From assembly GCA_005776475.1 (NCBI GenBank), contig SXPB01000094.1, forward strand, positions 1-59,256: 59,256 bases of DNA. Reading direction: 5' to 3'. Below, piece after piece: positions 1 through 59,256 of this stretch. Below the pieces are notes generated by a model. It had not been told where the DNA came from. It saw only the letters and a list, made by a program, of their open reading frames with translations, and made no database searches. Numbering within the stretch: the stretch's first letter is position 1; each line of letters opens with the position of its first letter. A program made the position numbers and the translations under genes. Source of the stretch: Planctomycetia bacterium (lineage in GTDB: Bacteria > Planctomycetota > UBA1135 > UBA2386).

Positions 1-816
1 ACCACGCTGCTGCGGCTGCTCGCGGGCATCGGCCAACCGGCCGGCGGTGCGATCAAGCGCGCGCACAACCTGCGCATCGGCTACTTCAGCCAGGAGAAGA
101 ACGACCTGCCGCACCAGGGCACGGTGCTCGAAGCGTTGCGCGAAATCGACCGCACCGTCGACGAGCGCACGCTGCGCGACCATCTGGCCCTGTTCCTGTT
201 CTGCGGCGACGACGTCGAGAAGCCGGTCAGCGAGCTGTCCGGCGGCGAGAAGCAGCGGCTGTCGTTGGCGCGCATGACCCGCGCGCAGTTCGACCTGTTG
301 TGCCTCGACGAACCGACCAACCACCTCGACGTCGCCGGCACCGAAGGTCTCGAGCAGGCGTTGAAGGAGTTCCCCGGCACCGTGGTGCTGATCACGCACG
401 ATCGCAAGCTGGTCGAAGAAGTCGCCGACCGCGTGCTGTGGGTCGAGAGCGGGGCCGTGCGCACGTTCGAGCAGGGCCTTCTGCACTGCCAACGTGTGCT
501 CGCCGAAGAGCGGGCGGCTGCGCGCGCCGCCGAAGTCGATGCGCGTGAGCGGGCGGCGAAGAAGGCCGAAGCCGCGGCGCCCGCGGGCGAGCCGAAGAAA
601 GCGATCGAGACCGGCAAGGTCCGCAATCCGCTGATGTTCCAGAAGCTCGAGGAGCGCATCTTCGCGCTCGAAGCCGAGATCGAGGCCCTGCGCGCGGCGA
701 TGCTAGATCCAGCGAACTACGCGTCGGCGAGCAAGATGAAGGAACTGCAGGCGAGCGAAGTGAAGAAGAAGCAGGAGCTAGCCGAGGCCTACCAGCAATG
801 GGAGAACTGGCAGTAG
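1..816 (+). CDS. ABC-F family ATP-binding protein (Uup-like), 5'-truncated by window edge
   Basis: Frame open from base 1 (TTLLRLLAG, the tail of Walker A). Motifs LSGGEK, LCLDEPTNHLD and ITHDR. C-terminal coiled coil ends in YQQWENWQ. Confidence 0.9.
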   Translation, partial: TTLLRLLAGIGQPAGGAIKRAHNLRIGYFSQEKNDLPHQGTVLEALREIDRTVDERTLRDHLALFLFCGDDVEKPVSELSGGEKQRLSLARMTRAQFDLLCLDEPTNHLDVAGTEGLEQALKEFPGTVVLITHDRKLVEEVADRVLWVESGAVRTFEQGLLHCQRVLAEERAAARAAEVDARERAAKKAEAAAPAGEPKKAIETGKVRNPLMFQKLEERIFALEAEIEALRAAMLDPANYASASKMKELQASEVKKKQELAEAYQQWENWQ

Positions 817-851
817 CGAGAGCGGTCGTTCATTGACGACCGCGAGTCCGC

Positions 852-1424
852 TCAGTTTGGCGCGTCCATCAAGAACAGGACGAGCACGCCGCCGACGTAC
901 TTCACGCGACCCGAGGCATCCCAGGCGCCAGCGACGCCGGTGTCGAGCTTGGCGTTGATCTCCTGCGCTTCCGCGATCGGCACGTTGCTCAGGCAGAGCA
1001 TCTGGCCGGCATTGACCATTTCGTTGGTGCCGTCACCATCGAGGTCGAAGCCCGGGCCGAGGTTGTTGACGTTCGTCATCTGCTGGTGCAGTTCGCAGTA
1101 ACCACCGAACGGATTGTCCGAGAGGTTGATCGGGTGGTCGATATACGGGCCTTTCCAACCGACCGTGCCCGGGTTCATGCTGAGCCGGTGGTTGGCGGCG
1201 CCGGTTTGGCCGGACAGTTCGATGGCCAAGGCGCTGGTGTCCGCGTAGTGCCGTTGCACCGAGTTGCGCATTTGGTCGTAGAGCTGCGTGATGCGAGCGA
1301 TCTTCGCGTCGCGGCTCACCGTGCCGAACATGGGAACGACGACGCCGGCGAGCAATGCCAGGACGGCGACGACGATGACGACTTCGACGAGCGTGAAGCC
1401 GTGCTGACGGGTGCGTGAGTTCAT
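852..1424 (-). CDS. Type IV pilin / GspG-like pseudopilin
   Basis: Prepilin motif G|FTLVEVVIVVAVLALLAGVVVP; WKGPYI..DNPFG; GAGAGG RBS upstream. Confidence 0.9.
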   Translation of the reverse strand: MNSRTRQHGFTLVEVVIVVAVLALLAGVVVPMFGTVSRDAKIARITQLYDQMRNSVQRHYADTSALAIELSGQTGAANHRLSMNPGTVGWKGPYIDHPINLSDNPFGGYCELHQQMTNVNNLGPGFDLDGDGTNEMVNAGQMLCLSNVPIAEAQEINAKLDTGVAGAWDASGRVKYVGGVLVLFLMDAPN

Positions 1425-1469
1425 GGTTTCCTCTCCGTGTGATCCATCGGGCGATTGGGTTGGTTTCCC

Positions 1470-3797
1470 TTAGCCTTGATTGCTGGTTTCGACGGCTGGC
1501 GCGGCGGGAGGCGCGGGCGTCGATGGCATCGAAAGTTCTTGCAGCCACGGGCGGATCCCGGCGAGGCGCGGATCAGCGAGGTCGCCGCCGCGCAGCAGGA
1601 AATCGCGGGCAGCCGCCATGGCACCGGCCTTGTCGTCGGCACGAAGATGTGCCACCGCCAGATTGACGTGGGCTTCGTGCAAGGCGGGGTCGAGCGCGAT
1701 CGCCTGCCGGCATTCGGTCGCAGCTTCGGCGTGCTTGCCTTGCTGCAGCAAGGCAACTGCGAGGTTGTTGTGCAGGATCGCGTGCGGACCGGTGGCCAAT
1801 GCAGCGCGGAAGTGGCCTTCCGCGGCGACCGGACTGCCGGCGCGCAGTTCGAGCATGCCGAGGTTGCAGCGCGTCACCGGCTCGGTCGGCATCAGTTCGG
1901 CCGCGCGTTGCAGCGCGCGACGCGCCGACTGGAAGCGGCGATCGGTCAGATCGACCACGCCGCGCAGCAGCCACGCCATCGGTTGCGAACCGTCGAGGGC
2001 GAGCGATTCGTCGATCTCTTCGCGCCCTTGCGTGGTGTGGCCCGCGTCGAGGCTGCGGAACGCGCGCGCCAGTGACAGCTTCGCCAGAGCAGCACGCGTC
2101 AGCACGCCCTTGCCCGTTTCGGTTGCGATCTTGGCCGGAGCGGGCCGCGGGTCGCCATCGACCCGGCGCGGTTGGTCGGGCAGCGCGTTCTCACGCCACA
2201 GCGAAGCGCCTTCCTCCATCGCAATCGACGACAGTTGGAACGGACGACGCAGGCGCACCAGGCGATCGGTGCCGCGATCGAGGTCTTCGTCGGCCCACGC
2301 ACCCGACAGGATGCGCGGTTGCAGGACGATCAGCAGTTCGGTCTCGACGCTGTCGTGCACGGTCGTGCTGAACAGTGCGCCGAGCCACGGGATGTCGCCG
2401 AGCAGCGGCACCTGCGTCAGGGTCTCGGTCTTGCGCGTCGAGCGCAGGCCGCCGATCACCGCCGTCTGGCCATCCTGGATCTGCAGCGTGGTTGTGATCG
2501 AGCGTGTGTTGAGGATCGGCTCGGTGACCAGGTTGTCGGGCGTGCTGACGAAGCCACCGACCTCGACGATGGAAGGCACGACGTCGCAGCTGATGGTGCC
2601 GTCTTCGCCGATCTGCGGCGTCACGCGAACCGACACGCCGGCGTCGGCGAAGCGCACGCTGAACTGGGTGCGCGAGACACCGTTGGTGTCGATGATCTCA
2701 CGTTCGATGATCGGCACCTGCTCGACGACGCGAATCGTTGCGGCGACGTTGTTGAGCGTGGAGACGCGCGGGCTGCTCAGCACGCGGACCTGGTTCTTCG
2801 ACTGCAACATGTCGAGGAACAGCGAGAACTGGCCGGGCTTCATGAAGCCGACCTGCAGCGCATCGACGCCGCTGGCGAGACCCTGGCCGAGCGTGTAGCC
2901 GTTCGCCAGTGTGCCGGTCTTGCCCGAGTTGAAGAACCCGGGGAACGCCGAGAAGTCGATGCCCATGCGGAAGCCGTCGCTGAGCTGCACTTCGAGAATG
3001 CGGGCTTCGATCGACACTTGCCGCGAGGCGCGGCGGCGCACCGTGTCGACGTAGTCGGAGACGCGATCGACGAGGCTCGGCGATCCCTCGGTGACCACGA
3101 TGCCGAGCAGCGGGTTCACGACCACGCGCGCGTCGGTTTCGTCCTGCGACAGCGTGCGCAGATCTTGCTGCAGGCGCGTCCAGAAGCTGTCGGACGAGGA
3201 GTTGCCCGACGACGAAGCGTCGCTGGCAGAGCCGCTCGCGCCACCACCGCCGCCGCTGTCGCTCACGCCGCCGGAACTGGCTCCGTCCGAACCGGTGCCG
3301 CCGCCGACGTCACCCGAGGTGCCACCGCCCTCGCCACTGCCGCCCGACGCGGTGCGGTTCGGCATGTCGACGGTGAAGGTGCGCCGTTCCATTGGCGTGA
3401 TGCGCAAGAACGTGCCGTCCCAGCGGTAGGCCAGATCGAACGCCGACATGAACACCTGGAAGGCTTCGGCGACGGTTGCGTTCTTCACGTCGAACGTCGC
3501 GGTGCCGGAAGTGTCCGCTTCAACCAGCAGGTTGATGTCGCTGTCCTTGAACAGCGCAAACAGCAGATCGGTCATCGGCGTCTCGCGCGCCGACAGCGAT
3601 TGGATGCGCGGTTCATCGGTGCCGATCGCGACATCGGTGGCCGGCAGCATGGTGATGCCAAGGCCGGGGAACTCTTCGAGCGGCGACGAGGTGGGCGCCG
3701 TTGGTGGCGTGGTGGTCGGCGCGGCAGCGAAGTGGCAGCCGGCGCACACCATCGCCAGGACCGAGGAACGGACGAGGAATCGGTTCATGTGTTTCAT
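1470..3797 (-). CDS. Secretin (MshL/GspD/PilQ family) lipoprotein with C-terminal TPR domain
   Basis: Lipobox CAGC; Ser/Gly-rich loop; secretin motifs QVSIEARILEV, VLSSPRVSTLNN, VPLLGDIPWLGALF and TELLIVLQPRI; TPR repeats (HNNLAVALL, AHVNLA). Confidence 0.9.
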   Translation of the reverse strand: MKHMNRFLVRSSVLAMVCAGCHFAAAPTTTPPTAPTSSPLEEFPGLGITMLPATDVAIGTDEPRIQSLSARETPMTDLLFALFKDSDINLLVEADTSGTATFDVKNATVAEAFQVFMSAFDLAYRWDGTFLRITPMERRTFTVDMPNRTASGGSGEGGGTSGDVGGGTGSDGASSGGVSDSGGGGGASGSASDASSSGNSSSDSFWTRLQQDLRTLSQDETDARVVVNPLLGIVVTEGSPSLVDRVSDYVDTVRRRASRQVSIEARILEVQLSDGFRMGIDFSAFPGFFNSGKTGTLANGYTLGQGLASGVDALQVGFMKPGQFSLFLDMLQSKNQVRVLSSPRVSTLNNVAATIRVVEQVPIIEREIIDTNGVSRTQFSVRFADAGVSVRVTPQIGEDGTISCDVVPSIVEVGGFVSTPDNLVTEPILNTRSITTTLQIQDGQTAVIGGLRSTRKTETLTQVPLLGDIPWLGALFSTTVHDSVETELLIVLQPRILSGAWADEDLDRGTDRLVRLRRPFQLSSIAMEEGASLWRENALPDQPRRVDGDPRPAPAKIATETGKGVLTRAALAKLSLARAFRSLDAGHTTQGREEIDESLALDGSQPMAWLLRGVVDLTDRRFQSARRALQRAAELMPTEPVTRCNLGMLELRAGSPVAAEGHFRAALATGPHAILHNNLAVALLQQGKHAEAATECRQAIALDPALHEAHVNLAVAHLRADDKAGAMAAARDFLLRGGDLADPRLAGIRPWLQELSMPSTPAPPAAPAVETSNQG

Positions 3798-4519
3798 CTC
3801 CTGGTCGCGCCAGTGGCGGCCGGGGGCGTGGCCCCATTGCGGGCCTCGGTCTGGTTCAGCAGGGTCTGCAGGTTGTCGACGAGGCTCGGTGACGTGCCGC
3901 CGGTCGCCGGGGCGTCCGCCGGGTCGGCATCGGTCACGTCGGACTTCTTCGCCGGTCGAGTGACCTTGCGCGCGCCCGACGTCTGCAGCGGGAGTTCGAT
4001 GCGTTCGCCGGCTTCGTTGCGCACGACGACGCGATCCACGGTCATCGCCTCGACGATGCCGAAGGCGATGCGATCGCCGACGCCGACGAGACGACCATCC
4101 ACGAGCGCTACGGCGCCGCGGTTGGTCTGCATCAGCATCGAGACGACCGGCAGGCTCGTTTCGGTGATCGCCACGGGTGCGGTGTCGGTCTTGGTCTTTG
4201 CGCCTTCGGCCGGAGGATGCAGGAACGGGTCGGGCAGCCGCTCCGTCGGCAGCTTGGAACCGGCAATGCGACCGGAACGATCGACTTCCCCGCTCGCGGT
4301 CTTCGTTTCGCCGATCGGCACCGCACCTGGCGGCAAGCCGCCCGGCACCGGCCCATACATCGTCGGATCGTGCGTCGCGCCGTTCGCGGACGTCAGGCTC
4401 GCATCGCTGCTGCCGAACAGGCCGGTGATGAAGTCACGGTTGACCCACGCCGACACCACGACCACGGCGACCATCAACGCGACCTTGCCGTTGGTGCCGT
4501 TGCTCTTCTTCTTCGCCAT
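3794..4519 (-). CDS. MshK/PilP/GspB-like assembly protein
   Basis: Single N-terminal TM; PDPF and ALVDGRLVGVGDRI..VEAMTVDRVVV motifs; lies between PilO and the secretin with a 4-bp overlap. Confidence 0.6.
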   Translation of the reverse strand: MAKKKSNGTNGKVALMVAVVVVSAWVNRDFITGLFGSSDASLTSANGATHDPTMYGPVPGGLPPGAVPIGETKTASGEVDRSGRIAGSKLPTERLPDPFLHPPAEGAKTKTDTAPVAITETSLPVVSMLMQTNRGAVALVDGRLVGVGDRIAFGIVEAMTVDRVVVRNEAGERIELPLQTSGARKVTRPAKKSDVTDADPADAPATGGTSPSLVDNLQTLLNQTEARNGATPPAATGATRR

Positions 4520-4520
4520 G

Positions 4521-5180
4521 TCAGCGTCCTCCCGGAGCCGCGGGCATCGCGGCGGCGCCCGTGGTGCCGCCAGGTGACGTTCCAGCGAAGTGGTAGCCGC
4601 GTACCGTCAGAGTCGCTTCGACGATCCGCGCGCGCGGTTGCACGTGCAGATCGACAAGTCGGGTGAGTCGGGGGTTGGTTTCGACGGCGTGCAAGAATCG
4701 CACCATCGCGTCGAACGAACCTTCGACGCAGACCACGAGGTCGAGGCGATCCAGGGTCACGACGTTCAGGCTCGGGTCGTTGGGTTGGCTGCTCACGCCC
4801 GGTGCCGTGGCAGGCATCGGCGGGAGTGCTGGCGTCGTCGCCGCCGCCGCCGGTGCGGGCGTCGCACTGCCTTGGTCGACGGCAACATCGACGGTCACGA
4901 TGCGCACCCCGTTTGCCGCGGCGCGTTCCGCCAGTTCACTGGCGAGATCGCCCATGCCGCGCCGCGTCGGCAACTGGTCTTCGTGCATCGAAGCGGGAGT
5001 CGTGGTTGCCCCGGCGAGGCCGCGGGCTTCGTCCTGCAGCGTCGCGATCTCGATGTCGATCCGGTAGCGCTCTTCCTGGCGTGGCACTGCCAGCCACCAG
5101 GTCGATCCGAAAGTGAACGCGGTGCCGCCGGCGACCGGCAGGATCGTCCACGGCAGCCAGCGTTTGAGGAATGCGTTCAC
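4521..5180 (-). CDS. PilO/GspM-like inner-membrane protein
   Basis: GTG start overlaps the upstream stop. TM, coiled coil, then GSFDAMVRFLHAVETNPRL (PilO-like). Confidence 0.75.
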   Translation of the reverse strand: MNAFLKRWLPWTILPVAGGTAFTFGSTWWLAVPRQEERYRIDIEIATLQDEARGLAGATTTPASMHEDQLPTRRGMGDLASELAERAAANGVRIVTVDVAVDQGSATPAPAAAATTPALPPMPATAPGVSSQPNDPSLNVVTLDRLDLVVCVEGSFDAMVRFLHAVETNPRLTRLVDLHVQPRARIVEATLTVRGYHFAGTSPGGTTGAAAMPAAPGGR

Positions 5181-6571
5181 TTCGACTCCTTCGGGCTGAC
5201 CCACGACTGGAACTTGGACAGGCCCTGTTCGTCGGGCGGTTCGACGTTGCCACCACTGGTGCGCACGCCGGGCAACGAACGCAGGCGGCCATCCAATGCC
5301 GCGAACATCTCGACCGTCGAGCGTCGCGCGTCGGGTGCGAACACACCTTCGATCGAGAGCCGCTGGTCCTTGTCGATGTCGATGGAAGTGAGCTTCGCCG
5401 ATGGCGGCAACGCTTGGGCGAGGCTGGCCAGCATCAAGCTGGACGAGAGATCGCTCTCGTGCTGCGCGAGCGCGCGCTTGCGCTGCATCACGATTTCGGG
5501 CACGGCCTTCTCGGCGCGCAAGCGATCGACGGCGACGCGCGCTTCGCTGAGTTCCCGTTCCTTGTCGGCGATCTCCGAACGCAGGATCGCGACGCCCGGC
5601 TGCAGCGCCTGGTGGCCGAGCCAGAGGCCCGCGGCGAGGCATGCAGCGGCAAGCGTCTGCGACACTACGATCACCGTCTTCTCGACCTTGGTCAGGTAGC
5701 GCGGCTCGACGACGCTCGGCAGCGACCGCGGATCGGCGACCGACGCCAGCGCCGGCACCGTCCACGTCAGCGGCATGTCGACGCCTTGCAGGCGATCGAG
5801 TTGCGCCCGCTCGGGGAATGCGACCGCGGTCGACAACATGGTCGTCATCGAGGTGATCACCATCGCCGGGCCGCCTTCGAGGTTGCCGGCGACGAAGACT
5901 CGGTTCGGCGCGGTGCGGCCCTGCTGCTTGAAGAACTGCAGCGAACGCTGCATCTCGGTGGTCAGCAGCAGAGTGAGGTCGTTGTCTTCCCACGGGCGAA
6001 TGCCGACGCCGCCGGGCAGGCGCAGGCGGCGTTGCGCCACGGGCAGCCCGTTGCTGACCAGCAAGAACGAACCGCGGCCTTCGCGCAGATCGAGCACGCC
6101 GTTGGTTTCGCCAGCGGTCGTAGCGAGGTTGGCGAACACCGCTTCGCTGGCGGTGATGCGACGGCGCGTGAAGCCGGCGGCGACGATGCCGCGGTCGAGT
6201 TCTTCGACCATCGACTTCGGCGCCACGCAGTAACCGACCACGTCACCGCGCGGCACGAAACCGACCATGCATTCGTCGGGTTGGCCCATCAGGCCGTTCT
6301 TGCGCGCGTCGTCGAAGATCGCCGCGGCGATGTCCTTGCCGGTGGCGACGGTCGTGCCGCAGACGAAGCGCCGGTCGTTGACCGCGAGCACCAGCTCGAC
6401 CTTGCCCTGCATTGCGTCGCCGCACACGTCCGCCAGCGACTTGCCGATGCTCTCGGGCGTGGCAGTGCACGTCACGCGCTTGCACGTTGCCGTGGCGCGC
6501 TTGCCGCGGCCGCGCAGCAGCAGCACCGACAATTGGGTGTCGTCCCACTCGGCATGGATCCAGGTCTTCAT
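5177..6571 (-). CDS. PilM-PilN fusion (GspL/MshI-like)
   Basis: PilM-like region (EMQRSLQFF..RVFVAG), then TM, coiled coil and a PilN-like domain (LAQALPPSAKLTSIDI..LSIEG). Confidence 0.75.
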   Translation of the reverse strand: MKTWIHAEWDDTQLSVLLLRGRGKRATATCKRVTCTATPESIGKSLADVCGDAMQGKVELVLAVNDRRFVCGTTVATGKDIAAAIFDDARKNGLMGQPDECMVGFVPRGDVVGYCVAPKSMVEELDRGIVAAGFTRRRITASEAVFANLATTAGETNGVLDLREGRGSFLLVSNGLPVAQRRLRLPGGVGIRPWEDNDLTLLLTTEMQRSLQFFKQQGRTAPNRVFVAGNLEGGPAMVITSMTTMLSTAVAFPERAQLDRLQGVDMPLTWTVPALASVADPRSLPSVVEPRYLTKVEKTVIVVSQTLAAACLAAGLWLGHQALQPGVAILRSEIADKERELSEARVAVDRLRAEKAVPEIVMQRKRALAQHESDLSSSLMLASLAQALPPSAKLTSIDIDKDQRLSIEGVFAPDARRSTVEMFAALDGRLRSLPGVRTSGGNVEPPDEQGLSKFQSWVSPKESK

Positions 6572-6572
6572 G

Positions 6573-7235
6573 TCAGTTCGTGAGGTTGTCGGCCGTCGTT
6601 GCGAAGTTGCGGTCGGGTCCAGCGCTGCGCACGACGCGGTCGGTCGTCAGCAGCTGGAACGTGGTGCCAAAGCCGTCGGTCGCGTACTCGGCACCAAGCC
6701 CAAGTGCGGTGCGGTCGGTGGTCCAGTTGCCGGTGATGCTGCGGCCAGCCGCTAGGTGCTGGGCCAGGGCGCCGCCGATCACGTTGAGGCGAGATCGCGT
6801 CTTGGGCAGTCCGGCGAGCGCGCCGTGCACCGTGATGCGCAGCGTTTCGTTGATGGAGCCGCTGTCGAAGCCGTCGGGCCCGACGCTCCACACGGTCGCC
6901 GTGTCCGGGTTGCTGGTCGTCGCGTAGCGGTAGTAGGTGTTGGCCGCGGCCCAACCGTCTTCGAGCAGGTCGTCGCCAACACCGGGCGCGACGTTGACGC
7001 CGTAGAAGCCAACGGCGTTCAGTGCTGCGGGAAAGCGCGCGTTCTCGGCGTAGTGGCTCTGCAAGCCGATGCCGATCGCTTCGAGGTCGGTGCGCACCGC
7101 GGCCGTCTTGTCGGCAGCGAGCTGCGCGCCGGCCATCGTCGCCAACGTGCCGGCGAGCATGCCGACGATCGCGATGACGATGACGAGTTCGAGGAACGTG
7201 AACCCGGACGATGGGGATTCTGCGCGGGGCATCAT
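6573..7235 (-). CDS. Prepilin / pseudopilin with two GspG-like modules
   Basis: G|FTFLELVIVIAIVGMLAG; DGW..VWSVGPDG and DGFG..RSAGPDR. Start moved from the ORF track to MMPRAE. Confidence 0.85.
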   Translation of the reverse strand: MMPRAESPSSGFTFLELVIVIAIVGMLAGTLATMAGAQLAADKTAAVRTDLEAIGIGLQSHYAENARFPAALNAVGFYGVNVAPGVGDDLLEDGWAAANTYYRYATTSNPDTATVWSVGPDGFDSGSINETLRITVHGALAGLPKTRSRLNVIGGALAQHLAAGRSITGNWTTDRTALGLGAEYATDGFGTTFQLLTTDRVVRSAGPDRNFATTADNLTN

Positions 7236-7927
7236 GGGATCCTGATGTCGTCGGTGGTGTTGAACCGGCGGTCCGGGCCCGCGCTCCACACGAAGAAGCC
7301 GAAGTAGTGGCCTTGCAGCGTCGTTCCCCATGCATCCGTCAGCGGCACCGTGGTCGGGAGGCGTGTGCGGCTGTAGGAGAGTGCGCGATAGCGGCGGTAG
7401 TAGCTGTGGTTCAGCGTGCTGCGGACGTAGGCGGCGTTGATCCGATAGCACTCGTTGACGATCAGCGTCATCAGGTCCCGCGTGGTCTGCACGGGGTTGG
7501 CCACCACCAGGGGATTCACTTCCGAGGGCAGTACGTCGATCCGGTAGCTCTGCTGGTCGGGCGGGCCAGAGATCGGCACGGGTCCCACGCTCCAGACGTG
7601 CGCGACATCGCTGGCCACCTGGTACTGCAAGGCAGCTCCCGTGGGACTCCAATCGTCGCGAATGCCGTCGTTCTCGATGCCCGCGGCGAAGTACGGACCG
7701 AGGAACGTCGCATCGCTGAGACTCGCCGGAAACGCGCCGCGATCACGCCGGTAGCGGGTCATTCCCTGCTCAATGCGCGCGAGCTTGTCGAGCACACGTT
7801 CGGTCTGGTCGGTGCGTCGTTGCGACGAGCCGAGCGGCAGCACGGTGCCGGCGACGATCGCCAGGATCGCAATCGCGACGACCACTTCGAGCAGCGTGAA
7901 GCCGGACTGGCGAGGTGGGCGCGGCAT
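7232..7927 (-). CDS. Prepilin / pseudopilin with two GspG-like modules
   Basis: G|FTLLEVVVAIAILAIVAG; DDW..VWSVGP and DAWG..WSAGPDRRFNTTDDI. Confidence 0.85.
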   Translation of the reverse strand: MPRPPRQSGFTLLEVVVAIAILAIVAGTVLPLGSSQRRTDQTERVLDKLARIEQGMTRYRRDRGAFPASLSDATFLGPYFAAGIENDGIRDDWSPTGAALQYQVASDVAHVWSVGPVPISGPPDQQSYRIDVLPSEVNPLVVANPVQTTRDLMTLIVNECYRINAAYVRSTLNHSYYRRYRALSYSRTRLPTTVPLTDAWGTTLQGHYFGFFVWSAGPDRRFNTTDDIRIP

Positions 7928-7929
7928 GG

Positions 7930-9078
7930 TCAGCCCTTCCCCAACGTCAGCATCGACGAGTAGAGCGTCTTCAACACGATCACGGCGATGCCGCCGACGA
8001 TCACCGCCATGAACAGGCTGAGGATCGGCGTCATCAAGGCCAGGGCCTTGGCGACCGACTCGCCGGCCTTCTCGCGATAGAACGCCGCGAGGCGCGCGAG
8101 CGTCGCCGGCATCTGGCCGGACTCTTCGCCGACGTGGATGAGATTGAGGGCGCGCGGCGGCAGCGCTTCGGTGTCCTGTGCCGCCTGCAGCAGCGACTTG
8201 CCGCCGGTGATTTCGTCCTCGACCAACTGCAACTTGTCGCGCAGGGCAGGATCGGCGACGACGTCGCGGCTCAGTTGCATCGCGCGCAGCAGCGGAATGC
8301 CGGCGTTGGACAGCACGGCGAGGTTGCGCGTCAGCCGCGCCAGGTCGAAGCACGAGACGACGCCGCTGACGATCGGCATGCGGCAGAACACGCGCAAGAA
8401 CAGATGGCTACCAGTGTGGGTCTTGCCGATCGCCCACAGCAGCAGCCACAGGCCTGGCCACGCGAGCACGAACAAGACGAGGTTGCCGGCGATGACTTCG
8501 CTGATCGCCATTGCCTGCTTTGCGCTCGGCGGCAGGTTGGCGCCGAGCTTGCCGAACAGCGAGCCGAACTGCTGCATCACGAAGCCAAAGATCAGGACGA
8601 CGACGTAGTAGACCGCCGTGATCACGATCGCCGGGTACATCGCCGCCTTGCGCAGCGTCTTGCGAGTCTGCTCGCGCCACGTGATGAAGTCGGCGAGGTC
8701 GTGCAGCACCGGCACCAGCTGGCCGGATTGCTCACCGGCGCGGATCAGGTTGACCAGCAGCTGCGGGAAGGTGCGCGGGTGTTTGGCAACCGCCTCGGCG
8801 AGCGGCGCGCCGGCGGCGAGGTCGGTTCCGATCGCTTCGCAGACTTTGCCGACCACGGGCAGCTCGGCCTGTTCGACTTCGACCGAGAGCGCGCGCATCA
8901 GCGGCACGCCGGCGTCGAGTCCGGTGGCGAGGTTGCGCAGCAGTTCGCCCATCGCGGCGGGCGGCACTTGCAACTTGCTGCCGAACGACGTGTCTCTGGT
9001 GCGGCTGCGCCGTTCGACGTTGCCTTCGTCTTTGACGTTGGCCGCCGCTTCGGGCGGGCGTGCGAGCATCGGGCTCAT
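7930..9078 (-). CDS. gspF: GspF/PilC inner-membrane platform protein
   Basis: LDAGVPLMRAL, IRAGEQSGQL, AAMYP and VGEESGQM; two T2SSF repeats with three TMs. Confidence 0.9.
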   Translation of the reverse strand: MSPMLARPPEAAANVKDEGNVERRSRTRDTSFGSKLQVPPAAMGELLRNLATGLDAGVPLMRALSVEVEQAELPVVGKVCEAIGTDLAAGAPLAEAVAKHPRTFPQLLVNLIRAGEQSGQLVPVLHDLADFITWREQTRKTLRKAAMYPAIVITAVYYVVVLIFGFVMQQFGSLFGKLGANLPPSAKQAMAISEVIAGNLVLFVLAWPGLWLLLWAIGKTHTGSHLFLRVFCRMPIVSGVVSCFDLARLTRNLAVLSNAGIPLLRAMQLSRDVVADPALRDKLQLVEDEITGGKSLLQAAQDTEALPPRALNLIHVGEESGQMPATLARLAAFYREKAGESVAKALALMTPILSLFMAVIVGGIAVIVLKTLYSSMLTLGKG

Positions 9079-9695
9079 GGATGCCTCATGCGCACGAGCC
9101 AGCCGATGTCGTCGCCGACCGGCCGGGCGTTGTAGTCGTAGGTGGTCGTCTGCACGCAGCCGTCGGGACCGGCGCTGAGCACCCAGACGCCGCGGTCGGC
9201 GACCACATCGGTGGACCAACCTGATCGCACCGTGACCAGGTAGGGTCGGCCCCACGGATCGAGCGGCGACTGCTTCAGGTACGGCCCGATCCACGGCGAG
9301 GCTGTTCCGGTTGTGTCCCAAGCTTCGGCGGCAACGCCTTGCGGCGTGTTGCTCTGCAGCTGGTTGCGTAGCGTGTCGATCGTGCCCGCGGCGAACTCGG
9401 CATCGAAGGCGCTGGTGTTGCGCCAAGGATTGACCGTGGGCAGGACGTCGCCCGACACCAGTTTCGTCACCGCGATTGCACCGGCGCGATTGCACGCCGG
9501 CCACTGACCGACGCTGGCTCGGAAGTGCTCCACGGCGCGTCCGATCGATTCGACTTCGCGGGTGGCGCGGTCGAGGCGAGCCAATTCGAGGGCGCTGCCG
9601 GCGAACGGAGCGATGGTGCCGGTGAGCAGCGCGATCGCCGCAATGGCGATGACGATCTCGATCGTGGTGAAGCCTGTTTGTCGCCTGGTCGACAT
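9075..9695 (-). CDS. GspG-like prepilin / pseudopilin
   Basis: G|FTTIEIVIAIAAIALLTG; WIGPYL..DPWGRPY; LSAGPDG..GDDI. Confidence 0.88.
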   Translation of the reverse strand: MSTRRQTGFTTIEIVIAIAAIALLTGTIAPFAGSALELARLDRATREVESIGRAVEHFRASVGQWPACNRAGAIAVTKLVSGDVLPTVNPWRNTSAFDAEFAAGTIDTLRNQLQSNTPQGVAAEAWDTTGTASPWIGPYLKQSPLDPWGRPYLVTVRSGWSTDVVADRGVWVLSAGPDGCVQTTTYDYNARPVGDDIGWLVRMRHP

Positions 9696-9783
9696 GATCC
9701 CCGCGGCCCCATCGGCGGGACGCGGCCCGAGTCTTGAACAGGGACCTTCAAGAAACGCTAGTCGGACGTTCGATCAGGTCCGC

Positions 9784-11475
9784 ATGGAGACGATTCCTCT
9801 GGTCGTGGAACTTGCCGCCAGCATCGGTGGCATCCCGCCCGAGAAAGCCCAGGAGCTGTGGCGCACCGCAGGTGCCAACGACATCGACTTCATTGAGCGA
9901 CTGCACGTGCTCGGCCTCGTCCCGGAGTCGGACGCGTATCGTCTTCTCGCCAAGAGCCTCGAATTGCCGTTCGAGAATCCGGATGCGCTCGATCTCGACC
10001 CGGTCGTGTTGAGTGTGTTGCCGAAGGAGGCGATGCAGCAGTTCCAGGCGCTGCCCCTGCGTTGGCAGGAGGGGCACCTCGTCGTCGGGCTGCAGAATCC
10101 GACCGATCTGCACACGATCGATGCGATCCAGGAACTGGCGCGCGCGCCGGTGATGCCGACCGTGGTGACGCCGACGGCGATCGCTGCGGGCTTGCGCCAG
10201 CGCGACAGCAAAGGCGAAGGCATCGAAGCGTTGCTTGCGCGGCTCGACCTCGACCGCCTCGACGAGTCGGCCCTGGCGACCCCGCAGAAGCTGCGCGAAG
10301 TCGCCGGTGACAACGCGATCGTCGACCTCGTCAACCTGCTGATCGACGCCGCGCTGCGTCGTCGCGCCAGCGACATCCACATCGAAGTCGGCCGCACGCG
10401 CTGCAAGGTGCGCATGCGTGTCGACGGTTGCCTCGAAGCGACGCAGATGCTGCCAAAGCCCCTGCACTCGGCGCTGATCTCGCGCATCAAGGTGCTGGCT
10501 GATCTCGACATCGCCGAACGCCGCAAGCCGCAGGACGGCCAGTTTCGCCGCAAGACGGGTTCGGGGCGCGTCGTCGAATTCCGCGTAAGCACATTGCCCG
10601 CCGTGCACGGCGAGAAAGCAGTGTTGCGTGTGCTCGACCGCACCAACGTCAAACTCGACCTTGCCGAGCAGGGCATGTCTAAGGACCAGGCGGATCGGCT
10701 GCGCGCCGCCGCCAGTTCGCCGAACGGACTCGTGCTGGTGACCGGCCCCACGGGCTCCGGCAAGACGACCACGCTCTACGGTGTGCTGCACTACCTCAAC
10801 CAGGAGGACAGCAACCTGATCACGGTCGAGGATCCGGTCGAATACGAACTCGAGAACGTCACGCAGGTGCAGGTCGATCCGAAGGCCGGGCGAACGTTCG
10901 CGACGGTGCTGCGGTCGATGCTGCGTCAGGACCCCGACGTCGTCATGGTCGGTGAAATCCGCGACCAGGAGACCGGCGAGATCGCCGTGCATGCCGCACT
11001 GACCGGCCACATGGTCCTGTCGACGTTGCACACGAACTCGGCGATCGGCGCGGTGACGCGGTTGATCGACATGGGCGTCGAGCCCTACCTGCTGGCGCCG
11101 ACCATCACGGCCGTCGTCGCGCAACGACTCGTGCGTCGCCTTTGCCCCGATTGCAGCAAGCCGGGGCCGGCCCCCACGGAAGTGCTCACGCGTTTCGGGC
11201 TCACGCAGTTCGCCAAAGGTGGCAATTGGCGGCGCGCGGAGGGTTGCGGCAGTTGTCGCTCGCGCGGCTTCATCGGGCGCGTGCCGATCTACGAGATCCT
11301 GTTCTGGAACGACGAGCTGGCGCGGTTGCTCGCCAAGGGAACGGCCGAGGAAGAGTTGCTGGTCGCGGCGCGAGCGAGCGGTTTCCGCGATCTGCTGATG
11401 GACGGCGTCGAGAAGGCGTGGGCCGGGCTCACAACGATCCAGGAAGCGATGACCGTCGTGCGCAGCAAGGCCTGA
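9784..11475 (+). CDS. gspE: GspE/PilB assembly ATPase
   Basis: ASDIHIE, Walker A GPTGSGKT, TVEDPVE, LRQDPDVVMVGEIRD, GHMVLSTLHTN, tetra-Cys CPDC/CGSC. Confidence 0.95.
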   Translation: METIPLVVELAASIGGIPPEKAQELWRTAGANDIDFIERLHVLGLVPESDAYRLLAKSLELPFENPDALDLDPVVLSVLPKEAMQQFQALPLRWQEGHLVVGLQNPTDLHTIDAIQELARAPVMPTVVTPTAIAAGLRQRDSKGEGIEALLARLDLDRLDESALATPQKLREVAGDNAIVDLVNLLIDAALRRRASDIHIEVGRTRCKVRMRVDGCLEATQMLPKPLHSALISRIKVLADLDIAERRKPQDGQFRRKTGSGRVVEFRVSTLPAVHGEKAVLRVLDRTNVKLDLAEQGMSKDQADRLRAAASSPNGLVLVTGPTGSGKTTTLYGVLHYLNQEDSNLITVEDPVEYELENVTQVQVDPKAGRTFATVLRSMLRQDPDVVMVGEIRDQETGEIAVHAALTGHMVLSTLHTNSAIGAVTRLIDMGVEPYLLAPTITAVVAQRLVRRLCPDCSKPGPAPTEVLTRFGLTQFAKGGNWRRAEGCGSCRSRGFIGRVPIYEILFWNDELARLLAKGTAEEELLVAARASGFRDLLMDGVEKAWAGLTTIQEAMTVVRSKA

Positions 11476-11534
11476 ACGGGTTGCCGGGCGCAGAAGGCTG
11501 CGGGTGCCTTCCCGCACCGCACGCCGTCACTAGA

Positions 11535-12056
11535 TCACAGATCGAAGATGGCGAGGATGTCGTCGCCCGCTGCGACGCCCTGGTTCTTCTGTTGCCAGCT
11601 CGTCTGTTCGATGCCGTCGGGCCCGTACGACATCACCCACACGTCGGCGATGGCGCCGGCCGCGGTGGTGATCTCACCCATGTAGGCGCGTCCCCATGGA
11701 TCGACGGTAGATGGCTTGCTCAGGTACTTCTTTTGGCCAGACACGAGCACTCTTGTGTAGTGCGGCACCAGCGCGGCCGGATCCAGGCAGAAGGCGATGC
11801 CCGGGATGTTCGGGAGAACGGGGCCGGCGGGATAGGTGCCGGTGTCGAGGCGATAGCGGCCGATGGCTTCGACGATCGCTTTCACTTCGGCCTGCGCCTG
11901 CGCCTTCTTGCTGTCGGCCATGGACGAACCGACCATCGGCACGATGGTGCCGGCGAGCAGCGAGAGCACCGCAATGGCGATCACGATCTCAAGCAGCGTG
12001 AAACCGCCGGAGCCCAGCGACCGGACTCCGTTGCAGTTGGCATCAGTGCTGTTCAT
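11535..12056 (-). CDS. GspG-like major pseudopilin (paralog 2)
   Basis: G|FTLLEIVIAIAVLSLLAG; YRLDTG.YP; DPWGRAY; SYGPDG; GDDI. Confidence 0.9.
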   Translation of the reverse strand: MNSTDANCNGVRSLGSGGFTLLEIVIAIAVLSLLAGTIVPMVGSSMADSKKAQAQAEVKAIVEAIGRYRLDTGTYPAGPVLPNIPGIAFCLDPAALVPHYTRVLVSGQKKYLSKPSTVDPWGRAYMGEITTAAGAIADVWVMSYGPDGIEQTSWQQKNQGVAAGDDILAIFDL

Positions 12057-12520
12057 CTCGCTCTCACAGATCGAAGAAGGCGCCGGCGTCGTCGCCGAGT
12101 GTCTGACCGATGTTGGCTTGGGCTGAGCCAGTCTGTTGGACGCCATCCGGCCCCATCGACAACACGAAGACGTCGGTGATGTTGCCCCCCGCAGTGTTGA
12201 TGCCGTAGATGTACGGCCGGCCCCACGGATCGCGCGTGATCGCCTTGCTCAGGTACTTCTTGGTGCCGTGGACCAGGGTCGTCGACAGCGACAGCATCGC
12301 CGAGTCGGTCGAGCCGAAGTTCGCGTTCGGGTTGTTCTGTTCGCCTGGCGGATACAGGCCGGTGTCGAGCTTGTAGCGGCCGATCGCTTCGACGATCGCT
12401 TTCACCTCGCTCTGCGCCTGGGCCTTCTTGCTGTCGGCCATGGTCGATCCGACCATCGGCACGATGGTGCCGGCGAGCAGTGCCAGGACCGCAATCGCGA
12501 TCACGATCTCCAACAGAGTG
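11841..12520. repeat. Direct repeat between the 5' halves of the two tandem pilin genes (11841-12000 vs 12361-12520)
   Basis: Gap-free hand alignment gives 141/160 identical bases. Both genes also end in the same sequence (tcacagatcgaaga at 11535 and 12064). Confidence 0.85.
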
Positions 12521-12561
12521 AAGCCACGCTGGGCGTGGACCGATTGTGTGTTCTCTTGCAT
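12064..12561 (-). CDS. GspG-like major pseudopilin (paralog 1)
   Basis: G|FTLLEIVIAIAVLALLAG; YKLDTG.YP; DPWGRPY; SMGPDG; GAGAGG RBS upstream. Confidence 0.9.
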   Translation of the reverse strand: MQENTQSVHAQRGFTLLEIVIAIAVLALLAGTIVPMVGSTMADSKKAQAQSEVKAIVEAIGRYKLDTGLYPPGEQNNPNANFGSTDSAMLSLSTTLVHGTKKYLSKAITRDPWGRPYIYGINTAGGNITDVFVLSMGPDGVQQTGSAQANIGQTLGDDAGAFFDL

Positions 12562-12791
12562 CAACCTCTCCTCGTGCCACGAACTGCGGCGGGGTTCCTT
12601 TCGGCAATTGCCCTTCGCGAATTCAGTGATTGGCCCGAGATGCGCTCGGCGAGGGCGCGAGGCTTCGATGCCAGTGCCTGCACGCGCCCGTCCCGGATCG
12701 AGACGATCGCCGCGCGCGTGGCAAACTCGGCGACCAAGGAACGCATGCCTCGCGTCGAGCCGGCGGCGGATGTGGCTAGACTCAGCTTCCG

Positions 12792-15700
12792 ATGCGCGCG
12801 TCGTTTTCGCTCTCCATGGTCGTCGTCGGGCACCTGGCCCTCGCAGCGTTGACGGCGCAGCGACCGATGTCGCTGCCGGTGAACGTGACCGCCACGGTCG
12901 ATGCAGCGACCTTGGCCAAGACCGGCACCGCGGCGCTGCGATTGGGGTTTGTGTGCGAGGAAGTGCTCGATCGCCCGTGGGCGGTGCGGGTCGAGTTGAG
13001 GCGCGCTGGGCGGATGCTGTTGCGCCGCGACCACGCGCCGCCGGTTCCGACGAAGCAGTGGGCCAAGCAGAAGCCGGTCGAGTACTCGTTGCCGCTGGTG
13101 TTTCGCACGCCGCCACAAGGCGTGCTGGTCGGCGACATCATCGAGGTCGCGCTCGGCTTCCACGACGCCGCAGCCGACACCGTGTCGCCGCCGCTCGCGC
13201 GCAACGTCGGCGGCGATGGGATGGTCGTCGTCGCTACGTTCCCATGGCCCGGCGAGGCGCCGGTTCCGGATTCGACCGCTGTCGATGCCACGATCGCGAC
13301 TGCGCTCGCTCTGGCACCGACGAAGCCACAGGAAGCGTGGGACCAGCTCGAGTTCGCGTTCCGCAACCTCGACGACTATCCGCTGAAGGGCAAGTTGCAG
13401 AAGGCGCTGTTGGTGGTCGGCAAGTCACCGCCGGCGGCGCTCACGTTCGAAGAGCACGACATCGTGCAAGAACGCATCCGAGCCGAGCGCGCGCGGTATC
13501 TGCGCCAGGTCGCCGGCCGCATGTTCGATCGCGGCAAACTGCTCGGGGCCCTGATGCTGCTCGACGAGGTCGGTGGCGCCTTGCAGGCCGATGCCGACCG
13601 CGCCGTGTTGGGAGCGCTCGACGAGGCGAAGCGTGCGACGCAGGATCGCGACGGGATCGCCAAGAAGGTGTTCGCCATCGGTGAGGAGCAACAGGCGGTC
13701 GTCGACCAGCTGGCCGCGAAGTGGAAGGGCCTCGACCGCATCGCGCACGCGCTGCATCTCGCCAAGGACAAGTCCCAGCGCGGCATCGCCCGCGCGCTGC
13801 TGCACACGCTGACGTTCACCAACGAGTTCCGCGCCGAAGGCGAAGCCGCCCGCGACCAGTTCGACATGGAGTGGCTCGCCGATGTTCCGGCCGACGAACG
13901 TGCCGAAGCGAAGGCGGCGATGGACCATCCGTGTTGGGCGCGCACCTCGACGCGAGTTTCGCATCGCTTCGTGGTGATCGGGCCAAAGCAGCTCGTCGAC
14001 ACGATCCCCGACGACAGCTTGCTGCGCTTCGACCTCGCCTACCTCTGGCTGACCGATCTGTTCGGTCGCGTGCCCAATCCCAACGGCGATCGCGTCACCG
14101 TCTATTGGAAGGAACTGTGGGAGTTCGGCGGCGGTGTCGGCGGCGGCAAGATCATCGACATCGGCAATGCCGACGCCGCGGCGAAGGGCACACGGGTCGA
14201 CAATGGGTTGCTCTACCACGAGCTCACCCACTGCATCGACGACACGACGCCGGTCTACGGCGGCATGCACGAAGGTCTGGCCGACTTCGGCGCTGCGTTC
14301 GCGCAGATGGAACTCGGCCAGGTTGCCGGCGGCCGCGCGTCGATCGGGCTCGCGCTGCGTGCGTTCCTCGGCGACTACCTCGAACGCGACCTCGAATACT
14401 GGCGCATTCCGAACTACGGGCCGTCGGCGGGCTTCTTCCTGCACTTCGTCACCGAGTACGGCAAGAGCGGCGAAGGCTACCAGTGGCAGCGCTACCGCAA
14501 ATTCTTCCGCGACTACCGCAAGGATCTCGTGAAGGACGCGCGCACGCCAACGCTGGCGCGCGCGTTCGCGTTCCATCTCGTCGAAGCGTTTGGCGAGAAG
14601 GCGTTCGCCGACTTGATCCGCTTCCGCTGGCCGTTGGTGCCGGCCGATCTCGCTGCGATCCGCGCGGAGCAGCAGCTAGCGACGCGACGGGCTGGGGCAG
14701 GCGCCCTCGACGATGCGCCCGGTTCGCCGGTGCCGCGCGACGTGATGGCGGGCAAGCTGCAGAGTGAACAGGCCGACCTCGCCGCGTACCAACTCGAACT
14801 CGGCGTGGTGAAGGACTGGTGGGTCATCGGGCCGTTCCGTCGCGACGGTGCCGACGCCGATGCGTTTCGCTTCCCGCCGGAGCTCGAGATCGATCTCGGC
14901 GCGAAGTACTCTGGCTTCAACAACAACCCGACCTGGCGGCATCCTGGCGACAAGCCGGTCACCGTCGATGCGACGGGCTACGTGCAGTTCGACTATCCCT
15001 ACATGGATTGGACGGCGCTCTACGCGCTGACCCATGTGCACATCGCCAGCGAGCAGCAGGCGTTCCTGCACTTGCGTTGCGACGACGAGGTGACGGTCTT
15101 CGTCAACGACGAGTTGGTCGGCAAGTACGCCGGCGGCGGCGGGCCGCTCGGGCCGTGGCGACCGCACTGGAACGTGATGCTGCCGGATGCGATTCGCTTT
15201 CCGGTGACGCTGCGCGCCGGCCGCAACAAGATCCTGGTCAAGCTCTACAACCACATGGGGCTCGCGGGGCTGACGATGGCGGTGGCGCAACGCAACGGCA
15301 CGCCGCTGACTGGTTGGTCGACCGACCTCGATCCGCCGGTGAAGAAGCTCGCTGCGATCGACGTGCCCGATGGCCGCAAATGGCCGTCCCGCTGGAAGGC
15401 GCGTTTCACCGACTCCGGTGCGCATCGCAAGCTCGACACCGAAGTGGGTTCGTGGCGCGTGCGCAACGGCGCGCTCGAAGGCTTTGCCACCGACCGCGGC
15501 GTCGAATGGCGCAAGTTCACCGTGCGGCCTGGCTTCCCCAAGGACTCGCCGAGCAACCTCGCGTGGTTACCGGAGAAGGCCTGCGACGCGGTGGACGCGT
15601 TCTTGCTGACGTTCGAGTTCGCCGAAGGCTCGGGACCGCCGAAAGCGTGCGTGATCGTGCAAGGCGAAGGGCGGCGCGACGCATTGTCCGGGTGGACGCT

Positions 15701-15989
15701 GATCCTCGAACCCGAGGGCTCTGACAAGGTGCACGCCTGGTTGGAGCGTTACGACCAGCGCATCTACGACGCTGGCGTCAAACCTTGGCGCGTCGATCCG
15801 AAGAAGACCAACACGCTCGAACTGCAGTGGTTCGGCAAACGACTCACGGTGAAGGTCGGCGACGAAGTGTTGTTCGACCAGGCCCCGTTGCTGCCGATTC
15901 CCGGCAGGAACCGCATCGGGCTCGCGACGTGGGGTGAGCAGGTGCGCATCGCGGAGATCGAACTGCGCGGGCCTGGGCGCACTCGGTAG
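12792..15989 (+). CDS. Large exported gluzincin-type metallopeptidase-domain protein with PA14-like/beta-sandwich domains
   Basis: Signal peptide (ALTA|Q); HELTH-x13-EGLADF; WWVIGPF, LRCDDEVTVFVN and GRNKILVKL; C-terminal lectin-like beta-sandwich. Confidence 0.7.
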   Translation: MRASFSLSMVVVGHLALAALTAQRPMSLPVNVTATVDAATLAKTGTAALRLGFVCEEVLDRPWAVRVELRRAGRMLLRRDHAPPVPTKQWAKQKPVEYSLPLVFRTPPQGVLVGDIIEVALGFHDAAADTVSPPLARNVGGDGMVVVATFPWPGEAPVPDSTAVDATIATALALAPTKPQEAWDQLEFAFRNLDDYPLKGKLQKALLVVGKSPPAALTFEEHDIVQERIRAERARYLRQVAGRMFDRGKLLGALMLLDEVGGALQADADRAVLGALDEAKRATQDRDGIAKKVFAIGEEQQAVVDQLAAKWKGLDRIAHALHLAKDKSQRGIARALLHTLTFTNEFRAEGEAARDQFDMEWLADVPADERAEAKAAMDHPCWARTSTRVSHRFVVIGPKQLVDTIPDDSLLRFDLAYLWLTDLFGRVPNPNGDRVTVYWKELWEFGGGVGGGKIIDIGNADAAAKGTRVDNGLLYHELTHCIDDTTPVYGGMHEGLADFGAAFAQMELGQVAGGRASIGLALRAFLGDYLERDLEYWRIPNYGPSAGFFLHFVTEYGKSGEGYQWQRYRKFFRDYRKDLVKDARTPTLARAFAFHLVEAFGEKAFADLIRFRWPLVPADLAAIRAEQQLATRRAGAGALDDAPGSPVPRDVMAGKLQSEQADLAAYQLELGVVKDWWVIGPFRRDGADADAFRFPPELEIDLGAKYSGFNNNPTWRHPGDKPVTVDATGYVQFDYPYMDWTALYALTHVHIASEQQAFLHLRCDDEVTVFVNDELVGKYAGGGGPLGPWRPHWNVMLPDAIRFPVTLRAGRNKILVKLYNHMGLAGLTMAVAQRNGTPLTGWSTDLDPPVKKLAAIDVPDGRKWPSRWKARFTDSGAHRKLDTEVGSWRVRNGALEGFATDRGVEWRKFTVRPGFPKDSPSNLAWLPEKACDAVDAFLLTFEFAEGSGPPKACVIVQGEGRRDALSGWTLILEPEGSDKVHAWLERYDQRIYDAGVKPWRVDPKKTNTLELQWFGKRLTVKVGDEVLFDQAPLLPIPGRNRIGLATWGEQVRIAEIELRGPGRTR

Positions 15990-16143
15990 CGATCTGTTCG
16001 CGACAGCCATGCGCTCCACAAAGCGAACGCCGTTGCGGCGGTAGGCGCCACCATGGCTCTCATTGGCATGGTGGGGGCAGGACCCACCCGCCTTCTCCGA
16101 ACGTGTGGCCGCGCTGCCACACCGGCCTGCAGTTCCGGATGAC

Positions 16144-16650
16144 ATGGCCATGCCCCTGCTCGCCACGCTTGCGCTCGACCTCGTGTTTGCGTTCGCGGGG
16201 CTGTGCAGCGTCTACATCGCGTTCGCATGGGGGGAGCTGTGCGGCATCCGTCCGGGCGGCGACAAATCGGGGCTCGGCGGGTTTGCGTTCGTGTTGCTGT
16301 TCGCGTTGCTGCGGGGCGTTGCGGTCGCGATTGGACTGCTTTGCGTCGCCCGCGATGGCGAGGCCTGGTGGTTGCTGCTCGCGCACTTGGCAATCGGTGT
16401 GATCGCATGGCGCTGCTTCGAACGCGAAGTGCGTCGCGTGCAGGCCGAGCACTGGCCGTCGTTGTCGGTGGGCCTTCTCGTCGGAGTCTTGCTGCCACTG
16501 CCCGCGTTCACGCTGGTGCTGGTTCGCACGAACGAACGCTGGCTTGGCGATGGCGTCAGTGCCTGGTCCATCGTCGCCGGCGGGCTCGCCGGGGCGCATG
16601 CGTTGTGCCATCTGCGGCAGCGCCGCGACATGCTGCGCCAACGGCGGTAG
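16144..16650 (+). CDS. Hypothetical integral membrane protein
   Basis: About five hydrophobic segments; fills the gap between neighbours; start uncertain. Confidence 0.55.
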   Translation: MAMPLLATLALDLVFAFAGLCSVYIAFAWGELCGIRPGGDKSGLGGFAFVLLFALLRGVAVAIGLLCVARDGEAWWLLLAHLAIGVIAWRCFEREVRRVQAEHWPSLSVGLLVGVLLPLPAFTLVLVRTNERWLGDGVSAWSIVAGGLAGAHALCHLRQRRDMLRQRR

Positions 16651-16655
16651 CGGCG

Positions 16656-17366
16656 CTACCGCAGTAACTGCGCCATCACGCCGTGCACGCTCGTGCGCAG
16701 GTCGAGGTCGTCGGTTGCGAGAATCGGATCGAGCCGCGCGAGCAGCTCGATGCCGAACGCGCCGAGTTGCGGCAGGTACGGTTCGATGCCGGTGCAGATC
16801 TCGAGCACGTCGCGGGCCGCCGCTTCCCGCACGGCGAACTCGGCGTCGGCGAGCACCTCGTGCAGCAATCGCAGCGACCGCGTGCGCGCGCCAGTCAGGC
16901 GCCAAAGGGCCATCGCGGCGCGGCGTTTGTTCGCGGAATCGGCGCGCGTGGCGAAGCGCGCCACGTGCCCACTCGCCCAGTGCGCGTCCGGCCCAAAACC
17001 CTCCAGCATCGCGAAGGCGACGGCGCGCACATCGTCGAGAGGATCGTCCAGTGCCAGCAGCAAGAACGGCACCATGCGCGTCGCTTGGGTTGCGTCGGCA
17101 ACGGGAGGCGTGCCGCGCCGACGTTCGTGTCCTTGCCGGATCCGGAACACCTGGCGAGCGGCGCCACGTCGCTGCGCGTCGTTGCCGCGCACCAGTTGCT
17201 GCAGCGCCGCGTCGAGCGTGCGTTCCGCGGCGGGTTTGCCAACGATCGAGGCCGACGGTGCCGGGGGCCGCGATGGCGCGAGTTGGCACCACATGGTGAA
17301 GCTGCTCGCGGTGAGAGCGATTCCCAGAGCGATGCCGGACAGAAGTAGCCCGTGCGCGGACGACAT
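16656..17366 (-). CDS. HEAT-repeat protein with N-terminal TM
   Basis: LDDPLDDVRAVAFAML and LADAEFAVREAAARDV repeats. Confidence 0.65.
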   Translation of the reverse strand: MSSAHGLLLSGIALGIALTASSFTMWCQLAPSRPPAPSASIVGKPAAERTLDAALQQLVRGNDAQRRGAARQVFRIRQGHERRRGTPPVADATQATRMVPFLLLALDDPLDDVRAVAFAMLEGFGPDAHWASGHVARFATRADSANKRRAAMALWRLTGARTRSLRLLHEVLADAEFAVREAAARDVLEICTGIEPYLPQLGAFGIELLARLDPILATDDLDLRTSVHGVMAQLLR

Positions 17367-17435
17367 GGGGAGGCTGTGCGCACGGGAAAGGGAACGTGGG
17401 CACGGTGCCAGCAACGGCGACCGCGCGCCGCCGGT

Positions 17436-19274
17436 TCACTTGCCGAGCGAATCGAGCTCGGCGCGCACCCGAGCATCGTCGGGGCGCAGCGCGAGAGCTC
17501 GCTGCAGCGCGGTCCTGGCGGCGGCTGCTTCGCCGAGGCGAGCGCGCACGCGACCGAGGTTGAACCAGGCCGTGAAGTAGTCGGGATCGAGCGCGACGGC
17601 GCGATCGTAGTGCGTTGCCGCCGACGCCAGCCGCCCGAGTTGGAAGTGGGCAGTGGCGAGATTGCTATGCACGATCGCCGCGTTCGGCAACGAGCGCAGC
17701 GCCTGTTCGAAATGGGTGAAGGCGTCCTCGCCGCGGCCCTGCCGGCCGAGCAGAGCACCAAGCTGCAGGTGCGCGAGGCCACGATCCGGATCGAGGCGCA
17801 GCGCCGCCTCGTACTCGCGGCGCGCTTCGTCGAGCTGGTTCTGCGCCTCGGCGAGCATGCCTGCTTCCAGCGCACAATCGGCAGCACCTGGCGAGATCGC
17901 CCGCGCGCGTTCGATCGAGCGCTGCGCCACCGCGAAGTCGCCGCGTTCGCGCGCAAGCCGGGCGTGGCGCAGCAGCACGTTCCACGCATCGGGCACCTTC
18001 TCGAGTTGGCGCGCGACATCGGCGGTGTCGAGGGCGATGCGAGCGGCGCGGTCCGCAACGGTGACCGCGATCGTCCACGTCGCCATTTCGTCGGAGGAGG
18101 CTTGGCCGAAGCGAACGCGCTGTGGCGGTCGGCTCGGATTGTTCGGATTGTGCTCGCTGTTGTCGAACACGTACTCCATCGCGAGGCGCGTGCCCGCCGG
18201 CAGTTCGATCGGCGTCGCGAAGCGGTAGTCGTCCTGCCAGTCGAAGTCCCACGCGTCGACGCCGAACAGCACGCGCTGCTCGCCGCTGGGCAAGGTCGCG
18301 GTGCCGCGCATGCGGCGGCAGAGCCAGTGCGCATGCGGGTAGATCGCGTGCAGCACGACAGGCACCGGCAGGTCGAGATGGTCGCGCGCGGTGAAGTCGC
18401 GCACGCCGGCTTCGATGTCGATCTTGTCGTCGAACAACACCACGGGCACAAACGTGGTCGTCGTTGGTGCGTCGGTGAAGTAGAGGCCGATCGCCGGTTG
18501 CACGCGTTCGGGTTTGCCGGTCGGCACGAGGTGCAGCTGCAGCACGAAGTCGTCGCCAGGCCGCAGACGCCACGCCTGCCCGGGCGGCGCTCGCCGCACG
18601 CTCTTGCCGGGCGTCCAGCCGAGGAAGTTGCCGTCGGGTGGCTGCGCCGTGCCGAGCGACATGCCGCCAAACCCAGGCCCATCGTCTTCGGCGTCGCGAC
18701 GGCGCGACTCGCGCGTGGCATCGACACCGAGCACCGCGTGGTGCACGGCGCGGTTGCGCGGTTGGATCTCGATGGCTTCGACGAAGCGAAGGCGATCGAC
18801 GGCGATCGGCAGCACCAAGTTGCGCACGCGGTCGGGACCGGAGGCGGGAACTTCGATTACGTCGGTTGCCGTGACGACGAGGTCTGGTTCGCGCAGTTGC
18901 CAACCTTCGGTGAACTGCGGTGGTGCTGGCTCCTTGGTCGCATCGCCACGCTGCCCGCCTGCATCGGCCCAGCGCTGCAGCAAGGCGATCTCGTCGGCGC
19001 GCAAGCGGCGATCGTCGGCGAACTCGCCGTGCACGGGCAGCCATGGCGGCATCACGCCAGCCTGCGTCACTTCGACGATTTGCGCGCGCCGCTTCCACAC
19101 GTCGTCGAACGTCAGCAACGCGAACGGCGCCGGCTGGCCGGGTCGATGGCAGTTCGCGCACGCACGGTGCACCAGCGGTGCGATGTCGCGGGCCCAAGTC
19201 GGCGCTGCATTCTGGCCGCGCGTGGTTGCGGCCCATGCCAACATCATCGCGAGACAAGAAGCAGGAAACCGCAT
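17436..19274 (-). CDS. Cytochrome c / copper type II monooxygenase-like / TPR fusion protein
   Basis: Signal peptide; CANCH heme motif; MPPW; VHH, PHAH and DEM copper-ligand pattern; WDFDWQ; 5-6 TPRs. Confidence 0.8.
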   Translation of the reverse strand: MRFPASCLAMMLAWAATTRGQNAAPTWARDIAPLVHRACANCHRPGQPAPFALLTFDDVWKRRAQIVEVTQAGVMPPWLPVHGEFADDRRLRADEIALLQRWADAGGQRGDATKEPAPPQFTEGWQLREPDLVVTATDVIEVPASGPDRVRNLVLPIAVDRLRFVEAIEIQPRNRAVHHAVLGVDATRESRRRDAEDDGPGFGGMSLGTAQPPDGNFLGWTPGKSVRRAPPGQAWRLRPGDDFVLQLHLVPTGKPERVQPAIGLYFTDAPTTTTFVPVVLFDDKIDIEAGVRDFTARDHLDLPVPVVLHAIYPHAHWLCRRMRGTATLPSGEQRVLFGVDAWDFDWQDDYRFATPIELPAGTRLAMEYVFDNSEHNPNNPSRPPQRVRFGQASSDEMATWTIAVTVADRAARIALDTADVARQLEKVPDAWNVLLRHARLARERGDFAVAQRSIERARAISPGAADCALEAGMLAEAQNQLDEARREYEAALRLDPDRGLAHLQLGALLGRQGRGEDAFTHFEQALRSLPNAAIVHSNLATAHFQLGRLASAATHYDRAVALDPDYFTAWFNLGRVRARLGEAAAARTALQRALALRPDDARVRAELDSLGK

Positions 19275-19301
19275 GCGAACGCAGCGTACCGCACGAACCT
19301 G

Positions 19302-20015
19302 TTACCGACCCGGTTCCGCTGGCGGCCCTGACCATGGTGCAAACCAGCCTCCGGGAATCGCCGGCAGGAACGGAAGCTTCAGCGACGGCGGCCACAGGCC
19401 GACTCCCGCGGTGAGGCCGATCGCGTGCAGTTCGACGCCTTCAACGAGTCCGGCACTCGCCCCGAGGATCGGCGTATCGACGCGCAGCCCGAGCCCAGTG
19501 GTGCTCACCCCCACCGCGAGCCATTCTGTGTAGTCGCGGCCGACGGCGTTCGGCGGCAGATCGACGCCCATGCCGGTTTCGCGCGCGAGCCAGGCGATGA
19601 ACGTGTTGCTGTTCGGCCCTGGCCACGCCCGGTAGCCCTGTGCGTCGGGGAACGTGTCGGCGACGGCGCGGATGCGTTCGCCCAGCACGCGCGCCGCTTC
19701 GCCGCGCCACACCGCGTGCACCGCGACGCCTTCTTCCCAACGCACATCGGCAATCAAACCCTCGCGTCCGATCTCGCTGTGCAGGATGCCACCTACGCCC
19801 TTGTTCCATTCGATGCGCTCGCAGCCGCTCGGCGTTGCGATGTCGACCCACGCGTGTTCGGCGAACCGCGTGTACCACGGCAGCCAGGATCGTTCGGGCA
19901 GTCGCACCGACTTCACAGCGACAAGATGATCGTCGATGTGCAACCGCGACGGCCGCATGGCGCATGCAGAAAGCAGCAGCGCGAGCGTGACGGCGAACGG
20001 CAAGCGGAATGGCAT
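19302..20015 (-). CDS. DUF3750-like lipoprotein
   Basis: Lipobox LSAC; FAEHAW and YRAWPGPNSNTF..LPPNAVGRDY. Confidence 0.75.
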   Translation of the reverse strand: MPFRLPFAVTLALLLSACAMRPSRLHIDDHLVAVKSVRLPERSWLPWYTRFAEHAWVDIATPSGCERIEWNKGVGGILHSEIGREGLIADVRWEEGVAVHAVWRGEAARVLGERIRAVADTFPDAQGYRAWPGPNSNTFIAWLARETGMGVDLPPNAVGRDYTEWLAVGVSTTGLGLRVDTPILGASAGLVEGVELHAIGLTAGVGLWPPSLKLPFLPAIPGGWFAPWSGPPAEPGR

Positions 20016-20100
20016 TGCCGCTGCATACGCACTCGGTGGGCGCCTTGCGAGAGTGGGGGGCCCCCTGGAAGATCCGCGCGCCGCGCACCCTCGCCCGTCG

Positions 20101-20439
20101 ATGCCGTTCGCGATTGCGTTCGCCCTCTCGCTCGCCAGCGCCACCGCACCGGCGCAGGCTGTGCTGATCGCGCATTCGGTGACGTCGCAATGGTCGACGG
20201 GGTTCCAGGGCCGCATCACGATCCTGAACCAGGCCCCCTACACAATCCACGACTGGCGGCTCGGCTTCGACGCGAGCTACACGATCACCAGCATGTGGAA
20301 CGCGCAGATCGCCGCGAACGCCGGGGCGCACTACGAAGTGACCGCGGTGCAGGCGAGTTGGGAGGACGGCGACCTGTCGCCCAACGAACTGGCGTCGATC
20401 GATTTCGTGGCGACCGGCGTGCCCGCGATCGCGCCGTGA
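20101..20439 (+). CDS. Stand-alone exported CBM2 (cellulose/chitin-binding) domain protein
   Basis: Signal peptide, then SQWSTGFQGRITI.N...DWRLGF...ITSMWNA...W..DL.P, the CBM2 tryptophan pattern. Confidence 0.7.
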   Translation: MPFAIAFALSLASATAPAQAVLIAHSVTSQWSTGFQGRITILNQAPYTIHDWRLGFDASYTITSMWNAQIAANAGAHYEVTAVQASWEDGDLSPNELASIDFVATGVPAIAP

Positions 20440-20452
20440 CGAATCGGGTCGC

Positions 20453-22654
20453 TTATCCGCCCCCGATCACGGCCTCGGCTGCATCCGAAAGCACGGCCCC
20501 AAGCCCGTTGCCTGAGTTCGCATCGAGCAGCAGTGCTTGGTTGAAGAACCGAGTTCCCACTAGAGACGGGACATAGGGAATCGGGAGGAGCCAGCGGGCT
20601 TGGTTGGCCTGCCCTGGAAGCAAGACTGTGCCATCCACTTGCACGTGCAACAGGCAGCCGGGCGCTCCGACCACCGCCAACGACACCGGGGAGATCGATT
20701 GCCATCCGAACGCAAGCAGGGCCAAGTTGTCGGGCACGTCGAAGAGTGTCAATTCGAACGTGCGGCCGATGTGCGGAGTGTCGCGCGGCACGAGCCTGGA
20801 TGCTGGGCGAGAACCGGAACAACCTGGCGCGATACCCACGTAAGTCGAAGTTGGGCCGACGCGAGCCGCAAACAGGCCGTTGCCGGCGGTGACCTCGACA
20901 TACGAGGTCCCCGGTTGTAGCGGTGGCGGTGGATACGCGGGCCCGACGATGCCACAAGCATCGGCCAGCCCGTCTGAGCGACGCAGGACAGTGAAGCTGT
21001 AGCCCCCATCCAATTCCACGAAGTAGACACCGAACGGCAGCGTCGGGATCGGTCGCCAGGTCGAGACACCGGGTCCGAAAGAGCCCCACGCGACGACACT
21101 GCCATCCGAGCGAAGAGCGGTGTTGTAGTTGTGGGATCCCGCCGCTTCGACGTAGCGCAAGCCAGGTGGCAGTGCGGGAACGAGGCTGTTTCCCGAATAG
21201 GTTGTTCCAGCGTAGATCAGGTTGCCATCGGAACGCACGAGCAGTGTTTTCGCGTAACGCACATCAACACCGGTGTAGGTCATGCCGGTGAGGAGCGGGG
21301 GAAGCACCGTGCAGCCGAATGCATCGGGTCCAATCGCCACCGCCGCGCCGTCAGAGCGCAACGCTACGGAGTGATTGTCGCAGGCCGCGAAGTCGCGGTA
21401 CACAACGCCTGCGGGAAGTGGCGGCACATTGCACTGGCCGTGGCTGTTGGATCCCCAAGCAAACAGACTGCCGTCGATGCGGAGGGCCATGGTGTGCGTG
21501 GTGCCAACGCCGACCTTGGTAAACTGAGAAGTCACCAGCGGCGCCGGGATTGTCATCTGGCCGTACGTATTGCTGCCCCAGGTCTGGATCTGGCCCGTGC
21601 TCAGTACGGCCGCCGCGTGGATGCCACTGGTTGCGATCGAGGTGTAATGCACGCCGATGGGCGTATCTGGAAGGAACGGGATCGACGCCTGGTGGTTGGT
21701 GTTCTCTCCCCAGGCCAAGATGCGACCTGAAGTCGTCACAACCAAAGAGTGATTTGCTCCACACGAAAGCGATCGAACAGACTCCGTCAGGACAGGCACG
21801 TCGAGCTGACCAACGTAGTTGGCCCCCCATGCGACCAGTGCCCCGTCGGATCGGTAGGCAACGCTATGGTTCATTCCACCGGCAACAAACAAATAGCGTA
21901 GACCAGTCGGCGGCCCTGGTATGTTGCACTGTCCTGCGAAGTTCGATCCCCACGAGATTGCGGCGCCATCGGAACGAATCGCGAGGCCGTGGTCGCTACC
22001 TGCGGCAATCTCAGAATAGGTGATCCCCAGAGGTGGGGTAGGAACCGAGCATTGGCCCAGCGCATTGTCTCCCCAAGCAACCAAGGAGCCGTCGGACAGC
22101 AAGGCCAATGAGAATGCTACACCACCCCTAACTTGAACCGCTGGCCCTGGAAGCGATGGCACGTTGCAACAACCGAAACTAGTATCCCCCCAAGCAACTA
22201 CGGCCCCGTCAGATCGAATCGCGAGAAAGTGGGCGTGTCCGGACTCGACATCCAAATAGACAGTGCCCAAGGGCAACGGGGGAGCAGGTGTTGCCGGCAC
22301 AATTGGCGATTGGCCCCAAACTACGATGTTGCCATCCGATCGCAATGCAGCTGCCGCGTAGACATTGCATGCAATTTTGACCGTCGCGAGGCCTGCGGGA
22401 GGAGCCGGCATCTGCCCAAGGAATTTATTGACGCCGTTTATGAGTACCCGACCATCGGTTCTGACGACCGCTGTCAAGAGGTGGTTCGCAGTCGCCATCA
22501 GCGCCGGCGCCTGCATCGAGTCCGTGTCGCTCCCCCAGTCTCCCCAATGTACTACGGCGCTCTGTGCCCTGATAATCGATCCGGCTACGTTGGTCGCCCC
22601 AAAGGCGATCAACGGAGTGAAAGCGACAGCCAAGTTAAGCAAGCAGTGAGCCAT
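20453..22654 (-). CDS. Exported RCC1-repeat protein with lineage-type C-terminal domain
   Basis: Many G..HS.ALRSDG..VAWG.N..GQC.VP repeats; C-terminal GCSG...IP..PSLVG..F.NQALLLD..G...SD domain; lower GC than neighbours. Confidence 0.9.
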   Translation of the reverse strand: MAHCLLNLAVAFTPLIAFGATNVAGSIIRAQSAVVHWGDWGSDTDSMQAPALMATANHLLTAVVRTDGRVLINGVNKFLGQMPAPPAGLATVKIACNVYAAAALRSDGNIVVWGQSPIVPATPAPPLPLGTVYLDVESGHAHFLAIRSDGAVVAWGDTSFGCCNVPSLPGPAVQVRGGVAFSLALLSDGSLVAWGDNALGQCSVPTPPLGITYSEIAAGSDHGLAIRSDGAAISWGSNFAGQCNIPGPPTGLRYLFVAGGMNHSVAYRSDGALVAWGANYVGQLDVPVLTESVRSLSCGANHSLVVTTSGRILAWGENTNHQASIPFLPDTPIGVHYTSIATSGIHAAAVLSTGQIQTWGSNTYGQMTIPAPLVTSQFTKVGVGTTHTMALRIDGSLFAWGSNSHGQCNVPPLPAGVVYRDFAACDNHSVALRSDGAAVAIGPDAFGCTVLPPLLTGMTYTGVDVRYAKTLLVRSDGNLIYAGTTYSGNSLVPALPPGLRYVEAAGSHNYNTALRSDGSVVAWGSFGPGVSTWRPIPTLPFGVYFVELDGGYSFTVLRRSDGLADACGIVGPAYPPPPLQPGTSYVEVTAGNGLFAARVGPTSTYVGIAPGCSGSRPASRLVPRDTPHIGRTFELTLFDVPDNLALLAFGWQSISPVSLAVVGAPGCLLHVQVDGTVLLPGQANQARWLLPIPYVPSLVGTRFFNQALLLDANSGNGLGAVLSDAAEAVIGGG

Positions 22655-22733
22655 CGTAAGGATCAAAAAGAGAGGAAAGCGCTGGGCTGGCGGCTACGTC
22701 CGACTGACAGGTTGCCGTGTTGTGATGCGCCAA

Positions 22734-24188
22734 CTACTGCACGAGCCTGCCGAACGACGCCGTGAAGCGCGGCGACTCCGCCGGTGGCGCGACAATGCCT
22801 TGCAGGAACAGCGGCAGCCCCACCAGAGTCGGCTGGTTGGGGATCGCGAGCGCGAACGGTGACGCCGACCCGGGCAGTGTCGTCATCCCGGAGAACACGA
22901 CGCCCACGTTCAGGTCGATCGCGAGTTCACCGAACGGCGGCAGCGGGAACGGCGACGTGAGGCCGACGAGCGAGACTCCGAGCCCCGTGAAGTGCGGCCC
23001 CGTCGCGTAGCCCGGCTGGCTCCACACGACCGGCGTCCACGGCTGGCCGATCGCCGGCTGCCCCGGCACCAGATCGCGGTGCCGGTTGATCAGCAGCGTC
23101 GGCGGCAGGAACTGTTCGCACACCAGCAGGTCCATGTCCCCATCGCGATCGCAGTCGAACGGCAGCAACGCCGGCACTTGCCCACCGACGAGCGGATGCC
23201 GTGCCGCACCCGACGTGAAACCACCCAGGCCAAGGCCGAGTTGCAGGTCGAGGCCGGTGATGCCGCCACGCCACAGGTCGAGATCACCGTCGGCGTCGAC
23301 ATCCGCGAGTGCGAGCCGGTACGAGCCGTTGGGTCCAGTCGCGAGCGACACACCCGCCGCGAACGTGTTGCCGACGTCGAGCAGCACGTCGTCGCTGGCG
23401 ACCCCCTGCCGCGCCACGACGAGGTCGCGATCGCCGTCGCCGTCGAGGTCGCCGACGGCGACGTCGCGGATCGAGCCGGGCACCAGCCCGCCCACCCACG
23501 CCGCACTGACGTCGGTGAACGTGAAGCCGCCCTGGTTGCGCAGCACGAGCACGCCCCCGGTCGAGCCCAACACGAGGTCCTGGTCGCCATCGGTGTCGAT
23601 GTCAGCGGCGGCGATCGCGTTCGACCAGGTCGTCGGCAGCACGTTGAGGCGCGCGAACGCACAGTTGCCCTGGTTCGAGAACACCGCGTTGAGGCCGCCG
23701 GCCAGTGCTTGCCCGCTCGCGGCGATGTCGAGGTCGCCGTCGCCGTCGAGATCGACCCCGACGAGGTCGGTGTAGCCGCCCATGTCGGTGAACCCGGTAT
23801 CGACGAACGTGCCGGTGCCGAGGTTTCGCCACACCACCACGCCGCCCATCATCGAACTGAACACGTCGATGTCCCCGTCGCCGTCGAAGTCGGATGCGAC
23901 CGCGTGGCCGTTCGACATCATCATCGTCGACTGCGTCGGCAGCGCCGAGGCACTGACGTCGGTCCAGGCTTCGTTGCCGTCGTTGCGGTGCAGCCGTCGC
24001 GCCGGCATGCCGCCGAACAGTCCGATGCAGGAGAGCAGGTCGAGGTCACCGTCGCCGTCGACGTCGGCGGCGACCGACTCCTGCGGCCAGGCGCTGATGA
24101 TCGCGGTCGGCGTGCGGGCGACGAACTGCGTCTGGGCGAGCAATGGCGCCGAGAGCAGGACTACGAGGGTGGCGATGGTCTTCTGCAT
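22734..24188 (-). CDS. Exported FG-GAP/VCBS-repeat protein with C-terminal domain
   Basis: Signal peptide (LLA|Q); seven D.DGDGD.D-type repeats; C-terminal IPNQPTLVGLPLFLQG. Confidence 0.9.
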   Translation of the reverse strand: MQKTIATLVVLLSAPLLAQTQFVARTPTAIISAWPQESVAADVDGDGDLDLLSCIGLFGGMPARRLHRNDGNEAWTDVSASALPTQSTMMMSNGHAVASDFDGDGDIDVFSSMMGGVVVWRNLGTGTFVDTGFTDMGGYTDLVGVDLDGDGDLDIAASGQALAGGLNAVFSNQGNCAFARLNVLPTTWSNAIAAADIDTDGDQDLVLGSTGGVLVLRNQGGFTFTDVSAAWVGGLVPGSIRDVAVGDLDGDGDRDLVVARQGVASDDVLLDVGNTFAAGVSLATGPNGSYRLALADVDADGDLDLWRGGITGLDLQLGLGLGGFTSGAARHPLVGGQVPALLPFDCDRDGDMDLLVCEQFLPPTLLINRHRDLVPGQPAIGQPWTPVVWSQPGYATGPHFTGLGVSLVGLTSPFPLPPFGELAIDLNVGVVFSGMTTLPGSASPFALAIPNQPTLVGLPLFLQGIVAPPAESPRFTASFGRLVQ

Positions 24189-24271
24189 GGCGGGCGGCGC
24201 GCGATGGTAGCCGAGAGCGGCGATCCATGGGACGCGCCGCTATCCTGCTCACCCCCCGAACGAGCCACACC

Positions 24272-26002
24272 GTGACCGACTTGCACGCCCATCTCCGCAC
24301 CCGCCTCCTCGACGCCATTGCCGGGCTAGGGCTCGACCGTGCAGCCGCCGAGCCGTTGGTGCGTCTCGAACCGCCGAAGAACCGTGACCATGGCGACGTG
24401 GCGTTGCCCGCGTTCCAGCTGGCGAAGCTCGCCGGCAAGGCGCCGCCCGCGTTTGCGAATGAACTCGCCGCGCGCGTGACCGCCGATGACGTTGTCGAGT
24501 CGGCGACCGCGACGGGACCGTTCATCAACTTCCGCTTCCGTCGCGCGGCGCTGGCGCGCGCCGTACTCGAGGCGATCCAGTCCGGGGCCGCGCCGTACGG
24601 CAAGGCCGCTGCGAACGGCCAGGTCGTGTGCATCGACTTCAGTTCGCCCAACATCGCGAAGCCGTTCCACATCGGCCACATGCGCAGCACGACGATCGGC
24701 AACGCGTTGTGCCGCATCCATCGCCATACAGGCGCCACGGTGCACGGCATCAACCACCTCGGCGACTGGGGCATGCCGTTCGCGAAGATGATGACCGCCT
24801 ACATGCGGTGGGGTAACGAGCAGGAACTGCACGCGTCGCCGATGCGCTACATGTTCGAGCTCTACAAACGCTACGGCCGCGAGGTGAAGGAGAACCCCGG
24901 CCTCGACGCCGAGGCTGCGAAGCACTTCCAAGCGCTCGAGAGCGGCGCCGACAATGTCGAACGGCGCATGTGGCAACTGCTGCGCGACGAATCGCTGAAG
25001 GCGTTCCAGGGCCCGTACGCGCGGCTCGGCGTGACCTTCGACCACATCACCGGTGAGTCGTTCTTCGAGGACAAGATGGCGGGCGCGATGCAGCGCGTCA
25101 CCGCGTCGGGCGTGCTCGAGCAGAGCGAAGGGGCTGCAGTCGTCTGGCTGAAGGAGCTCGGCATCAAGGAGCCGTGCATCCTGCAGAAGAGCGATGGCAC
25201 GACGCTCTACCACACGCGCGACCTCGCGGCGGCGTTCTACCGCGAGGTGACGTTCCACCCGACGCGCATCCTCTACGTCGTCGGGGCCGAGCAGAAGCTG
25301 CACTTCGATCAGTTGAAGGGCGTGCTGACGAAGATGAAGGAGCCGGTCGCCAAGGCGGTCGAGCACGTGCCGTTCGGCCTCGTGCTCAGCAAGACCGACG
25401 ACGGCAAGTGGGAGAAGTTCGCGTCGCGCTCGGGCAACGCGGTGTTCCTCGACGAGATCCTCGACGAGGCGGTGGCGAAGGTGCGCGGCGTGATCCGCGA
25501 GAAGAACCCGGACCTCGCCGATGCCGACCAGATCGCCGAGCAGGTCGGCGTGTCGGCGATCGTGTTCAACGACCTGAAGAACTCGCGCATCAAGGACGTG
25601 AAGTTCGACTGGGAGTCGATGCTGCAGTTCGAGGGCGAGACCGGTCCGTACGTGCAGTACGCGTGCGCCCGGCTGTCGTCGATCCTGCGCAAGGCCGAGT
25701 GTCCGGTGCCCGCTGCCTCGGCGATCGACCACGGCGTGCTCGCCGACGCCGAGCGCGTGTTGCTGACGATGATGGACTTCGGCACCGCGGTGCAGAAGGC
25801 GGCCGAACAGAGCGAGCCGAGCCACGTCACCGGCCACACGATCGCGCTCGCCGGCGAGATCCACAGCTACCTGCGCGACCACTACGTCGTCGGCCAGGAA
25901 CCGAAAATCCGCGATGCGCGCCTCGTGCTGGTCGACGCCGCGCGGCGCCTGCTGGTCACCGGGCTCGCGCTGCTCGGGATCACGGCGCCGGAACGCATGT
26001 AA
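24272..26002 (+). CDS. argS: Arginine--tRNA ligase
   Basis: DFSSPNIAKPFHIGH, NHLGDWG, KSDGTTLYHTRD, YVVGAEQ, GETGPYVQY, C-terminal LGITAPERM. GTG start assumed. Confidence 0.97.
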   Translation: MTDLHAHLRTRLLDAIAGLGLDRAAAEPLVRLEPPKNRDHGDVALPAFQLAKLAGKAPPAFANELAARVTADDVVESATATGPFINFRFRRAALARAVLEAIQSGAAPYGKAAANGQVVCIDFSSPNIAKPFHIGHMRSTTIGNALCRIHRHTGATVHGINHLGDWGMPFAKMMTAYMRWGNEQELHASPMRYMFELYKRYGREVKENPGLDAEAAKHFQALESGADNVERRMWQLLRDESLKAFQGPYARLGVTFDHITGESFFEDKMAGAMQRVTASGVLEQSEGAAVVWLKELGIKEPCILQKSDGTTLYHTRDLAAAFYREVTFHPTRILYVVGAEQKLHFDQLKGVLTKMKEPVAKAVEHVPFGLVLSKTDDGKWEKFASRSGNAVFLDEILDEAVAKVRGVIREKNPDLADADQIAEQVGVSAIVFNDLKNSRIKDVKFDWESMLQFEGETGPYVQYACARLSSILRKAECPVPAASAIDHGVLADAERVLLTMMDFGTAVQKAAEQSEPSHVTGHTIALAGEIHSYLRDHYVVGQEPKIRDARLVLVDAARRLLVTGLALLGITAPERM

Positions 26003-26028
26003 GCGCGCGGTCGTTCGTCGGGCGCAGC

Positions 26029-26949
26029 TCAGCTCAGCGTGCGCTGGCCGATCGCGTGGGCGGAGAAGTACTCACCGATCGCAAACGACGCGCGGCGGCG
26101 TCCGCGACCCTGGTAGACGTTCTTCTGGCGGGCGTGGTCGACCACCGGCAGTACGCGGGCGTCGAACGTCACGCGCGTTAGCTCCGTCAGGTTGTGCGGA
26201 CCTGCGTGCAGGCACCGCGAGTCGAACAGCAGGATCTCGCCGACATCGAGGCGAAGGGGCTGGCAGATGCGTTCGCAGCGCGCCTGCAGGCTCGCATCGT
26301 TTTGCGTGTCGCGACCGAACGCAGCGAAGTTCCAGTCGTACTCGCGCAGCAGCTCGATGCTCTCGGGCAGTTGGGCCAGCAGCAGCGATCGCGTTGCTTC
26401 GCAGCGCACCAGCGGGAAGAACACGTTCACCTCGCGCGGGTTGTGCCCGATCATGAGGTCGTTGTGGTAGCTCGTGGCGCCTGGATAGCCGGGCGCGTGC
26501 GGGAAGAACACGCGGAACGTCGGCGTGCGCTGGAAGTGCGCCGGCCCGATTCCGATCGCTGGCACCACCACTTCGGTGAGCAGCCGCTCGTAGAGCGCGT
26601 GGAACGCCAACGGCATTTCGTAGAGCACGCGCGCCGCGGCGCTCTGCTGCGAAACGTCCATCGCCTGGTGCACCGGCGCGATCAGCTCGTGCAGGTGTTC
26701 GAGGCGGTCACCGCGTGCCGACAGCGTGCCGCGGTCGAGCATGCCGGCGGCAGCGAGCGCATCGCCGACGATCGCAACGAAGTCGAACTGGCGCGGGTCG
26801 TAGCGCAGCCGCGTCACTCCGGTCGGGAAGCGCTTCTGGAACGGGCTCGTGCGTTCCATGTCGGCGACGAACTCGGCACGGAAGCCGGGCTCGGTGTAGT
26901 TCGCGTAGTCGGGAGCCTGGCCGGTGGACGTCGTGTACGTGGTCGTCAT
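26029..26949 (-). CDS. StrG-like / PhyH-type Fe(II)-2OG dioxygenase
   Basis: FQRTPTFRV; HND...H facial triad (YHNDLMIGH, CLHAG); TRVTFDARV. Confidence 0.75.
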   Translation of the reverse strand: MTTTYTTSTGQAPDYANYTEPGFRAEFVADMERTSPFQKRFPTGVTRLRYDPRQFDFVAIVGDALAAAGMLDRGTLSARGDRLEHLHELIAPVHQAMDVSQQSAAARVLYEMPLAFHALYERLLTEVVVPAIGIGPAHFQRTPTFRVFFPHAPGYPGATSYHNDLMIGHNPREVNVFFPLVRCEATRSLLLAQLPESIELLREYDWNFAAFGRDTQNDASLQARCERICQPLRLDVGEILLFDSRCLHAGPHNLTELTRVTFDARVLPVVDHARQKNVYQGRGRRRASFAIGEYFSAHAIGQRTLS

Positions 26950-26950
26950 G

Positions 26951-29900
26951 TCAGACCTGCATCGCTTCGGGAACGGAATCTGGTTCGAGCTTGCTGCCGT
27001 CGCGCATCCGCTGTGCGAGCACGGTCCGGTAGGGCTCACAGCTGCGGGCGGCGCGCAGAACGTCGTCGCTGCCGGGCAGACCGGTTGCGTCCAGCAGGTT
27101 GGCGAGCGCCAGGCGCAGCGACAGCATCTCGGGCAGCTGGGTTGCGGCCGCACGCAGCAGGCACGCCGCAGTCGAGGTGTCGCCGTACAGCAAGGCGGTG
27201 CCGAGGAACCGGTCGAGGTTGACGGCTTCGAGCAATTGCGCAGGGGTGAGGATCCCGAGGCGCGCGTGGCTTTGGGCTTCTTCGACGATGCCGGGAGCGA
27301 GCAGCGTGCAAGGCAGCGGACGCTGCGCCACGAACGGCAGCGCGGTGCTCGGTGGCGCCAGCTCCGCTCGCGCCCGCGCCACAGCGGCGAGGTCGCAGGC
27401 CGGATCGCGCAGATGTCGCCAGGCGGCACGGGCGGGGCTCGTCGACAGCAGCGTCGACAACTGCACCGCTTCCGCAGTGGCCAGCGCGGCCAACCAGAAG
27501 GCGTACTCGGCGGCGGCGCCGTAGGTCGGGTCGAAGGGGCCGAGCCGATCGTGCAGCGATCGCCGCCACATCGGATGCGAGCCGATGCCGTTCTTGGTCG
27601 GCAGACGCAAATGCGCCGCCGGTGGCGGGCACGTGAAGCCGAGACACGACACGGGTTCGAAGCGGCCGACGAGCCCGTTGGTCCAACCTTCCGTGCCGAA
27701 CGCGACGGCAGCCTGCGGTCGTCGATCGAGACCATCGGCGAGCAACGCGAACGCGTCGGGACGGAAGCGGTCGCCGGGCATCGCCACGGTCAACAGCGGT
27801 GCGGTCGAGGTGGCGGCGCAGGCCGACAAGCGAGTTGCCCATGACGTCGACTCGGGCACGGACACCCAGCGCACCGCAGCGAAGCCCCCGGCGGCCGGGT
27901 GTCGCGTCAGTGCCGACGAAGTCGCGATGACCACTTCGCAGCAGGCGGCGCGATTCTGGTTCTCCAGTTCGGCGAGCAGGTCGGTGAGTTCCCCGTCGTT
28001 GCCCGCGAGCGGGATGAGCACGGCGATCGCGGCGGCTTCGCTGATGCCACGCTCCCGTTCTGGTGTCGCCGTCGCCGCCGACTTTGCCTCGCGCCGCTCC
28101 ACTGCGAACACTTCATTCGCGCGCAAGTTGGCGTCGAAGGTGTCGACGTCCATGCGGAGTGCCGCGCGCAGCGAAGTGTCGCCGACGAGCTCGCGGGTCG
28201 CGGCTTCGCCCAACTCGTTCACCAGCAGGCGCGTTGCCGTTGCGAACTCGGAAGATCCTTCGGCGAGCTCGCCGAGCAGTCCGAGCGCGCGAGTGCGACC
28301 AGTGTCCCCGCCCCGGCGCAGCAACGCCTTGGCGAGATCCAGGCGGAACCGCGCGAAGGCCGGGTTCCACGCGACGGCCAATTCGTGCAAGGCAGGCTTG
28401 CCGGTCTTGCGCGCGACGTAACCGGCGAGCGCCGCCAGCACGATCCGCGCGAACTCGATGGTTGCGACAGCGCCGCCCTTCTCGGCGTGCGTCACGAGAT
28501 CGAGGTAGCTGCGGAAGTCGAAGCAGTCCTCGTGGAAGTCGAACGGCATCACGTCGTCGTGCGGGCCGATCTGCCACCGGGCCGGATCGCCTTCGATGGT
28601 GTCGAACGCCAGCTGCAGTGCGCGCATTCGCTGCGCTGCGTCGCCGTGGTGCCACAGCGTGCGCACCAACAGGAAGCGCGCCGCGAGGTGTTCGGGCCAC
28701 AACCGGATGCACTTGTCGAGCAGCCCGATTGCATCGGTCAACATCGCGCGTTCGCTCGCTTCGCACTGCCGGATCTTGTCGTAGTACGCGAACTCGCACA
28801 GCAGTTCGCGCGCCATGTCGACGAGGGTCGATGCCTTCGCCTTCTTCTTCAGTTGCGCGCTGAGGTGGCGGAAGTTGGCCTGCATCGTCCGCCGCCGTAC
28901 CGACGGTTCGTCGGGCACCCACGAGCGCGACATGCACATCCGTTTCTGCGTCCACGACGAAGCATCGACTGCCTGGCGAGCCGGGCGGGGTGCCGCCGCG
29001 CGGAAGGTCAGGAAGCGGAAGTACTGCGAGGCGACACGCGGCATCGCGAACTCCGCGCGCACGACTTCGGCGCCGATGCGTGCCGCCGGCCCGAACTCGT
29101 CGTGGTGGTCGAGCAGGCGTCGCACGGCCTTGGCCAGATCGCCTGGCTCGTTGCCGTACGTGGTGACGCCGTGACGCTCATCGACCCACAGCCGGAGGCT
29201 GCATTCCTGCTGCAACGCGATCGTGCAGCCGAGCGCCAGCGACTCGAGTCCGCGGGTCGGCATCGCGCCCGGTCGGCGCACATACGTGAACGACGCCTTG
29301 CTCGCCGCCAGCAAGGCGTGGAACGCCATCGTGCCGGCGAAGCCGCGCACCACGCGCAGGTCGATGCCCGGCATGCCGAGCAATTCGTGCAGCAACCGCG
29401 CCTTGTCCGGGTGGTACGGATCCAGCATCGTGCCGGACACGAAGAAGTCGAGGTGGCGCGGGCCGACGGGGATCGGCGCGATGCCATTCGGCAGTCCGAA
29501 GACCTTGGGGAACGACGACACGAGCCCCTTGCCGAGCCCTTGCACGTCCAGCCATTCACTGCGGTCAGTGACGCACAGTTCGTCGAACAGGTCGAGCCAC
29601 GGCCGGATCGTCTGGATGTGCAGGTCGTGATCCGCGAGGTGCCCGAACAGCGGACACTGCAGCTGCTGCAGGTTCGGTGGCAGGTGGTGCCACTCGACCA
29701 TTGCCGTGGTGAAGAAGTCCGGCACGAAGCCGTCGCCCAGGAACGACTCGACACTGGCGTAGGGACGATTGCGCGCGTCGCCGGTGCGATGGCCGATGGT
29801 GCGCACTTCGAACCGGGGGTCGTGGCGGATGCCGCCACCGAGATCGGTCATCGCGCCGTCGGCCCAGGGCAGTTGCGCCAACACGCGGATCTTCGGTTGG

Positions 29901-30208
29901 TCGAGCAGTCGCCTCAGCTTGCGTGCGTGTTCGAGATCGATCGTCGCCAACTCGCGGCGAGCGCGGGCTTCGTCGCCGTGGATCCAGCGCGCCGCGGCGA
30001 GATGCAGTCGGGCTTCCGGCGTGCTGGTGTCGAGCAACGCCTGGAACGAAACCGCATCGCCGAGCAGCAGTGCGCGGGCGGCGTGGAATTGCCACGTCGC
30101 CGGGTCGCCGTACATCGCCACACCGGCGTAGTCGGCCGCGGCGAACACTTCGCGCGTCCAGGCCCGCGAGTCTTCGCCGTTGCCGGGTTGCAGCCGCGCG
30201 GTCGTCAC
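26951..30208 (-). CDS. Multidomain glycosyltransferase (CgeB-like GT-B, helical region, degenerate GT2)
   Basis: SKASFTY..MPTRGLESLALGC (CgeB-like); C-terminal IAVLIP..EVVIA..HPMWRRSLHDRLGPFD..EYAFWL (GT2-like); GTG start overlaps the upstream stop. Confidence 0.65.
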   Translation of the reverse strand: MTTARLQPGNGEDSRAWTREVFAAADYAGVAMYGDPATWQFHAARALLLGDAVSFQALLDTSTPEARLHLAAARWIHGDEARARRELATIDLEHARKLRRLLDQPKIRVLAQLPWADGAMTDLGGGIRHDPRFEVRTIGHRTGDARNRPYASVESFLGDGFVPDFFTTAMVEWHHLPPNLQQLQCPLFGHLADHDLHIQTIRPWLDLFDELCVTDRSEWLDVQGLGKGLVSSFPKVFGLPNGIAPIPVGPRHLDFFVSGTMLDPYHPDKARLLHELLGMPGIDLRVVRGFAGTMAFHALLAASKASFTYVRRPGAMPTRGLESLALGCTIALQQECSLRLWVDERHGVTTYGNEPGDLAKAVRRLLDHHDEFGPAARIGAEVVRAEFAMPRVASQYFRFLTFRAAAPRPARQAVDASSWTQKRMCMSRSWVPDEPSVRRRTMQANFRHLSAQLKKKAKASTLVDMARELLCEFAYYDKIRQCEASERAMLTDAIGLLDKCIRLWPEHLAARFLLVRTLWHHGDAAQRMRALQLAFDTIEGDPARWQIGPHDDVMPFDFHEDCFDFRSYLDLVTHAEKGGAVATIEFARIVLAALAGYVARKTGKPALHELAVAWNPAFARFRLDLAKALLRRGGDTGRTRALGLLGELAEGSSEFATATRLLVNELGEAATRELVGDTSLRAALRMDVDTFDANLRANEVFAVERREAKSAATATPERERGISEAAAIAVLIPLAGNDGELTDLLAELENQNRAACCEVVIATSSALTRHPAAGGFAAVRWVSVPESTSWATRLSACAATSTAPLLTVAMPGDRFRPDAFALLADGLDRRPQAAVAFGTEGWTNGLVGRFEPVSCLGFTCPPPAAHLRLPTKNGIGSHPMWRRSLHDRLGPFDPTYGAAAEYAFWLAALATAEAVQLSTLLSTSPARAAWRHLRDPACDLAAVARARAELAPPSTALPFVAQRPLPCTLLAPGIVEEAQSHARLGILTPAQLLEAVNLDRFLGTALLYGDTSTAACLLRAAATQLPEMLSLRLALANLLDATGLPGSDDVLRAARSCEPYRTVLAQRMRDGSKLEPDSVPEAMQV

Positions 30209-31164
30209 TCGGCGCCTCGCGCGGTCGGACGCCAGACCACGACCGAATAGCCTTCGTGGAAGAAAGAACCCAGGCCGGTGCGCTGTTCGGCCAGGATCTC
30301 GATGCGGCCTGCCGCTGCGAGCGCGCGCAACTTCGGCAGGAAGCCGCGCAGATAGCCGCGCGCCCGGTGGTATCGCCTGGCGACGTCGTCGAACAACGAA
30401 GTCTCGTCGTACAGCTCGTAGATCGGCTCGAGATGCACACAGATCGCCGGGTTGCCGGCGAGCCAGTGCTCGAGCAGGGCGTCGTGGCGTTCGCCGAGTT
30501 GCTCCATCGCTGCCGACGTGAACACGCCGCAGCGCGGACCGAGCCCGAGCGGCGTGGGTGCGAACATGTCGAAGCGCATGGCTTCGATCGGCCGACGCAG
30601 GTGTGCCGACAGGCGAGTCAAGATCTGTTGCGAGGAAGGCGCCCAGTCGAGGCCGCACAACGCCAGGTGGCGATACTGCTGCGCCAGCAGCATCAGGCTC
30701 GTGCCGGTGCCGCAGCCGTACTCGACGACGCGGTCGAGACCGGCGAACCACTGTGCGAACAGTGCGTGGCGCAGGGCCGTGTAGACCGTGTATTCGAAAT
30801 GCGGATGCGCGACGCGCACGTAGTCGCCGCCGAGGCGCACCACGAGGTGGCGGTTGTACTTCGGCACCAACAGGGCGGGTTCGTCGCCGGCCTGTTCGAA
30901 CTCACGCAGGTTCTGGTTCCAGCCGCGCTCCCAATCGTCGGCACGGTGCGGACCGCTGACGGTGAGGTTGGTGGCTTCGCTGCCGCGCAGCGCGCGCAGC
31001 AGCTGCTCTTCGCGCGCCGCACCGTGGAGCACTTCGTGGCCGAGGTCCGTCGACGCCAGCGCCTGCAAGCTCGCCAGTGGCAGTTGCTCCTGCCGCACGC
31101 CGAGCATCGCGGCAAGTTGCCGCGCATCCACGATCCTGGTCTGGTCGGTAGCCGTTGCCGTCAT
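30205..31164 (-). CDS. Class I SAM-dependent methyltransferase
   Basis: VVEYGCGTG, GLDWA, FDMF and AMEQL. Confidence 0.8.
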   Translation of the reverse strand: MTATATDQTRIVDARQLAAMLGVRQEQLPLASLQALASTDLGHEVLHGAAREEQLLRALRGSEATNLTVSGPHRADDWERGWNQNLREFEQAGDEPALLVPKYNRHLVVRLGGDYVRVAHPHFEYTVYTALRHALFAQWFAGLDRVVEYGCGTGTSLMLLAQQYRHLALCGLDWAPSSQQILTRLSAHLRRPIEAMRFDMFAPTPLGLGPRCGVFTSAAMEQLGERHDALLEHWLAGNPAICVHLEPIYELYDETSLFDDVARRYHRARGYLRGFLPKLRALAAAGRIEILAEQRTGLGSFFHEGYSVVVWRPTARGAE

Positions 31165-31332
31165 TCCTTCACCTCTCGGCATCAGGCATCGTCGAGACGG
31201 GTTCCGGTTCTTGATAGGGGAGTGACCCTAGGCCTCTTGCCACCGGAGGAATGCGACCGTCGGCGCCCCGGTCGGGCTCAATTCGCGGCGGGGCGACGGT
31301 CGATGTGCGAGGCGATGGGGAGGATCGGTGAA

Positions 31333-32160
31333 ATGGCGAATGCCACCGCGGTGGCGTCGGCAGTGGCGGCTCCGGTACTGCACGTGAGTTTCGTGAAGTC
31401 GGGCAGCTACTTCCTGTGGCAGGCCTTCGACAGCCTGTTCCGGGCCGCTGGCCAGAAGCGCAGCTTTGTCCAATCGCACCCGATCCAACGCTTGCGCGGC
31501 AGTTGGCCGGACTTCTCGATCGACCAGTTCGACATCGACCAGATCCTGGTGCAGGACGAAGCCTGCTACTGGCAGGTCGAGATGCAGCATCTGGAGCCGA
31601 TCGGCGACCTCGACGCCTACCTCGCAGCGTGCAGCCATGTGTGGACGCACTCCTATCTGTGCGAACGCAGCTGGGAGGTCTATCCGTTGTTTCCGCGCGT
31701 GTGCTGCATCGTGCGCGATCCGCGCGATGCGCTGGTGTCGATGGCGCACTTCGTGCAGACGCCGTTCATGCGGCGATATCACCCGCACGCGGCGCGCTCG
31801 CCGGAGGAATACGTCGCCCTGGAACTCGACAAGTTCCTCGGCGACTGGGTGCGGCACGTCGGTGAGCACTGGCGCGCCCGACGCGCGCTCGACATCGAGA
31901 TCCTCTTCTACGAACGCATGGTCACGGACCTGCCCGCGCATTTGCGCAGGCTTGCCGACTGGGTGGGCCTTCGACTCGACGACGCGCAGCTGGCGACGGT
32001 GGCCGCGAGCCTTGGCCTCGACGCGATGCAGCAGAAGAACCCGCAACACGTGCGCAAGGGCGGCAGCGGCGGCTTTGGCAAGTTGCTGACCGAGATCCAG
32101 CAAGAGCGTGCGCTCGCCATCTGTGGGCCAGTGATGCGCGAAGTCGGCTACGAAGTTTGA
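31333..32160 (+). CDS. PAPS-dependent sulfotransferase
   Basis: 5'-PSB SFVKSGS; 3'-PB IVRDPRDALVS; FYERM; RKGGSGG. Confidence 0.9.
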   Translation: MANATAVASAVAAPVLHVSFVKSGSYFLWQAFDSLFRAAGQKRSFVQSHPIQRLRGSWPDFSIDQFDIDQILVQDEACYWQVEMQHLEPIGDLDAYLAACSHVWTHSYLCERSWEVYPLFPRVCCIVRDPRDALVSMAHFVQTPFMRRYHPHAARSPEEYVALELDKFLGDWVRHVGEHWRARRALDIEILFYERMVTDLPAHLRRLADWVGLRLDDAQLATVAASLGLDAMQQKNPQHVRKGGSGGFGKLLTEIQQERALAICGPVMREVGYEV

Positions 32161-32168
32161 GGCGAGCA

Positions 32169-33101
32169 ATGAACCCCGACTCTCCGATCGATCGCGGTCT
32201 GGTCACGCACCTGGACGCTGCCGACGTCCGTTCGTATCCGGGCTCCGGCATGCTCTGGCGCGACCTCAAGGGCAACCACGACGGGGAGCTGCCCGGCGAT
32301 CCGACCAACGAGCGCAGCGATCCGCACTGGAACGGCCGCGGCTTCCGCTTCAGCGGTCAGAACTTCATTCGCTTGCTCGGCAGCCAGAAGGGCTTCTTCA
32401 AGACGTTCTGCCGCGCCGGGGCGAAGTTCACGCTCGACTGCTGCTTCACCACAGGCGCCGACATCAGGAACCCGCACTTCCTGCTCGCCGACGCCGCGCA
32501 CGGCAATCCGCTCGGCGGCTCCGGCTTCGCGTTCTACTTCTTCAACTTCGAGAACCGGAACCTGCGCCTGTCGATCCAGAACCGCGGCAACACGCCGCTG
32601 ACGCGCGCGGTGCACTGCACGCATCCACTCGCCGTGCCGACCTCGCGCACGCAGCGCGCCGCCGTCGCAGTCGACGATGGGCAGGGGATCGGCCTGTGCG
32701 CGCTCGACGACGAGGTGTTCGCCTTCGACGGGCACTACGTGCAGCCGGCCGACAGCGATTCGCCCTACTACGTGCACATCGGCGCGCCCGGCAACATCGA
32801 ATACAACGCCGGCGCCCGCATCGAGCAGCACGTCAGCACGCTCGACTTGCGCATCGACGACTTCGAGCAGCGCATGCAGATCCCGTATGGACGCATGCGG
32901 TTCCATCCCGGCTTCGAGATGCACGCGATGCTGGTCTACGACCGCGCGCTGGCGCCGGACGAGCTGGAACACAACCGCCGCTACCTGGCGGCGCGCTTCT
33001 TCCCCGGCGGCTTGCGCGACAAGGTGCTGCCGCGACCCGAACGTGATTCCTACGGCAACCTCGTGCGTCGCCCGGACGTCGCCGAACCCGTCACCCGCTG
33101 A
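32169..33101 (+). CDS. LamG/concanavalin-A-like domain protein
   Basis: N-terminal GLVTHLDAADVRSYPGSGMLWRDLKGN and C-terminal LVYDRALAPDEL..N. Confidence 0.65.
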   Translation: MNPDSPIDRGLVTHLDAADVRSYPGSGMLWRDLKGNHDGELPGDPTNERSDPHWNGRGFRFSGQNFIRLLGSQKGFFKTFCRAGAKFTLDCCFTTGADIRNPHFLLADAAHGNPLGGSGFAFYFFNFENRNLRLSIQNRGNTPLTRAVHCTHPLAVPTSRTQRAAVAVDDGQGIGLCALDDEVFAFDGHYVQPADSDSPYYVHIGAPGNIEYNAGARIEQHVSTLDLRIDDFEQRMQIPYGRMRFHPGFEMHAMLVYDRALAPDELEHNRRYLAARFFPGGLRDKVLPRPERDSYGNLVRRPDVAEPVTR

Positions 33102-33105
33102 TCCG

Positions 33106-34299
33106 ATGCCGCCCACCATCGCCCCCGACTTCTTCGGCCCACGCGACAACTTCAAGCTGTCGACGACCGACTGGGATCGCATCTGCGGCCTGTGCGACTC
33201 GGTCGCCGGGATCCGCGATCGGCGCGCTGCGCATCTCGCCGCGCACGGGCTCGACGAGAAGGTGCATCTGCCGGCGCATCTGTGGGGCCAGGGCTTCTGT
33301 CCTTCGAACTTCCGCAAGGTTGCGCGCAAGGACCGCCACACGATCGAGCACCTGCGCTGCCTCACCTACAACTTCACCGGCTACAGCATGCTGACGATGG
33401 CCGGGTGTGAGAACACACCGGAGGTGCTCGAAGTCCCCGCCGACGCGGATGCGATCATCCGCTCGGTCGCGAAGCGCGCGAGCCAGGCCGCGGTCGAGTA
33501 CGTGCGGTGTTCGCAGGGCATGCCGCCGGACCGGCTGGCGTGCACGCCGCGTCTGTTCGGTGAGAGCGGCTGGGACGTCGATGGCGCGATCGTCAACTTC
33601 GACACGTGGTCGCTGCAGCAGCGCCTGAACGGCCTGCACCACTCGGGCGTGCTCGATTTCCTGCAGCAACGGGTGCGAGAACGCGGATACGCGCGCATCG
33701 TCGAGATCGGGGCCGGCTTCGGCAATCTGGCGCATGCGTTGCGGCAGGCAGTGGGGCCGGTCGACTACACGATCGTCGATCTGCCGGAGTCGCTCGTCTA
33801 CTCGACGATCTGGTTGTCGACGGTGGCGGCGACCGAGCGTTGCACGCTGATGGACACGGGACAGCCATTGCCGGCGAACACGCCCGGCTTCACGTTCGTG
33901 CCGAACCATCTGATCGACGAGTTCCTGCCGCAACTCGGCGAAGTCGACCTGGTCGTCAACATGCTGTCGCTATCGGAGATGTCGGCGCTGCAGGTCGCGC
34001 ACTACGCGCGCGTCGTTGCGCAGCTGCTCGGGGCCGGCGGGGTGTTCTACGAACAGAACTACGTGGTGCCCGGGGTGCACACGGACATCGCCGCGCTGCT
34101 CGCCGGCGTGTTCGGGTACGGCGCGCGATTGGCAGAGACGCGCAATCCGCACCAGGGGCGCGGCCAGGTGCGCATGTGGGCGAATGCGTACCGCGGCGAA
34201 TTGTGGAACCGTGGCGGGGTGACGCCGATCACTGCGGCACGCGAAGCGACGATGTTGCTGGCGCGGCCGACGCCGACCCCGGTGTTCGCCGGGTCTTGA
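33106..34299 (+). CDS. Putative sugar O-methyltransferase
   Basis: IVEIGAGFGNLA, YTIVDLPESL and DLVVNMLSLSEM. Confidence 0.8.
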   Translation: MPPTIAPDFFGPRDNFKLSTTDWDRICGLCDSVAGIRDRRAAHLAAHGLDEKVHLPAHLWGQGFCPSNFRKVARKDRHTIEHLRCLTYNFTGYSMLTMAGCENTPEVLEVPADADAIIRSVAKRASQAAVEYVRCSQGMPPDRLACTPRLFGESGWDVDGAIVNFDTWSLQQRLNGLHHSGVLDFLQQRVRERGYARIVEIGAGFGNLAHALRQAVGPVDYTIVDLPESLVYSTIWLSTVAATERCTLMDTGQPLPANTPGFTFVPNHLIDEFLPQLGEVDLVVNMLSLSEMSALQVAHYARVVAQLLGAGGVFYEQNYVVPGVHTDIAALLAGVFGYGARLAETRNPHQGRGQVRMWANAYRGELWNRGGVTPITAAREATMLLARPTPTPVFAGS

Positions 34300-34335
34300 G
34301 GTCGAAGCAGCCTCGCCTCCACCCGGTGGTGCCGG

Positions 34336-36753
34336 CTACCAGATTTTGCGCGTCACCTTCAATTCGGGGCGCAGCCGCTGCAGTTCGGCGGCCGTGGCGT
34401 CGGTGAGGCAAGCAGCCCGGGTCGCGTCGAGTTCGCGCAGGTTGTGGGCGTCGCGAATCGTGGCGAACGAGGCGGCGGTGAGCGCACTGCAGTCGCGGAT
34501 GTCGAGGCGCTGCAGCGACGGATTCTGCAGGATCGCGGCCAGGGCCGCGTCGGTGATGTGCTTGTTGCCTCCGAGTTGGAGCCAGCGCAGCTTCGGGAAG
34601 CGATCGCGCAGCAGCGTGCCGGCGTCGGCGCCGATGCCGGGGCATTCGTCGAGGTCCAGCGACTCGAGGGTCGTCGGCAGCAGCAGCAGTGCCGAGGTCA
34701 CGAGGTTCGGGTTGCCCGAGAGTTGCAGCACCTTCATGCCGCGCATGTCGGCGAGCGCCTGCATGCCCATCGAGGAGAAGGTGCCTGCCCCCAGGCGGAG
34801 TTCGCGCAGCTTCGTCAACTTCTGCAGGCCCATCAGCGCCGAGTCGGACAGCTTGGGCAGGTTGCTCAGGTTCAGGGTCTCGAGGTCGGTGAGCGTGCCG
34901 AGTTGCGCGATCGCTTCTCCCGTCAGCTGATCGCAGCCGGTCAGGTCGAGAGTCTGCAGCCGAATGCACGAGCCGATCGCCTTGGCACCGTCCAAGCCGA
35001 ACGTCCGCACCCCCACCAACGACAGGCTGCGCAAGGCATGCAACCCGGTGATCGTGCGCAGCGCGGGTTCGTTGACGTTGCAGCCGATGATGTCGAGGGT
35101 GTGCAGCGACGGCGCGTTGCCCAGGGCGAGGAGCGCGTCGCTTTCCAAGCGCGGCAGGTTGTTCAGTTCGAGCTGTTCGAGCTTCGGCAATGCCGCCATC
35201 GCCTGCAGGCCTGCTGTGGTGAACGGGTCTTCGTCGTCGCGCACAACCTCGACGTGACGCAAGTTTGCGAAGCGACCCAGCAATGCTGCGGCCCGGTTGC
35301 CGAGGCCGCGCAGCGCGATCCGCGTCGTGCTCTTCGGCAGCGCCTTGATCTCCCCGACGGTGCGAACGAGGTTGGGATCGTCGCCCTGGAACAGGTGTTG
35401 GTACTCCTGCCGGACCTGCTGCATCGCTTGCTGGTACTCGGGGTCGTTCTTCCGGACGAACGTCACGTCCTTGCCGGTCGCCATCAGCCGTCGCACCTGT
35501 ACCAGCGACGGCCAGTAATTGCCGCTGAGATCGACGGACACCAGGTGCCGGGCAGCTTCGAGCTTGGGCAACACGGCGGCCGTGACCTGGTGGCACCCGC
35601 CGATCATCAACACCCGCAACGTGGGCATGCCCAGCAGATCGCCAATCGTCTCGTCGCTGACCAGCGCACAATGTTCCAATTGGACGCGCTGCAACGCCGG
35701 GCAGTTGTCGCGCAGGAAGGCGCCTACGGAGGAGCCCAGGTCGTTGGCATGGTCGACGCGCAGCTCGCGCAAATTCGGCCACGCCGAGAGCAGCTCCTCG
35801 GTGACTCCGTTGCCCGTGCGCGGCGTCTGGAACCGCATGCCCAACCCGAAGCGGCGGGCGACGTCTTCATCGGCAACGCCACGCGCCCAGAGGCCAACGC
35901 CCTCCAGGCACAGGAAATCGAGCAACCTCAGCTTGCGGAGCGGCTCCATCCTGGCGCCCTTGTTGCCACCACCGGCGCGCACGGTCAGTCGGCGCAGTCC
36001 GACGCATTCGCCGACAGCCTCCCATCCACGTGCCGCGAACGCGTCGTTGTGCGAGATCGTCAGATCGCGCAGCGACGGCATTCGTGCCAGGAACGCCAGT
36101 TCGTCGTCGACCACATCGAAGAACCCGAGCGTCAAGGTGTCCAGCAGCGGCAGCGCGGTGAGTTCCTGCAGGCCAGGCCCTTTCACGAGGACCACGCCGT
36201 GCAATTCGAGCTCCCTGAGCTTCGTCAGCTTCGCAATGTGTGGCAGTGCGGCATCGGTGATCGACTGCGCAGGATCATCACCGGCCCGCTTGTAGGCCGT
36301 GCTCGCGAACACCCGCAGGTGCTCGAGGTCCGGACAGCGCGCGACGAGTGCCGCGACGGCGGCGTCTTCGAGATTGCGCAGCTCCACGGCCTTGAGATCG
36401 CGCGGCAACGTGGCGATGTCGCCGATCTTCGCCACTTCGCGCAGCTGTGCCACGACCGGTTGCTGCGCTTCCTCCCATCCGCCGTCGTCGCTGTTCCCGG
36501 CGCCATCCGCGCGGCCGCTCTGCGACCACGCCACCGCGAACACGGTCAGGATGCCGAGCAAGAACACGCCTGCCGCTGCGAGCCGCCTCGTCGTCGAACG
36601 CGCCGTCGCCGGGGCCACGTCGTCGACGAACTCGCCGGCTGCCGCCCGCGCCAGCACCGCCGCCGTCACGTCGGGAACACGCTCGCCGCGTTCCTCGCGC
36701 AGTGCCGCCGCCATTCGCCGTTCGAACACTTCGTCGTCACGCTCGTCGTTCAC
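34336..36753 (-). CDS. Putative anti-sigma factor with extracytoplasmic Cys-containing LRR array
   Basis: Short cytoplasmic N-terminus and one TM, then many L..L..L.L..C..(I/V)TD repeats. GTG start overlaps the ECF sigma stop. Confidence 0.8.
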   Translation of the reverse strand: MNDERDDEVFERRMAAALREERGERVPDVTAAVLARAAAGEFVDDVAPATARSTTRRLAAAGVFLLGILTVFAVAWSQSGRADGAGNSDDGGWEEAQQPVVAQLREVAKIGDIATLPRDLKAVELRNLEDAAVAALVARCPDLEHLRVFASTAYKRAGDDPAQSITDAALPHIAKLTKLRELELHGVVLVKGPGLQELTALPLLDTLTLGFFDVVDDELAFLARMPSLRDLTISHNDAFAARGWEAVGECVGLRRLTVRAGGGNKGARMEPLRKLRLLDFLCLEGVGLWARGVADEDVARRFGLGMRFQTPRTGNGVTEELLSAWPNLRELRVDHANDLGSSVGAFLRDNCPALQRVQLEHCALVSDETIGDLLGMPTLRVLMIGGCHQVTAAVLPKLEAARHLVSVDLSGNYWPSLVQVRRLMATGKDVTFVRKNDPEYQQAMQQVRQEYQHLFQGDDPNLVRTVGEIKALPKSTTRIALRGLGNRAAALLGRFANLRHVEVVRDDEDPFTTAGLQAMAALPKLEQLELNNLPRLESDALLALGNAPSLHTLDIIGCNVNEPALRTITGLHALRSLSLVGVRTFGLDGAKAIGSCIRLQTLDLTGCDQLTGEAIAQLGTLTDLETLNLSNLPKLSDSALMGLQKLTKLRELRLGAGTFSSMGMQALADMRGMKVLQLSGNPNLVTSALLLLPTTLESLDLDECPGIGADAGTLLRDRFPKLRWLQLGGNKHITDAALAAILQNPSLQRLDIRDCSALTAASFATIRDAHNLRELDATRAACLTDATAAELQRLRPELKVTRKIW

Positions 36754-37259
36754 GCATCACCTCGCAGTCGCCGTTCGATGCACTCGCGCAGCAACGCCCG
36801 AACGCGCTGCAGCAGCGTCTTCACGCCCGTTTCCTTCATGCCGAGCCGCGCCGCGACGTCTTCGCGCGCCAGCCCGTCGCCGTAGAACCGTTCCACCGCC
36901 TCGCGCGCGCGCCCGTCGAGTTCGCCAACGCACGCGCGCAGCGCGTCGCGCCACCGTTCCCCGTCGTCGGCGCCACAATCGCGCACCCACGCCGAGTCGG
37001 CATGTTCGAGCAGCAGCTGTTCCCGCCGGCCCGCGTCGCGTCGCCGCCGCAGCCACAGATGCTTGCAGGTCTGCCGCAAGAACGTCGCCACCGCGGCATC
37101 GCCGCGGTCTTCGCCGAGCTTGCGCATCGCCACCAGGAAGGTGTCCTGCAGCAGGTCCTCGGCCTCGGCGGCCGGCACGCCGAGCGCGCGCGCGTAACGC
37201 CACAGCCCGAGTTGGTGCCGTCGCACGAGGGCGCCGAGGTCGAACGCGGGCGGGTTCAT
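36750..37259 (-). CDS. ECF RNA polymerase sigma factor
   Basis: Region 2 (LWRYA..AEDLLQDTFL); region 4 (EDVAARLGM...VKTLLQRVR). Confidence 0.9.
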   Translation of the reverse strand: MNPPAFDLGALVRRHQLGLWRYARALGVPAAEAEDLLQDTFLVAMRKLGEDRGDAAVATFLRQTCKHLWLRRRRDAGRREQLLLEHADSAWVRDCGADDGERWRDALRACVGELDGRAREAVERFYGDGLAREDVAARLGMKETGVKTLLQRVRALLRECIERRLRGDA

Positions 37260-37390
37260 GCGCTTGGCAAAAGGTGGCGTGGCGACGGGCGGCACGTGCC
37301 GTTCATCCCGTGCGGCGGCGCAGGGTATTCGACGGACTCGGGAATCTCCCCAGGTGCACGAAGAGAACCCCAGGGCACACTGCCCCCTGC

Positions 37391-38617
37391 ATGACCTTCC
37401 CGATGCTCGCCTGCCTTGCCGTAGCCATCGCTGCCGTGCCGCAGGAACCAGCGCCGCTGCTGCACAAGCTGCTGTCTCCCACCGCGGCGGTGCACGAGGC
37501 GGCGGCGCGCGAACTCGAGACCCTTGGCCCGAAGGCGCTGCCGGTGCTGCGCGCCGAACGCGACGCGCAAAAGGACCCGGAGCATCGCGCGCGCATCGAG
37601 CACGTGCTCGGCGGCATCGAGCTCGCGCATCCGGGCGGACTCCTGGTTGCGTTCACGCGTGGCGACGAGAAGGCAAGCGAGCTTTGGGTGTGGCGCGATG
37701 GCGAGGAGACGGTGCTGACCGCCGATCGCTCGATGGACTACTCGTTGGCGCTGTCGCCGGACGGCGCGCACCTGGCGTTCGTGCGCACTCCCGACCACCA
37801 CGATTTCGGTGCGCATCCGACGATCGTGCGCGAACTCGCCACCGGCAGCGAACGCGAACTCGCGCGCGGTCATGCGCCGGCGTGGTCACCCGACGGAGCG
37901 TGGCTCGCGGTCGCGACCGACGGCGGCATCGTCCTGCAACCGTTCGGTGCCGACGCGAAGGAACGCAAGGAACGTGCGATCGGGCAGAACCTCGGCAAGG
38001 TCTATCGTTCGGCGTGGTCGCCGAACGGTCGGTTCCTCGCCTGCGAATCCGACGACACGGTCGTCGTCCTGGATGCGAGCACCGGCGGCGTGCATGCGCG
38101 CATCGACGGCTCTCCGGGTGCAACGCGGTCGCTCTACAGCTTCTCGATGGGCAACAGCCTCGTCTCGATGGTCTGCGGTAACGGGCCGTACCACTGGTGG
38201 GTCTACCTGGCGCCGATTGGCGGTGGCGAACCGCGCCTGCTGCAAGAGAAGCCGTTCCGGCACGGCATCACCGCGTTGTCGCCGCGCGAGGACGTCGTGT
38301 TCTGCACGCAGAGCAAGGGCGAGGAGTACGCGTCGTACGTGCTCGACGTTGCCGACGGTGCGTCGCGCGAGGTGTTCGGCAACGCGAGTCCGCTGTTGCG
38401 ACCGACGTGGTCCGACGATGGCCGCTTCGTCGTGTTCGTCGATGGCGGTGACATGATCCAGCTGCTGCACGCGCGGTCGGGCCGCACGCGCGCGTTGGCG
38501 AAGATGCAGGAAGGCTACGGTCCGAACGGCATGGCGTTCGCGCCGGCGGCGTGGTTCGCCAACGGACGGCCGCTGCCGACGGTGCGCGGCGTTGCCGCAG
38601 TTCCGGCCGCGAAGTGA
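37391..38617 (+). CDS. Exported TolB/PD40-like beta-propeller protein
   Basis: Signal peptide, HEAT-like start, then LSPDG, WSPDG, WSPNG and WSDDG repeats. Confidence 0.8.
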   Translation: MTFPMLACLAVAIAAVPQEPAPLLHKLLSPTAAVHEAAARELETLGPKALPVLRAERDAQKDPEHRARIEHVLGGIELAHPGGLLVAFTRGDEKASELWVWRDGEETVLTADRSMDYSLALSPDGAHLAFVRTPDHHDFGAHPTIVRELATGSERELARGHAPAWSPDGAWLAVATDGGIVLQPFGADAKERKERAIGQNLGKVYRSAWSPNGRFLACESDDTVVVLDASTGGVHARIDGSPGATRSLYSFSMGNSLVSMVCGNGPYHWWVYLAPIGGGEPRLLQEKPFRHGITALSPREDVVFCTQSKGEEYASYVLDVADGASREVFGNASPLLRPTWSDDGRFVVFVDGGDMIQLLHARSGRTRALAKMQEGYGPNGMAFAPAAWFANGRPLPTVRGVAAVPAAK

Positions 38618-38633
38618 ACGCGCGTCAACGGCG

Positions 38634-39116
38634 TCACTGCCACCGCATGCCGTCGATGAACTCGAGCGGGCCTCCGCACGCATGCGAATGGCAGTTCACG
38701 CAGCCATCGATGATCGAGTTGAACGTCGCCTTCTTCGGCTCCGCGTCGAACGCGCGCACCGCGGCGAGGTAGCCCTGCGCCAGCGTGTCGAAGCGTTCGT
38801 GGCGCTCCTCGGGTTTGGTCGGCCACGCGCAGCGCATCTTGCGATGGGTTGCGAACATCGCCGGCACCTTCTCGCCTGCTTCGGCGAGCGTGCGCGCGTT
38901 GCGCAGGTCGTCGACGAACACGCGCATCAGCGCCGACAGTTCGCTGTCGCCGTTGGGGTTGCGGGACGACTTGATCAGGTTGCCCGGACTGCCCGGAACG
39001 CCGGGCACGAGCGGCGTCGACAGGTTGCAGTCGGCGTCTTCGGCAACGGTCTGGATCGCGGCAGGACTCGAGCACGCCGTGAACAGGAACAGGAACGACA
39101 GCAGAAGCAGGCGCAT
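38634..39116 (-). CDS. c-type cytochrome lipoprotein (cytochrome c'-like)
   Basis: Lipobox FTAC; NPNGDSELSALMR; CVNCH near the C-terminus. Confidence 0.75.
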   Translation of the reverse strand: MRLLLLSFLFLFTACSSPAAIQTVAEDADCNLSTPLVPGVPGSPGNLIKSSRNPNGDSELSALMRVFVDDLRNARTLAEAGEKVPAMFATHRKMRCAWPTKPEERHERFDTLAQGYLAAVRAFDAEPKKATFNSIIDGCVNCHSHACGGPLEFIDGMRWQ

Positions 39117-39215
39117 GGGCGAATAGCGTGGAAGGCGCCGGATGGTCGGCGGCGACGCGACGACGCGCAATAGGCACGCTTCGGTGGTGCGCGGAATGGC
39201 GCGTAGCATGCGCGC

Positions 39216-40226
39216 GTGCGTCCCGTCGCCAATCCGCCGAACCCCTGGGCCACGAGCCACGTCGAGTGGCTCGGTGAGCCGCCGACGGATGGCGTGCACA
39301 TCTTCGAAGAGGACGCGAAGTCGATCCTGTCCGAGAACGACAGCCCCGATCTGCCGTTCCGTTGGTCGCTCAACCCGTATCGCGGCTGCTTCCACGGTTG
39401 CGCGTACTGCTACGCGCGGCCGACGCACCAGTATCTGGGCTTTGGCGCCGGCACCGATTGGGAACGTCGGCTCGTCGTGAAGCGCAATGCGCCCGAACTG
39501 CTGCGCGCGCACCTTTCGCGCTCGAGCTGGAACGGCGAGCTGATCATGTTCAGCGGCGTCACCGACTGCTACCAACCGCTCGAAGCGAGCTACCAGCTGA
39601 CGCGCCGTTGTCTCGAAGTGTGCCGCGAGTTCCGCCAGCCGGTCGGCGTGATCACCAAGGGCGCCCTGGTCGAACGCGATGTCGATGTGCTCGCTGACCT
39701 CGCGCGGCATGGTGCGGCGACGGTGTTTCTCAGCGTGCCGTTCGCGGACGGCGCCGACTCGCGCGCGATCGAGCCGTTCGTGGCGTTGCCCGAGCGTCGC
39801 TTCGCGGCGATTCAGGTGCTCGCCAGTGCTGGCGTGCCGGTCGGCGTGTCGCTGTCGCCGCTGATTCCCGGACTCAACGACCACCAGGTGCCGGAGATCC
39901 TCGAGCGCGCGCGCGCCGCCGGGGCGACGTCCGCGTTCCACGTGCTGCTGCGCTTGCCGGCCGAAGTCGAGGACGTGTTCGCGGCGCGGCTGCGGGCGGC
40001 GTTCCCGCTGCGGGCCGAGAAGGTGCTGTCGATCCTGCGCTCGATGCACGACGGCAAGGCCAACGATCCGCGCTTCCACGAACGCATGCGCGGTCAAGGT
40101 GCGCGGTATGAAGTCGTCGCGAACCTGTTCCGCACGGTGGCGAAGCGTCTCGGCCTCACGCCGCCGGAGCGACCGGGGCCGTCACCGTTCCGCCGCCCGT
40201 TCCAGCAGGGCTCGCTGTTCGGGTGA
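39216..40226 (+). CDS. PA0069/Rv2578c-family radical SAM protein (spore photoproduct lyase-like)
   Basis: NPYRGCFHGCAYCYARPTH, TDCYQPLE, ITKG and C-terminal QGSLF. Confidence 0.92.
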   Translation: MRPVANPPNPWATSHVEWLGEPPTDGVHIFEEDAKSILSENDSPDLPFRWSLNPYRGCFHGCAYCYARPTHQYLGFGAGTDWERRLVVKRNAPELLRAHLSRSSWNGELIMFSGVTDCYQPLEASYQLTRRCLEVCREFRQPVGVITKGALVERDVDVLADLARHGAATVFLSVPFADGADSRAIEPFVALPERRFAAIQVLASAGVPVGVSLSPLIPGLNDHQVPEILERARAAGATSAFHVLLRLPAEVEDVFAARLRAAFPLRAEKVLSILRSMHDGKANDPRFHERMRGQGARYEVVANLFRTVAKRLGLTPPERPGPSPFRRPFQQGSLFG

Positions 40227-40428
40227 GGGATGGATTCCTGCGTTCGCCTGACGCGAACACGGGTGGATTTCGGCGGTCTGGCGCCGGAAGGAGCCGGTTG
40301 ATCTGGTCGTGTGGCGAGACACCTGGCGAGCGTTCGCTGCGGCGACCACTGCCAGGTTTGGCTTCGACGAGCCGTCCGCGTTTCAGCGATTCTCTACCCG
40401 TCCCCCGCTATCCTGCTCGCCCTTCACC

Positions 40429-41790
40429 ATGCGCGACAAGGTTCTCATCGGTTACGGCCAGGGCTTCTGGGGCGACTCGATCCTCGGCCCCGTGCGTCTC
40501 GTGCGCGAAGGCCCGCTCGACTACCTCGCCCTCGACTACCTCGCCGAAGTCACCATGAGCATCATGCAGAAGCTCAAGGGGCGGAATCCGAAGGCGGGTT
40601 ACGCCACCGACTTCGTCGCGATGCTCGACCGCACGTTGCCCGACATCACGAAGAAGGGCATCAAGGTGATCGCCAACGCCGGCGGCGTGAATCCGCAGGC
40701 TTGCCTCGACGCCGTGCTCGACCTCGCCCGCAAGAAGGGCATCAAAGGGCTGAAAGTAGGCATCATCGAGGGCGACGACATCCTCACGCGCATTCCCGAG
40801 CTGCTGCGCACCGGCCACGACCTGAAGAACATGGACGACGGCCGCGCCCTGTCGGCGGTGCAGTCGAAGCTGCTGAGCGCCAACGTCTACATCGGCGCCT
40901 TCGCGGTCGCCGAGTGCCTCGCTGCCGGCGCGCAGATCGTGATCGGCGGCCGCCTCACCGACCCGGCGCTGGTCGCCGGCCCGATGATCCACGAGTTCGG
41001 CTGGAAGGCCGGCGAATGGGACAAGCTCGCCGCGGGCACGATGGCCGGCCACATCGCCGAGTGCGGCGCGCAATGCACCGGCGGCAACTACACTGGCTGG
41101 CGCGAGGTGCAGGACTTCGTGCGCATCGGCTACCCGATCATCGAGGCCTCGCCCGATGGCACGTTCGTCGTCACCAAACACGACGGCACCGGTGGCCTGA
41201 TCAACCGCAACACGGTGGTCTCGCAGCTGCTCTACGAGATGGGCGATCCGAGGCGCTACCTCGGCCCCGACTGCACGGCGGACTTCACCTCGGCGAAGAT
41301 CGAGGAAGTCGGCAAGGACCGCGTGCGCCTGTCCGGCATCAAGGGCGGCCCGGCGACGCCGACCTACAAGGTCTCGCTCAGCTACCTGAACGGCTTCAAA
41401 ACCACGGGCCAGCTCACGGTCAGCGGTCCCGATGCGGTGGCGAAGGCCAAGCTGTGCGCCGACATCGTCTGGGGCCGTCTCGCGCTCGACGGCTGCACAT
41501 TCGAAGAACACCAGAAGATGGTCGAGATCGTCGGCGCGGGCGTCTGCCACGCCGGCATCAACGAATCGGCGAACCCGCCCGAAGTCTTGCTGCGCCTCGG
41601 CGTGAAGTGCGACGACGAGGACAAGGTCGACCGCTTCGGCATGGAGATCGTGCCGCTCGTCACGAGCGGCCCACCCGGCGTCACCGGGTACGCCGGTGGT
41701 CGCCCGAAGGCGACCGACATCGTCGGCTACTGGCCGGCGCTGCTCGACAAGACGACGGTGCAGACGAAAGTTCGCGTGGAGGTGTCGTGA
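40429..41790 (+). CDS. Acyclic terpene utilization AtuA (DUF1446) family protein
   Basis: GFWGD, DYLAEVTMS, NAGGVNP, GHIAECGAQCTGGN and QLLYE. Confidence 0.9.
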   Translation: MRDKVLIGYGQGFWGDSILGPVRLVREGPLDYLALDYLAEVTMSIMQKLKGRNPKAGYATDFVAMLDRTLPDITKKGIKVIANAGGVNPQACLDAVLDLARKKGIKGLKVGIIEGDDILTRIPELLRTGHDLKNMDDGRALSAVQSKLLSANVYIGAFAVAECLAAGAQIVIGGRLTDPALVAGPMIHEFGWKAGEWDKLAAGTMAGHIAECGAQCTGGNYTGWREVQDFVRIGYPIIEASPDGTFVVTKHDGTGGLINRNTVVSQLLYEMGDPRRYLGPDCTADFTSAKIEEVGKDRVRLSGIKGGPATPTYKVSLSYLNGFKTTGQLTVSGPDAVAKAKLCADIVWGRLALDGCTFEEHQKMVEIVGAGVCHAGINESANPPEVLLRLGVKCDDEDKVDRFGMEIVPLVTSGPPGVTGYAGGRPKATDIVGYWPALLDKTTVQTKVRVEVS

Positions 41791-42104
41791 TGGCGAAGGT
41801 CAAACTGGGTTCGTTCGCGTTCGCGCGCAGCGGCGACAAGGGCGACGGCAGCAACGTCGGCGTGTTCGTCACCAATGCGAAGGACTACGAGATCATCAAG
41901 GCGCAGCTCACGGTCGAACGCGTGAAGCAGCACTTCCATGCGATCTGCAAAGGCGAGGTGACGCGCTACGAAGCACCCAACATGCTGGCGCTGAACTTCC
42001 TGCTGCGCGATTCGCTCGGCGGCGGCGGCAGCGAGAGCCTCAAGACCGACGCGCAGGGCAAGACGCACGGCCTCGCGCTGCTCGAACTCGAGGTCGAGCG
42101 CTAA
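41790..42104 (+). CDS. AtuA C-terminal-like small protein
   Basis: ARSGDKGD.SNVG, VTRYE, LGGGG..SL.TDAQGKT; start overlaps the upstream stop. Confidence 0.9.
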   Translation: MAKVKLGSFAFARSGDKGDGSNVGVFVTNAKDYEIIKAQLTVERVKQHFHAICKGEVTRYEAPNMLALNFLLRDSLGGGGSESLKTDAQGKTHGLALLELEVER

Positions 42105-42243
42105 GTAGTCGGCGAAGTCGCCTGGCCAGAGCTCGATGGTCCGTCGCCGCCCCAGGCCATGCGCATGGCGGGGATGTTGGCGGTGCGCGCCTTTCGGTAG
42201 AGTGGCGATGCTCGCGGCGCCGCGGGCGCGGATCGTTTGCCCA

Positions 42244-43646
42244 ATGAAGCCCTGGTTGCCGTTCGTCTTCTTCGTTGCCCCGGTGGTTGCTCAAGCGAAC
42301 TGGTCGCTGCAGTCAGCGGCCGGGCTTGGCCAGCGCGAAGGCCACCGCTTGGTCTACGACCCAGCGACGCAGCGCACGTTCTCGATGTGGGGCACGACCT
42401 ACATTTCGACCTACACTTGTTCGATGTGGAATGGCTCGTCGTGACACCGAGTAGTGTGTCGTCCAGCGGCTTGCTGCTCGTCGGCCGCGACGTCGCGCTC
42501 GCGAGCAACGGCGGCGCTGGCGGCATGCTGATGTTCGGCGGTTGGCGACCGGGTTTTGGCATTGGTGGCGGCACGCCGACCGTGCTCGATCAGACCTGGA
42601 ACGTGGTTGCCACCGCGGGTGGCTCGCTGCAGTTCACGCTCCTGGCGCCGGCGACGCGCCCGTCGGCGCGCCAGGGGGCGAGCATGGTCCTCACCAACCA
42701 GGGGCCGCTGTTGTTCGGCGGCGCGGCGGTCAGCGGAGTCCCCGTCTATGGCGACACATGGCGTTGGAACGGCACGACGTGGTTGCAACTGACGACGCCC
42801 GTCGCGCCCGCTCCGACGGCTTACAGCGCGATGGCCTACGATGGCGCTCGCAACGTCGTGGTGCTGTTTGGCGGCTTCACCAGCAACGAGACCTGGGAGT
42901 TCGATGGCGTTGCATGGCATCAGCGCGCGCCGGCGCAGAGTCCGCCCCCGAGGGCACGAGCCGCGTTCGCCTGGTCCCCGGTGGCAGGCAAGTGCGTTCT
43001 GTTTGGGGGTGCTGGCACCACCACGCAGTTCGGCGACACCTGGACTTGGGATGGAACGGCGTGGCAGCAACTGCTCTCGCTCGGCGCGCCGTCCCCACGG
43101 CAGGGTGCAGCGATGACGTTCGACGCCGCGCAGCAGAAGCTCGTGCTGTGCGGCGGCAGCTACTACACCCCGCAATCGACGACGTGGTACGAAGATACGT
43201 ACTACGTCGAGCTGCTGGCGGGGCAGGCTAGCTACACGCCGTTCGGAGCTGGATGTCCCGGTCCGACGGCGCAGGTTCCCGTGTTCGCCGCGGCGGCGAA
43301 CGAGTTGCCGGTGCTGGGCACGACGTCGCACCTCGTGGTGTCGAACCTGCCCATTGCGCTGACGCTGCCGGTGTTCGTCCTCGGCACGAGCAATGCATGG
43401 GAGCCGAGCTCGAACCATCCGCTGCCGTTCGACCTCGGCTTCATCGGCTGGCCGGGCTGCCAGCAACTCGTCTCGCACGATTTGCTCACCGCCGTGCCGA
43501 CACTCACCGGCACCGCGAGCCTCGCGTTCGTGGTGCCGGTAAACGCCGCGCTCGTCGGCCTTTCGTTCCATTCGCAGGCCCTCGTGCTGTACCAGCCGAG
43601 CGGCGCCGCGGTGAGCAACGCTCTGACTGGCGTCGTCGGGTTCTGA
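42244..43646 (+). pseudogene. Exported Kelch-like repeat protein with C-terminal domain, frameshifted at about 42443
   Basis: Frame 1 (MKPWLPF..VVA|Q..WNGSS) stops at TGA 42442-42444. The Kelch repeats (LFGG..DTW.WDG..W) continue in another frame. Adding one G restores TGG-ACA-CCG (W-T-P). Confidence 0.75.
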
Positions 43647-43769
43647 CCTCGTCTCTGCTCGAGGAGCAATCGCGCAGCGACGAACCCGAACTGGTGCCGC
43701 ACGCCTCGCGGCACGAGGTTGACGTACGCCTGACGTAACTGCGGGCACGCGCTTTGCTACAACTCTGGT

Positions 43770-45119
43770 ATGGCGTCCCCAGACCCGTTGTTCGCGGTTG
43801 CCGTATTGGTGGTCTTCGCTGCCAGCGCAATCGCCCAGAAGGAGGTAACACCGATCGTGCGCACGCCGGATGCGGCGGCTTCGGCACGGCGTCAGGCGAT
43901 GCAGAACATTGCCCTGGCGCTCGCGGTGCCAACGACGGATGCCAACGATCCGCAGGCGGGGTTGCTGACCGAAGCGGACATGGAAGCGATCGCGCATTTC
44001 CGTTCCGCCACCACCACGGCCACCGGTTTCGAGTTGCTGGTCGCCACCGCCGCGGCGTCGCCGCCGTTCGTGGCGCGGCGAGCGTTCGTGGCTTTGCGCG
44101 ACGCGCACATGGTGGGCAATCCCGCGCGGACCATTCCGTTGTTGCTGGCGGCGATCGATCACCCCGATCCCATCGTTGCCGCCACTGCGATGCCGGTTCT
44201 TGCCCGGTGCACCCGCTACGCGTTGCCGCCGGAGCTTCGCGCCAGCGTCGTCGCGGCTGGCGTCGCGGTATGGCCGAAGGACATGCTCACGCTGCAGTGG
44301 ATCGCGCCAGAGACGTCGAGTCCCACGCATCCGGCGTGGGGTGCCATCGATCCGGCGCACAAGGTCTTCCGGCTCGTCGCGATTGCGGTGGGCACCGGTG
44401 ACCGCAGCTTGATCGACCGGCTGGTGCCGCCGCCGGGCGCCAAGGCTCCGGACCCCAAGGACGATCGCTACCCCCACTACTCATGGTTCGTGCGCAACTG
44501 TCTCGCCCGCGCGGCGCCGAACGTCGATGACGACACGTCGCGCATGCTGTGCAGCTGGTTTCTGCCCGCCGCGAGCGATCGCACACACAACCAGAACGAC
44601 CAACACTGGGCCGAACTGGCCCTCGACGTGCTGTTCGGCGTGTATTGCCATGCGCCCGCGGACCTGCACCCGAACTTCTCCACGCTGCTGCAGAACCGGG
44701 ATGCCAACAACGGGTTTCGTCGGCGGCTGAAGTCGCATCCGGTTCCCGAGGCGCAGTTGCGCCTGCTGTTGCGCCCGCTCGAAGCCGAGTTCGATCGCGA
44801 CCTCGTGTTGGCGTTTCCCGACTACGTGGCGACTGCGATTGCCGGCACCGAAGCGCAGCGAAAGAGCATCGTGGATTTGCTGCAGTGGAAGGTGTGGGTG
44901 CAGGACAACGAGCCACGCGTCGGCCAGACGCATCTGACGGCGGCACACTGGCGCGCGATGCTCGAGGTCCTCGACACGTTGCCGGCGGCGGAACGCGTCG
45001 ACGTGCTCGGCTACATGTTCCAACGCGACCATCTGGCGAACTGGGGCATCGATGTGCAGCCGGCGATGCTGCGTGCCTGCGTCGAACGCGACGCCGCGCG
45101 CAAGCGCATGGCGCGGTAG
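43770..45119 (+). CDS. Exported hypothetical protein (helical, HEAT-like)
   Basis: Signal peptide (AIA|Q); AIDHPDPIVAATA HEAT-like unit. Confidence 0.65.
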   Translation: MASPDPLFAVAVLVVFAASAIAQKEVTPIVRTPDAAASARRQAMQNIALALAVPTTDANDPQAGLLTEADMEAIAHFRSATTTATGFELLVATAAASPPFVARRAFVALRDAHMVGNPARTIPLLLAAIDHPDPIVAATAMPVLARCTRYALPPELRASVVAAGVAVWPKDMLTLQWIAPETSSPTHPAWGAIDPAHKVFRLVAIAVGTGDRSLIDRLVPPPGAKAPDPKDDRYPHYSWFVRNCLARAAPNVDDDTSRMLCSWFLPAASDRTHNQNDQHWAELALDVLFGVYCHAPADLHPNFSTLLQNRDANNGFRRRLKSHPVPEAQLRLLLRPLEAEFDRDLVLAFPDYVATAIAGTEAQRKSIVDLLQWKVWVQDNEPRVGQTHLTAAHWRAMLEVLDTLPAAERVDVLGYMFQRDHLANWGIDVQPAMLRACVERDAARKRMAR

Positions 45120-45381
45120 CGCCGCGGCTCAGCGGGCGTAGAGGCCAGCCGGGGCCCAGCAGGCGCCCGGACCACCGTCGTGACCATCGAGACCGATGGG
45201 CTCTCGATCGGGCCAGGGTGGACGGCGGTGCAGGGAATCGGCCCACTTCCTCGGCCGTCAGGGTGGCGCCCAGAAGGGCCACGGACAGGAGTGCGTTCGG
45301 ATTCATGCCAGGGTCATCCGGAACCTGGCCGCGTGTTGCAGCCATTCCGGTGCCCCGGCACTCGCCCGGCCGAACGCCCGG

Positions 45382-47085
45382 TCAGAAGGGGCGATCGCCG
45401 AGCACGTAGCTGGCGTCGTTCGACACGGTCAACCCGAGCGAATTGACCACCGGGTCGAAGCACAGCGCCTGCTGGTAGATCTTGAGTCCGAGCGCCGACG
45501 GCGTCCAAGCGAACTGGTAGCCGTACTCACCGTTGCCGGAGGCGTCGGTCAGCACCGCGATCATGATCAGCGGATCGACGCGCACGTAGCATGGCGTCGG
45601 CTGGTTCTGCGGATCGAGGCCGCCGTAGCTGATCAGGAACGGCAACGGGATCGAGCCGTAGCCGAGCGTGTTCGAGGTGCCGATCATGCCGACCACGAAC
45701 GACGACGCGAACGCGCGTTCGACGCGCGTGATGAACGTCGAGCCGAACGCCGGCGTCTCGCCGCTCATGTAGCCGAGCAGCGGGCGCAGGCCGTTGCTGC
45801 CGATGCAGGCGTTGGTCGAGGCCGGTTCGACGCGCGTCGTCGTCGAGACGTAGAGCGCCGGCGTGGAGCCGGTGTGCAGCAGGTAGTTGCCGGTGACCGC
45901 GATCGTCGGGCCCGCGACGCTCAGGTAGTAGACGCCAGCGCGTTCGATCGTGAAGACCATCTTCGCGTGCGTGGTCGAGCCGCCGGAGGCCGTGGTCACC
46001 AGGGTGCCCGCCGCGTCGTAGAGGCGCAGCGTCGAGCCCGCGAGCGGAGTGCCGCCGGTGCCTTCGGCCATCGCCCCGAATGTCGTTGCGCCAGCGCTCG
46101 TGAACAGGAACCAGTCCTCGTCGAGGCTGCCGGTGGTGTTGCCGGTCAGGTCGTCGCCGGGGTTGAACGCGCCCGCGAACGTGGTGGTCGTGTTGTTCGG
46201 CTCCACGCCTTCGGCGGTCGTGTTCGAACCGGGCATGTCGATGAGGGCCGTGCGCAGCGAGTACTTGCCGAGCTTGGTGTAGTCCCACGGCGGCGTGCCG
46301 GCGGCGGCGGTGCCGCCCTTCACGGCGATCGCGTAGCTGCCGGCGAGCAACATGCCGGGATGCGTCAGGTTGGTGATGCGGTGGCTGGCCGAGTTCGACA
46401 CATCCCCAAGACCGATCGCGGTCCAGGCGCCGGGGCCGCCGGTGTGGTAGCGCAGCGCCAGGTTGTCCGCCTGCGGCACGCCGCCGTCGTCGTAGGTGGC
46501 GGCGAGCACGATGCCACGGCCGGTCAATTGGAACGCCCAGTAGTCCTCGTCGGCGGGCGCGCTGACGACCAGTTCGCCTTCCAGCGTGTCGCCGAGAGTG
46601 AATTGCGTCGGCGCGTTGGCCGCGCCGTTCGGTTCGGCGGCTTCGACGGTGTCGATCGGATTGACCGGGTGCACGTAGAAGTCGAGGTCGTAGGCGACCG
46701 CGGTGCCCGACTTGAGGGCGACGCGGGCGACGTAGGAACCCGCCGGCAGGGTCACGCCGCAGTCCGCCATCGTGCCGACGGCGCCGTCGTTCCAGGCGAG
46801 GCGCGTGGTGCCGGTGGCGTCGTAGAAGGCGATGCGGTTGTCGCGCGACAGGCCCAGCAACAGCGTGCCGTTGGCGACCGTGTGCAGGTGGACCTGGCCG
46901 GGCGCCGTCAGGGTGAACGAAAACCAGTCTTCGTCGGCCGTAGTCGCGTAGCTGGCCGCGATGTGCATGCCGGACGTGATCGGCATCGCCGTGGCGGCGG
47001 TGTCGTTCGGTTCGACTTCGTTGACCTTCTGGGCGGGGAGCGTCGCAACCACGGTGGCAGCGGCGAGCAGGGTGAAGATGCGCAT
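45382..47085 (-). CDS. Exported PPC-like (pre-peptidase C-terminal) repeat protein with C-terminal domain
   Basis: Signal peptide (LPA|Q); three E.EPN...DED(W/Y).F repeats; C-terminal QQALCFDP..NSLGLTVSN. Confidence 0.85.
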   Translation of the reverse strand: MRIFTLLAAATVVATLPAQKVNEVEPNDTAATAMPITSGMHIAASYATTADEDWFSFTLTAPGQVHLHTVANGTLLLGLSRDNRIAFYDATGTTRLAWNDGAVGTMADCGVTLPAGSYVARVALKSGTAVAYDLDFYVHPVNPIDTVEAAEPNGAANAPTQFTLGDTLEGELVVSAPADEDYWAFQLTGRGIVLAATYDDGGVPQADNLALRYHTGGPGAWTAIGLGDVSNSASHRITNLTHPGMLLAGSYAIAVKGGTAAAGTPPWDYTKLGKYSLRTALIDMPGSNTTAEGVEPNNTTTTFAGAFNPGDDLTGNTTGSLDEDWFLFTSAGATTFGAMAEGTGGTPLAGSTLRLYDAAGTLVTTASGGSTTHAKMVFTIERAGVYYLSVAGPTIAVTGNYLLHTGSTPALYVSTTTRVEPASTNACIGSNGLRPLLGYMSGETPAFGSTFITRVERAFASSFVVGMIGTSNTLGYGSIPLPFLISYGGLDPQNQPTPCYVRVDPLIMIAVLTDASGNGEYGYQFAWTPSALGLKIYQQALCFDPVVNSLGLTVSNDASYVLGDRPF

Positions 47086-47368
47086 GACGGAGCACAGGCG
47101 ACGTTTTCGCGATTGCGGCCAACCCAATCCGCGAATGGGCAGAGAACTCAGGCGCGCGCGTTCGCCTTGGCGAAAGCGTCACGAGCCCGTTGGGCCAGGA
47201 GCCTGGCGAACCCGAGCACGGCATCGTCGCGTTCGGCGGCGATCACGCGCGAGGGCGCGACCCGCGCGCAGAAGGTCGAGATCATCCATCGCATCACGGA
47301 GGCGCCGCGGCAAGCCGCCAGGCTGAACGTCACTGGCGCGTTGCTGGCGGCTCGGCTACGACGCGGCG

Positions 47369-48280
47369 ATGACCGACGTGCTCGCCCAGTTGCGCACTCG
47401 CGCCAAGGCCCGGCGGGCGCGCATCGTGCTGCCGGAGACTGGCGATCCGCGCACCGTTGCCGCCCGCGACCTGCTGCTGCGCGATGGCCTGTGTGACGTG
47501 GTCTGGGTCGACGATCCGGCGCGCGATCCGCGCCTGCCCGAGGTCGCGCGACTGCTGCACGAACGCCGCAAGCACAAGGGACTCGACGAAGTGCAAGCGC
47601 GCGCGCTGGCGGCGCTGCCGGTGATGTTCGGGGCCGGGCTCGTGGCGCTCGGCCATGCCGACGCTGGCGTCACCGGCGCTGCCCACGCGACTGCCGACGT
47701 GATCCGCGCCGGCCTGTTCTGCATTGGCACCGCAGCGGCGATCCCGCTCGTGTCGTCCATGTTCCTGATGGTGCGAGGGCCCGAGGTGCTCTCCTTCGCC
47801 GATTGCGGCGTGGTGCCCGATCCCGACATCGACCAGCTCGTGCACATCGCTGCCGCGACCGCCGACAACCATCGCCGGTTCACCGGCGAGCAGCCCCGCG
47901 TCGCCTTCCTGTCGTTCAGCACGCGCGGCAGTGCGAGTCACGCGAAGGTCGACAAGATGCGCACCGCGGCGGCGCGCTTTCGCGAGCGACACCCGGCGAT
48001 TCCAAGCGACGGCGAACTGCAGTTCGACGCGGCCTACGTGCCTGCCGTTGCGGCGCGAAAGTGCGCCGACAGCCCCCTGCAGGGCCGCGCCAACGTGTTC
48101 GTGTTCCCGGATCTCGATGCGGGCAACATCGCCTACAAGCTGACCGAACGGATCGCGGGCTTCCAGGCGTTCGGACCGCTGCTGCAGGGCCTGGCGAAGC
48201 CGTATCTCGATCTGTCGCGCGGCTGCAAGGCCGAAGACATCGCCGGCGTCGCCATCATCGCTTCGGCGATGCTCGACTGA
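47369..48280 (+). CDS. pta: Phosphate acetyltransferase
   Basis: [41 protein letters not shown] and GPLLQGL.KP..DLSRG. Confidence 0.93.
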
Positions 48281-48483
48281 CGCCGGCTCGGCACGTCACA
48301 GCCAGCCGCCGACCGTCGTGCGCACCGCGTTGGTGATCGTGAAGTCGAGCGCATTGGCCGGCGGAGTCCTGTCCTGTTCATCAACGTGGCGCGCTGGTTG
48401 TGACGGCACTTCGCGGAATCCGGCCGGGTGCGGTGCCATCGCAGGATTGCGCGCCAAGTGCGCACCATGGCACACTCGGGTGC

Positions 48484-48783
48484 ATGACGATTCGTGTCTT
48501 CGCGCGCGTGCTGGCTCGCACCGGATGCCGGTCCGCCATGCTGGCGGCGTTGCGCGACAACATGCTGGCTTCGCGTCGCGAGCCCGGTTGCGTGCGGTAC
48601 GAACTGGCGCAGAGCCTCGGCGCGCCCGATGAGTTCGTGACCATCGAAGAGTGGCGCAGCGAAGCCGACGTCGACGCCCACATGCAGACCCCGCACGTCG
48701 CCGCCTTGCTGGCGAAGGTGCCGGCTCTCGTCGCGGCGCCGCCGGAGATCCGCAGTTACCGCACGTTGCCGGATCCGTCGTGA
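48484..48783 (+). CDS. ABM-family (putative quinol) monooxygenase
   Basis: SRREPGCVRYEL and FVTIEEWRS...HMQTPH. Confidence 0.88.
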   Translation: MTIRVFARVLARTGCRSAMLAALRDNMLASRREPGCVRYELAQSLGAPDEFVTIEEWRSEADVDAHMQTPHVAALLAKVPALVAAPPEIRSYRTLPDPS

Positions 48784-50702
48784 GTTCGTCGTACCCGGCC
48801 GCGAACGCAGCGACGCCGGCGCCGGCGCCGGCCCGGTGGCGATGGCCTGTGCTGGCGGTGGCGTTCGTCGGCGCCTGGCTGGGCGCCAGCCAGCTGGAGT
48901 TCCTGTGCGACGACGCGTTCATCACGTTCCGCTACGTGGCGAATGCGCACGACGGGCATGGGCTGGTGTGGAATCGCGAGCCGTTCTTGCCGGTCGAGGG
49001 CTTCACCGGGTTCTCGTGGGCACTGTGTCTGTGGGCGGCGTGGAGCTGGTTTGGCGTCGAGCCACCCGCCAGTGCCAATGCGATGTCGATGGTGCTCGGA
49101 CTCGTGCAGGTGGCGATCGTCGCTGCGGCGGCGCTGCGGCTGCGGGCGCGCGACGGCGCGCGGCTGCCGGACGGCATCGGCTTGTTGGCACTGTTGGTCG
49201 TCGTCGGCAACCGCACGTTCTTGCAGTGGTTCACCGGTGGGCTCGAAACGGCGTTGTGCAACGTCGGCTTCGTCGGTTGGGTCGTGTGGGCGTTTCGACG
49301 CGAACGCGGCACCGCGCGCTGGCTCATGGTCTGGTCGATGCTCGCGGCGCTCACCGCGCTGACGCGACCCGATGGGCTGCTGCTCGTGCTGGCAACCGCA
49401 GCCGTGGCGATGTTCGAACGGTTGCGCTCCGTGCGCACCACGGCGGGAACGGCGACCGGCCTTGCCCCGCTGCTTGCGGTCGTCGCCCACGTCGGCTGGC
49501 GCCGCGTCTACTACGGCGAATGGCTGCCCAACACCTACCACGCGAAGATCGTCGCGGCGTGGCCTGAGGCGGGGCTGCGCTACCTGGCGACGTTCGTGCT
49601 GGAGCACGGCACCTGGATCGTCGCCGGCGTCGCCGTGGTGTGGCTGGTGGTCGAACACGGGCGCCGCCCGACGTTCTTGTGGCGCGTCAGCATGCAGCAC
49701 ACACCAGCGGTCGCAGCGGTCGCCGCAGTGGTGTTCCACGCGGGCTACTACGTGCTGAAGGTCGGCGGCGACCACTTCGAGTATCGCGTGTTCAGCCAGC
49801 TGGTGCCGTTGTCGGTGCTGGCGACTGCCGCGATGGCGGCGCGCCTTGGCAGCGGGCGCATCGTCATGGTGGCCTTGCTGCTGCTCGGCGCTGGCTCGTC
49901 GGTCGGATGGTTGCACTTCGCTTGGACGCGGGACATGCCCGCGCATGGCTTCGTCGCGATCGCCGAACGCTTGCCGGCCGCGCTGCAACCGCTCGGCCGT
50001 TGGTACGACCGCCAACAAGCGTGGCTGCGCTTCCACAACATCGGGCTGCGTTGTCGCCACCACGCGATGATTCTCGCAGACTTCGCGCGGCCGTTTCCGA
50101 CGCGTCTGTCGCTCGTGGAATCGGCGGATGCGGTGCCGGTGTTCGGCGCCGCTGCGGTCGGCATGGTCGGTTGGAGCCTGCCCGACGTCGCGGTGGTCGA
50201 TCTGCACGGGCTCAACGACTGGGTCGTTGCGCGCACGCCGGTCTACGGTGGCGGCCCGCGCGTGGATCGTTCGTTCTTGACGCCGGTGATCGACGGCGCC
50301 GACGCCGATCGCGACGGTTGGCTCGATCGCGCCGAACTGCGCGCCGCGGTGGCGGCGGTGGCGATTTCGCAGGGAGCCGATCCGGCGGGAAGCCACGGCC
50401 CCAACGTCGGTGCCGAGTTCATGGTCGCCGTGCTGTTCGCGATGCAGGCAAGGCAACGGCCCGATGCGATGACGCGCGACGAAGCGCTCGGCATCGCCGA
50501 CATCATGCTCGGCGCCCGCTCGATGGCGCACGAACGCCATCCGCCGCCAGGGTATCTCGCCGAGCTGTCGCCCAACGTCGTGTTTGCCGACGGCAGCGCG
50601 CGGGCGCTGCCGCGTGCCGTTCCGCTCACCGTGGAACGCGTGCGCGAAGTCGAGCAGAAGTGGCGGCAGAAGGCGCGCGACGGCACCCTGCTGGTGAAGT
50701 GA
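48780..50702 (+). CDS. GT-C membrane glycosyltransferase (AftB-like) with EF-hand insert
   Basis: DDAFITFRY..N...G.GLVWN..PVEGFT, GLET, TRPDG, YYGEWLPNT..AK, GGD, DLHGLND; EF-hand DADRDGWLDRAEL. Confidence 0.8.
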   Translation: MSSSYPAANAATPAPAPARWRWPVLAVAFVGAWLGASQLEFLCDDAFITFRYVANAHDGHGLVWNREPFLPVEGFTGFSWALCLWAAWSWFGVEPPASANAMSMVLGLVQVAIVAAAALRLRARDGARLPDGIGLLALLVVVGNRTFLQWFTGGLETALCNVGFVGWVVWAFRRERGTARWLMVWSMLAALTALTRPDGLLLVLATAAVAMFERLRSVRTTAGTATGLAPLLAVVAHVGWRRVYYGEWLPNTYHAKIVAAWPEAGLRYLATFVLEHGTWIVAGVAVVWLVVEHGRRPTFLWRVSMQHTPAVAAVAAVVFHAGYYVLKVGGDHFEYRVFSQLVPLSVLATAAMAARLGSGRIVMVALLLLGAGSSVGWLHFAWTRDMPAHGFVAIAERLPAALQPLGRWYDRQQAWLRFHNIGLRCRHHAMILADFARPFPTRLSLVESADAVPVFGAAAVGMVGWSLPDVAVVDLHGLNDWVVARTPVYGGGPRVDRSFLTPVIDGADADRDGWLDRAELRAAVAAVAISQGADPAGSHGPNVGAEFMVAVLFAMQARQRPDAMTRDEALGIADIMLGARSMAHERHPPPGYLAELSPNVVFADGSARALPRAVPLTVERVREVEQKWRQKARDGTLLVK

Positions 50703-52532
50703 TCAGCGGTTGGCGGGCACCGTGACGCCGAGCGGGAAGCGGCGTTGTTCGTCGCCCTTCTGCACGACCAGCGTGATCGTCACCGGCACGTCGGCGGCGA
50801 GCGTCCTTGGCAACGGCACGGTCAGTTCGCGCACGATTGCCTCTGTCGAGGCCGCCACCGTCACCGGTGCTTCGAACCAGCGAAGTTCGCCGAGGTTCGC
50901 TTCGGCCCACACCAGCAGTGGCCCATCGGTGTGGAGCACCACGTGCACCGGCAGTTCGGAACCGACGAACGGTCGCGTGCGACCAGGTCGCGCGTAGCCG
51001 ATCGAGACGCCTGGGAACGGTTGCGCCGGCCACTGCGGATCCAGCGCGAAGCGCTCCAGTGAACCGTCGTGCCATTGCGCGACGAACGTGGGCATCGGCA
51101 GCTGTTTGCCCGGGGACGCGGCCGCCGTGGCGAGTTCGTGCAGAACCGTGTGCCACTCGAACGAACTCGACACTGCACCGTTCAGGTCGGTGCCGGCGGG
51201 CGCCGCCAGCTTGAGGAAGGTGAACTCGGTCTGGCCGTTCAGGAAGCCGAACGCGCCATCGTGCACGCCCGGCGCATCGAACACGCGCAGCGGCTGGCGG
51301 GTCGTGCGCGCGATGTCGAGGATGTCCGCGCGCATCCGTTCGTAGTTGGCCGAGACGCGCAACCACGACGTGCGGTTGTGGTCGAGCACCCAGGCGTGCA
51401 GCGCCACCATGCCAGCGAGGACCACCACCAGCAGGCGCCACGGCAGCGTCGCGAGGCCAAGCCCGAACAGCACGCACAGGCCCAGCGCCGGTTCGTAGGT
51501 GTAGCGCACGTTCTCGAGCGTCGGCAGGTGCAGGCTTTCGAGGCCGACGCCGGCGAGATAGCCGAGTCCGAGCAGCAAGGCACCGATCGCCGCCGCCGCG
51601 CGCGCCGCGCGCTGGCGCAGCGCGGCGAACGTGAGCGCGAGCAACACGCCGTGCGCGGCTGCCATCACCCATGCGATCGTTGTGGGAACGAACGTGTGGT
51701 GCGCGGGCGCCAACAGCACCTGCAGCCAGTCGAGGCACGAGGCGGCGTCGATGCGGCTCGCCTTCCAGCCGTAGCCGGTGCCCGTCCCCCACGTGCCGAG
51801 ACCATGGGCACGCCACGCGAGCCAGGCGAAGAGGCCAAGTGCCATCGGCAGGGTGCGCACGACGGCGAGTCGAAAGCCGACACGGTGCCACGCCAGCAGG
51901 CCCGCCAGCGGCAACACGAAGATCGCCGACTCCTTGGTGCCGACCGCCACCACCGCCGCGAACGCTGCGAGCCCCAGGCCGATGCGCCGCTGGCCTGGGC
52001 GTGCGCAACCGAGCGCCACGTCGTGCACGACCAGAGCGACACTGAGCCAGCAGATCGACATCACGTTGGTGCGCGCGGCGATCCAGTGCGTGACCTCGGA
52101 GTGTCCCGGCCAGCCGGCGAACAGCACCGCCGTCGCGAGCCCCGCCAGCGCCGAGCCGGACAGTCGCCGCACCAACAAGGACCACAACACCGCGGTCAGG
52201 CAGTGCATCAGCGAATTGACGACGTGGTAGCCGAACGCGTCGATGCCGAAGAACGGCTGCTCGCAGAAGAACAGCAGGTCGAGGAACGGTCGATAGAGAG
52301 CGACCGCAGGGATCGCGGCGCCGTCGGGCAGCGGCGGCAGCAAGAACATGCTGCCGAACGACACCTGCAGGGCCTCCGGCAAGGGCGCCCCGCTCGGCAT
52401 CACCCCGTGCCGCAGCACGCCCATGCCGACCATCTGGTGGTCGTCGGCAAGCAGCCCGACACCCGTCCACGCCGCCGTTGCGGTCAGCAGGTGCACGAGC
52501 GCGACCAATGCTGCCGTGACGAGGAAAGCCAT
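50703..52532 (-). CDS. GT-C membrane glycosyltransferase (PMT/TMTC-like)
   Basis: ADD, YRP, YHVVN..H, HSEVTHWI..R, KE and RY.Y motifs across many TMs. Confidence 0.75.
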   Translation of the reverse strand: MAFLVTAALVALVHLLTATAAWTGVGLLADDHQMVGMGVLRHGVMPSGAPLPEALQVSFGSMFLLPPLPDGAAIPAVALYRPFLDLLFFCEQPFFGIDAFGYHVVNSLMHCLTAVLWSLLVRRLSGSALAGLATAVLFAGWPGHSEVTHWIAARTNVMSICWLSVALVVHDVALGCARPGQRRIGLGLAAFAAVVAVGTKESAIFVLPLAGLLAWHRVGFRLAVVRTLPMALGLFAWLAWRAHGLGTWGTGTGYGWKASRIDAASCLDWLQVLLAPAHHTFVPTTIAWVMAAAHGVLLALTFAALRQRAARAAAAIGALLLGLGYLAGVGLESLHLPTLENVRYTYEPALGLCVLFGLGLATLPWRLLVVVLAGMVALHAWVLDHNRTSWLRVSANYERMRADILDIARTTRQPLRVFDAPGVHDGAFGFLNGQTEFTFLKLAAPAGTDLNGAVSSSFEWHTVLHELATAAASPGKQLPMPTFVAQWHDGSLERFALDPQWPAQPFPGVSIGYARPGRTRPFVGSELPVHVVLHTDGPLLVWAEANLGELRWFEAPVTVAASTEAIVRELTVPLPRTLAADVPVTITLVVQKGDEQRRFPLGVTVPANR

Positions 52533-52729
52533 GCGCGGTCGCACTCTACGGCGATCGTTGGCGCAACGCACGACACTGAGGGGGAGGCTGCTGGGGCGCC
52601 GACGTCGGGGACGCTGGCGCCGAAGCGGGGAATCGTTCCCATTCCCGAATACTCGGCGCCACACTGCAATTCGGCGTCCCGCCGACGGCATGTCGCCGCC
52701 AGCGCCTACGCCCCACCTCCCTGGAGGTC

Positions 52730-53677
52730 GTGATGTCCGTCCGCTCCCACTTCGGTGCCTTCCTGTTCGCGGCGTGCAGCGCCGCATTTTCCCCCGCCCA
52801 GTCGCTTCCCGAGAACGCGATCGAGACGCTCGAACGCGCGACGACGCGCATCGAGACTGCCGAGACCGAACTTGCGCAGGCCAAGCGCGAGCTGCAGCAG
52901 CTGCGCAAGGCGCTGAGCAAGGCGCATTCGACGCACGAACGCGAGATGGCGGAGCGACACCAGTCGCAGGAACGCGAGCAGCAGGCGCTGCGGCGCGAGA
53001 TGGAGCAGGCCCACCGTGAGGCGGTTCGCGCGGCGGAGCAGGCGGCGCGGGAAGCGCAGCAGCAGCACGAGCAGTCCCATCGCGAGGCGATGCAACAACA
53101 CGAGCAGGCGATGCGCGAAGCGCAGCGGGCGGCGACCCAGGCGCAACGGGATGCCGAGCGACACCTGCGGGACGCGGCCCGCGGCCAAGAGGACCACGGT
53201 CGGTTGCGCGAGCAACTGCTGGAAGAGCTGCAGAAGGCGCAGGTCGAACTCGATGCCGCGTCGCAGGCGCTCGGCGACGAGGCCCCGAAGGCGGCACGGA
53301 CGAGCGTCGCGCGCAGCAAGAACCGGGTGCAGGCGGCGTTGCAGCGGGCGTCGGGTGATGGTGGTCGCTGCGCGCCGCCGCGGCGCGTGATCATGAACAC
53401 GGCCGTCGGGCAGGTCGCGCCGTCGACGGCGCCCGCTGCCGACCCGGCGGCGGCGGCGTGCAGCGCTGCCTGCACGGAAGCGCCGGCGCCTGCCTGCCCC
53501 CCATGCGAAGCGACCCCGGCGACCCCGGCCTGCCCTGCATGCCCCGAGACGCCGGCCTGCACGGCGACGGCTGCCACGGCGCCAACTCCCGCGCCCGCGC
53601 CGACGCCCGCGCCCAAGCCCACTCCGGCGCCGAAGCCGACCAAGCCAGCTCCGGCCGCCCCGCGCCAGATCAACTGA
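52730..53677 (+). CDS. Exported coiled-coil protein with Cys/Pro-rich tail
   Basis: GGAGG RBS; signal peptide (SPA|Q); E/Q/R/H-rich heptads; CSAAC, CPPC, CPAC and PAPTP repeats. Confidence 0.7.
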   Translation: MMSVRSHFGAFLFAACSAAFSPAQSLPENAIETLERATTRIETAETELAQAKRELQQLRKALSKAHSTHEREMAERHQSQEREQQALRREMEQAHREAVRAAEQAAREAQQQHEQSHREAMQQHEQAMREAQRAATQAQRDAERHLRDAARGQEDHGRLREQLLEELQKAQVELDAASQALGDEAPKAARTSVARSKNRVQAALQRASGDGGRCAPPRRVIMNTAVGQVAPSTAPAADPAAAACSAACTEAPAPACPPCEATPATPACPACPETPACTATAATAPTPAPAPTPAPKPTPAPKPTKPAPAAPRQIN

Positions 53678-53742
53678 GCGGCCCGACGCAGCGCTCGGTC
53701 GGATTCTCGAATACCTTCGGTGCCCCTGTGGCACTGAAGGAC

Positions 53743-54285
53743 ATGAGCTCGCTGTTCGCGAACGTGGCATCGGCGCCGCCGCCAGCGGCCACCGTCGAAG
53801 CGACGATCCGCCGGCACCTGCAAGGGGTGTGGCGCTATGTGCGCATGCTCGGTGCCGGCCCGGAACTCGCCGATGACCTGACGCAGGAAGCCTTCGTTGT
53901 CGCCCTGCGGCGTGACGCGACCGGGCTCGAACCGGCGGCGTTGGCGACGTTCTTGCGCCGGACGGCGCGCTTCCTGTTCTTGCGGCATCTGCGCGATCGC
54001 GAGGACGCGGTCCTGCTCGCGGACGCCGTCGATGAGCTGTGGGCCCGCGACTGCGAAGCCGACGACGGCGACGGCATGCTGGCGGCGCTGCGCGCTTGTG
54101 TCGGCGAGTTGCAGGGACGAGCCCGTCTCGCGGTCGAACGCAGCTACGGCCTCGTGGCCGAGCCCGAACGCTCGCGCGTCGAGCTGGCGCGCGAACTCGG
54201 CATGGAACCCAACGGCGTGAAGACGCTGCTGCAGCGCGTGCGCCAGACGTTGCGTGCCTGCGTCGAACGGAGGCAGAAGTCATGA
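53743..54285 (+). CDS. ECF RNA polymerase sigma factor
   Basis: VWRYV..ADDLTQEAF; ELARELGM...VKTLLQRVR; AAGGA RBS. Confidence 0.9.
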   Translation: MSSLFANVASAPPPAATVEATIRRHLQGVWRYVRMLGAGPELADDLTQEAFVVALRRDATGLEPAALATFLRRTARFLFLRHLRDREDAVLLADAVDELWARDCEADDGDGMLAALRACVGELQGRARLAVERSYGLVAEPERSRVELARELGMEPNGVKTLLQRVRQTLRACVERRQKS

Positions 54286-55415
54286 ACCAGGATCCACGAA
54301 CGGACGCGCGCGAGCGCGCCGAGGAGTCGCAGATGGACACGTTGTTGCACGAAGCGGCGGGCTACGGCCCGAGTCCTGCCTTGGTCGATCGCATCCGCTT
54401 CGCGCTGCAGGCGCCCGGGGCGCCGCCGCTCGCGGTTGCCCGGCCGCGCGCGCTGATGCCGGCGCAGTGGTTGTTCGCCGCGGCGCTGGTGGTCGGCGTC
54501 GGTGTGGTGACGGCGGTTGCCTTCATGCGTGGCAGTGAGCAGAAGGCGCTGGCGACGGTGCCGCAGGATCCGGTTCCGGTGCCTACGCCCGTTCCGACGC
54601 CGACTCCCACCCCCACGCCGACTCCCGCGCCGACTCCCGATCCCGCAGCGAAGCAGGAGCCAAAGCCGACCCCCGCACCCGCAGCGAAGCCGGCGTTGGC
54701 CTGGTTCACGTTGATCGCCGACTACTCCGACAACCGCATCCGCGAGTACGACGACAAGGGCAAGCTCACGCTGGAGCTCAACGAGATCTTCGGCGCCTGG
54801 GACGTCGAGCCGCTCGCCAACGGCAACCTGCTGATCACCGAGTTCTCCGTGAGCCGCGTCCAAGAAGTGACGCGCACCGGCAAGCAGGTCTGGGTCTTCG
54901 AAGACTTGAAGAACCCTTACGACGCCGACCGCCTGCCCAACGGCAATACGCTGATCGCGGACACGTTCGGCAGCCGCGTGATCGAGGTGAATGCGAAGGG
55001 CGAGATCGTCTGGACCTTCGACAAGAAAGTTCGTCCGTTCGATGTCGATCGCCTCGCCAACGGCAACACGCTGATCACCGACGTGGTGAAGGAGCGCATC
55101 ATCGAAGTCGACGCGAAGGGGGCGATCGTATGGGAACTTGATGAAATGCCGAACGCGCACGACGCCGATCGATTGGCGAACGGCAACACGCTCGTCACGC
55201 TGCGCAACAAAGGCGTGGTTCGCGAATACGACCCGGACGGCAAGGTCGTTTGGGAGGTCGACGGCCTGTCGTCGCCGAGCGACGCCGACCGCCTGCCCAA
55301 CGGCAACACGCTCGTGGCCGAGAACACGCGCGTGCGCGAGTTCGACAAGGACAAGAAGGTCGTCTGGGAGACTCCTTCGACCTGGGTGGTCGAAGTCAGT
55401 CGCTACCAGCGCTGA
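54282..55415 (+). CDS. Putative anti-sigma factor with Pro/Thr linker and beta-propeller sensor
   Basis: ATGA overlap with the sigma gene; one TM; (PT)n linker; repeats DADRLPNGNTLI..RV.E....G.IVW. Confidence 0.8.
   Translation: MNQDPRTDARERAEESQMDTLLHEAAGYGPSPALVDRIRFALQAPGAPPLAVARPRALMPAQWLFAAALVVGVGVVTAVAFMRGSEQKALATVPQDPVPVPTPVPTPTPTPTPTPAPTPDPAAKQEPKPTPAPAAKPALAWFTLIADYSDNRIREYDDKGKLTLELNEIFGAWDVEPLANGNLLITEFSVSRVQEVTRTGKQVWVFEDLKNPYDADRLPNGNTLIADTFGSRVIEVNAKGEIVWTFDKKVRPFDVDRLANGNTLITDVVKERIIEVDAKGAIVWELDEMPNAHDADRLANGNTLVTLRNKGVVREYDPDGKVVWEVDGLSSPSDADRLPNGNTLVAENTRVREFDKDKKVVWETPSTWVVEVSRYQR
54571..54690 (+). repeat. Coding low-complexity (Pro-Thr/Pro-Ala)n linker
   Basis: Imperfect 6-bp ccgact/cccgcg-type repeats encoding PVPVPTPVPTPTPTPTPTPAPTP. 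Confidence 0.8.
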
Positions 55416-55416
55416 G

Positions 55417-57861
55417 TCACTTCGTCCGGCCCGCCGCCGCGTTCATCGCGTCGAGGAACTTGCCCCAGTTCTCCGTCTGCGCGCCCGGCGTGAAACCGTC
55501 GGGCTGCGCTTCGCCGAGCACCTTGTTGGTCTTCGGATCGAAGACCACGAACGTGGGCATCGCCCGGATCTTGGTGAACTGCTTCTGCAGCTCGCGATTG
55601 CGCGCGAGTTGTTCCTTGGTCAGGTGCTTCTGCAGATCGACGTGCAGACGCGCTTCCACGAACCCCTTCTTCATCGTTCCGGCGACCGCCGGACGCAGGA
55701 AGACGTCGTCTTCCATGGCGCGGCAGTTGATTCAATTGAACCCGGTGAAGTTGTAGAGCAGCAGCTTGTCCTCGGCCTTGGCAACTTCGAGCGCGCGATC
55801 GCCGTCGTCCTTCACGATCGCGTGGTAGGCGCTCTGCTTCGGCTTTCCGTCATTGGTCGCGCCCGAGGCATCCGCCCGCGTCGCCGACAGCGGCGCCGAA
55901 TAGGGCGGCGCGAACGCCGTCATGTAGTAGTCGAGCTTGTAGCCCATCGCGCCGAACAGGAAGTAGGTCGCCACCAGCACGACTGCCATGCCCGTGGCCA
56001 TGCGACCGGCGCCGACGCCTTCGTTGACGGTGCCGGCCTTGCGCAGGATGCCGAACAGGTACATCGCCCACAGCACGAAGATGGCGACGATCAGCAGCAG
56101 GAACAGTTCGCGCGGCAGGGCATTCCAGTCGAGCGCGATGTCGACCATCGACACGAACTTCAGGGTCGCGGCGAGTTCGACGAAGCCGAGCGAGACCTTC
56201 AGCGTCTCCATCCAATCGCCCGAGCGCGGCAGGGATCGCACTTTGCTCGGCATCAGCGACAGCACTACGAATGGTAGAGCCATCGTCAGGCCGAACACGG
56301 CCATGCCGACGGAGACTCGCGTGTAGCCGAGTTCGACAATCTGCGGCAGGATCGTGCCAACGATGGGTGCCGTGCAGGTGAACGACGTGATCACCAGGGC
56401 GGCGCCCATGAAGAACACGCCGGCATAGCCGCCGGTGGAGCTCGCCTTGCCGGCGAGGCTCTGCAAGAACTGCGGCGGCTCCAGCGTGATCCAGCCGAAC
56501 AGCGAGAACGAGAACAGCAAGAACACGATGCCGATCACCGAGTTGGTGGCCCAGTGGTTGGCGATGTCGAGGATGACCGTCGACAGCAGCACGCCCACCA
56601 ACACGAACATCACGATGATCCCGAGCCCATAGGTGATGGCCAGCGACAGAACGTTGCCGCCGCGCTTCTCCGCCTGCTTCGTGAAGAAGCTGAAGGTGAT
56701 CGGGATCATGGGGTAGGTGCACGGCATCGCCAGGGCGAACAGGCCGCCACCGATGCAGGCGAGGATCAGCACCCACCAGTTCATGTACGGGTTCTCTTTC
56801 GTGCCGGTGTCCGCGGACGATTCCCCGGTTCCGTTCGTCGGCTTCGGCGGATCCTGCTTCGGCGTGTCTTGCTTCGGGGGATCCTCCTTCGGCGGCGCAG
56901 CGGGCGCGGCAGTGCGGTCGGCGCGCGCGTCGCCGGCTTCGACCGTGAGCTTCACTTCGAAGTCGAGTTGCGAGGTCGGTTCGCACACCCTGGAGTCGCA
57001 GATCTGGTAGACGAGCGCTCCGGAAACGTCGACGACGCCCGGTTTGGTGGCCGCTGGCACGCGGAACGCCTGCTTCACCTCGAACACCGGCGGCAGCGGG
57101 TAGGTGGTCTTGTTGGCCTTTTCCGTCGGTGTGCCGGGCGGCACGTCCGCCTCGCCGATGCGTTCGAGCACACCAGCGTCGACGTTGTCGGCTGGCAGGC
57201 CGACCGGCGTCTGCTCGGTCTCCAGCGCGCCGTACGCATGCCAGGCGTGGTCGTGCACCGTGACCGTCAGCACCAGCGTCGCCACTTCGCCAGCGCGCGC
57301 CGTTGCCGGCTCGAACTTCGCCGCGATCGTGACCTTCTCGTCGGGAGCGAGCTGCAGGCCGGGCTTGGTCGTGGTCGGCATCGCCGCCGGATCACCGGCA
57401 GTGACGACGAGCTTCGCGGTGAACGCGGCCTTGTCCGGCGGCAGGCAACCGGTGTCGTTGCAGATGCCGTAGTCGAGTTCGCCGGTCACCGTGATCTCGC
57501 CAGCGGCGAGGCCGGCCGGCAGCTTCATCGGCTGCTTGACCTTGAACTGGTTCGGCAGCGGGAACGTCGGCAGGTTGCCGTGCATCTTGCGCATGCCCGG
57601 CGGGATCTGCGGCTCGCCGTCCAGTTCGAGGCCGTTGGCCTTCACGTTCTCGGCCGTCAGGCTGACCGGCGTGTTGGTCTTCTCGAGCGTGCCGTAGGCG
57701 TGCCAGCCTTCGGTGACGTCGCAGGACAGCACCAGCACAACCTTGTCGCCGGGTTTGGCCGTCGCCGGCTCGAATGCCGCGGTCAGGGTGAGGGCTCCGT
57801 CCTGGGCCGCAAGCGGCGCCAGCAGAACGAACAGGAAGGCTGTGAACGTGAGCCAGCGCAT
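55417..57861 (-). CDS. dsbD: DsbD-like protein-disulfide reductase, probable selenoprotein (in-frame TGA at 55732-55734)
   Basis: Two DsbD-alpha domains (GWHAY..ICNDTGC; WHAY..ICDSRVC); TM domain (MPCTYPMIP, SFTCTAP); then NFTGFN-TGA-INCRAME continuing in frame into a thioredoxin domain ending at 55417. Confidence 0.85.
55685..55727 (-). promoter_or_regulatory. Candidate bacterial SECIS hairpin
   Basis: mRNA ACUGCCG-CGC-CAU-GGAAGAC[GAC]GUCUUCC-U-GCG-UC-CGGCGGU. The apical loop starts with G, with 24 nt between it and the UGA. Confidence 0.65.
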
Positions 57862-57964
57862 ACGTGCTTGCATCGGGGGCGGGGATGATACGAGCCCGCC
57901 CCGATTCGGCACGTTGCCGCGGCAACTTGTCAGCAAAAGGCCGCGCCATCGGCCGTTCGGCGCA

Positions 57965-59256
57965 TCACTTCCTGGGTTGCAGGTGGATCTGGGTGATCGC
58001 GCCCTTGGCGGCCTTCTGGATCTCGGCGTCGGCGTCCTTCGTCCAGTCGATCAGGAAGGGCAGCGCTTCCGGCACGCCGAGGGTGCCGAGCGAGGTGATC
58101 GCGAGCAGGCGCTGTTCCTTTCCGGCACCGGGCTTGCTCTGCAGGAGGAGCTTCTCGACGGCGCTCGAAGGTGATGCGTCGAGGCCCTTGGTGATGCGTT
58201 CCCAGTGGGATTGCTGTTCGTGCACGAAGCGGATTCGGGTCAGGGCTTCGGTGGCGACCTCCTGCACTCTCCCATCTGGGTCGCGCAAGAGTGCCAGCAA
58301 GCCCGGGATGGCTTCGGGAAGCGCGCGGTCGCGGGTGTGCCTGCAGACGTCTTCACGAATGTAGGGATCTGGATCCGTGAGCAGTCGCAGGACCACGTCG
58401 ATGGCGATCGTCTTGTTGCTACGCGTCAGTTCACGGAAGACGTGTTGGCGAACTCGCGGATGCCGATGGGCAAGCAGCTCCTTAAGGTCGATTGCGACGC
58501 CGTTACTGATCAGCCGATCCACTGCCAGGGAGGTCATTTCCTCCTCAGGATCTTGCAGGAGCGCTTTCACGGTCTCGGCAAACGCACGGATGGTCTCCGA
58601 GTGGGCCTTGTTGATCAGGTCGTAGCTTCCGGTCGGTTCGCTGAGTGCCGTGCGAACGAGATCGGCAAGCGGTCCCTTGTTGTCTCGTGAATTGACGAGG
58701 TTCATCACGGTCTCTGTCCACGTGACGTATCCGCTCTGGAACGGAAACCTCATCGGTTGGCAACGAACCAATTCCATCAGCATGCGGTCCGCCACCAGCT
58801 CGCCAGAAACGTCATGCGGCGCCAGCAGCTGCGCATCGGCCTTGCCGACACGTTCGAGCAGGCCAAGCACTTCGGCCTCCGAGTACGGATGCGGGGGCTT
58901 CGGCGTCTTCTGCACGAGCCACGCCAACGGCTTGCCTTCGAATGCGTCCTCGCCGCCGTACGGATGCTTGGAGCGGATCGGATACCGCGAGTAGGCGAAG
59001 GTCAGATCGAGCGCCTGTTCGTCCTTCATCGACAACAGCGCGAGCAGCAATCGCCCGCGTGTGTCCGGAAACATCGACTCCGCGCTCGCCATCGTTCGCA
59101 TCGCGGCGCGCACCGTCTCGTCCTGCGAGCGGCGACTCAGTTCGAGCATCGCAAGGACAGAGGAACGGTCCTTGCCTTGGTCGGTGTCTTTGGTGTGCCG
59201 CCAGTCGTCGAGGATCAACGCAGCTGCGTCAGGATGGCCCGTGCGCACCATGGCGC
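57965..59256 (-). CDS. HEAT-repeat protein, probably 5'-truncated by window edge
   Basis: LLTDPDPYIRE, LLRDPDGRVQEVATEAL and DADAEIQKAAKGAI. Confidence 0.75.
   Translation of the reverse strand, partial: AMVRTGHPDAAALILDDWRHTKDTDQGKDRSSVLAMLELSRRSQDETVRAAMRTMASAESMFPDTRGRLLLALLSMKDEQALDLTFAYSRYPIRSKHPYGGEDAFEGKPLAWLVQKTPKPPHPYSEAEVLGLLERVGKADAQLLAPHDVSGELVADRMLMELVRCQPMRFPFQSGYVTWTETVMNLVNSRDNKGPLADLVRTALSEPTGSYDLINKAHSETIRAFAETVKALLQDPEEEMTSLAVDRLISNGVAIDLKELLAHRHPRVRQHVFRELTRSNKTIAIDVVLRLLTDPDPYIREDVCRHTRDRALPEAIPGLLALLRDPDGRVQEVATEALTRIRFVHEQQSHWERITKGLDASPSSAVEKLLLQSKPGAGKEQRLLAITSLGTLGVPEALPFLIDWTKDADAEIQKAAKGAITQIHLQPRK

Follow-up and report, generated by a model that had tools for sequence, protein, structure and literature searches.

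Four proteins, exported or putatively so, that are encoded in a 59,256-nucleotide stretch of planctomycete DNA (hereafter the window) end in tails that sequence comparison places in a single undescribed domain family. The original idea of a portable terminal domain on diverse exported passengers was borne out: the domain is found on many unrelated exported proteins, has many copies in a genome, and lacks a name in the databases; carriers make up about 5% of the genes in this genome, or roughly 1 in 20. We tentatively favor a role for the tail domain as a putative self-sufficient surface-anchoring or binding module that is retained on the mature protein, over a cleaved export signal of the T9SS kind.

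The four reading frames were as first described, and Pfam backed each of the passengers. The RCC1-repeat exported protein (737 aa; 20453..22666, minus strand; Pfam WD40_RLD/RCC1_2) carries a tail domain of 132 aa with both cysteines at 20456..20851, located by a profile match (E 1.7e-28) and an AlphaFold model. Its signal peptide was clear in a homologue with an 83% identical tail; used as a query for related loci, the RCC1 protein found no relative among the genome contigs searched. Next to it on the same strand lies the FG-GAP repeat exported protein (484 aa; 22734..24188; Pfam FG-GAP_3, E 4.6e-33), the translation of which includes the signal peptide MQKTIATLVVLLSAPLLAQ; its tail domain (22737..23117; iterated profile, E 1e-10) is divergent and has no cysteines. 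The Kelch-repeat protein (469 aa; 42237..43646, plus strand; Pfam Kelch families) is putatively exported; its own start and signal peptide are not clear in the window, and a clear signal peptide was seen in its homologue P0164 (35% identity over 341 columns); both cysteines are present in its tail domain at 43221..43643 (profile E 2e-28; alignment A1). The PPC-domain exported protein (581 aa; 45382..47127, minus strand; Pfam PPC) has the signal peptide MRIFTLLAAATVVATLPAQ and a tail domain at 45385..45837 with both cysteines and an inserted loop (profile E 3.3e-20; alignment A1), and many orthologues of about 570 aa with the same tail were present in public data. The profile search detected the tail domain in these four frames of the window only.

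The common C-terminal module proved to be real. The RCC1, Kelch, and PPC tails, of about 130 residues, are clearly related by BLASTP (RCC1/Kelch, E 2e-12; RCC1/PPC, E 2e-5; Kelch/PPC, E 8e-6), with identities of 27-29% over 139-149 columns, and the residue pattern proposed for them is essentially the profile consensus, including the two cysteines that only the FG-GAP tail was said to lack. The FG-GAP tail was not significant in any pairwise BLASTP comparison (best E 0.02); a profile that had been iterated on reading frames of this genome matched it at E 1e-10, and it shares 44% identity with the tail found on an FG-GAP paralogue (L068), which makes it a divergent member. The genome-wide count that had been proposed as a check was made on the 33,856 six-frame reading frames of the 5.2-Mb genome (75.65% complete). 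A profile built from the three clear tails alone matched 106 frames at E<=0.01, 98 of them at the C-terminus; after five rounds, 188 frames were matched at E<=1e-5, and the final profile matched 190 at E<=1e-5 and 175 at E<=1e-10. Likeness by chance or composition might be suspected in high-GC reading frames, given that GC content along the window is 64-71%, that the genome is rich in Gly, Ala, and Pro, and that the FG-GAP tail fails in pairwise comparison. That explanation is refuted, and its probability is negligible: none of the 33,856 reversed frames was matched at E<=0.01, the strongest profile E-values fell to 1e-48, the RCC1 tail gave a confident AlphaFold model, and public data yielded 16,440 cluster representatives of the domain, 9,185 of them at E<=1e-10.

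The tail domain is, as modeled, a beta-sandwich of about 126-135 residues. AlphaFold, run on alignment A1, folded the RCC1 tail into 10 strands with a pLDDT of 96.1 and a pTM of 0.86; the FG-GAP tail was also all-beta, but with a pLDDT of only 66.5. The two cysteines co-vary among the 188 copies (94 with both, 42 with neither, 52 with one only; Fisher p 1e-14), which, taken together with the signal-peptide-like starts and the passengers described below, indicates that the domain is usually stapled by one predicted disulfide and folds outside the cytoplasm. Structural neighbors were generic Ig- and macroglobulin-like domains (VIA wide search, best Z 8.1; Foldseek against the PDB, TM<=0.5), and the Z of 7-8 of the best of them, MG and Ig domains, is the level expected without a true relative. 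No lipid-binding fold was read from the GM2-activator, NPC2, and Der f 2 matches, which reached a TM of about 0.3 at an rmsd of about 12 A. A complex prediction for two copies of the domain (score 0.00, mark 0.42) speaks neither for nor against self-association. In keeping with the lack of a database name, the last ~130 residues of the four proteins matched no Pfam or NCBIfam family at E<=0.1, and a profile search of PDB sequences gave no match at E<=1. Neighbors of the tail domain in the ESM Atlas had no Pfam family, and no description of it was found in literature searches at the level of listings and abstract openings. Among 84 carriers scanned against Pfam, no module (CBMs, SLH, dockerin, PKD, FN3, Big, CARDB, and others) matched a tail, and the best Pfam stretches listed were all upstream of it.

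The carriers appear to be exported more often than other genes, as 89 of 161 had signal-peptide-like starts compared with 653 of 1959 other genes (55% vs 33%, by a crude pattern that is a weak heuristic), and many have textbook Sec signal peptides. Many of these signal peptides end in Ala-Gln, for which reason a type-II glutaminyl cyclase (PF05096) was sought; it was not found in the genome, while controls gave matches. The passengers include a di-heme cytochrome c peroxidase, a sulfatase, and GSDH. Most of the 84 scanned carriers were propellers or had no Pfam match.

These passengers bear on whether the tail is a lectin- or CBM-like module that would bind an external substrate (a polysaccharide, a prey or host surface, or a particle) instead of the cell's own envelope. 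Among the weak beta-sandwich neighbors are CBMs and a domain that binds glucan (Z about 7), a polar Gln and a Ser-Asn are conserved on neighboring late strands, and placement at either end of a protein, along with stand-alone copies, is typical of CBMs. Against this, hydrolase- or dehydrogenase-type domains were found in only 3 of the 84 carriers (the sulfatase, a beta-lactamase-fold hydrolase, and the GSDH-type dehydrogenase) and glycoside hydrolases in none, the tails match no Pfam CBM, and a single substrate-binding module on about one gene in 20 would be unusual. We judge external binding to be rather improbable.

Most of the conserved positions hold Gly, Pro, Cys, or hydrophobic residues, and conservation is thus mainly structural. 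This, like the generic structural neighbors, counts against the favored binding module. Such conservation would suit a structural or assembly cap that stabilizes its passenger, helps it to fold, or joins proteins in a coat. In a quick tree, moreover, the tails of DUF5122 (13/13), RCC1 (4/4), and PKD (3/3) proteins each formed one clade, an indication that tail and passenger largely evolve together. The Kelch and FG-GAP tails were scattered over the same tree, however, passengers that differ greatly in fold all carry the domain, and stand-alone copies have no passenger to cap; this role is very unlikely.

The position of the domain within the protein can be argued in two directions. The domain ended within 10 residues of the stop codon in 174 of the 188 copies (E<=1e-5) and was C-terminal in 236 of 237 public proteins examined; in 148 of the 174 C-terminal copies the chain stopped 1-2 residues after the last conserved Gly. 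The other 14 comprised six N-terminal copies, one internal copy, and seven with a further 35-45 residues, which goes part of the way to the internal occurrence that was originally said to refute the proposal. The N-terminal copies lie directly after the signal peptide and are followed by Kelch (2), metallo-beta-lactamase (1), or unassigned regions; among Kelch proteins, the domain thus occurs at the N-terminus in some and at the C-terminus in others. A signal peptide plus the domain alone, with no cargo, was found in the genome (C333:5374-6069) and in 5 of the 237 public proteins. Upstream of the domain there was no linker rich in Pro, Thr, or Ser, nor any other distinctive linker or motif. 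The N-terminal and stand-alone copies are easier to reconcile with a module that is sufficient in itself than with an export signal at the C-terminus. They are few, and could reflect a derived function; the extreme C-terminal bias, with a chain that ends 1-2 residues past the fold, is no less compatible with a C-terminus that is recognized than with a binding module.

The most direct version of a recognized C-terminus would be a sorting signal like that of the T9SS, in which the domain, once folded, would be read by a dedicated outer-membrane translocon and cut off by a sortase-like peptidase, which might also join the cargo to a lipid or glycan at the surface. The location at the extreme C-terminus, the fixed chain end, the hundreds of carriers per genome on unrelated passengers, the Ig-like beta-sandwich, which T9SS C-terminal domains share, and the lineage-restricted spread all speak for it. 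The four tails did not match TIGR04183 or PF18962 at E<=0.1, nor any NCBIfam sorting-signal model; a search of the whole genome with PF18962 gave nothing at E<=0.001, and the sole match to TIGR04183 (17.2 bits, with a cut-off of 23) fell in a part of the PPC protein (residues 364-405) that does not belong to its tail. SprA, PorP/SprF, GldM, and Peptidase_C25 were not found in the 75.65% complete genome, in searches that lacked a positive control, control genomes also being without matches. No T9SS domain was among the top 50 structural neighbors, a set that does not exclude one. With the N-terminal and cargo-less copies also counted against it, together with the failed search for partners that follows, we consider a T9SS-like signal unlikely, if worth keeping in view.

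The T2SS-like locus, the GT-C enzymes, and DsbD had been put forward as plausible partners. Of 12 tail-rich genomes in the same genus, 4 lacked an orthologue-level match to the window's secretin, yet a tail-less genome had one; on this ground the secretin, with its fused TPR domain, was rejected as a receptor for the C-terminus. The membrane protein encoded at 48633-50699, which is polytopic and probably corresponds to one of the proposed GT-C enzymes, had no Pfam or NCBIfam match and also failed to co-occur with the tail domain, being present in 20 of 20 tail-less genomes of family f10 and not found in f9 (0/21), f2 (0/3), or 4 of 12 tail-rich f1 genomes. DsbD suits the predicted disulfide but is a general housekeeping function. 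No gene family within three genes of the 188 carriers was significantly enriched: the best had 39 members, 17 of them near carriers (uncorrected p 1.3e-3), and a membrane-protein family with 3 of 3 members near carriers (p 0.01) was discarded when it failed co-occurrence. Neither of these two candidate partners in the window nor any recurrent neighbor supports a T9SS-like translocon. The tail could instead be the address tag of a sorting and surface-attachment system that belongs to this deep planctomycete class and has no relation to T9SS, to sortases, or to exosortases; copies at the N-terminus or without cargo, which are rare, would then be secondary uses. Such a system is rather unlikely.

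Sampling detected the domain in 81 of 101 genomes from the class and in 54 of 301 from the phylum. Tail-rich genomes, which belong to families f1, f2, f6, f7, and f8, have hundreds of carriers each, with unrelated passengers. All 21 genomes of family f9 have only 1-6 copies, as expected for an ordinary domain that has expanded in some lineages. Among the neighbors of carriers in low-copy genomes only a BNR-repeat protein recurred, upstream at two loci; the low-copy carrier is no orthologue of the window's PPC protein.

The retained module is favored on the strength of the N-terminal and stand-alone copies, the absence from our searches of an upstream linker or motif, of a T9SS part, and of an enriched neighbor, and the low copy number in f9. 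The proposed course of events is as follows: Sec would take the passengers across the inner membrane, folding and oxidation would follow in the periplasm, and the proteins would then reach the surface by a further route. The tail domain would stay on the mature protein and attach otherwise soluble exported proteins, non-covalently, to one common component of the envelope or extracellular matrix. The anchored cargo would comprise beta-propellers, PKD, CHRD, and PPC proteins, and some periplasmic-type enzymes, and the role of the shared domain would be retention, not translocation.

Several bacterial phyla rely on shared terminal domains to sort their surface proteins or to hold them in place and, to our knowledge, each such tag once understood (LPXTG, PEP-CTERM, the T9SS C-terminal domain) exposed new machinery. 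In the present case about one gene in 20 of a genome from an uncultured class of Planctomycetota is marked by a single domain without a name. With a name for it, much of what these organisms export could be annotated, and its ligand or machinery, once found, would reveal the way in which the surface of these planctomycetes is built. Both the N-terminal and stand-alone copies and the failure of the co-occurrence tests turn that search toward a bound envelope component, and away from a partner of the T2SS or T9SS type.

The likeness originally drawn to the T9SS C-terminal domain and PEP-CTERM holds for deployment on many unrelated exported proteins; it does not extend to strictly C-terminal placement or to the proposed partners. 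In the T9SS of Bacteroidota, too, the C-terminal domain (type A, TIGR04183 / PF18962) is a folded beta-sandwich of the Ig-like kind that closes many unrelated proteins exported by Sec; it is confined to certain lineages, in which a genome has tens to hundreds of carriers. T9SS domains usually have 70-100 residues and 7 strands, whereas the tail domain is larger (126-135 residues, 10 strands), does not match them in sequence, has a co-varying predicted disulfide and some N-terminal or stand-alone copies, and occurs in a genome where searches without a positive control found no T9SS component. PEP-CTERM/exosortase, LPXTG/sortase, and GlyGly-CTERM/rhombosortase systems also place a C-terminal tag on many exported proteins, both paralogous and unrelated, in restricted lineages. 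Their tags, and that of MYXO-CTERM, consist of a short motif, a membrane helix, and a basic tail, unlike a folded all-beta domain that ends 1-2 residues after its last strand. SLH and other non-covalent surface-binding modules are self-sufficient, occur at either end of many exported proteins, which they retain on one envelope polymer, and vary strongly in copy number between lineages. The tail domain resembles them in each of these respects, self-sufficiency and retention being putative; no sequence or specific fold relation to them was seen, the 84 scanned carriers giving no Pfam match to such modules, and its C-terminal bias is much stronger. In dockerin-cohesin systems, too, one small terminal module is carried by up to hundreds of exported proteins, mostly at the C-terminus and sometimes elsewhere; dockerins are calcium-binding helical modules of ~70 residues, in contrast to a beta-sandwich with few enzymes among its carriers, and no scaffold protein with repeated receptor domains was noticed here. 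SLH domains, other cell-wall-binding modules, and dockerins all work by non-covalent attachment of exported proteins.

The four reading frames named in the original prediction are all present in the window, and Pfam matches bear out their passengers: an RCC1-repeat protein (20453-22666, minus strand), an FG-GAP-repeat protein (22734-24188, minus), a Kelch-repeat protein (42237-43646, plus), and a PPC-domain protein (45382-47127, minus). The last ~130 residues of each protein gave no Pfam or NCBIfam match at E ≤ 0.1. By BLASTP, the RCC1, Kelch, and PPC tails are mutually related (E 2e-12 to 2e-5; 27-29% identity over 139-149 columns); pairwise comparison of the FG-GAP tail with these three was not significant (best E 0.02). 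A profile of the three related tails was searched against the six-frame translation of the window's 5.2-Mb genome (33,856 reading frames, each 80 residues or longer). It matched 106 frames at E ≤ 0.01, ending within 10 residues of the stop in 98 of them. After five rounds of iteration the count was 188 frames at E ≤ 1e-5, and the FG-GAP tail was matched at 1e-10. The final profile matched 190 frames at 1e-5, 175 at 1e-10, and none of 33,856 reversed frames. The FG-GAP tail also shares 44% identity with a second Cys-less tail, from another FG-GAP paralogue. Because of these BLASTP, profile, reversed-frame, and paralogue results, the predicted sharing of one C-terminal module, Cys-less variant included, is confirmed. 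The 188 carriers represent about 5% of the genes, by a crude count of 3,573 in a genome that is 76% complete. The domain family is real, large, and unnamed.

Passengers were surveyed by a Pfam scan of 84 of the 188 carriers. This set comprised the window's 4, the 20 with the highest scores, and a random draw of 60 out of the remaining 152 complete carriers. No Pfam family was found in 35; the others carried DUF5122/Rax2 propellers (13), Kelch (9), FG-GAP (5), RCC1 (4), PKD (3), BNR (2), di-haem cytochrome c peroxidase (2), DUF4394 (2), and, in one carrier each, GSDH, CHRD, LVIVD, LTD, sulfatase, LamG, beta-lactamase fold, HpiC1-like, and PPC passengers. A quick, weakly supported tree was built from 81 tails, with 3 short tails left out. 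In it, the tails of the DUF5122 (13 of 13), RCC1 (4 of 4), and PKD (3 of 3) proteins each formed one clade, whereas Kelch and FG-GAP tails were dispersed. This pattern suggests that the family expanded mostly by whole-gene duplication, on top of older shuffling.

Textbook Sec signal peptides were found at the N-terminus of many carriers and of public homologues of the window RCC1, Kelch, and PPC proteins; the window Kelch protein as assembled lacks a convincing one. Signal-peptide-like starts were detected by a crude pattern in 122 of 176 carriers versus 533 of 1072 controls, and by a second crude pattern in 89 of 161 carriers versus 653 of 1959 other genes. The enrichment is only modest, because the many candidate starts in GC-rich DNA yield false positives; family members are predicted to be exported. 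Carrier signal peptides often end in Ala-Gln (41 of 161, as compared to 167 of 1959 other genes, by a crude pattern), for example at the window FG-GAP (24188) and PPC (47085) starts and in public homologues alike, so Gln may be the first residue of the mature carrier proteins. A search for a type-II glutaminyl cyclase (PF05096) found none.

The domain consensus is G-x-G-C ... LP-x-LG ... PLP ... G-x-PGC ... IP ... L-x-G ... Q ... SN ... IG, and its predicted fold (AlphaFold, 24 aligned tails) is a 10-strand all-beta domain (pLDDT 96.1, pTM 0.86). The model of the Cys-less FG-GAP tail was poorer (pLDDT 66.5), also all-beta, and repeats in its second half the strand, short helix, strand order of the main model. 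Across the 188 copies the two Cys co-vary (94 with both, 42 with neither, 52 with one only; Fisher p 1e-14; 120, 27, and 41 when the window allowed for the first Cys is widened), which fits a predicted disulfide and hence folding outside the cytoplasm.

Among relatives, the domain was found in 40 of 41 genomes, most with at least 100 copies, and in 81 of the 101 genomes sampled from the class, which holds a single order. Within this class, copy numbers are in the tens to hundreds in families f1, f7, f8, f2, and f6. They are only 1-6 in all 21 genomes of family f9 and mostly 1-3 in 38 of the 58 in f10, the remaining 20 having none. Across the phylum it was found in 54 of the 301 genomes sampled, which belong to scattered families, and four large families had it in 0 of 15, 0 of 15, 0 of 10, and 0 of 10 genomes. 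With a cut-off of E ≤ 0.001, public proteins yielded 16,440 cluster representatives (9,185 at 1e-10); those entries that carry a name are hypothetical proteins from 'Planctomycetes/Planctomycetota bacterium' MAGs.

The T2SS-like locus had been proposed as a partner. This cluster (855-12248) is of a type II secretion-like or type IV pilus-like kind and encodes two pseudopilins, T2SSF, a T2SSE that carries an MshEN domain, and a secretin of 987 aa whose C-terminal part is a fused TPR region. Occurrence of the secretin does not follow that of the domain: an orthologue-level match was missing in 4 of 12 same-genus genomes with 72 to over 100 tails, one of the four being 95% complete, and was present (286 bits) in a tail-less genome. 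A polytopic membrane protein (48633-50699, plus strand; at least five hydrophobic segments, no Pfam or NCBIfam match) is probably one of the proposed 'GT-C' partners. With its paralogues C69:3608-5518 and C255:8535-10496 it forms a family of three, each within three genes of a carrier and one of them 4 bases away on the same strand. The protein is widespread in the class without tracking the domain: each of the 20 tail-less f10 genomes has it, and it was not found in f9 (0 of 21), f2 (0 of 3), or 4 of 12 tail-rich f1 genomes. Two of the three candidate partners are thus disfavoured. The third, DsbD, is present with its N-terminal and membrane domains, and a thioredoxin-like frame comes after it (together 55420-58050, minus strand), an arrangement that fits periplasmic disulfide handling.

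No gene family adjoining the 188 carriers was significantly enriched. In a 39-member family of large proteins (e.g. C12:7861-11751, C331:7053-10445), 17 lie no more than three genes from a carrier; the uncorrected p of 1.3e-3 loses significance on correction. A small frame (169 aa; 19930-20436, plus strand), convergent with the RCC1 gene and 17 bases past its 3' end, has a Pfam match to CBM_2, a domain of the cellulose-binding type (E 1.9e-12). Two low-copy genomes, G032 and G039, have a BNR-repeat gene upstream of a carrier and share nothing further; the carrier, of 580-600 aa and without a Pfam match, lies two genes after the BNR-repeat protein (L025:1982-6354 and L027:2296-6401). This arrangement is a conserved local gene order.

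The domain was C-terminal in 150 of the 150 best public representatives and lay within 5 residues of the C-terminus in 236 of 237 public proteins, a best-scoring and thus biased sample; in the window's genome, 1-2 residues follow the last conserved Gly in 148 of 174 C-terminal copies. This extreme bias and fixed chain end would suit a recognised tag, a putative cleaved T9SS-like signal with a putative machinery of its own, which we rank second and consider rather unlikely. The domain is not at the frame end in 14 of 188 copies: one is internal, seven have an extra 35-45 coding residues, and six directly follow the signal peptide, with the remaining protein downstream. This downstream part is a Kelch propeller in two of the six and a metallo-beta-lactamase fold in a third, and is unassigned in the other three. 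One frame consists of signal peptide and domain alone, as do 5 of the 237 public proteins; other short public entries are mostly truncated Kelch proteins. Copies placed N-terminally on passengers of the same type, cargo-less copies, and low-copy lineages suit a retained binding domain instead. The 25 residues upstream of the domain have no linker-like composition, a cleavage-like motif is absent by our reading, and none of the neighbours and machinery parts searched for was found to track the domain. For these reasons we favour, tentatively but ahead of the other readings, a self-sufficient domain that would stay on its protein and bind something, as a putative module anchoring proteins to the surface or matrix. 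A putative module for binding external ligands seems doubtful, and a putative structural or assembly role quite improbable. The seven extended copies (C8:6594-8177, C237:19472-20623, C68:10290-11639, C128:7369-8499, C168:30206-32563, C239:3061-4281, and C32:10163-11227) end in an alternating hydrophobic/aromatic stretch, e.g. VVRF or RFY, and may form a sub-type that has gained two strands.

SprA, PorP/SprF, GldM, Peptidase_C25, and the Por_Secre_tail model had no match in the genome; this is weak evidence, because control genomes gave none either. No description of the domain appeared in the result listings of full-text literature searches. A profile search of PDB sequences returned no match at E ≤ 1, and Foldseek gave TM ≤ 0.5. 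The best hits of an exhaustive structural search were macroglobulin and Ig-like domains (Z 8.1), a level that the tool rates as that reached without a true relative. The 30 nearest ESM Atlas clusters, which have no Pfam family, are mostly from Planctomycetota.

Follow-up and report, generated by a model that had tools for sequence, protein, structure and literature searches.

The window, which is the whole stretch of 59,256 nucleotides that was analysed, was found to contain on the minus strand at 55420-57861 a single frame of 814 codons, starting from the ATG at 57861 and translated with TGA as U. The only internal stop of the frame was found at U710, followed by the presence of a terminal TGA at 55417-55419. 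Around the internal stop the minus strand was found to read ttc acc ggg ttc aat TGA atc aac tgc cgc gcc atg gaa, and the TGA at 55732-55734 (minus strand) was found to occupy the first position of a thioredoxin CxxC motif, here U-I-N-C. The two open reading frames into which the initial annotation had seen the gene split, one of 734 aa with a TTG start (55732..57936, minus strand) and one of 99 aa (55417..55716, minus strand), were recovered, and the proposal that they belong to one frame was confirmed by the 814 residues obtained when TGA is read as U. The TGA was found unchanged in the contigs of all four sequencing runs compared, which came from three studies, and the positions near it varied between these contigs while the TGA itself was constant. 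The features of the gene are collected in Table 1.

Table 1. Features of the DsbD-type gene, with residues numbered along the translation through codon 710
Feature	Position in the window	Strand	Basis or property
Full CDS, DsbD-type selenoprotein (predicted)	55420..57861	-	Translation through UGA710; alignment with relatives spans residues 1-813, a single frame containing one TGA
Probable signal peptide, residues 1 to ~19 (MRWLTFTAFLFVLLAPLAA)	57805..57861	-	Peak of hydrophobicity, residues 1-26
Alpha domain 1 (DsbD_N), residues 26-148, Cys134 and Cys139	57418..57786	-	PF11412, 44.2 bits against a cut-off of 25
Alpha domain 2, tandem duplicate, residues ~177-314, Cys288 and Cys293	56920..57333	-	46% identity to alpha domain 1, E 2e-38
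Transmembrane beta domain, residues 362-643, Cys381 and Cys496	55933..56778	-	PF02683, 76.6 bits
Gamma domain, thioredoxin fold, residues 681-809, active site U710-I-N-C713	55435..55821	-	PF13098 and PF13899
In-frame UGA, codon 710, proposed selenocysteine	55732..55734	-	TGA in 115 distinct sequences, TGC/TGT in 38
Hairpin 1, GGAAGAC-GAC-GUCUUCC	55698..55714	-	24 nt from UGA to loop; -7.9 kcal/mol, z -2.91
Hairpin 2, CCGGC-GGUC-GCCGG, loop 55684-55687	55679..55692	-	44 nt from UGA to loop
True stop codon, also TGA	55417..55419	-	Sequence and translation

The protein was found to contain the parts by which a DsbD is recognised, namely an alpha domain with a Cys pair, a membrane beta domain with two Cys residues and a C-terminal gamma domain of thioredoxin fold, with UxxC in the place of CxxC. 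The cleavage site of the signal peptide (~residue 19) was placed from the hydrophobic peak rather than by a prediction tool and is thus approximate. The beta domain was found to contain the DsbD_TM/CcdA core (Pfam match at 362-571) followed by the presence of two more hydrophobic segments, and both of its Cys residues, C381 and C496, were aligned to the two Cys residues of CcdA 5vkv. Seven hydropathy peaks were found over the threshold in this domain, and an eighth membrane helix would probably lie at ~residues 553-571, inside the Pfam match; with eight helices, an even number, the alpha and gamma domains would both face the periplasm. In the gamma domain the Thioredoxin_2 family (PF13098) was matched at residues 694-784 with 35.3 bits against a cut-off of 27. 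The NCBIfam model of the E. coli-type DsbD subfamily (NF001419) was matched with 120.6 bits, below its cut-off of 330, and the protein is therefore described as of DsbD-type architecture, outside that curated subfamily; no model of NCBIfam release 20 reached its cut-off for this protein.

The AlphaFold2 model of the gamma domain was obtained with a pLDDT of 91.3, and the U/C position was found to open the helix at 54-61 of the model. In the alignment of gamma domains, T49, G50, C53(U), C56, R57 and E60 were found to be invariant. A Foldseek search with the model was found to match 3f9u, DsbH and the E. coli DsbD-gamma structures 2fwf, 1vrs_D and 1uc7. The closest solved structure was PDB 3f9u, the C-terminal domain of a Bacteroides fragilis 'putative exported cytochrome c biogenesis-related protein', which was matched by sequence (E 5e-08, its motif FTGYGCVNCRKME aligned to FTGFN-U-INCRAME) as well as by fold (TM 0.69-0.73). 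In 3f9u the residue opposite UGA710 was the leading Cys of GCVNC, and this protein thus contains Cys where the present gene contains the proposed selenocysteine (Sec). The E. coli structures were superposed on the model with TM 0.68-0.70 relative to the target, and E. coli DsbD-gamma was not reached by phmmer against the PDB. The order of an alpha domain, a membrane beta domain with two Cys residues and a gamma thioredoxin domain with a CxxC-type site was found to be shared with the DsbD of E. coli and Neisseria, whereas the present protein differs from these in the proposed Sec for the first gamma Cys and in its two tandem alpha domains.

The aligned codon was found to be TGA in 24 of the 30 loci taken from 40 relatives, in 29 of 30 loci of the phylum and in 68 of 69 further rows of the phylum scan with one TGA, and the presence of TGA at this site is therefore more than chance. 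Among the 150 matches listed from the phylum scan, which gave 59 further matches, 130 were examined and were found to contain TGA (97) or Cys (33) at the site; 15 of the others stop short of the site and the five rows G312, G060, G232, G300 and G092, which span it and are marked 'none', were left out. When the distinct sequences were pooled, 115 contained the Sec form and 38 the Cys form, distributed in Planctomycetota over 31 family groups (one unlabelled) and 12 family groups, respectively. The relatives are thus as the initial annotation had expected them, with TGA conserved in many genomes and Cys in others in the same column. On a FastTree tree the state was found to have switched between Sec and Cys at least ten times; the tree carries long-branch warnings for L174/L184, L183 and L133 and is unrooted, therefore gain and loss of Sec are not told apart by it.

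In each of the 47 Sec-form loci given with flanks (53 listed in all), the frame after the TGA was found to run on to a proper stop. Comparison with the three nearest relatives gave dN/dS values of 0.18, 0.26 and 0.32 over the 74 codons past the UGA, and the estimate is confined to these three closest pairs. The same comparison with more distant relatives was dropped, as 3 of the 10 pairs came out misaligned without gaps and the values near 1 for the others were unreliable. These results bear on the reading of the UGA as a genuine stop, in which the gene would encode a gamma-less alpha-alpha-beta protein and the 104 codons after it would be a relic or a separate 99-aa fragment. Gene callers do read the UGA in this way, and gamma-less CcdA-type proteins were found in the same phylum, as scan rows matching only residues ~6-310 of the query. 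However, the TGA of ~30 families falls exactly at the catalytic Cys column, the downstream frame was open in every Sec-form locus checked and showed purifying selection in each of the three close pairs, and a complete thioredoxin domain is folded only with read-through. A separate fragment starting from M716 would be without strand 1 and the active-site residue, and a relic would not persist over such divergence (down to ~31-35% identity). A genuine stop is therefore regarded as very improbable.

The truncation that the initial annotation had predicted of standard pipelines was found in the public records, where the gene calls end at the UGA in 94 of 98 near homologues and in 98 of the best 150 cluster representatives of a library of 1.84 billion proteins. 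None of the names shown for the public gene calls says selenoprotein, and hundreds of records would be corrected by a curated model that takes Sec into account.

The genome of the window was found to contain selA (two pieces at contig ends, 294.8 and 152.9 bits), selB (351.8 bits), selD (357.7 bits, with an in-frame TGA of its own in GSGUAAK) and tRNA-Sec (75.5 bits, called SeC(tca) by ARAGORN), all above the curated cut-offs, and the machinery for Sec on which the initial annotation had made its proposal depend, with selC as the tRNA-Sec gene, is thus present in full. SelB was found above the cut-off in 109 of the 113 other genomes with the TGA form (78 of 80 and 31 of 33), and no match to SelB was found in the remaining four, whose completeness is 76-93%. 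SelB was also found in 30 of the 38 genomes with the Cys form, and its link to the Sec trait is therefore a weak discriminator. The Cys forms were also considered as the result of a loss of the Sec trait, which with SelB in 30 of 38 is mostly not so; only the five genomes of the f13 family fit it.

Recoding of the UGA by a near-cognate or suppressor tRNA, by which Cys, Trp or another residue would be inserted instead of Sec, may draw on the four TGA-form genomes in which no SelB was found, and the identity of the inserted residue is read from sequence. It is nevertheless highly unlikely. TGA was found to be the commonest stop of the window, where it terminates 20 of the 31 long non-overlapping frames and also the DsbD-type gene itself; it is an ordinary stop, as had been noted before, and therefore no genome-wide recoding is present. 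The Sec machinery of the genome is complete, the four genomes without a SelB match are the 76-93% complete ones described above, and the codon is followed by the presence of a conserved GU-loop hairpin. Proteins of thioredoxin fold also show Cys/Sec pairs at this site as a rule, as in the UxxC entries tabulated in PMC13188914.

Two hairpins were found after the UGA. In hairpin 1, both-side changes were found at four of the seven pairs among 46 Sec-form sequences; the RNAalifold consensus contained only the five outer pairs, with a covariation term of -0.29. Hairpin 1 was found to overlap the conserved peptide motif M-E-x-x-x-F-P, and several Cys forms, judged by eye, are also able to fold it. 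Hairpin 2 was found to contain compensatory changes at four of its five pairs and an invariant GGUC loop, and folded with one flanking pair (6 bp) it gave -11.0 kcal/mol (z -2.65). By a strict criterion that was picked after the sequences had been seen, 53 of 112 Sec forms were found to carry a GU-loop hairpin of the hairpin 2 type, compared with 1 of 38 Cys forms and 36 of 1606 background windows. For the structure of two hairpins, 83.7% of cells were paired in the 46 Sec-form sequences against 77.6% in shuffles (83.7% reached in 0 of 500) and 40-61% when the partners were slid, and 28 cells were changed on both sides against 6.9 expected.

The signal was found only in the individual hairpins, and the 101 nt from the UGA folded as a whole gave none (z = 0.16). 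No difference between Sec and Cys forms was found in the minimum free energy of +13..+78 (p = 0.14), and a loose hairpin criterion was unspecific, being satisfied by 103 of 112 Sec forms, 21 of 38 Cys forms and 821 of 1832 background windows. An alternative long stem, in which alignment columns 11-17 pair with 47-53 and which is topped by hairpin 1, fits most sequences; it was found to contain no compensatory change, and its paired share was reached by 37 of 500 shuffles. No Rfam family was matched in a scan of 55550-55800 at E <= 10, apart from two chance-level matches to frameshift elements.

As in the bacterial SECIS of the E. coli fdhF type, hairpin 2 lies 3′ of the UGA within the coding sequence and carries an apical GGUC loop, as bound by SelB in the SECIS of fdhF and of Moorella fdhA. 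The present gene differs from the fdhF type in that the GGUC loop lies 44 nt past the UGA with another conserved hairpin in between. In PMC13188914 the bSECIS model is described with a loop of 3-9 nt, a stem of 4-16 bp, a minimum free energy <= -7.5, a G in the first two loop positions and a distance of 16-37 nt from the UGA. By this description hairpin 1 falls within the model (7 bp, loop GAC, 24 nt, -7.9 kcal/mol), and hairpin 2 falls within it except for the spacing, which is 44 nt against 16-37 nt. Hairpin 2 is the best candidate for the SECIS loop that would be bound by SelB.

The conservation of TGA or Cys in one column, the open frame downstream, the sel genes and the conserved hairpins together strongly support the selenocysteine reading that had been put forward, and the key active-site Cys of the gamma domain has very probably been replaced by Sec, in a form common in Planctomycetota. 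As an explanation of the whole locus, a Sec-containing DsbD-type reductase in which UGA710 is decoded through SelB and the mRNA structure downstream is considered highly likely. The gene would encode a transmembrane thiol:disulfide reductase with a signal peptide, two alpha domains, a CcdA-like beta domain and a C-terminal gamma domain, and the nucleophilic N-terminal residue of the gamma CxxC would be the Sec read from UGA710. SelB with Sec-tRNA(Sec) would be recruited by the mRNA structure just 3′ of the UGA, most likely by the GC-rich hairpin with the GGUC loop, and hairpin 1 would be a folded spacer or the SECIS itself; on this recruitment the ribosome would read the UGA as Sec instead of as a stop. 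Electrons would pass from cytoplasmic thioredoxin to C381/C496 of the beta domain, then to the U710-C713 selenylsulfide of the gamma domain, followed by the alpha Cys pairs and the periplasmic clients, and selenium would speed up the exchange at both gamma steps.

Termination and Sec insertion compete at the UGA in bacterial selenoproteins, and the codon might therefore also serve as a selenium-dependent switch, in which the full-length protein is made with selenium and the gamma-less protein without it, both being used. Such a switch would be compatible with Sec insertion at UGA710, and the truncated product would be a complete alpha-alpha-beta module ending just past the last membrane segment and a linker. 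The switches of state on the tree, however, suggest functional interchangeability of the Sec and Cys forms more than selection for truncation, and a regulatory role of this kind is considered unlikely.

The statement of the initial annotation that DsbD is not a textbook selenoprotein family was found to overstate the novelty, since a UxxC selenoprotein family named 'thiol:disulfide interchange protein' with a Thioredoxin_2 / cd02953 domain is already tabulated in PMC13188914 and PMC2398784 (table 2). In the former the family is given with PF13098, UxxC and the exemplar WP_011366075.1. 'Thiol:disulfide interchange protein' is the usual database name of DsbD. Both the family and the present protein would contain Sec as the first residue of UxxC within a PF13098-type domain, a likeness compared by description only; the family is from Deltaproteobacteria (tables of PMC1794560) and marine reads, whereas the present gene is from Planctomycetota. 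No paper on a Sec-containing DsbD in Planctomycetota was found in the literature on DsbD, Planctomycetota selenoproteins and cd02953, within which the selenoprotein list of PMC4807772 was not covered; PMC4807772 reports selenoproteins in two planctomycete genomes. The probable planctomycete Sec-DsbD is not categorically new and is a widespread, systematically mis-annotated protein of a UxxC kind already listed. A selenoprotein family called 'thiol:disulfide interchange protein' was reportedly predicted by Kryukov and Gladyshev in 2004, and cd02953 is presumably the DsbD-gamma model.

[quoted passage not shown] In the table of PMC13188914, the Sec residues of TsoB belong to a UxxxxU motif, and TsoB is entered there as a rhodanese-like domain-containing protein. 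Unlike in the present protein, these residues are outside any gamma UxxC, and no rhodanese family was found among the five Pfam matches of the DsbD-type protein.

It is tentatively suggested, as a possibility that is less probable than not, that most DsbD in Planctomycetota is Sec-DsbD, possibly the ancestral form, that the reducing power of the envelope in much of the phylum depends on selenium, and that the UGA is decoded by a bipartite element with a SelB-binding GGUC hairpin 44-52 nt downstream behind a folded spacer hairpin. If true, such an element would represent a type of bacterial SECIS spaced beyond the range of the standard search models, which would help to explain why annotation lacks the family and selenoproteome tables do not list it as DsbD, and the spacing of the hairpin bears on the maximal distance between SECIS and UGA in bacteria. 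The repeated switches between Sec and Cys would offer natural paired variants for the benefit of selenium in a disulfide cascade. The protein would be an uncommon instance of Sec in a redox relay that is extracytoplasmic and integral to the membrane, and Sec at the relay point of the envelope reducing pathway would link periplasmic redox upkeep to the supply of selenium in a phylum widespread in the environment.

The minus strand was found to contain a TGA at 55732-55734 within the sequence F-T-G-F-N-TGA-I-N-C-R-A-M-E. The same frame was split in two by the ORF list, into a 734-aa piece with a TTG start (55732..57936) and a 99-aa piece (55417..55716). Translation from the ATG at 57861 with TGA read as U gave 814 residues with codon 710 as the sole internal UGA, which confirmed the initial annotation of a single frame with one internal UGA at the first Cys of the thioredoxin CxxC. 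The frame was terminated by a second TGA (55417-55419). TGA was found to be the terminator of 20 of the 31 long frames in the window, so no general recoding of TGA takes place there and its described role as a normal stop elsewhere was borne out. The codon at 55732-55734 was unchanged in contigs from all four runs (three studies) covering the site, the support being assembled contigs and not raw reads, with one run possibly the source of the window DNA; two more distant strains varied at nearby positions, e.g. 55741, and not at 55732-55734. The UGA codon 710 very probably encodes selenocysteine (Sec), and the initial interpretation of a DsbD-type protein with selenocysteine, truncated by pipelines, holds.

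The region downstream of the UGA is translated sequence. All 47 Sec-form loci whose listing included sufficient flank were open beyond the UGA as far as a proper stop, often TGA itself. The dN/dS of the 74 codons after the UGA was 0.18, 0.26 and 0.32 against the three nearest relatives, to which the ungapped comparison was restricted, more distant pairs being unusable. The T, G, C/U, C, R and E of the motif FTG..UxxCR.ME were found to be invariant in an alignment of 49 gamma (C-terminal thioredoxin-fold) domains.

The DsbD-type gene was present in 40 of 40 relatives in a six-frame search, and the aligned codon was TGA in 24 and TGC/TGT in six of the 30 best loci. Two rows of this search (G039:C138:5037-5366 and G002:C45:4963-5406) contained extra in-frame TGAs, one in a separate thioredoxin-like match and one in an alpha-domain-like match, which could mark further candidate selenoproteins or just the ends of genes. 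In a phylum sample, 204 of 401 genomes contained a match at E <= 1e-30. Among the 150 matches listed (59 further matches were unlisted), 130 codons were examined, with 15 rows short of the site and five 'none' rows outside the count, and TGA was found exactly at the first CxxC position in 97 and Cys in 33; one locus flagged '1 TGA' (L115) was actually a Cys form with its TGA elsewhere. The pooled, de-duplicated set contained 115 Sec-form and 38 Cys-form sequences, and the expectation of a TGA conserved in some related genomes with Cys at the same column in others was thus realised. By family code, 31 groups (one of them unlabelled) contained the Sec form and 12 contained the Cys form; four families contained both.

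In a FastTree tree of 152 sequences, at least 10 changes between Sec and Cys were counted, six of them forced by well-supported branches, against an average of 34 needed by shuffled labels. The 14-row clade containing the window was entirely Sec, and its family's six Cys forms were nested among Sec forms. Because the tree is unrooted and carries long-branch warnings, it does not reveal which way the changes went.

The genome of the window (348 contigs, 75.65% complete) was found to contain all four components of the sel machinery on which the initial reading depended. The selD gene (357.7 bits; L001, G000:C8:27713-28630, minus strand) also had a TGA in frame, within its glycine-rich loop (GSGUAAK), and SelD is therefore itself a predicted selenoprotein. 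The selA gene was divided between two contigs, one half at the end of G000:C8 (L003, model positions 175-454) and the other at the start of C238 (L004, positions 1-174); the split is an assembly break and not a broken gene. The selB gene scored 351.8 bits and the tRNA-Sec 75.5 bits, the latter called SeC(tca) by ARAGORN. Among other TGA-form genomes, SelB exceeded its curated threshold in 78 of 80 in one set and in 31 of 33 in another, the four without a match being 76-93% complete. SelB was also present in 30 of 38 Cys-form genomes, so loss of the Sec trait does not by itself explain the Cys form. Family f13 was the sole lineage in which the Cys form coincided with an apparent absence of the Sec trait (G208, G241, G257, G346 and G426; no SelB match, 99-100% complete).

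Domains of the DsbD-type protein and hairpins downstream of its UGA
Feature	Position	Strand	Sequence	Remark
DsbD_N	residues 26-148			Pfam
DsbD_TM	residues 362-571			Pfam
Thioredoxin_2 / Thioredoxin_7	about residues 686-784			Pfam
Tandem alpha domains	window 56920-57786	minus		one Cx4C pair per copy
Hairpin 1	55698-55714	minus	GGAAGAC-GAC-GUCUUCC	-7.9 kcal/mol; loop 24 nt after UGA
Hairpin 2	55679-55692	minus	CCGGC-GGUC-GCCGG	-11.0 kcal/mol with one flanking pair; loop 44 nt after UGA

The N-terminal alpha (DsbD_N) domain was found in tandem duplicate (about residues 22-165 and 177-314; 46% identity, E 2e-38), whereas E. coli DsbD has a single alpha domain. The N-terminal part was matched as separate stretches in relatives also in the six-frame search. 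The alpha domains contained the Cys pairs C134/C139 and C288/C293, the membrane-domain C381 and C496 aligned with both cysteines of CcdA 5vkv, and the thioredoxin domain contained U710-x-x-C713; this is the full set of redox residues expected of DsbD. Hydropathy showed seven clear membrane helices, and an eighth is inferred; a topology with a signal peptide and both soluble ends outside would need eight. Modelled from the 49-domain alignment, the gamma domain took a thioredoxin fold with high confidence (pLDDT 91.3), and U sat at the N-terminal end of the first active-site helix. The nearest solved structures were 3f9u (a DsbD-like protein of Bacteroides, C-terminal domain), DsbH and E. coli DsbD-gamma (2fwf, 1vrs_D, 1uc7). 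In the phmmer alignment, U710 was opposite the first Cys of the 3f9u motif GCVNC.

In 46 Sec-form sequences, 83.7% of the cells of the two-hairpin structure were paired against 77.6% in shuffles (reached by 0 of 500) and 40-61% in slid controls, with 28 double-sided changes observed against 6.9 expected. Compensatory changes were found at four of the five pairs of hairpin 2, and its stem was kept in variants read by eye (GAGGC/GCCUC, UUGGC/GCCAA, CCAGC/GCUGG, CCCGC/GCGGG, CCGGA/UCCGG) though the encoded amino acids differ; the six Cys forms of the window's family were without it. A strict criterion set after the data were seen (a stem of 5 bp or more, a loop of 4-5 nt carrying GU at positions 2-3, loop start +36..+74) was passed by 53 of 112 Sec forms, against one of the 38 Cys forms and 36 of the 1606 control windows. 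The same hairpin definition over +15..+89 gave 66 Sec forms with a GU-loop hairpin, most with the loops GGUC (32), AGUU (9) or CGUG(C/A) (10), and the loop lay 44 nt after the UGA in 40, 52 nt in nine and 20-26 nt in 14, where the GU loop was on hairpin 1 itself. No GU-loop stem of the hairpin 2 type was seen in its normal position in three Sec forms (L069 in G072, L082 in G265, L088 in G281), and their decoding element, if any, must differ from that type.

The GGUC loop is common to hairpin 2 and the SECIS (the element recruiting SelB) of E. coli fdhF, and the GGUC hairpin is a candidate SelB site; hairpin 1, when folded, would shorten its effective distance from the UGA. Folding energy did not separate Sec from Cys forms overall (p = 0.14), and a loose hairpin criterion was unspecific for Sec forms. 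The RNAalifold consensus contained just the outer five pairs of hairpin 1. That hairpin shares its sequence with the codons of the conserved peptide M-E-x-x-x-F-P, and some Cys forms are able to fold it too. A competing long stem, a possible alternative structure, showed no covariation. Hairpin 1 was within all four constraints of the bacterial SECIS model as quoted in PMC13188914, and hairpin 2 within all except the UGA spacing of 16-37 nt.

Truncation by standard pipelines was found as anticipated: public gene calls stopped at the UGA (...NFTGxx) in 94 of 98 near homologues, named, where at all, 'hypothetical', 'CcdA', 'DsbD family' or 'thiol:disulfide interchange protein', and of the best 150 representatives in a library of 1.84 billion proteins, 98 ended at the UGA, 39 read through with Cys and 13 were fragments. 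No NCBIfam model was at its cut-off (DsbD 120.6 against 330, TsoB 116 against 805). No obvious redox partner was found among the two flanking genes: a HEAT-repeat gene lies upstream (57965-59251, minus strand), and a convergent beta-propeller / arylsulfotransferase-like gene (54039-55415, plus strand) ends 1 nt away from the stop of the DsbD gene.

A known selenoprotein family, 'Thiol:disulfide interchange protein', is probably DsbD-related, because its model cd02953 is presumably that of DsbD-gamma. This UxxC family (PF13098, exemplar WP_011366075.1) is listed as predicted and credited to Kryukov & Gladyshev 2004 (PMC13188914), is reported from Geobacter and Syntrophus (PMC1794560), and is named 'Trx-like 2', cd02953, in table 2 of the GOS study (PMC2398784), where 22 sequences have Sec and 2,098 have Cys. 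The initial remark that DsbD is no textbook selenoprotein family went somewhat too far: the selenoproteome table of PMC13188914 has no entry with DsbD membrane or alpha Pfam families, but the UxxC family was already predicted. No description of Sec-DsbD for Planctomycetota was found in the literature searched, the planctomycete selenoprotein list of PMC4807772 being in its supplement.

By analogy, Sec-DsbD would pass electrons along the route of E. coli DsbD: from thioredoxin in the cytoplasm to the two membrane Cys, then through gamma and alpha to periplasmic clients. In gamma, the leading residue of the CxxC would take electrons from the beta (membrane) domain and also attack alpha, and Sec at this position would be a better nucleophile and leaving group in both exchange steps.

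The candidate SECIS, with its atypical spacing from the UGA, and the tandem alpha domains merit follow-up. Sec-DsbD is best filed as a phylum-wide addition to an already predicted kind of selenoprotein and not as a new principle, and the finding is useful for annotation and for selenium biology.

Follow-up and report, generated by a model that had tools for sequence, protein, structure and literature searches.

A putative two-hairpin signal for selenocysteine insertion in a planctomycetal dsbD gene, with the likely SelB-binding loop 44 nt past the UGA

The best-described bacterial SECIS elements are summarized by the consensus of the bSECISearch model of Zhang and Gladyshev: a hairpin within the coding sequence 3′ of the UGA, with a stem of 5–6 bp and a 4-nt loop in which a G, standing first or second, is followed by a U, at a UGA-to-loop distance of 16–37 nt and read by SelB with its winged-helix domains (available text of PMC13188914). 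A loop G and U are likewise present in the fdhF SECIS of E. coli (G23 and U24; available text of PMC8659212). On the ribosome, the E. coli SECIS has to open in its lower part (available text of PMC4513850), and in a structural model about 57 Å lie between the SECIS loop and the A site, a hinge accommodating differences in spacing (available text of PMC4605307). A subset of bacterial selenoprotein genes does not fit the consensus, and distinct classes must exist (available text of PMC13188914), and in one test bSECISearch missed at least 13% of the known genes (available text of PMC12013277).

Here, we analyzed a window of 59,256 nt, the whole of contig SXPB01000094.1 from the assembly GCA_005776475.1 of a Planctomycetia bacterium, which contains a dsbD gene with an in-frame UGA followed by two adjacent hairpins, H1 and H2 (Table 1). 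Throughout, +1 denotes the first base 3′ of the UGA (window position 55731, minus strand). H2 resembles the bSECISearch consensus in its location, in its loop and stem, and in its predicted binding by SelB; it deviates in the UGA-to-loop distance, which is 44 nt here and 52 nt in four other genomes, and in that a separate hairpin stands between the UGA and the recognition hairpin, the two lying side by side rather than nested. In fdhF, 11 nt separate the UGA from the start of the minimal hairpin, which carries the bulged U17; for H2 this distance is about 38 nt, and a bulged U is absent. A bacterial SECIS that is distal or has two hairpins side by side was not found in the literature covered, which included few subscription papers, and neither was a DsbD with a UxxC motif. 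With a probability of roughly three in four, we consider the dsbD signal to consist of two hairpins, of which H2 likely binds SelB and H1 likely serves as a spacer, the UGA likely being read as selenocysteine (Sec); this reading rests on sequence comparison and RNA folding.

Table 1. Coordinates of the dsbD gene and of the elements of its putative Sec insertion signal in the window.
Feature	Window position (position relative to UGA)	Strand	Basis
dsbD with UGA readthrough, about 814 aa	55417..57861	(-)	Translation, Pfam
In-frame UGA, predicted Sec in place of the first Cys of the thioredoxin CxxC	55732..55734	(-)	Ortholog alignment, Sec machinery
ACUGCCG, 5′ arm of the flagged lower stem, likely within the ribosome when the UGA is in the A site	55721..55727 (+5..+11)	(-)	
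H1, GGAAGAC-GAC-GUCUUCC, flagged stem, likely spacer	55698..55714 (+18..+34)	(-)	Fold, ortholog covariation
H2, UCCGGC-GGUC-GCCGGA, likely SelB-binding hairpin	55678..55693 (+39..+54)	(-)	Covariation, Sec/Cys distribution
GGUC apical loop of H2, 44 nt past the UGA; G+46 = 55686, U+47 = 55685	55684..55687 (+45..+48)	(-)	

The minus-strand frame of dsbD runs for 734 codons to the TGA at 55734–55732, just where the preliminary description had placed an in-frame UGA, and continues for 104 more codons in the same frame; the start codon was adopted from a 709-aa database entry that stops at the UGA. Pfam assigns DsbD_N, DsbD_TM, and Thioredoxin_2/7 to the product, which is composed of two DsbD-alpha-like repeats (the second recognized by eye), the DsbD transmembrane domain, and a thioredoxin domain with the motif FN-U-INC (UxxC). 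It thus combines the N-terminal alpha, transmembrane, and C-terminal thioredoxin domains of a DsbD; both membrane cysteines are present, the second one being invariant in 20 aligned rows. The protein shares the alpha-beta-gamma layout of DsbD (NF001419) and scores below the cut-off of this NCBIfam model (120 vs 330), as it does for TsoB (NF045694; 116 vs 805), which differs from it as a rhodanese fusion with a UxxxxU motif. A UxxC thioredoxin fold is common to the window DsbD and listed selenoproteins; the listed “thiol:disulfide interchange protein” (WP_011366075.1), unlike the window DsbD, is short and soluble and has no membrane domain. The 119-family selenoprotein table names no DsbD whose C-terminal domain carries UxxC, and a term search of 12 of the 14 supplementary files of PMC4807772 gave no DsbD match for its selenoprotein table. 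Directly upstream of dsbD and on its strand lies a HEAT-repeat protein (57965–59254, minus strand) that is open at the contig end. Convergent with dsbD, and with almost no gap to its stop, an ECF-type sigma factor (Sigma70_r2) is followed by a membrane-anchored beta-propeller protein that is likely an anti-sigma factor (53458–55415, plus strand).

For a comparison among orthologs we collected 240 loci, located the UGA site in 239, and retained 175 that are distinct over TGA+66 nt; for two rows, the site was reassigned by means of the aligned thioredoxin motif. At the UGA site, 150 of these carry TGA and 25 carry TGC or TGT. The public protein entries end at the UGA: all 110 of the best 110 matches span 73–77% of the query region. 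An assembly error or a true stop is ruled out by the 150 TGA orthologs in which the frame continues, and in all likelihood the UGA specifies Sec. The source genome (76% complete) contains selA, selB, and selD above the curated cut-offs together with tRNA-Sec(UCA), and its selD carries an in-frame TGA of its own; among 61 related genomes searched, selB exceeds the cut-off in 58 and selD in 60. The C-terminus of SelB matches the SECIS-bound Moorella fragment 1WSU (E 5.8e-9) and keeps the SRKY stretch of domain 4, whose residues we take to be the loop contacts. A second, non-canonical UGA-reading tRNA was not detected, the next Rfam match after tRNA-Sec being tRNA-Ser. Loss of the machinery was ruled out as the cause of the Cys orthologs: selB lies above the cut-off in most Cys-bearing genomes (G006, G010, G014, G019, G028, G036, G040, G046, and G048).

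The preliminary description had proposed a single SECIS-like hairpin, in which the perfect 7-bp stem GGAAGAC/GUCUUCC carries a G-initiated loop and is extended downward by CGC/GCG and ACUGCCG/CGGCGGU. All of these pairings are present: the H1 stem is perfect, its GAC loop (+25..+27) begins 24 nt past the UGA, and folding of the naked RNA gives the extended structure (+5..+47) as the one of minimum energy, −23.4 kcal/mol. It exceeded dinucleotide shuffles in stability for the hand-picked span (z −3.77) and for the 60 nt from the UGA (z −2.05) and did not over 100 nt (z −0.29). Against synonymous-codon shuffles it was not significant, 21% of 2000 folding the flagged span as well; shuffles as stable as the native single sequence amounted to 14% for H1 and 19% for H2. 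Because the single sequence does not stand above codon shuffles, stability proves little, and we did not count it as support. Directly 3′ of H1 and overlapping the flagged hairpin, whose end coordinate cuts through its loop, lies H2 with a 6-bp stem (−10.2 kcal/mol). Since H2 overlaps the 3′ arm of the flagged lower stem, the two are mutually exclusive.

Evidence for H2 comes from covariation and from its distribution between Sec and Cys orthologs. Among 37 distinct Sec rows, 9 of the 13 pairs of the combined H1 and H2 structure show changes on both sides, with a covariation score that was reached by none of 500 shuffles; H2 contributes the strongest signal with 5 of its 6 pairs, and H1 contributes 4. 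In 11 Cys rows, 47% of the cells pair, the same as the shuffle level. A tree was built from the upstream membrane domain, for which 124 of the 175 rows were long enough; on its 100 Sec rows, double compensatory changes numbered 24 for H2, 11 for H1, and none for the flagged lower stem, and broken-pair events 72, 45, and 41, respectively. The outer H2 pairs are often broken; the counts include rows that lost H2. Some compensations alter the encoded amino acids and still preserve the stem (CCGGA/UCCGG, GAGGC/GCCUC, and CCCAC/GUGGG). All 142 Sec rows that remain after removal of 8 rows with indels have G+46 and U+47, whereas among the 23 Cys rows kept (2 dropped) 13 have G+46; both bases also form the start of a Val codon (+46..48), for which 117 of 124 distal rows use GTC, vs a genome usage of 43%. 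The loop and stem of H2 agree with the bSECISearch consensus, and the loops of fdhF and of Moorella 1WSU presumably read GGUC as well. H2 was found in 128 of 150 Sec vs 3 of 25 Cys orthologs, so that it follows the general pattern of a bacterial SECIS in being kept with Sec and lost with Cys. In phylogenetically independent Sec/Cys pairs, H2 accompanied Sec in 6.1 of 7 on average and never the opposite (p ~0.03). On the tree, several Cys rows fall within groups of Sec rows, and the Cys-bearing orthologs L044:1273-1338, L207, and L270 retain remnants of H2, which is consistent with reversion from Sec. RNAalifold predicted no consensus pairs on a 39-row alignment, which we attribute to the two competing folds, and no Rfam SECIS family was among the 4 matches at E up to 10 in 55500–55900.

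Nearly all Sec orthologs that lack H2 have a possible alternative. Hairpins with an N-G-U loop were sought by constrained folding, since a detector limited to perfect stems overlooks proximal hairpins that contain a single mismatch; the detector and its thresholds were set up with the data in view, and the background in the source genome is 12–17% per site. Of the 150 Sec rows, 117 have such a hairpin at the distal position only, 21 at the proximal one only, and 11 at both, and 1 has none; among the 25 Cys rows, 21 have neither, 3 a distal, and 1 a proximal one. In 21 of the 22 Sec orthologs without H2, the hairpin thus stands at the canonical position, nearly always on H1, vs an expectation of 42% under a synonymous null. 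The proximal loop G occupies five positions (+22, +25, +26, +27, and +28), and the distal/proximal state switches 7 times on the tree; in independent pairs, H2 was lost and a proximal loop gained in 3.4 of 5 with none opposite, which is not significant (p 0.25). If pairing of the first 10 nt is prevented, all 128 H2-bearing orthologs form a hairpin upstream of H2. The 44 nt that separate the H2 loop from the UGA violate the bSECISearch spacing rule, but the effective distance with H1 folded lies within its range: if H1 is counted as 2 nt, the loop G is found at a median of +24 (range 18–32). L048, L195, and L230 carry insertions that make H1 longer and keep the effective position at 22–25. A further set, drawn from other families of the phylum, had 75 loci, 13 of which were missed by the motif search and one row of which repeats L103; here, the 43 Sec rows comprise 16 distal only, 1 with both, 13 proximal only, and 13 with neither, and the 19 Cys rows comprise 14 with neither, 4 proximal, and 1 distal; of the 17 distal loops in Sec rows, 11 lie at +46 and 4 at +54 (AGUU loop).

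The other Sec genes of the source genome provide a reference for these positions. A codon-usage scan yielded 39 motif-bearing readthrough candidates, from which 18 were chosen by eye as credible; the genome accordingly holds at least 18 credible Sec codons, mostly in exported thioredoxin-fold proteins, along with Trx7/PDZ, SelL-like, SelW-like, and CopZ-like proteins. In 16 of the 17 credible candidates outside dsbD (sites and loops assigned by eye), the loop is N-G-U or N-G-G with its G at +19..+33, the same range as the effective positions of the H2 loop, and in two of them it is a GGUC identical to that of H2. The N-G-U loop is not universal in the lineage: a family of UxxC redoxins (C190; L290 at G000:C190:1000+, orthologs L306–L335) keeps TGA in 29 of 30 loci and has weak N-G-U hairpins only, in 6 of 30. 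A distal hairpin with an apparent loop at +47 was not upheld across these 30 loci. In the predicted fold, a conserved CGGGGG (about +58..+63) closes a long-range stem, G+19 and U+20 often lying unpaired in a bulge, and the C190 signal is possibly another atypical SECIS. Three FG-GAP-repeat proteins (Pfam) with an in-frame TGA in the context W/C-U-C (L291, G000:C116:4797+; L292, C199:25098+; L293, C124:665+) have no NCBIfam match and are absent from the 2026 selenoprotein catalogue table; in all 25 orthologous loci (L336–L360; two overlap and share their site), the TGA is conserved along with a compensated AGUU-loop hairpin with G+21, and these proteins likely constitute an unlisted selenoprotein family. 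Moreover, L294 (G000:C7:2246- and 1820-) encodes in one frame two UxxC thioredoxin domains, each with its own downstream hairpin, and is a probable double selenoprotein. An msrB with an in-frame TGA at K-x-DSGCGWPSF (L303, G000:C201:31693-) may represent a pseudogene, a sequencing error, or unusual recoding; this position is not known to hold a Cys in the MsrB family.

Given these patterns, the role of H1 can be read in more than one way. H1 is conserved in all Sec classes (mean z vs codon shuffles −1.5 and −1.9) and not in Cys rows (−0.3), and its linker to H2 measures 0–1 nt in 98 of 128 folds, which would permit coaxial stacking. SelB has a second RNA-binding surface on its winged helices 2–3. 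H1 might therefore be a second functional arm, with domain 4 reading H2 and H1 either being bound in a sequence-independent manner by SelB or the ribosome or slowing the ribosome. We judge this improbable, as the same conservation is predicted by a spacer role alone and a single hairpin suffices in most other Sec genes here.

Slightly less probable still is the interpretation that comes closest to the preliminary description, namely that one long hairpin binds SelB through G+25 of the GAC loop and that H2 is incidental. It agrees with the minimum-energy fold of the naked RNA, H1 satisfies both the spacing and the early-loop-G rule (available text of PMC13188914) and covaries, and each lower-stem pair is kept in 99–135 of 142 rows. 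The loop G, however, is not conserved in the Sec orthologs, where the base at +25 is A, G, U, or C in 68, 39, 22, and 13 of 142, respectively, vs G in 12 of 23 Cys orthologs. Covariation is confined to the upper stem: the 7-bp lower stem shows no both-side change, neither in the 37 distinct Sec rows nor in all 142, and its 5′ arm is fixed by Asn, Cys, and Arg codons. The Arg codon at +10..12 of the distal rows is mostly CGC (78 of 124) rather than CGG (17 of 124), which would lengthen the stem, and selection for the lower stem was rejected on both grounds. Of 71 changes at +41..+44, 27 remain paired in H2 vs 2 in the lower stem, and the long hairpin leaves unexplained why H2 disappears together with Sec and is replaced by a loop on H1. 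The preliminary description rightly saw in this region the SECIS of a genuine Sec codon and in GGAAGAC/GUCUUCC a structure under selection, as the ortholog covariation indicates. Its GAC loop, in turn, is probably not the SelB site, the matching GGUC loop standing on the next hairpin, and probably not the SECIS form of the lineage either, since a GAC loop occurs in none of the 17 other candidate Sec codons. Finally, H2 might be a by-product of P-A-V-A conservation within the thioredoxin domain and of GC-rich codon usage, the true signal lying elsewhere or being loosely defined, as the already high synonymous null (93–109 of 150 vs 128 of 150 observed), the non-significant single-sequence stability, and the lack of a clear loop in the C190 family would allow, but this is very improbable in view of the amino-acid-changing compensations that preserve the stem, the repeated loss of H2 in Cys reversions, and the choice of GTC in the distal rows.

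For the preferred two-hairpin signal, folding calculations suggest how the recognition hairpin could become accessible. Without constraint, the lower stem forms with a probability of 0.58–0.75 and H2 with 0.25–0.42; if the first 8 nt past the UGA are held unpaired, these values become 0.00 and 1.0. The ribosome would cover at least these first 8 nt and thereby melt the competing lower stem, much as the lower stem of the E. coli SECIS is to be unwound (available text of PMC4513850), whereupon H1 and H2 would form side by side. H1 would fold out about 20 nt and bring the loop G of H2 to an effective position of about +24, where the winged-helix domain 4 of SelB could bind G+46 and U+47. SelB would then deliver Sec-tRNA to the A site, resulting in full-length DsbD with Sec as the presumed attacking residue of the thioredoxin domain. 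As the lower stem bears no sign of selection, we regard such a ribosome-gated switch as a possibility. Beyond this gene, we lean toward the view that SelB can decode a UGA from a hairpin 44–52 nt away by means of a spacer hairpin, that during the evolution of the Planctomycetota the distal hairpin and the tip of the spacer have repeatedly exchanged the recognition loop, and that the ribosome may unmask the loop by melting the competing stem.

If this holds true, it would define a structural class for atypical bacterial SECIS elements that current models miss. The locus illustrates that a hairpin which abides by the rules can be the wrong one, and a distal recognition hairpin could ease the amino-acid constraints on the design of recombinant selenoproteins. 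The locus offers a concrete, alignable atypical architecture with natural gain and loss variants, which makes the need of SelB for a fixed distance between UGA and loop testable.
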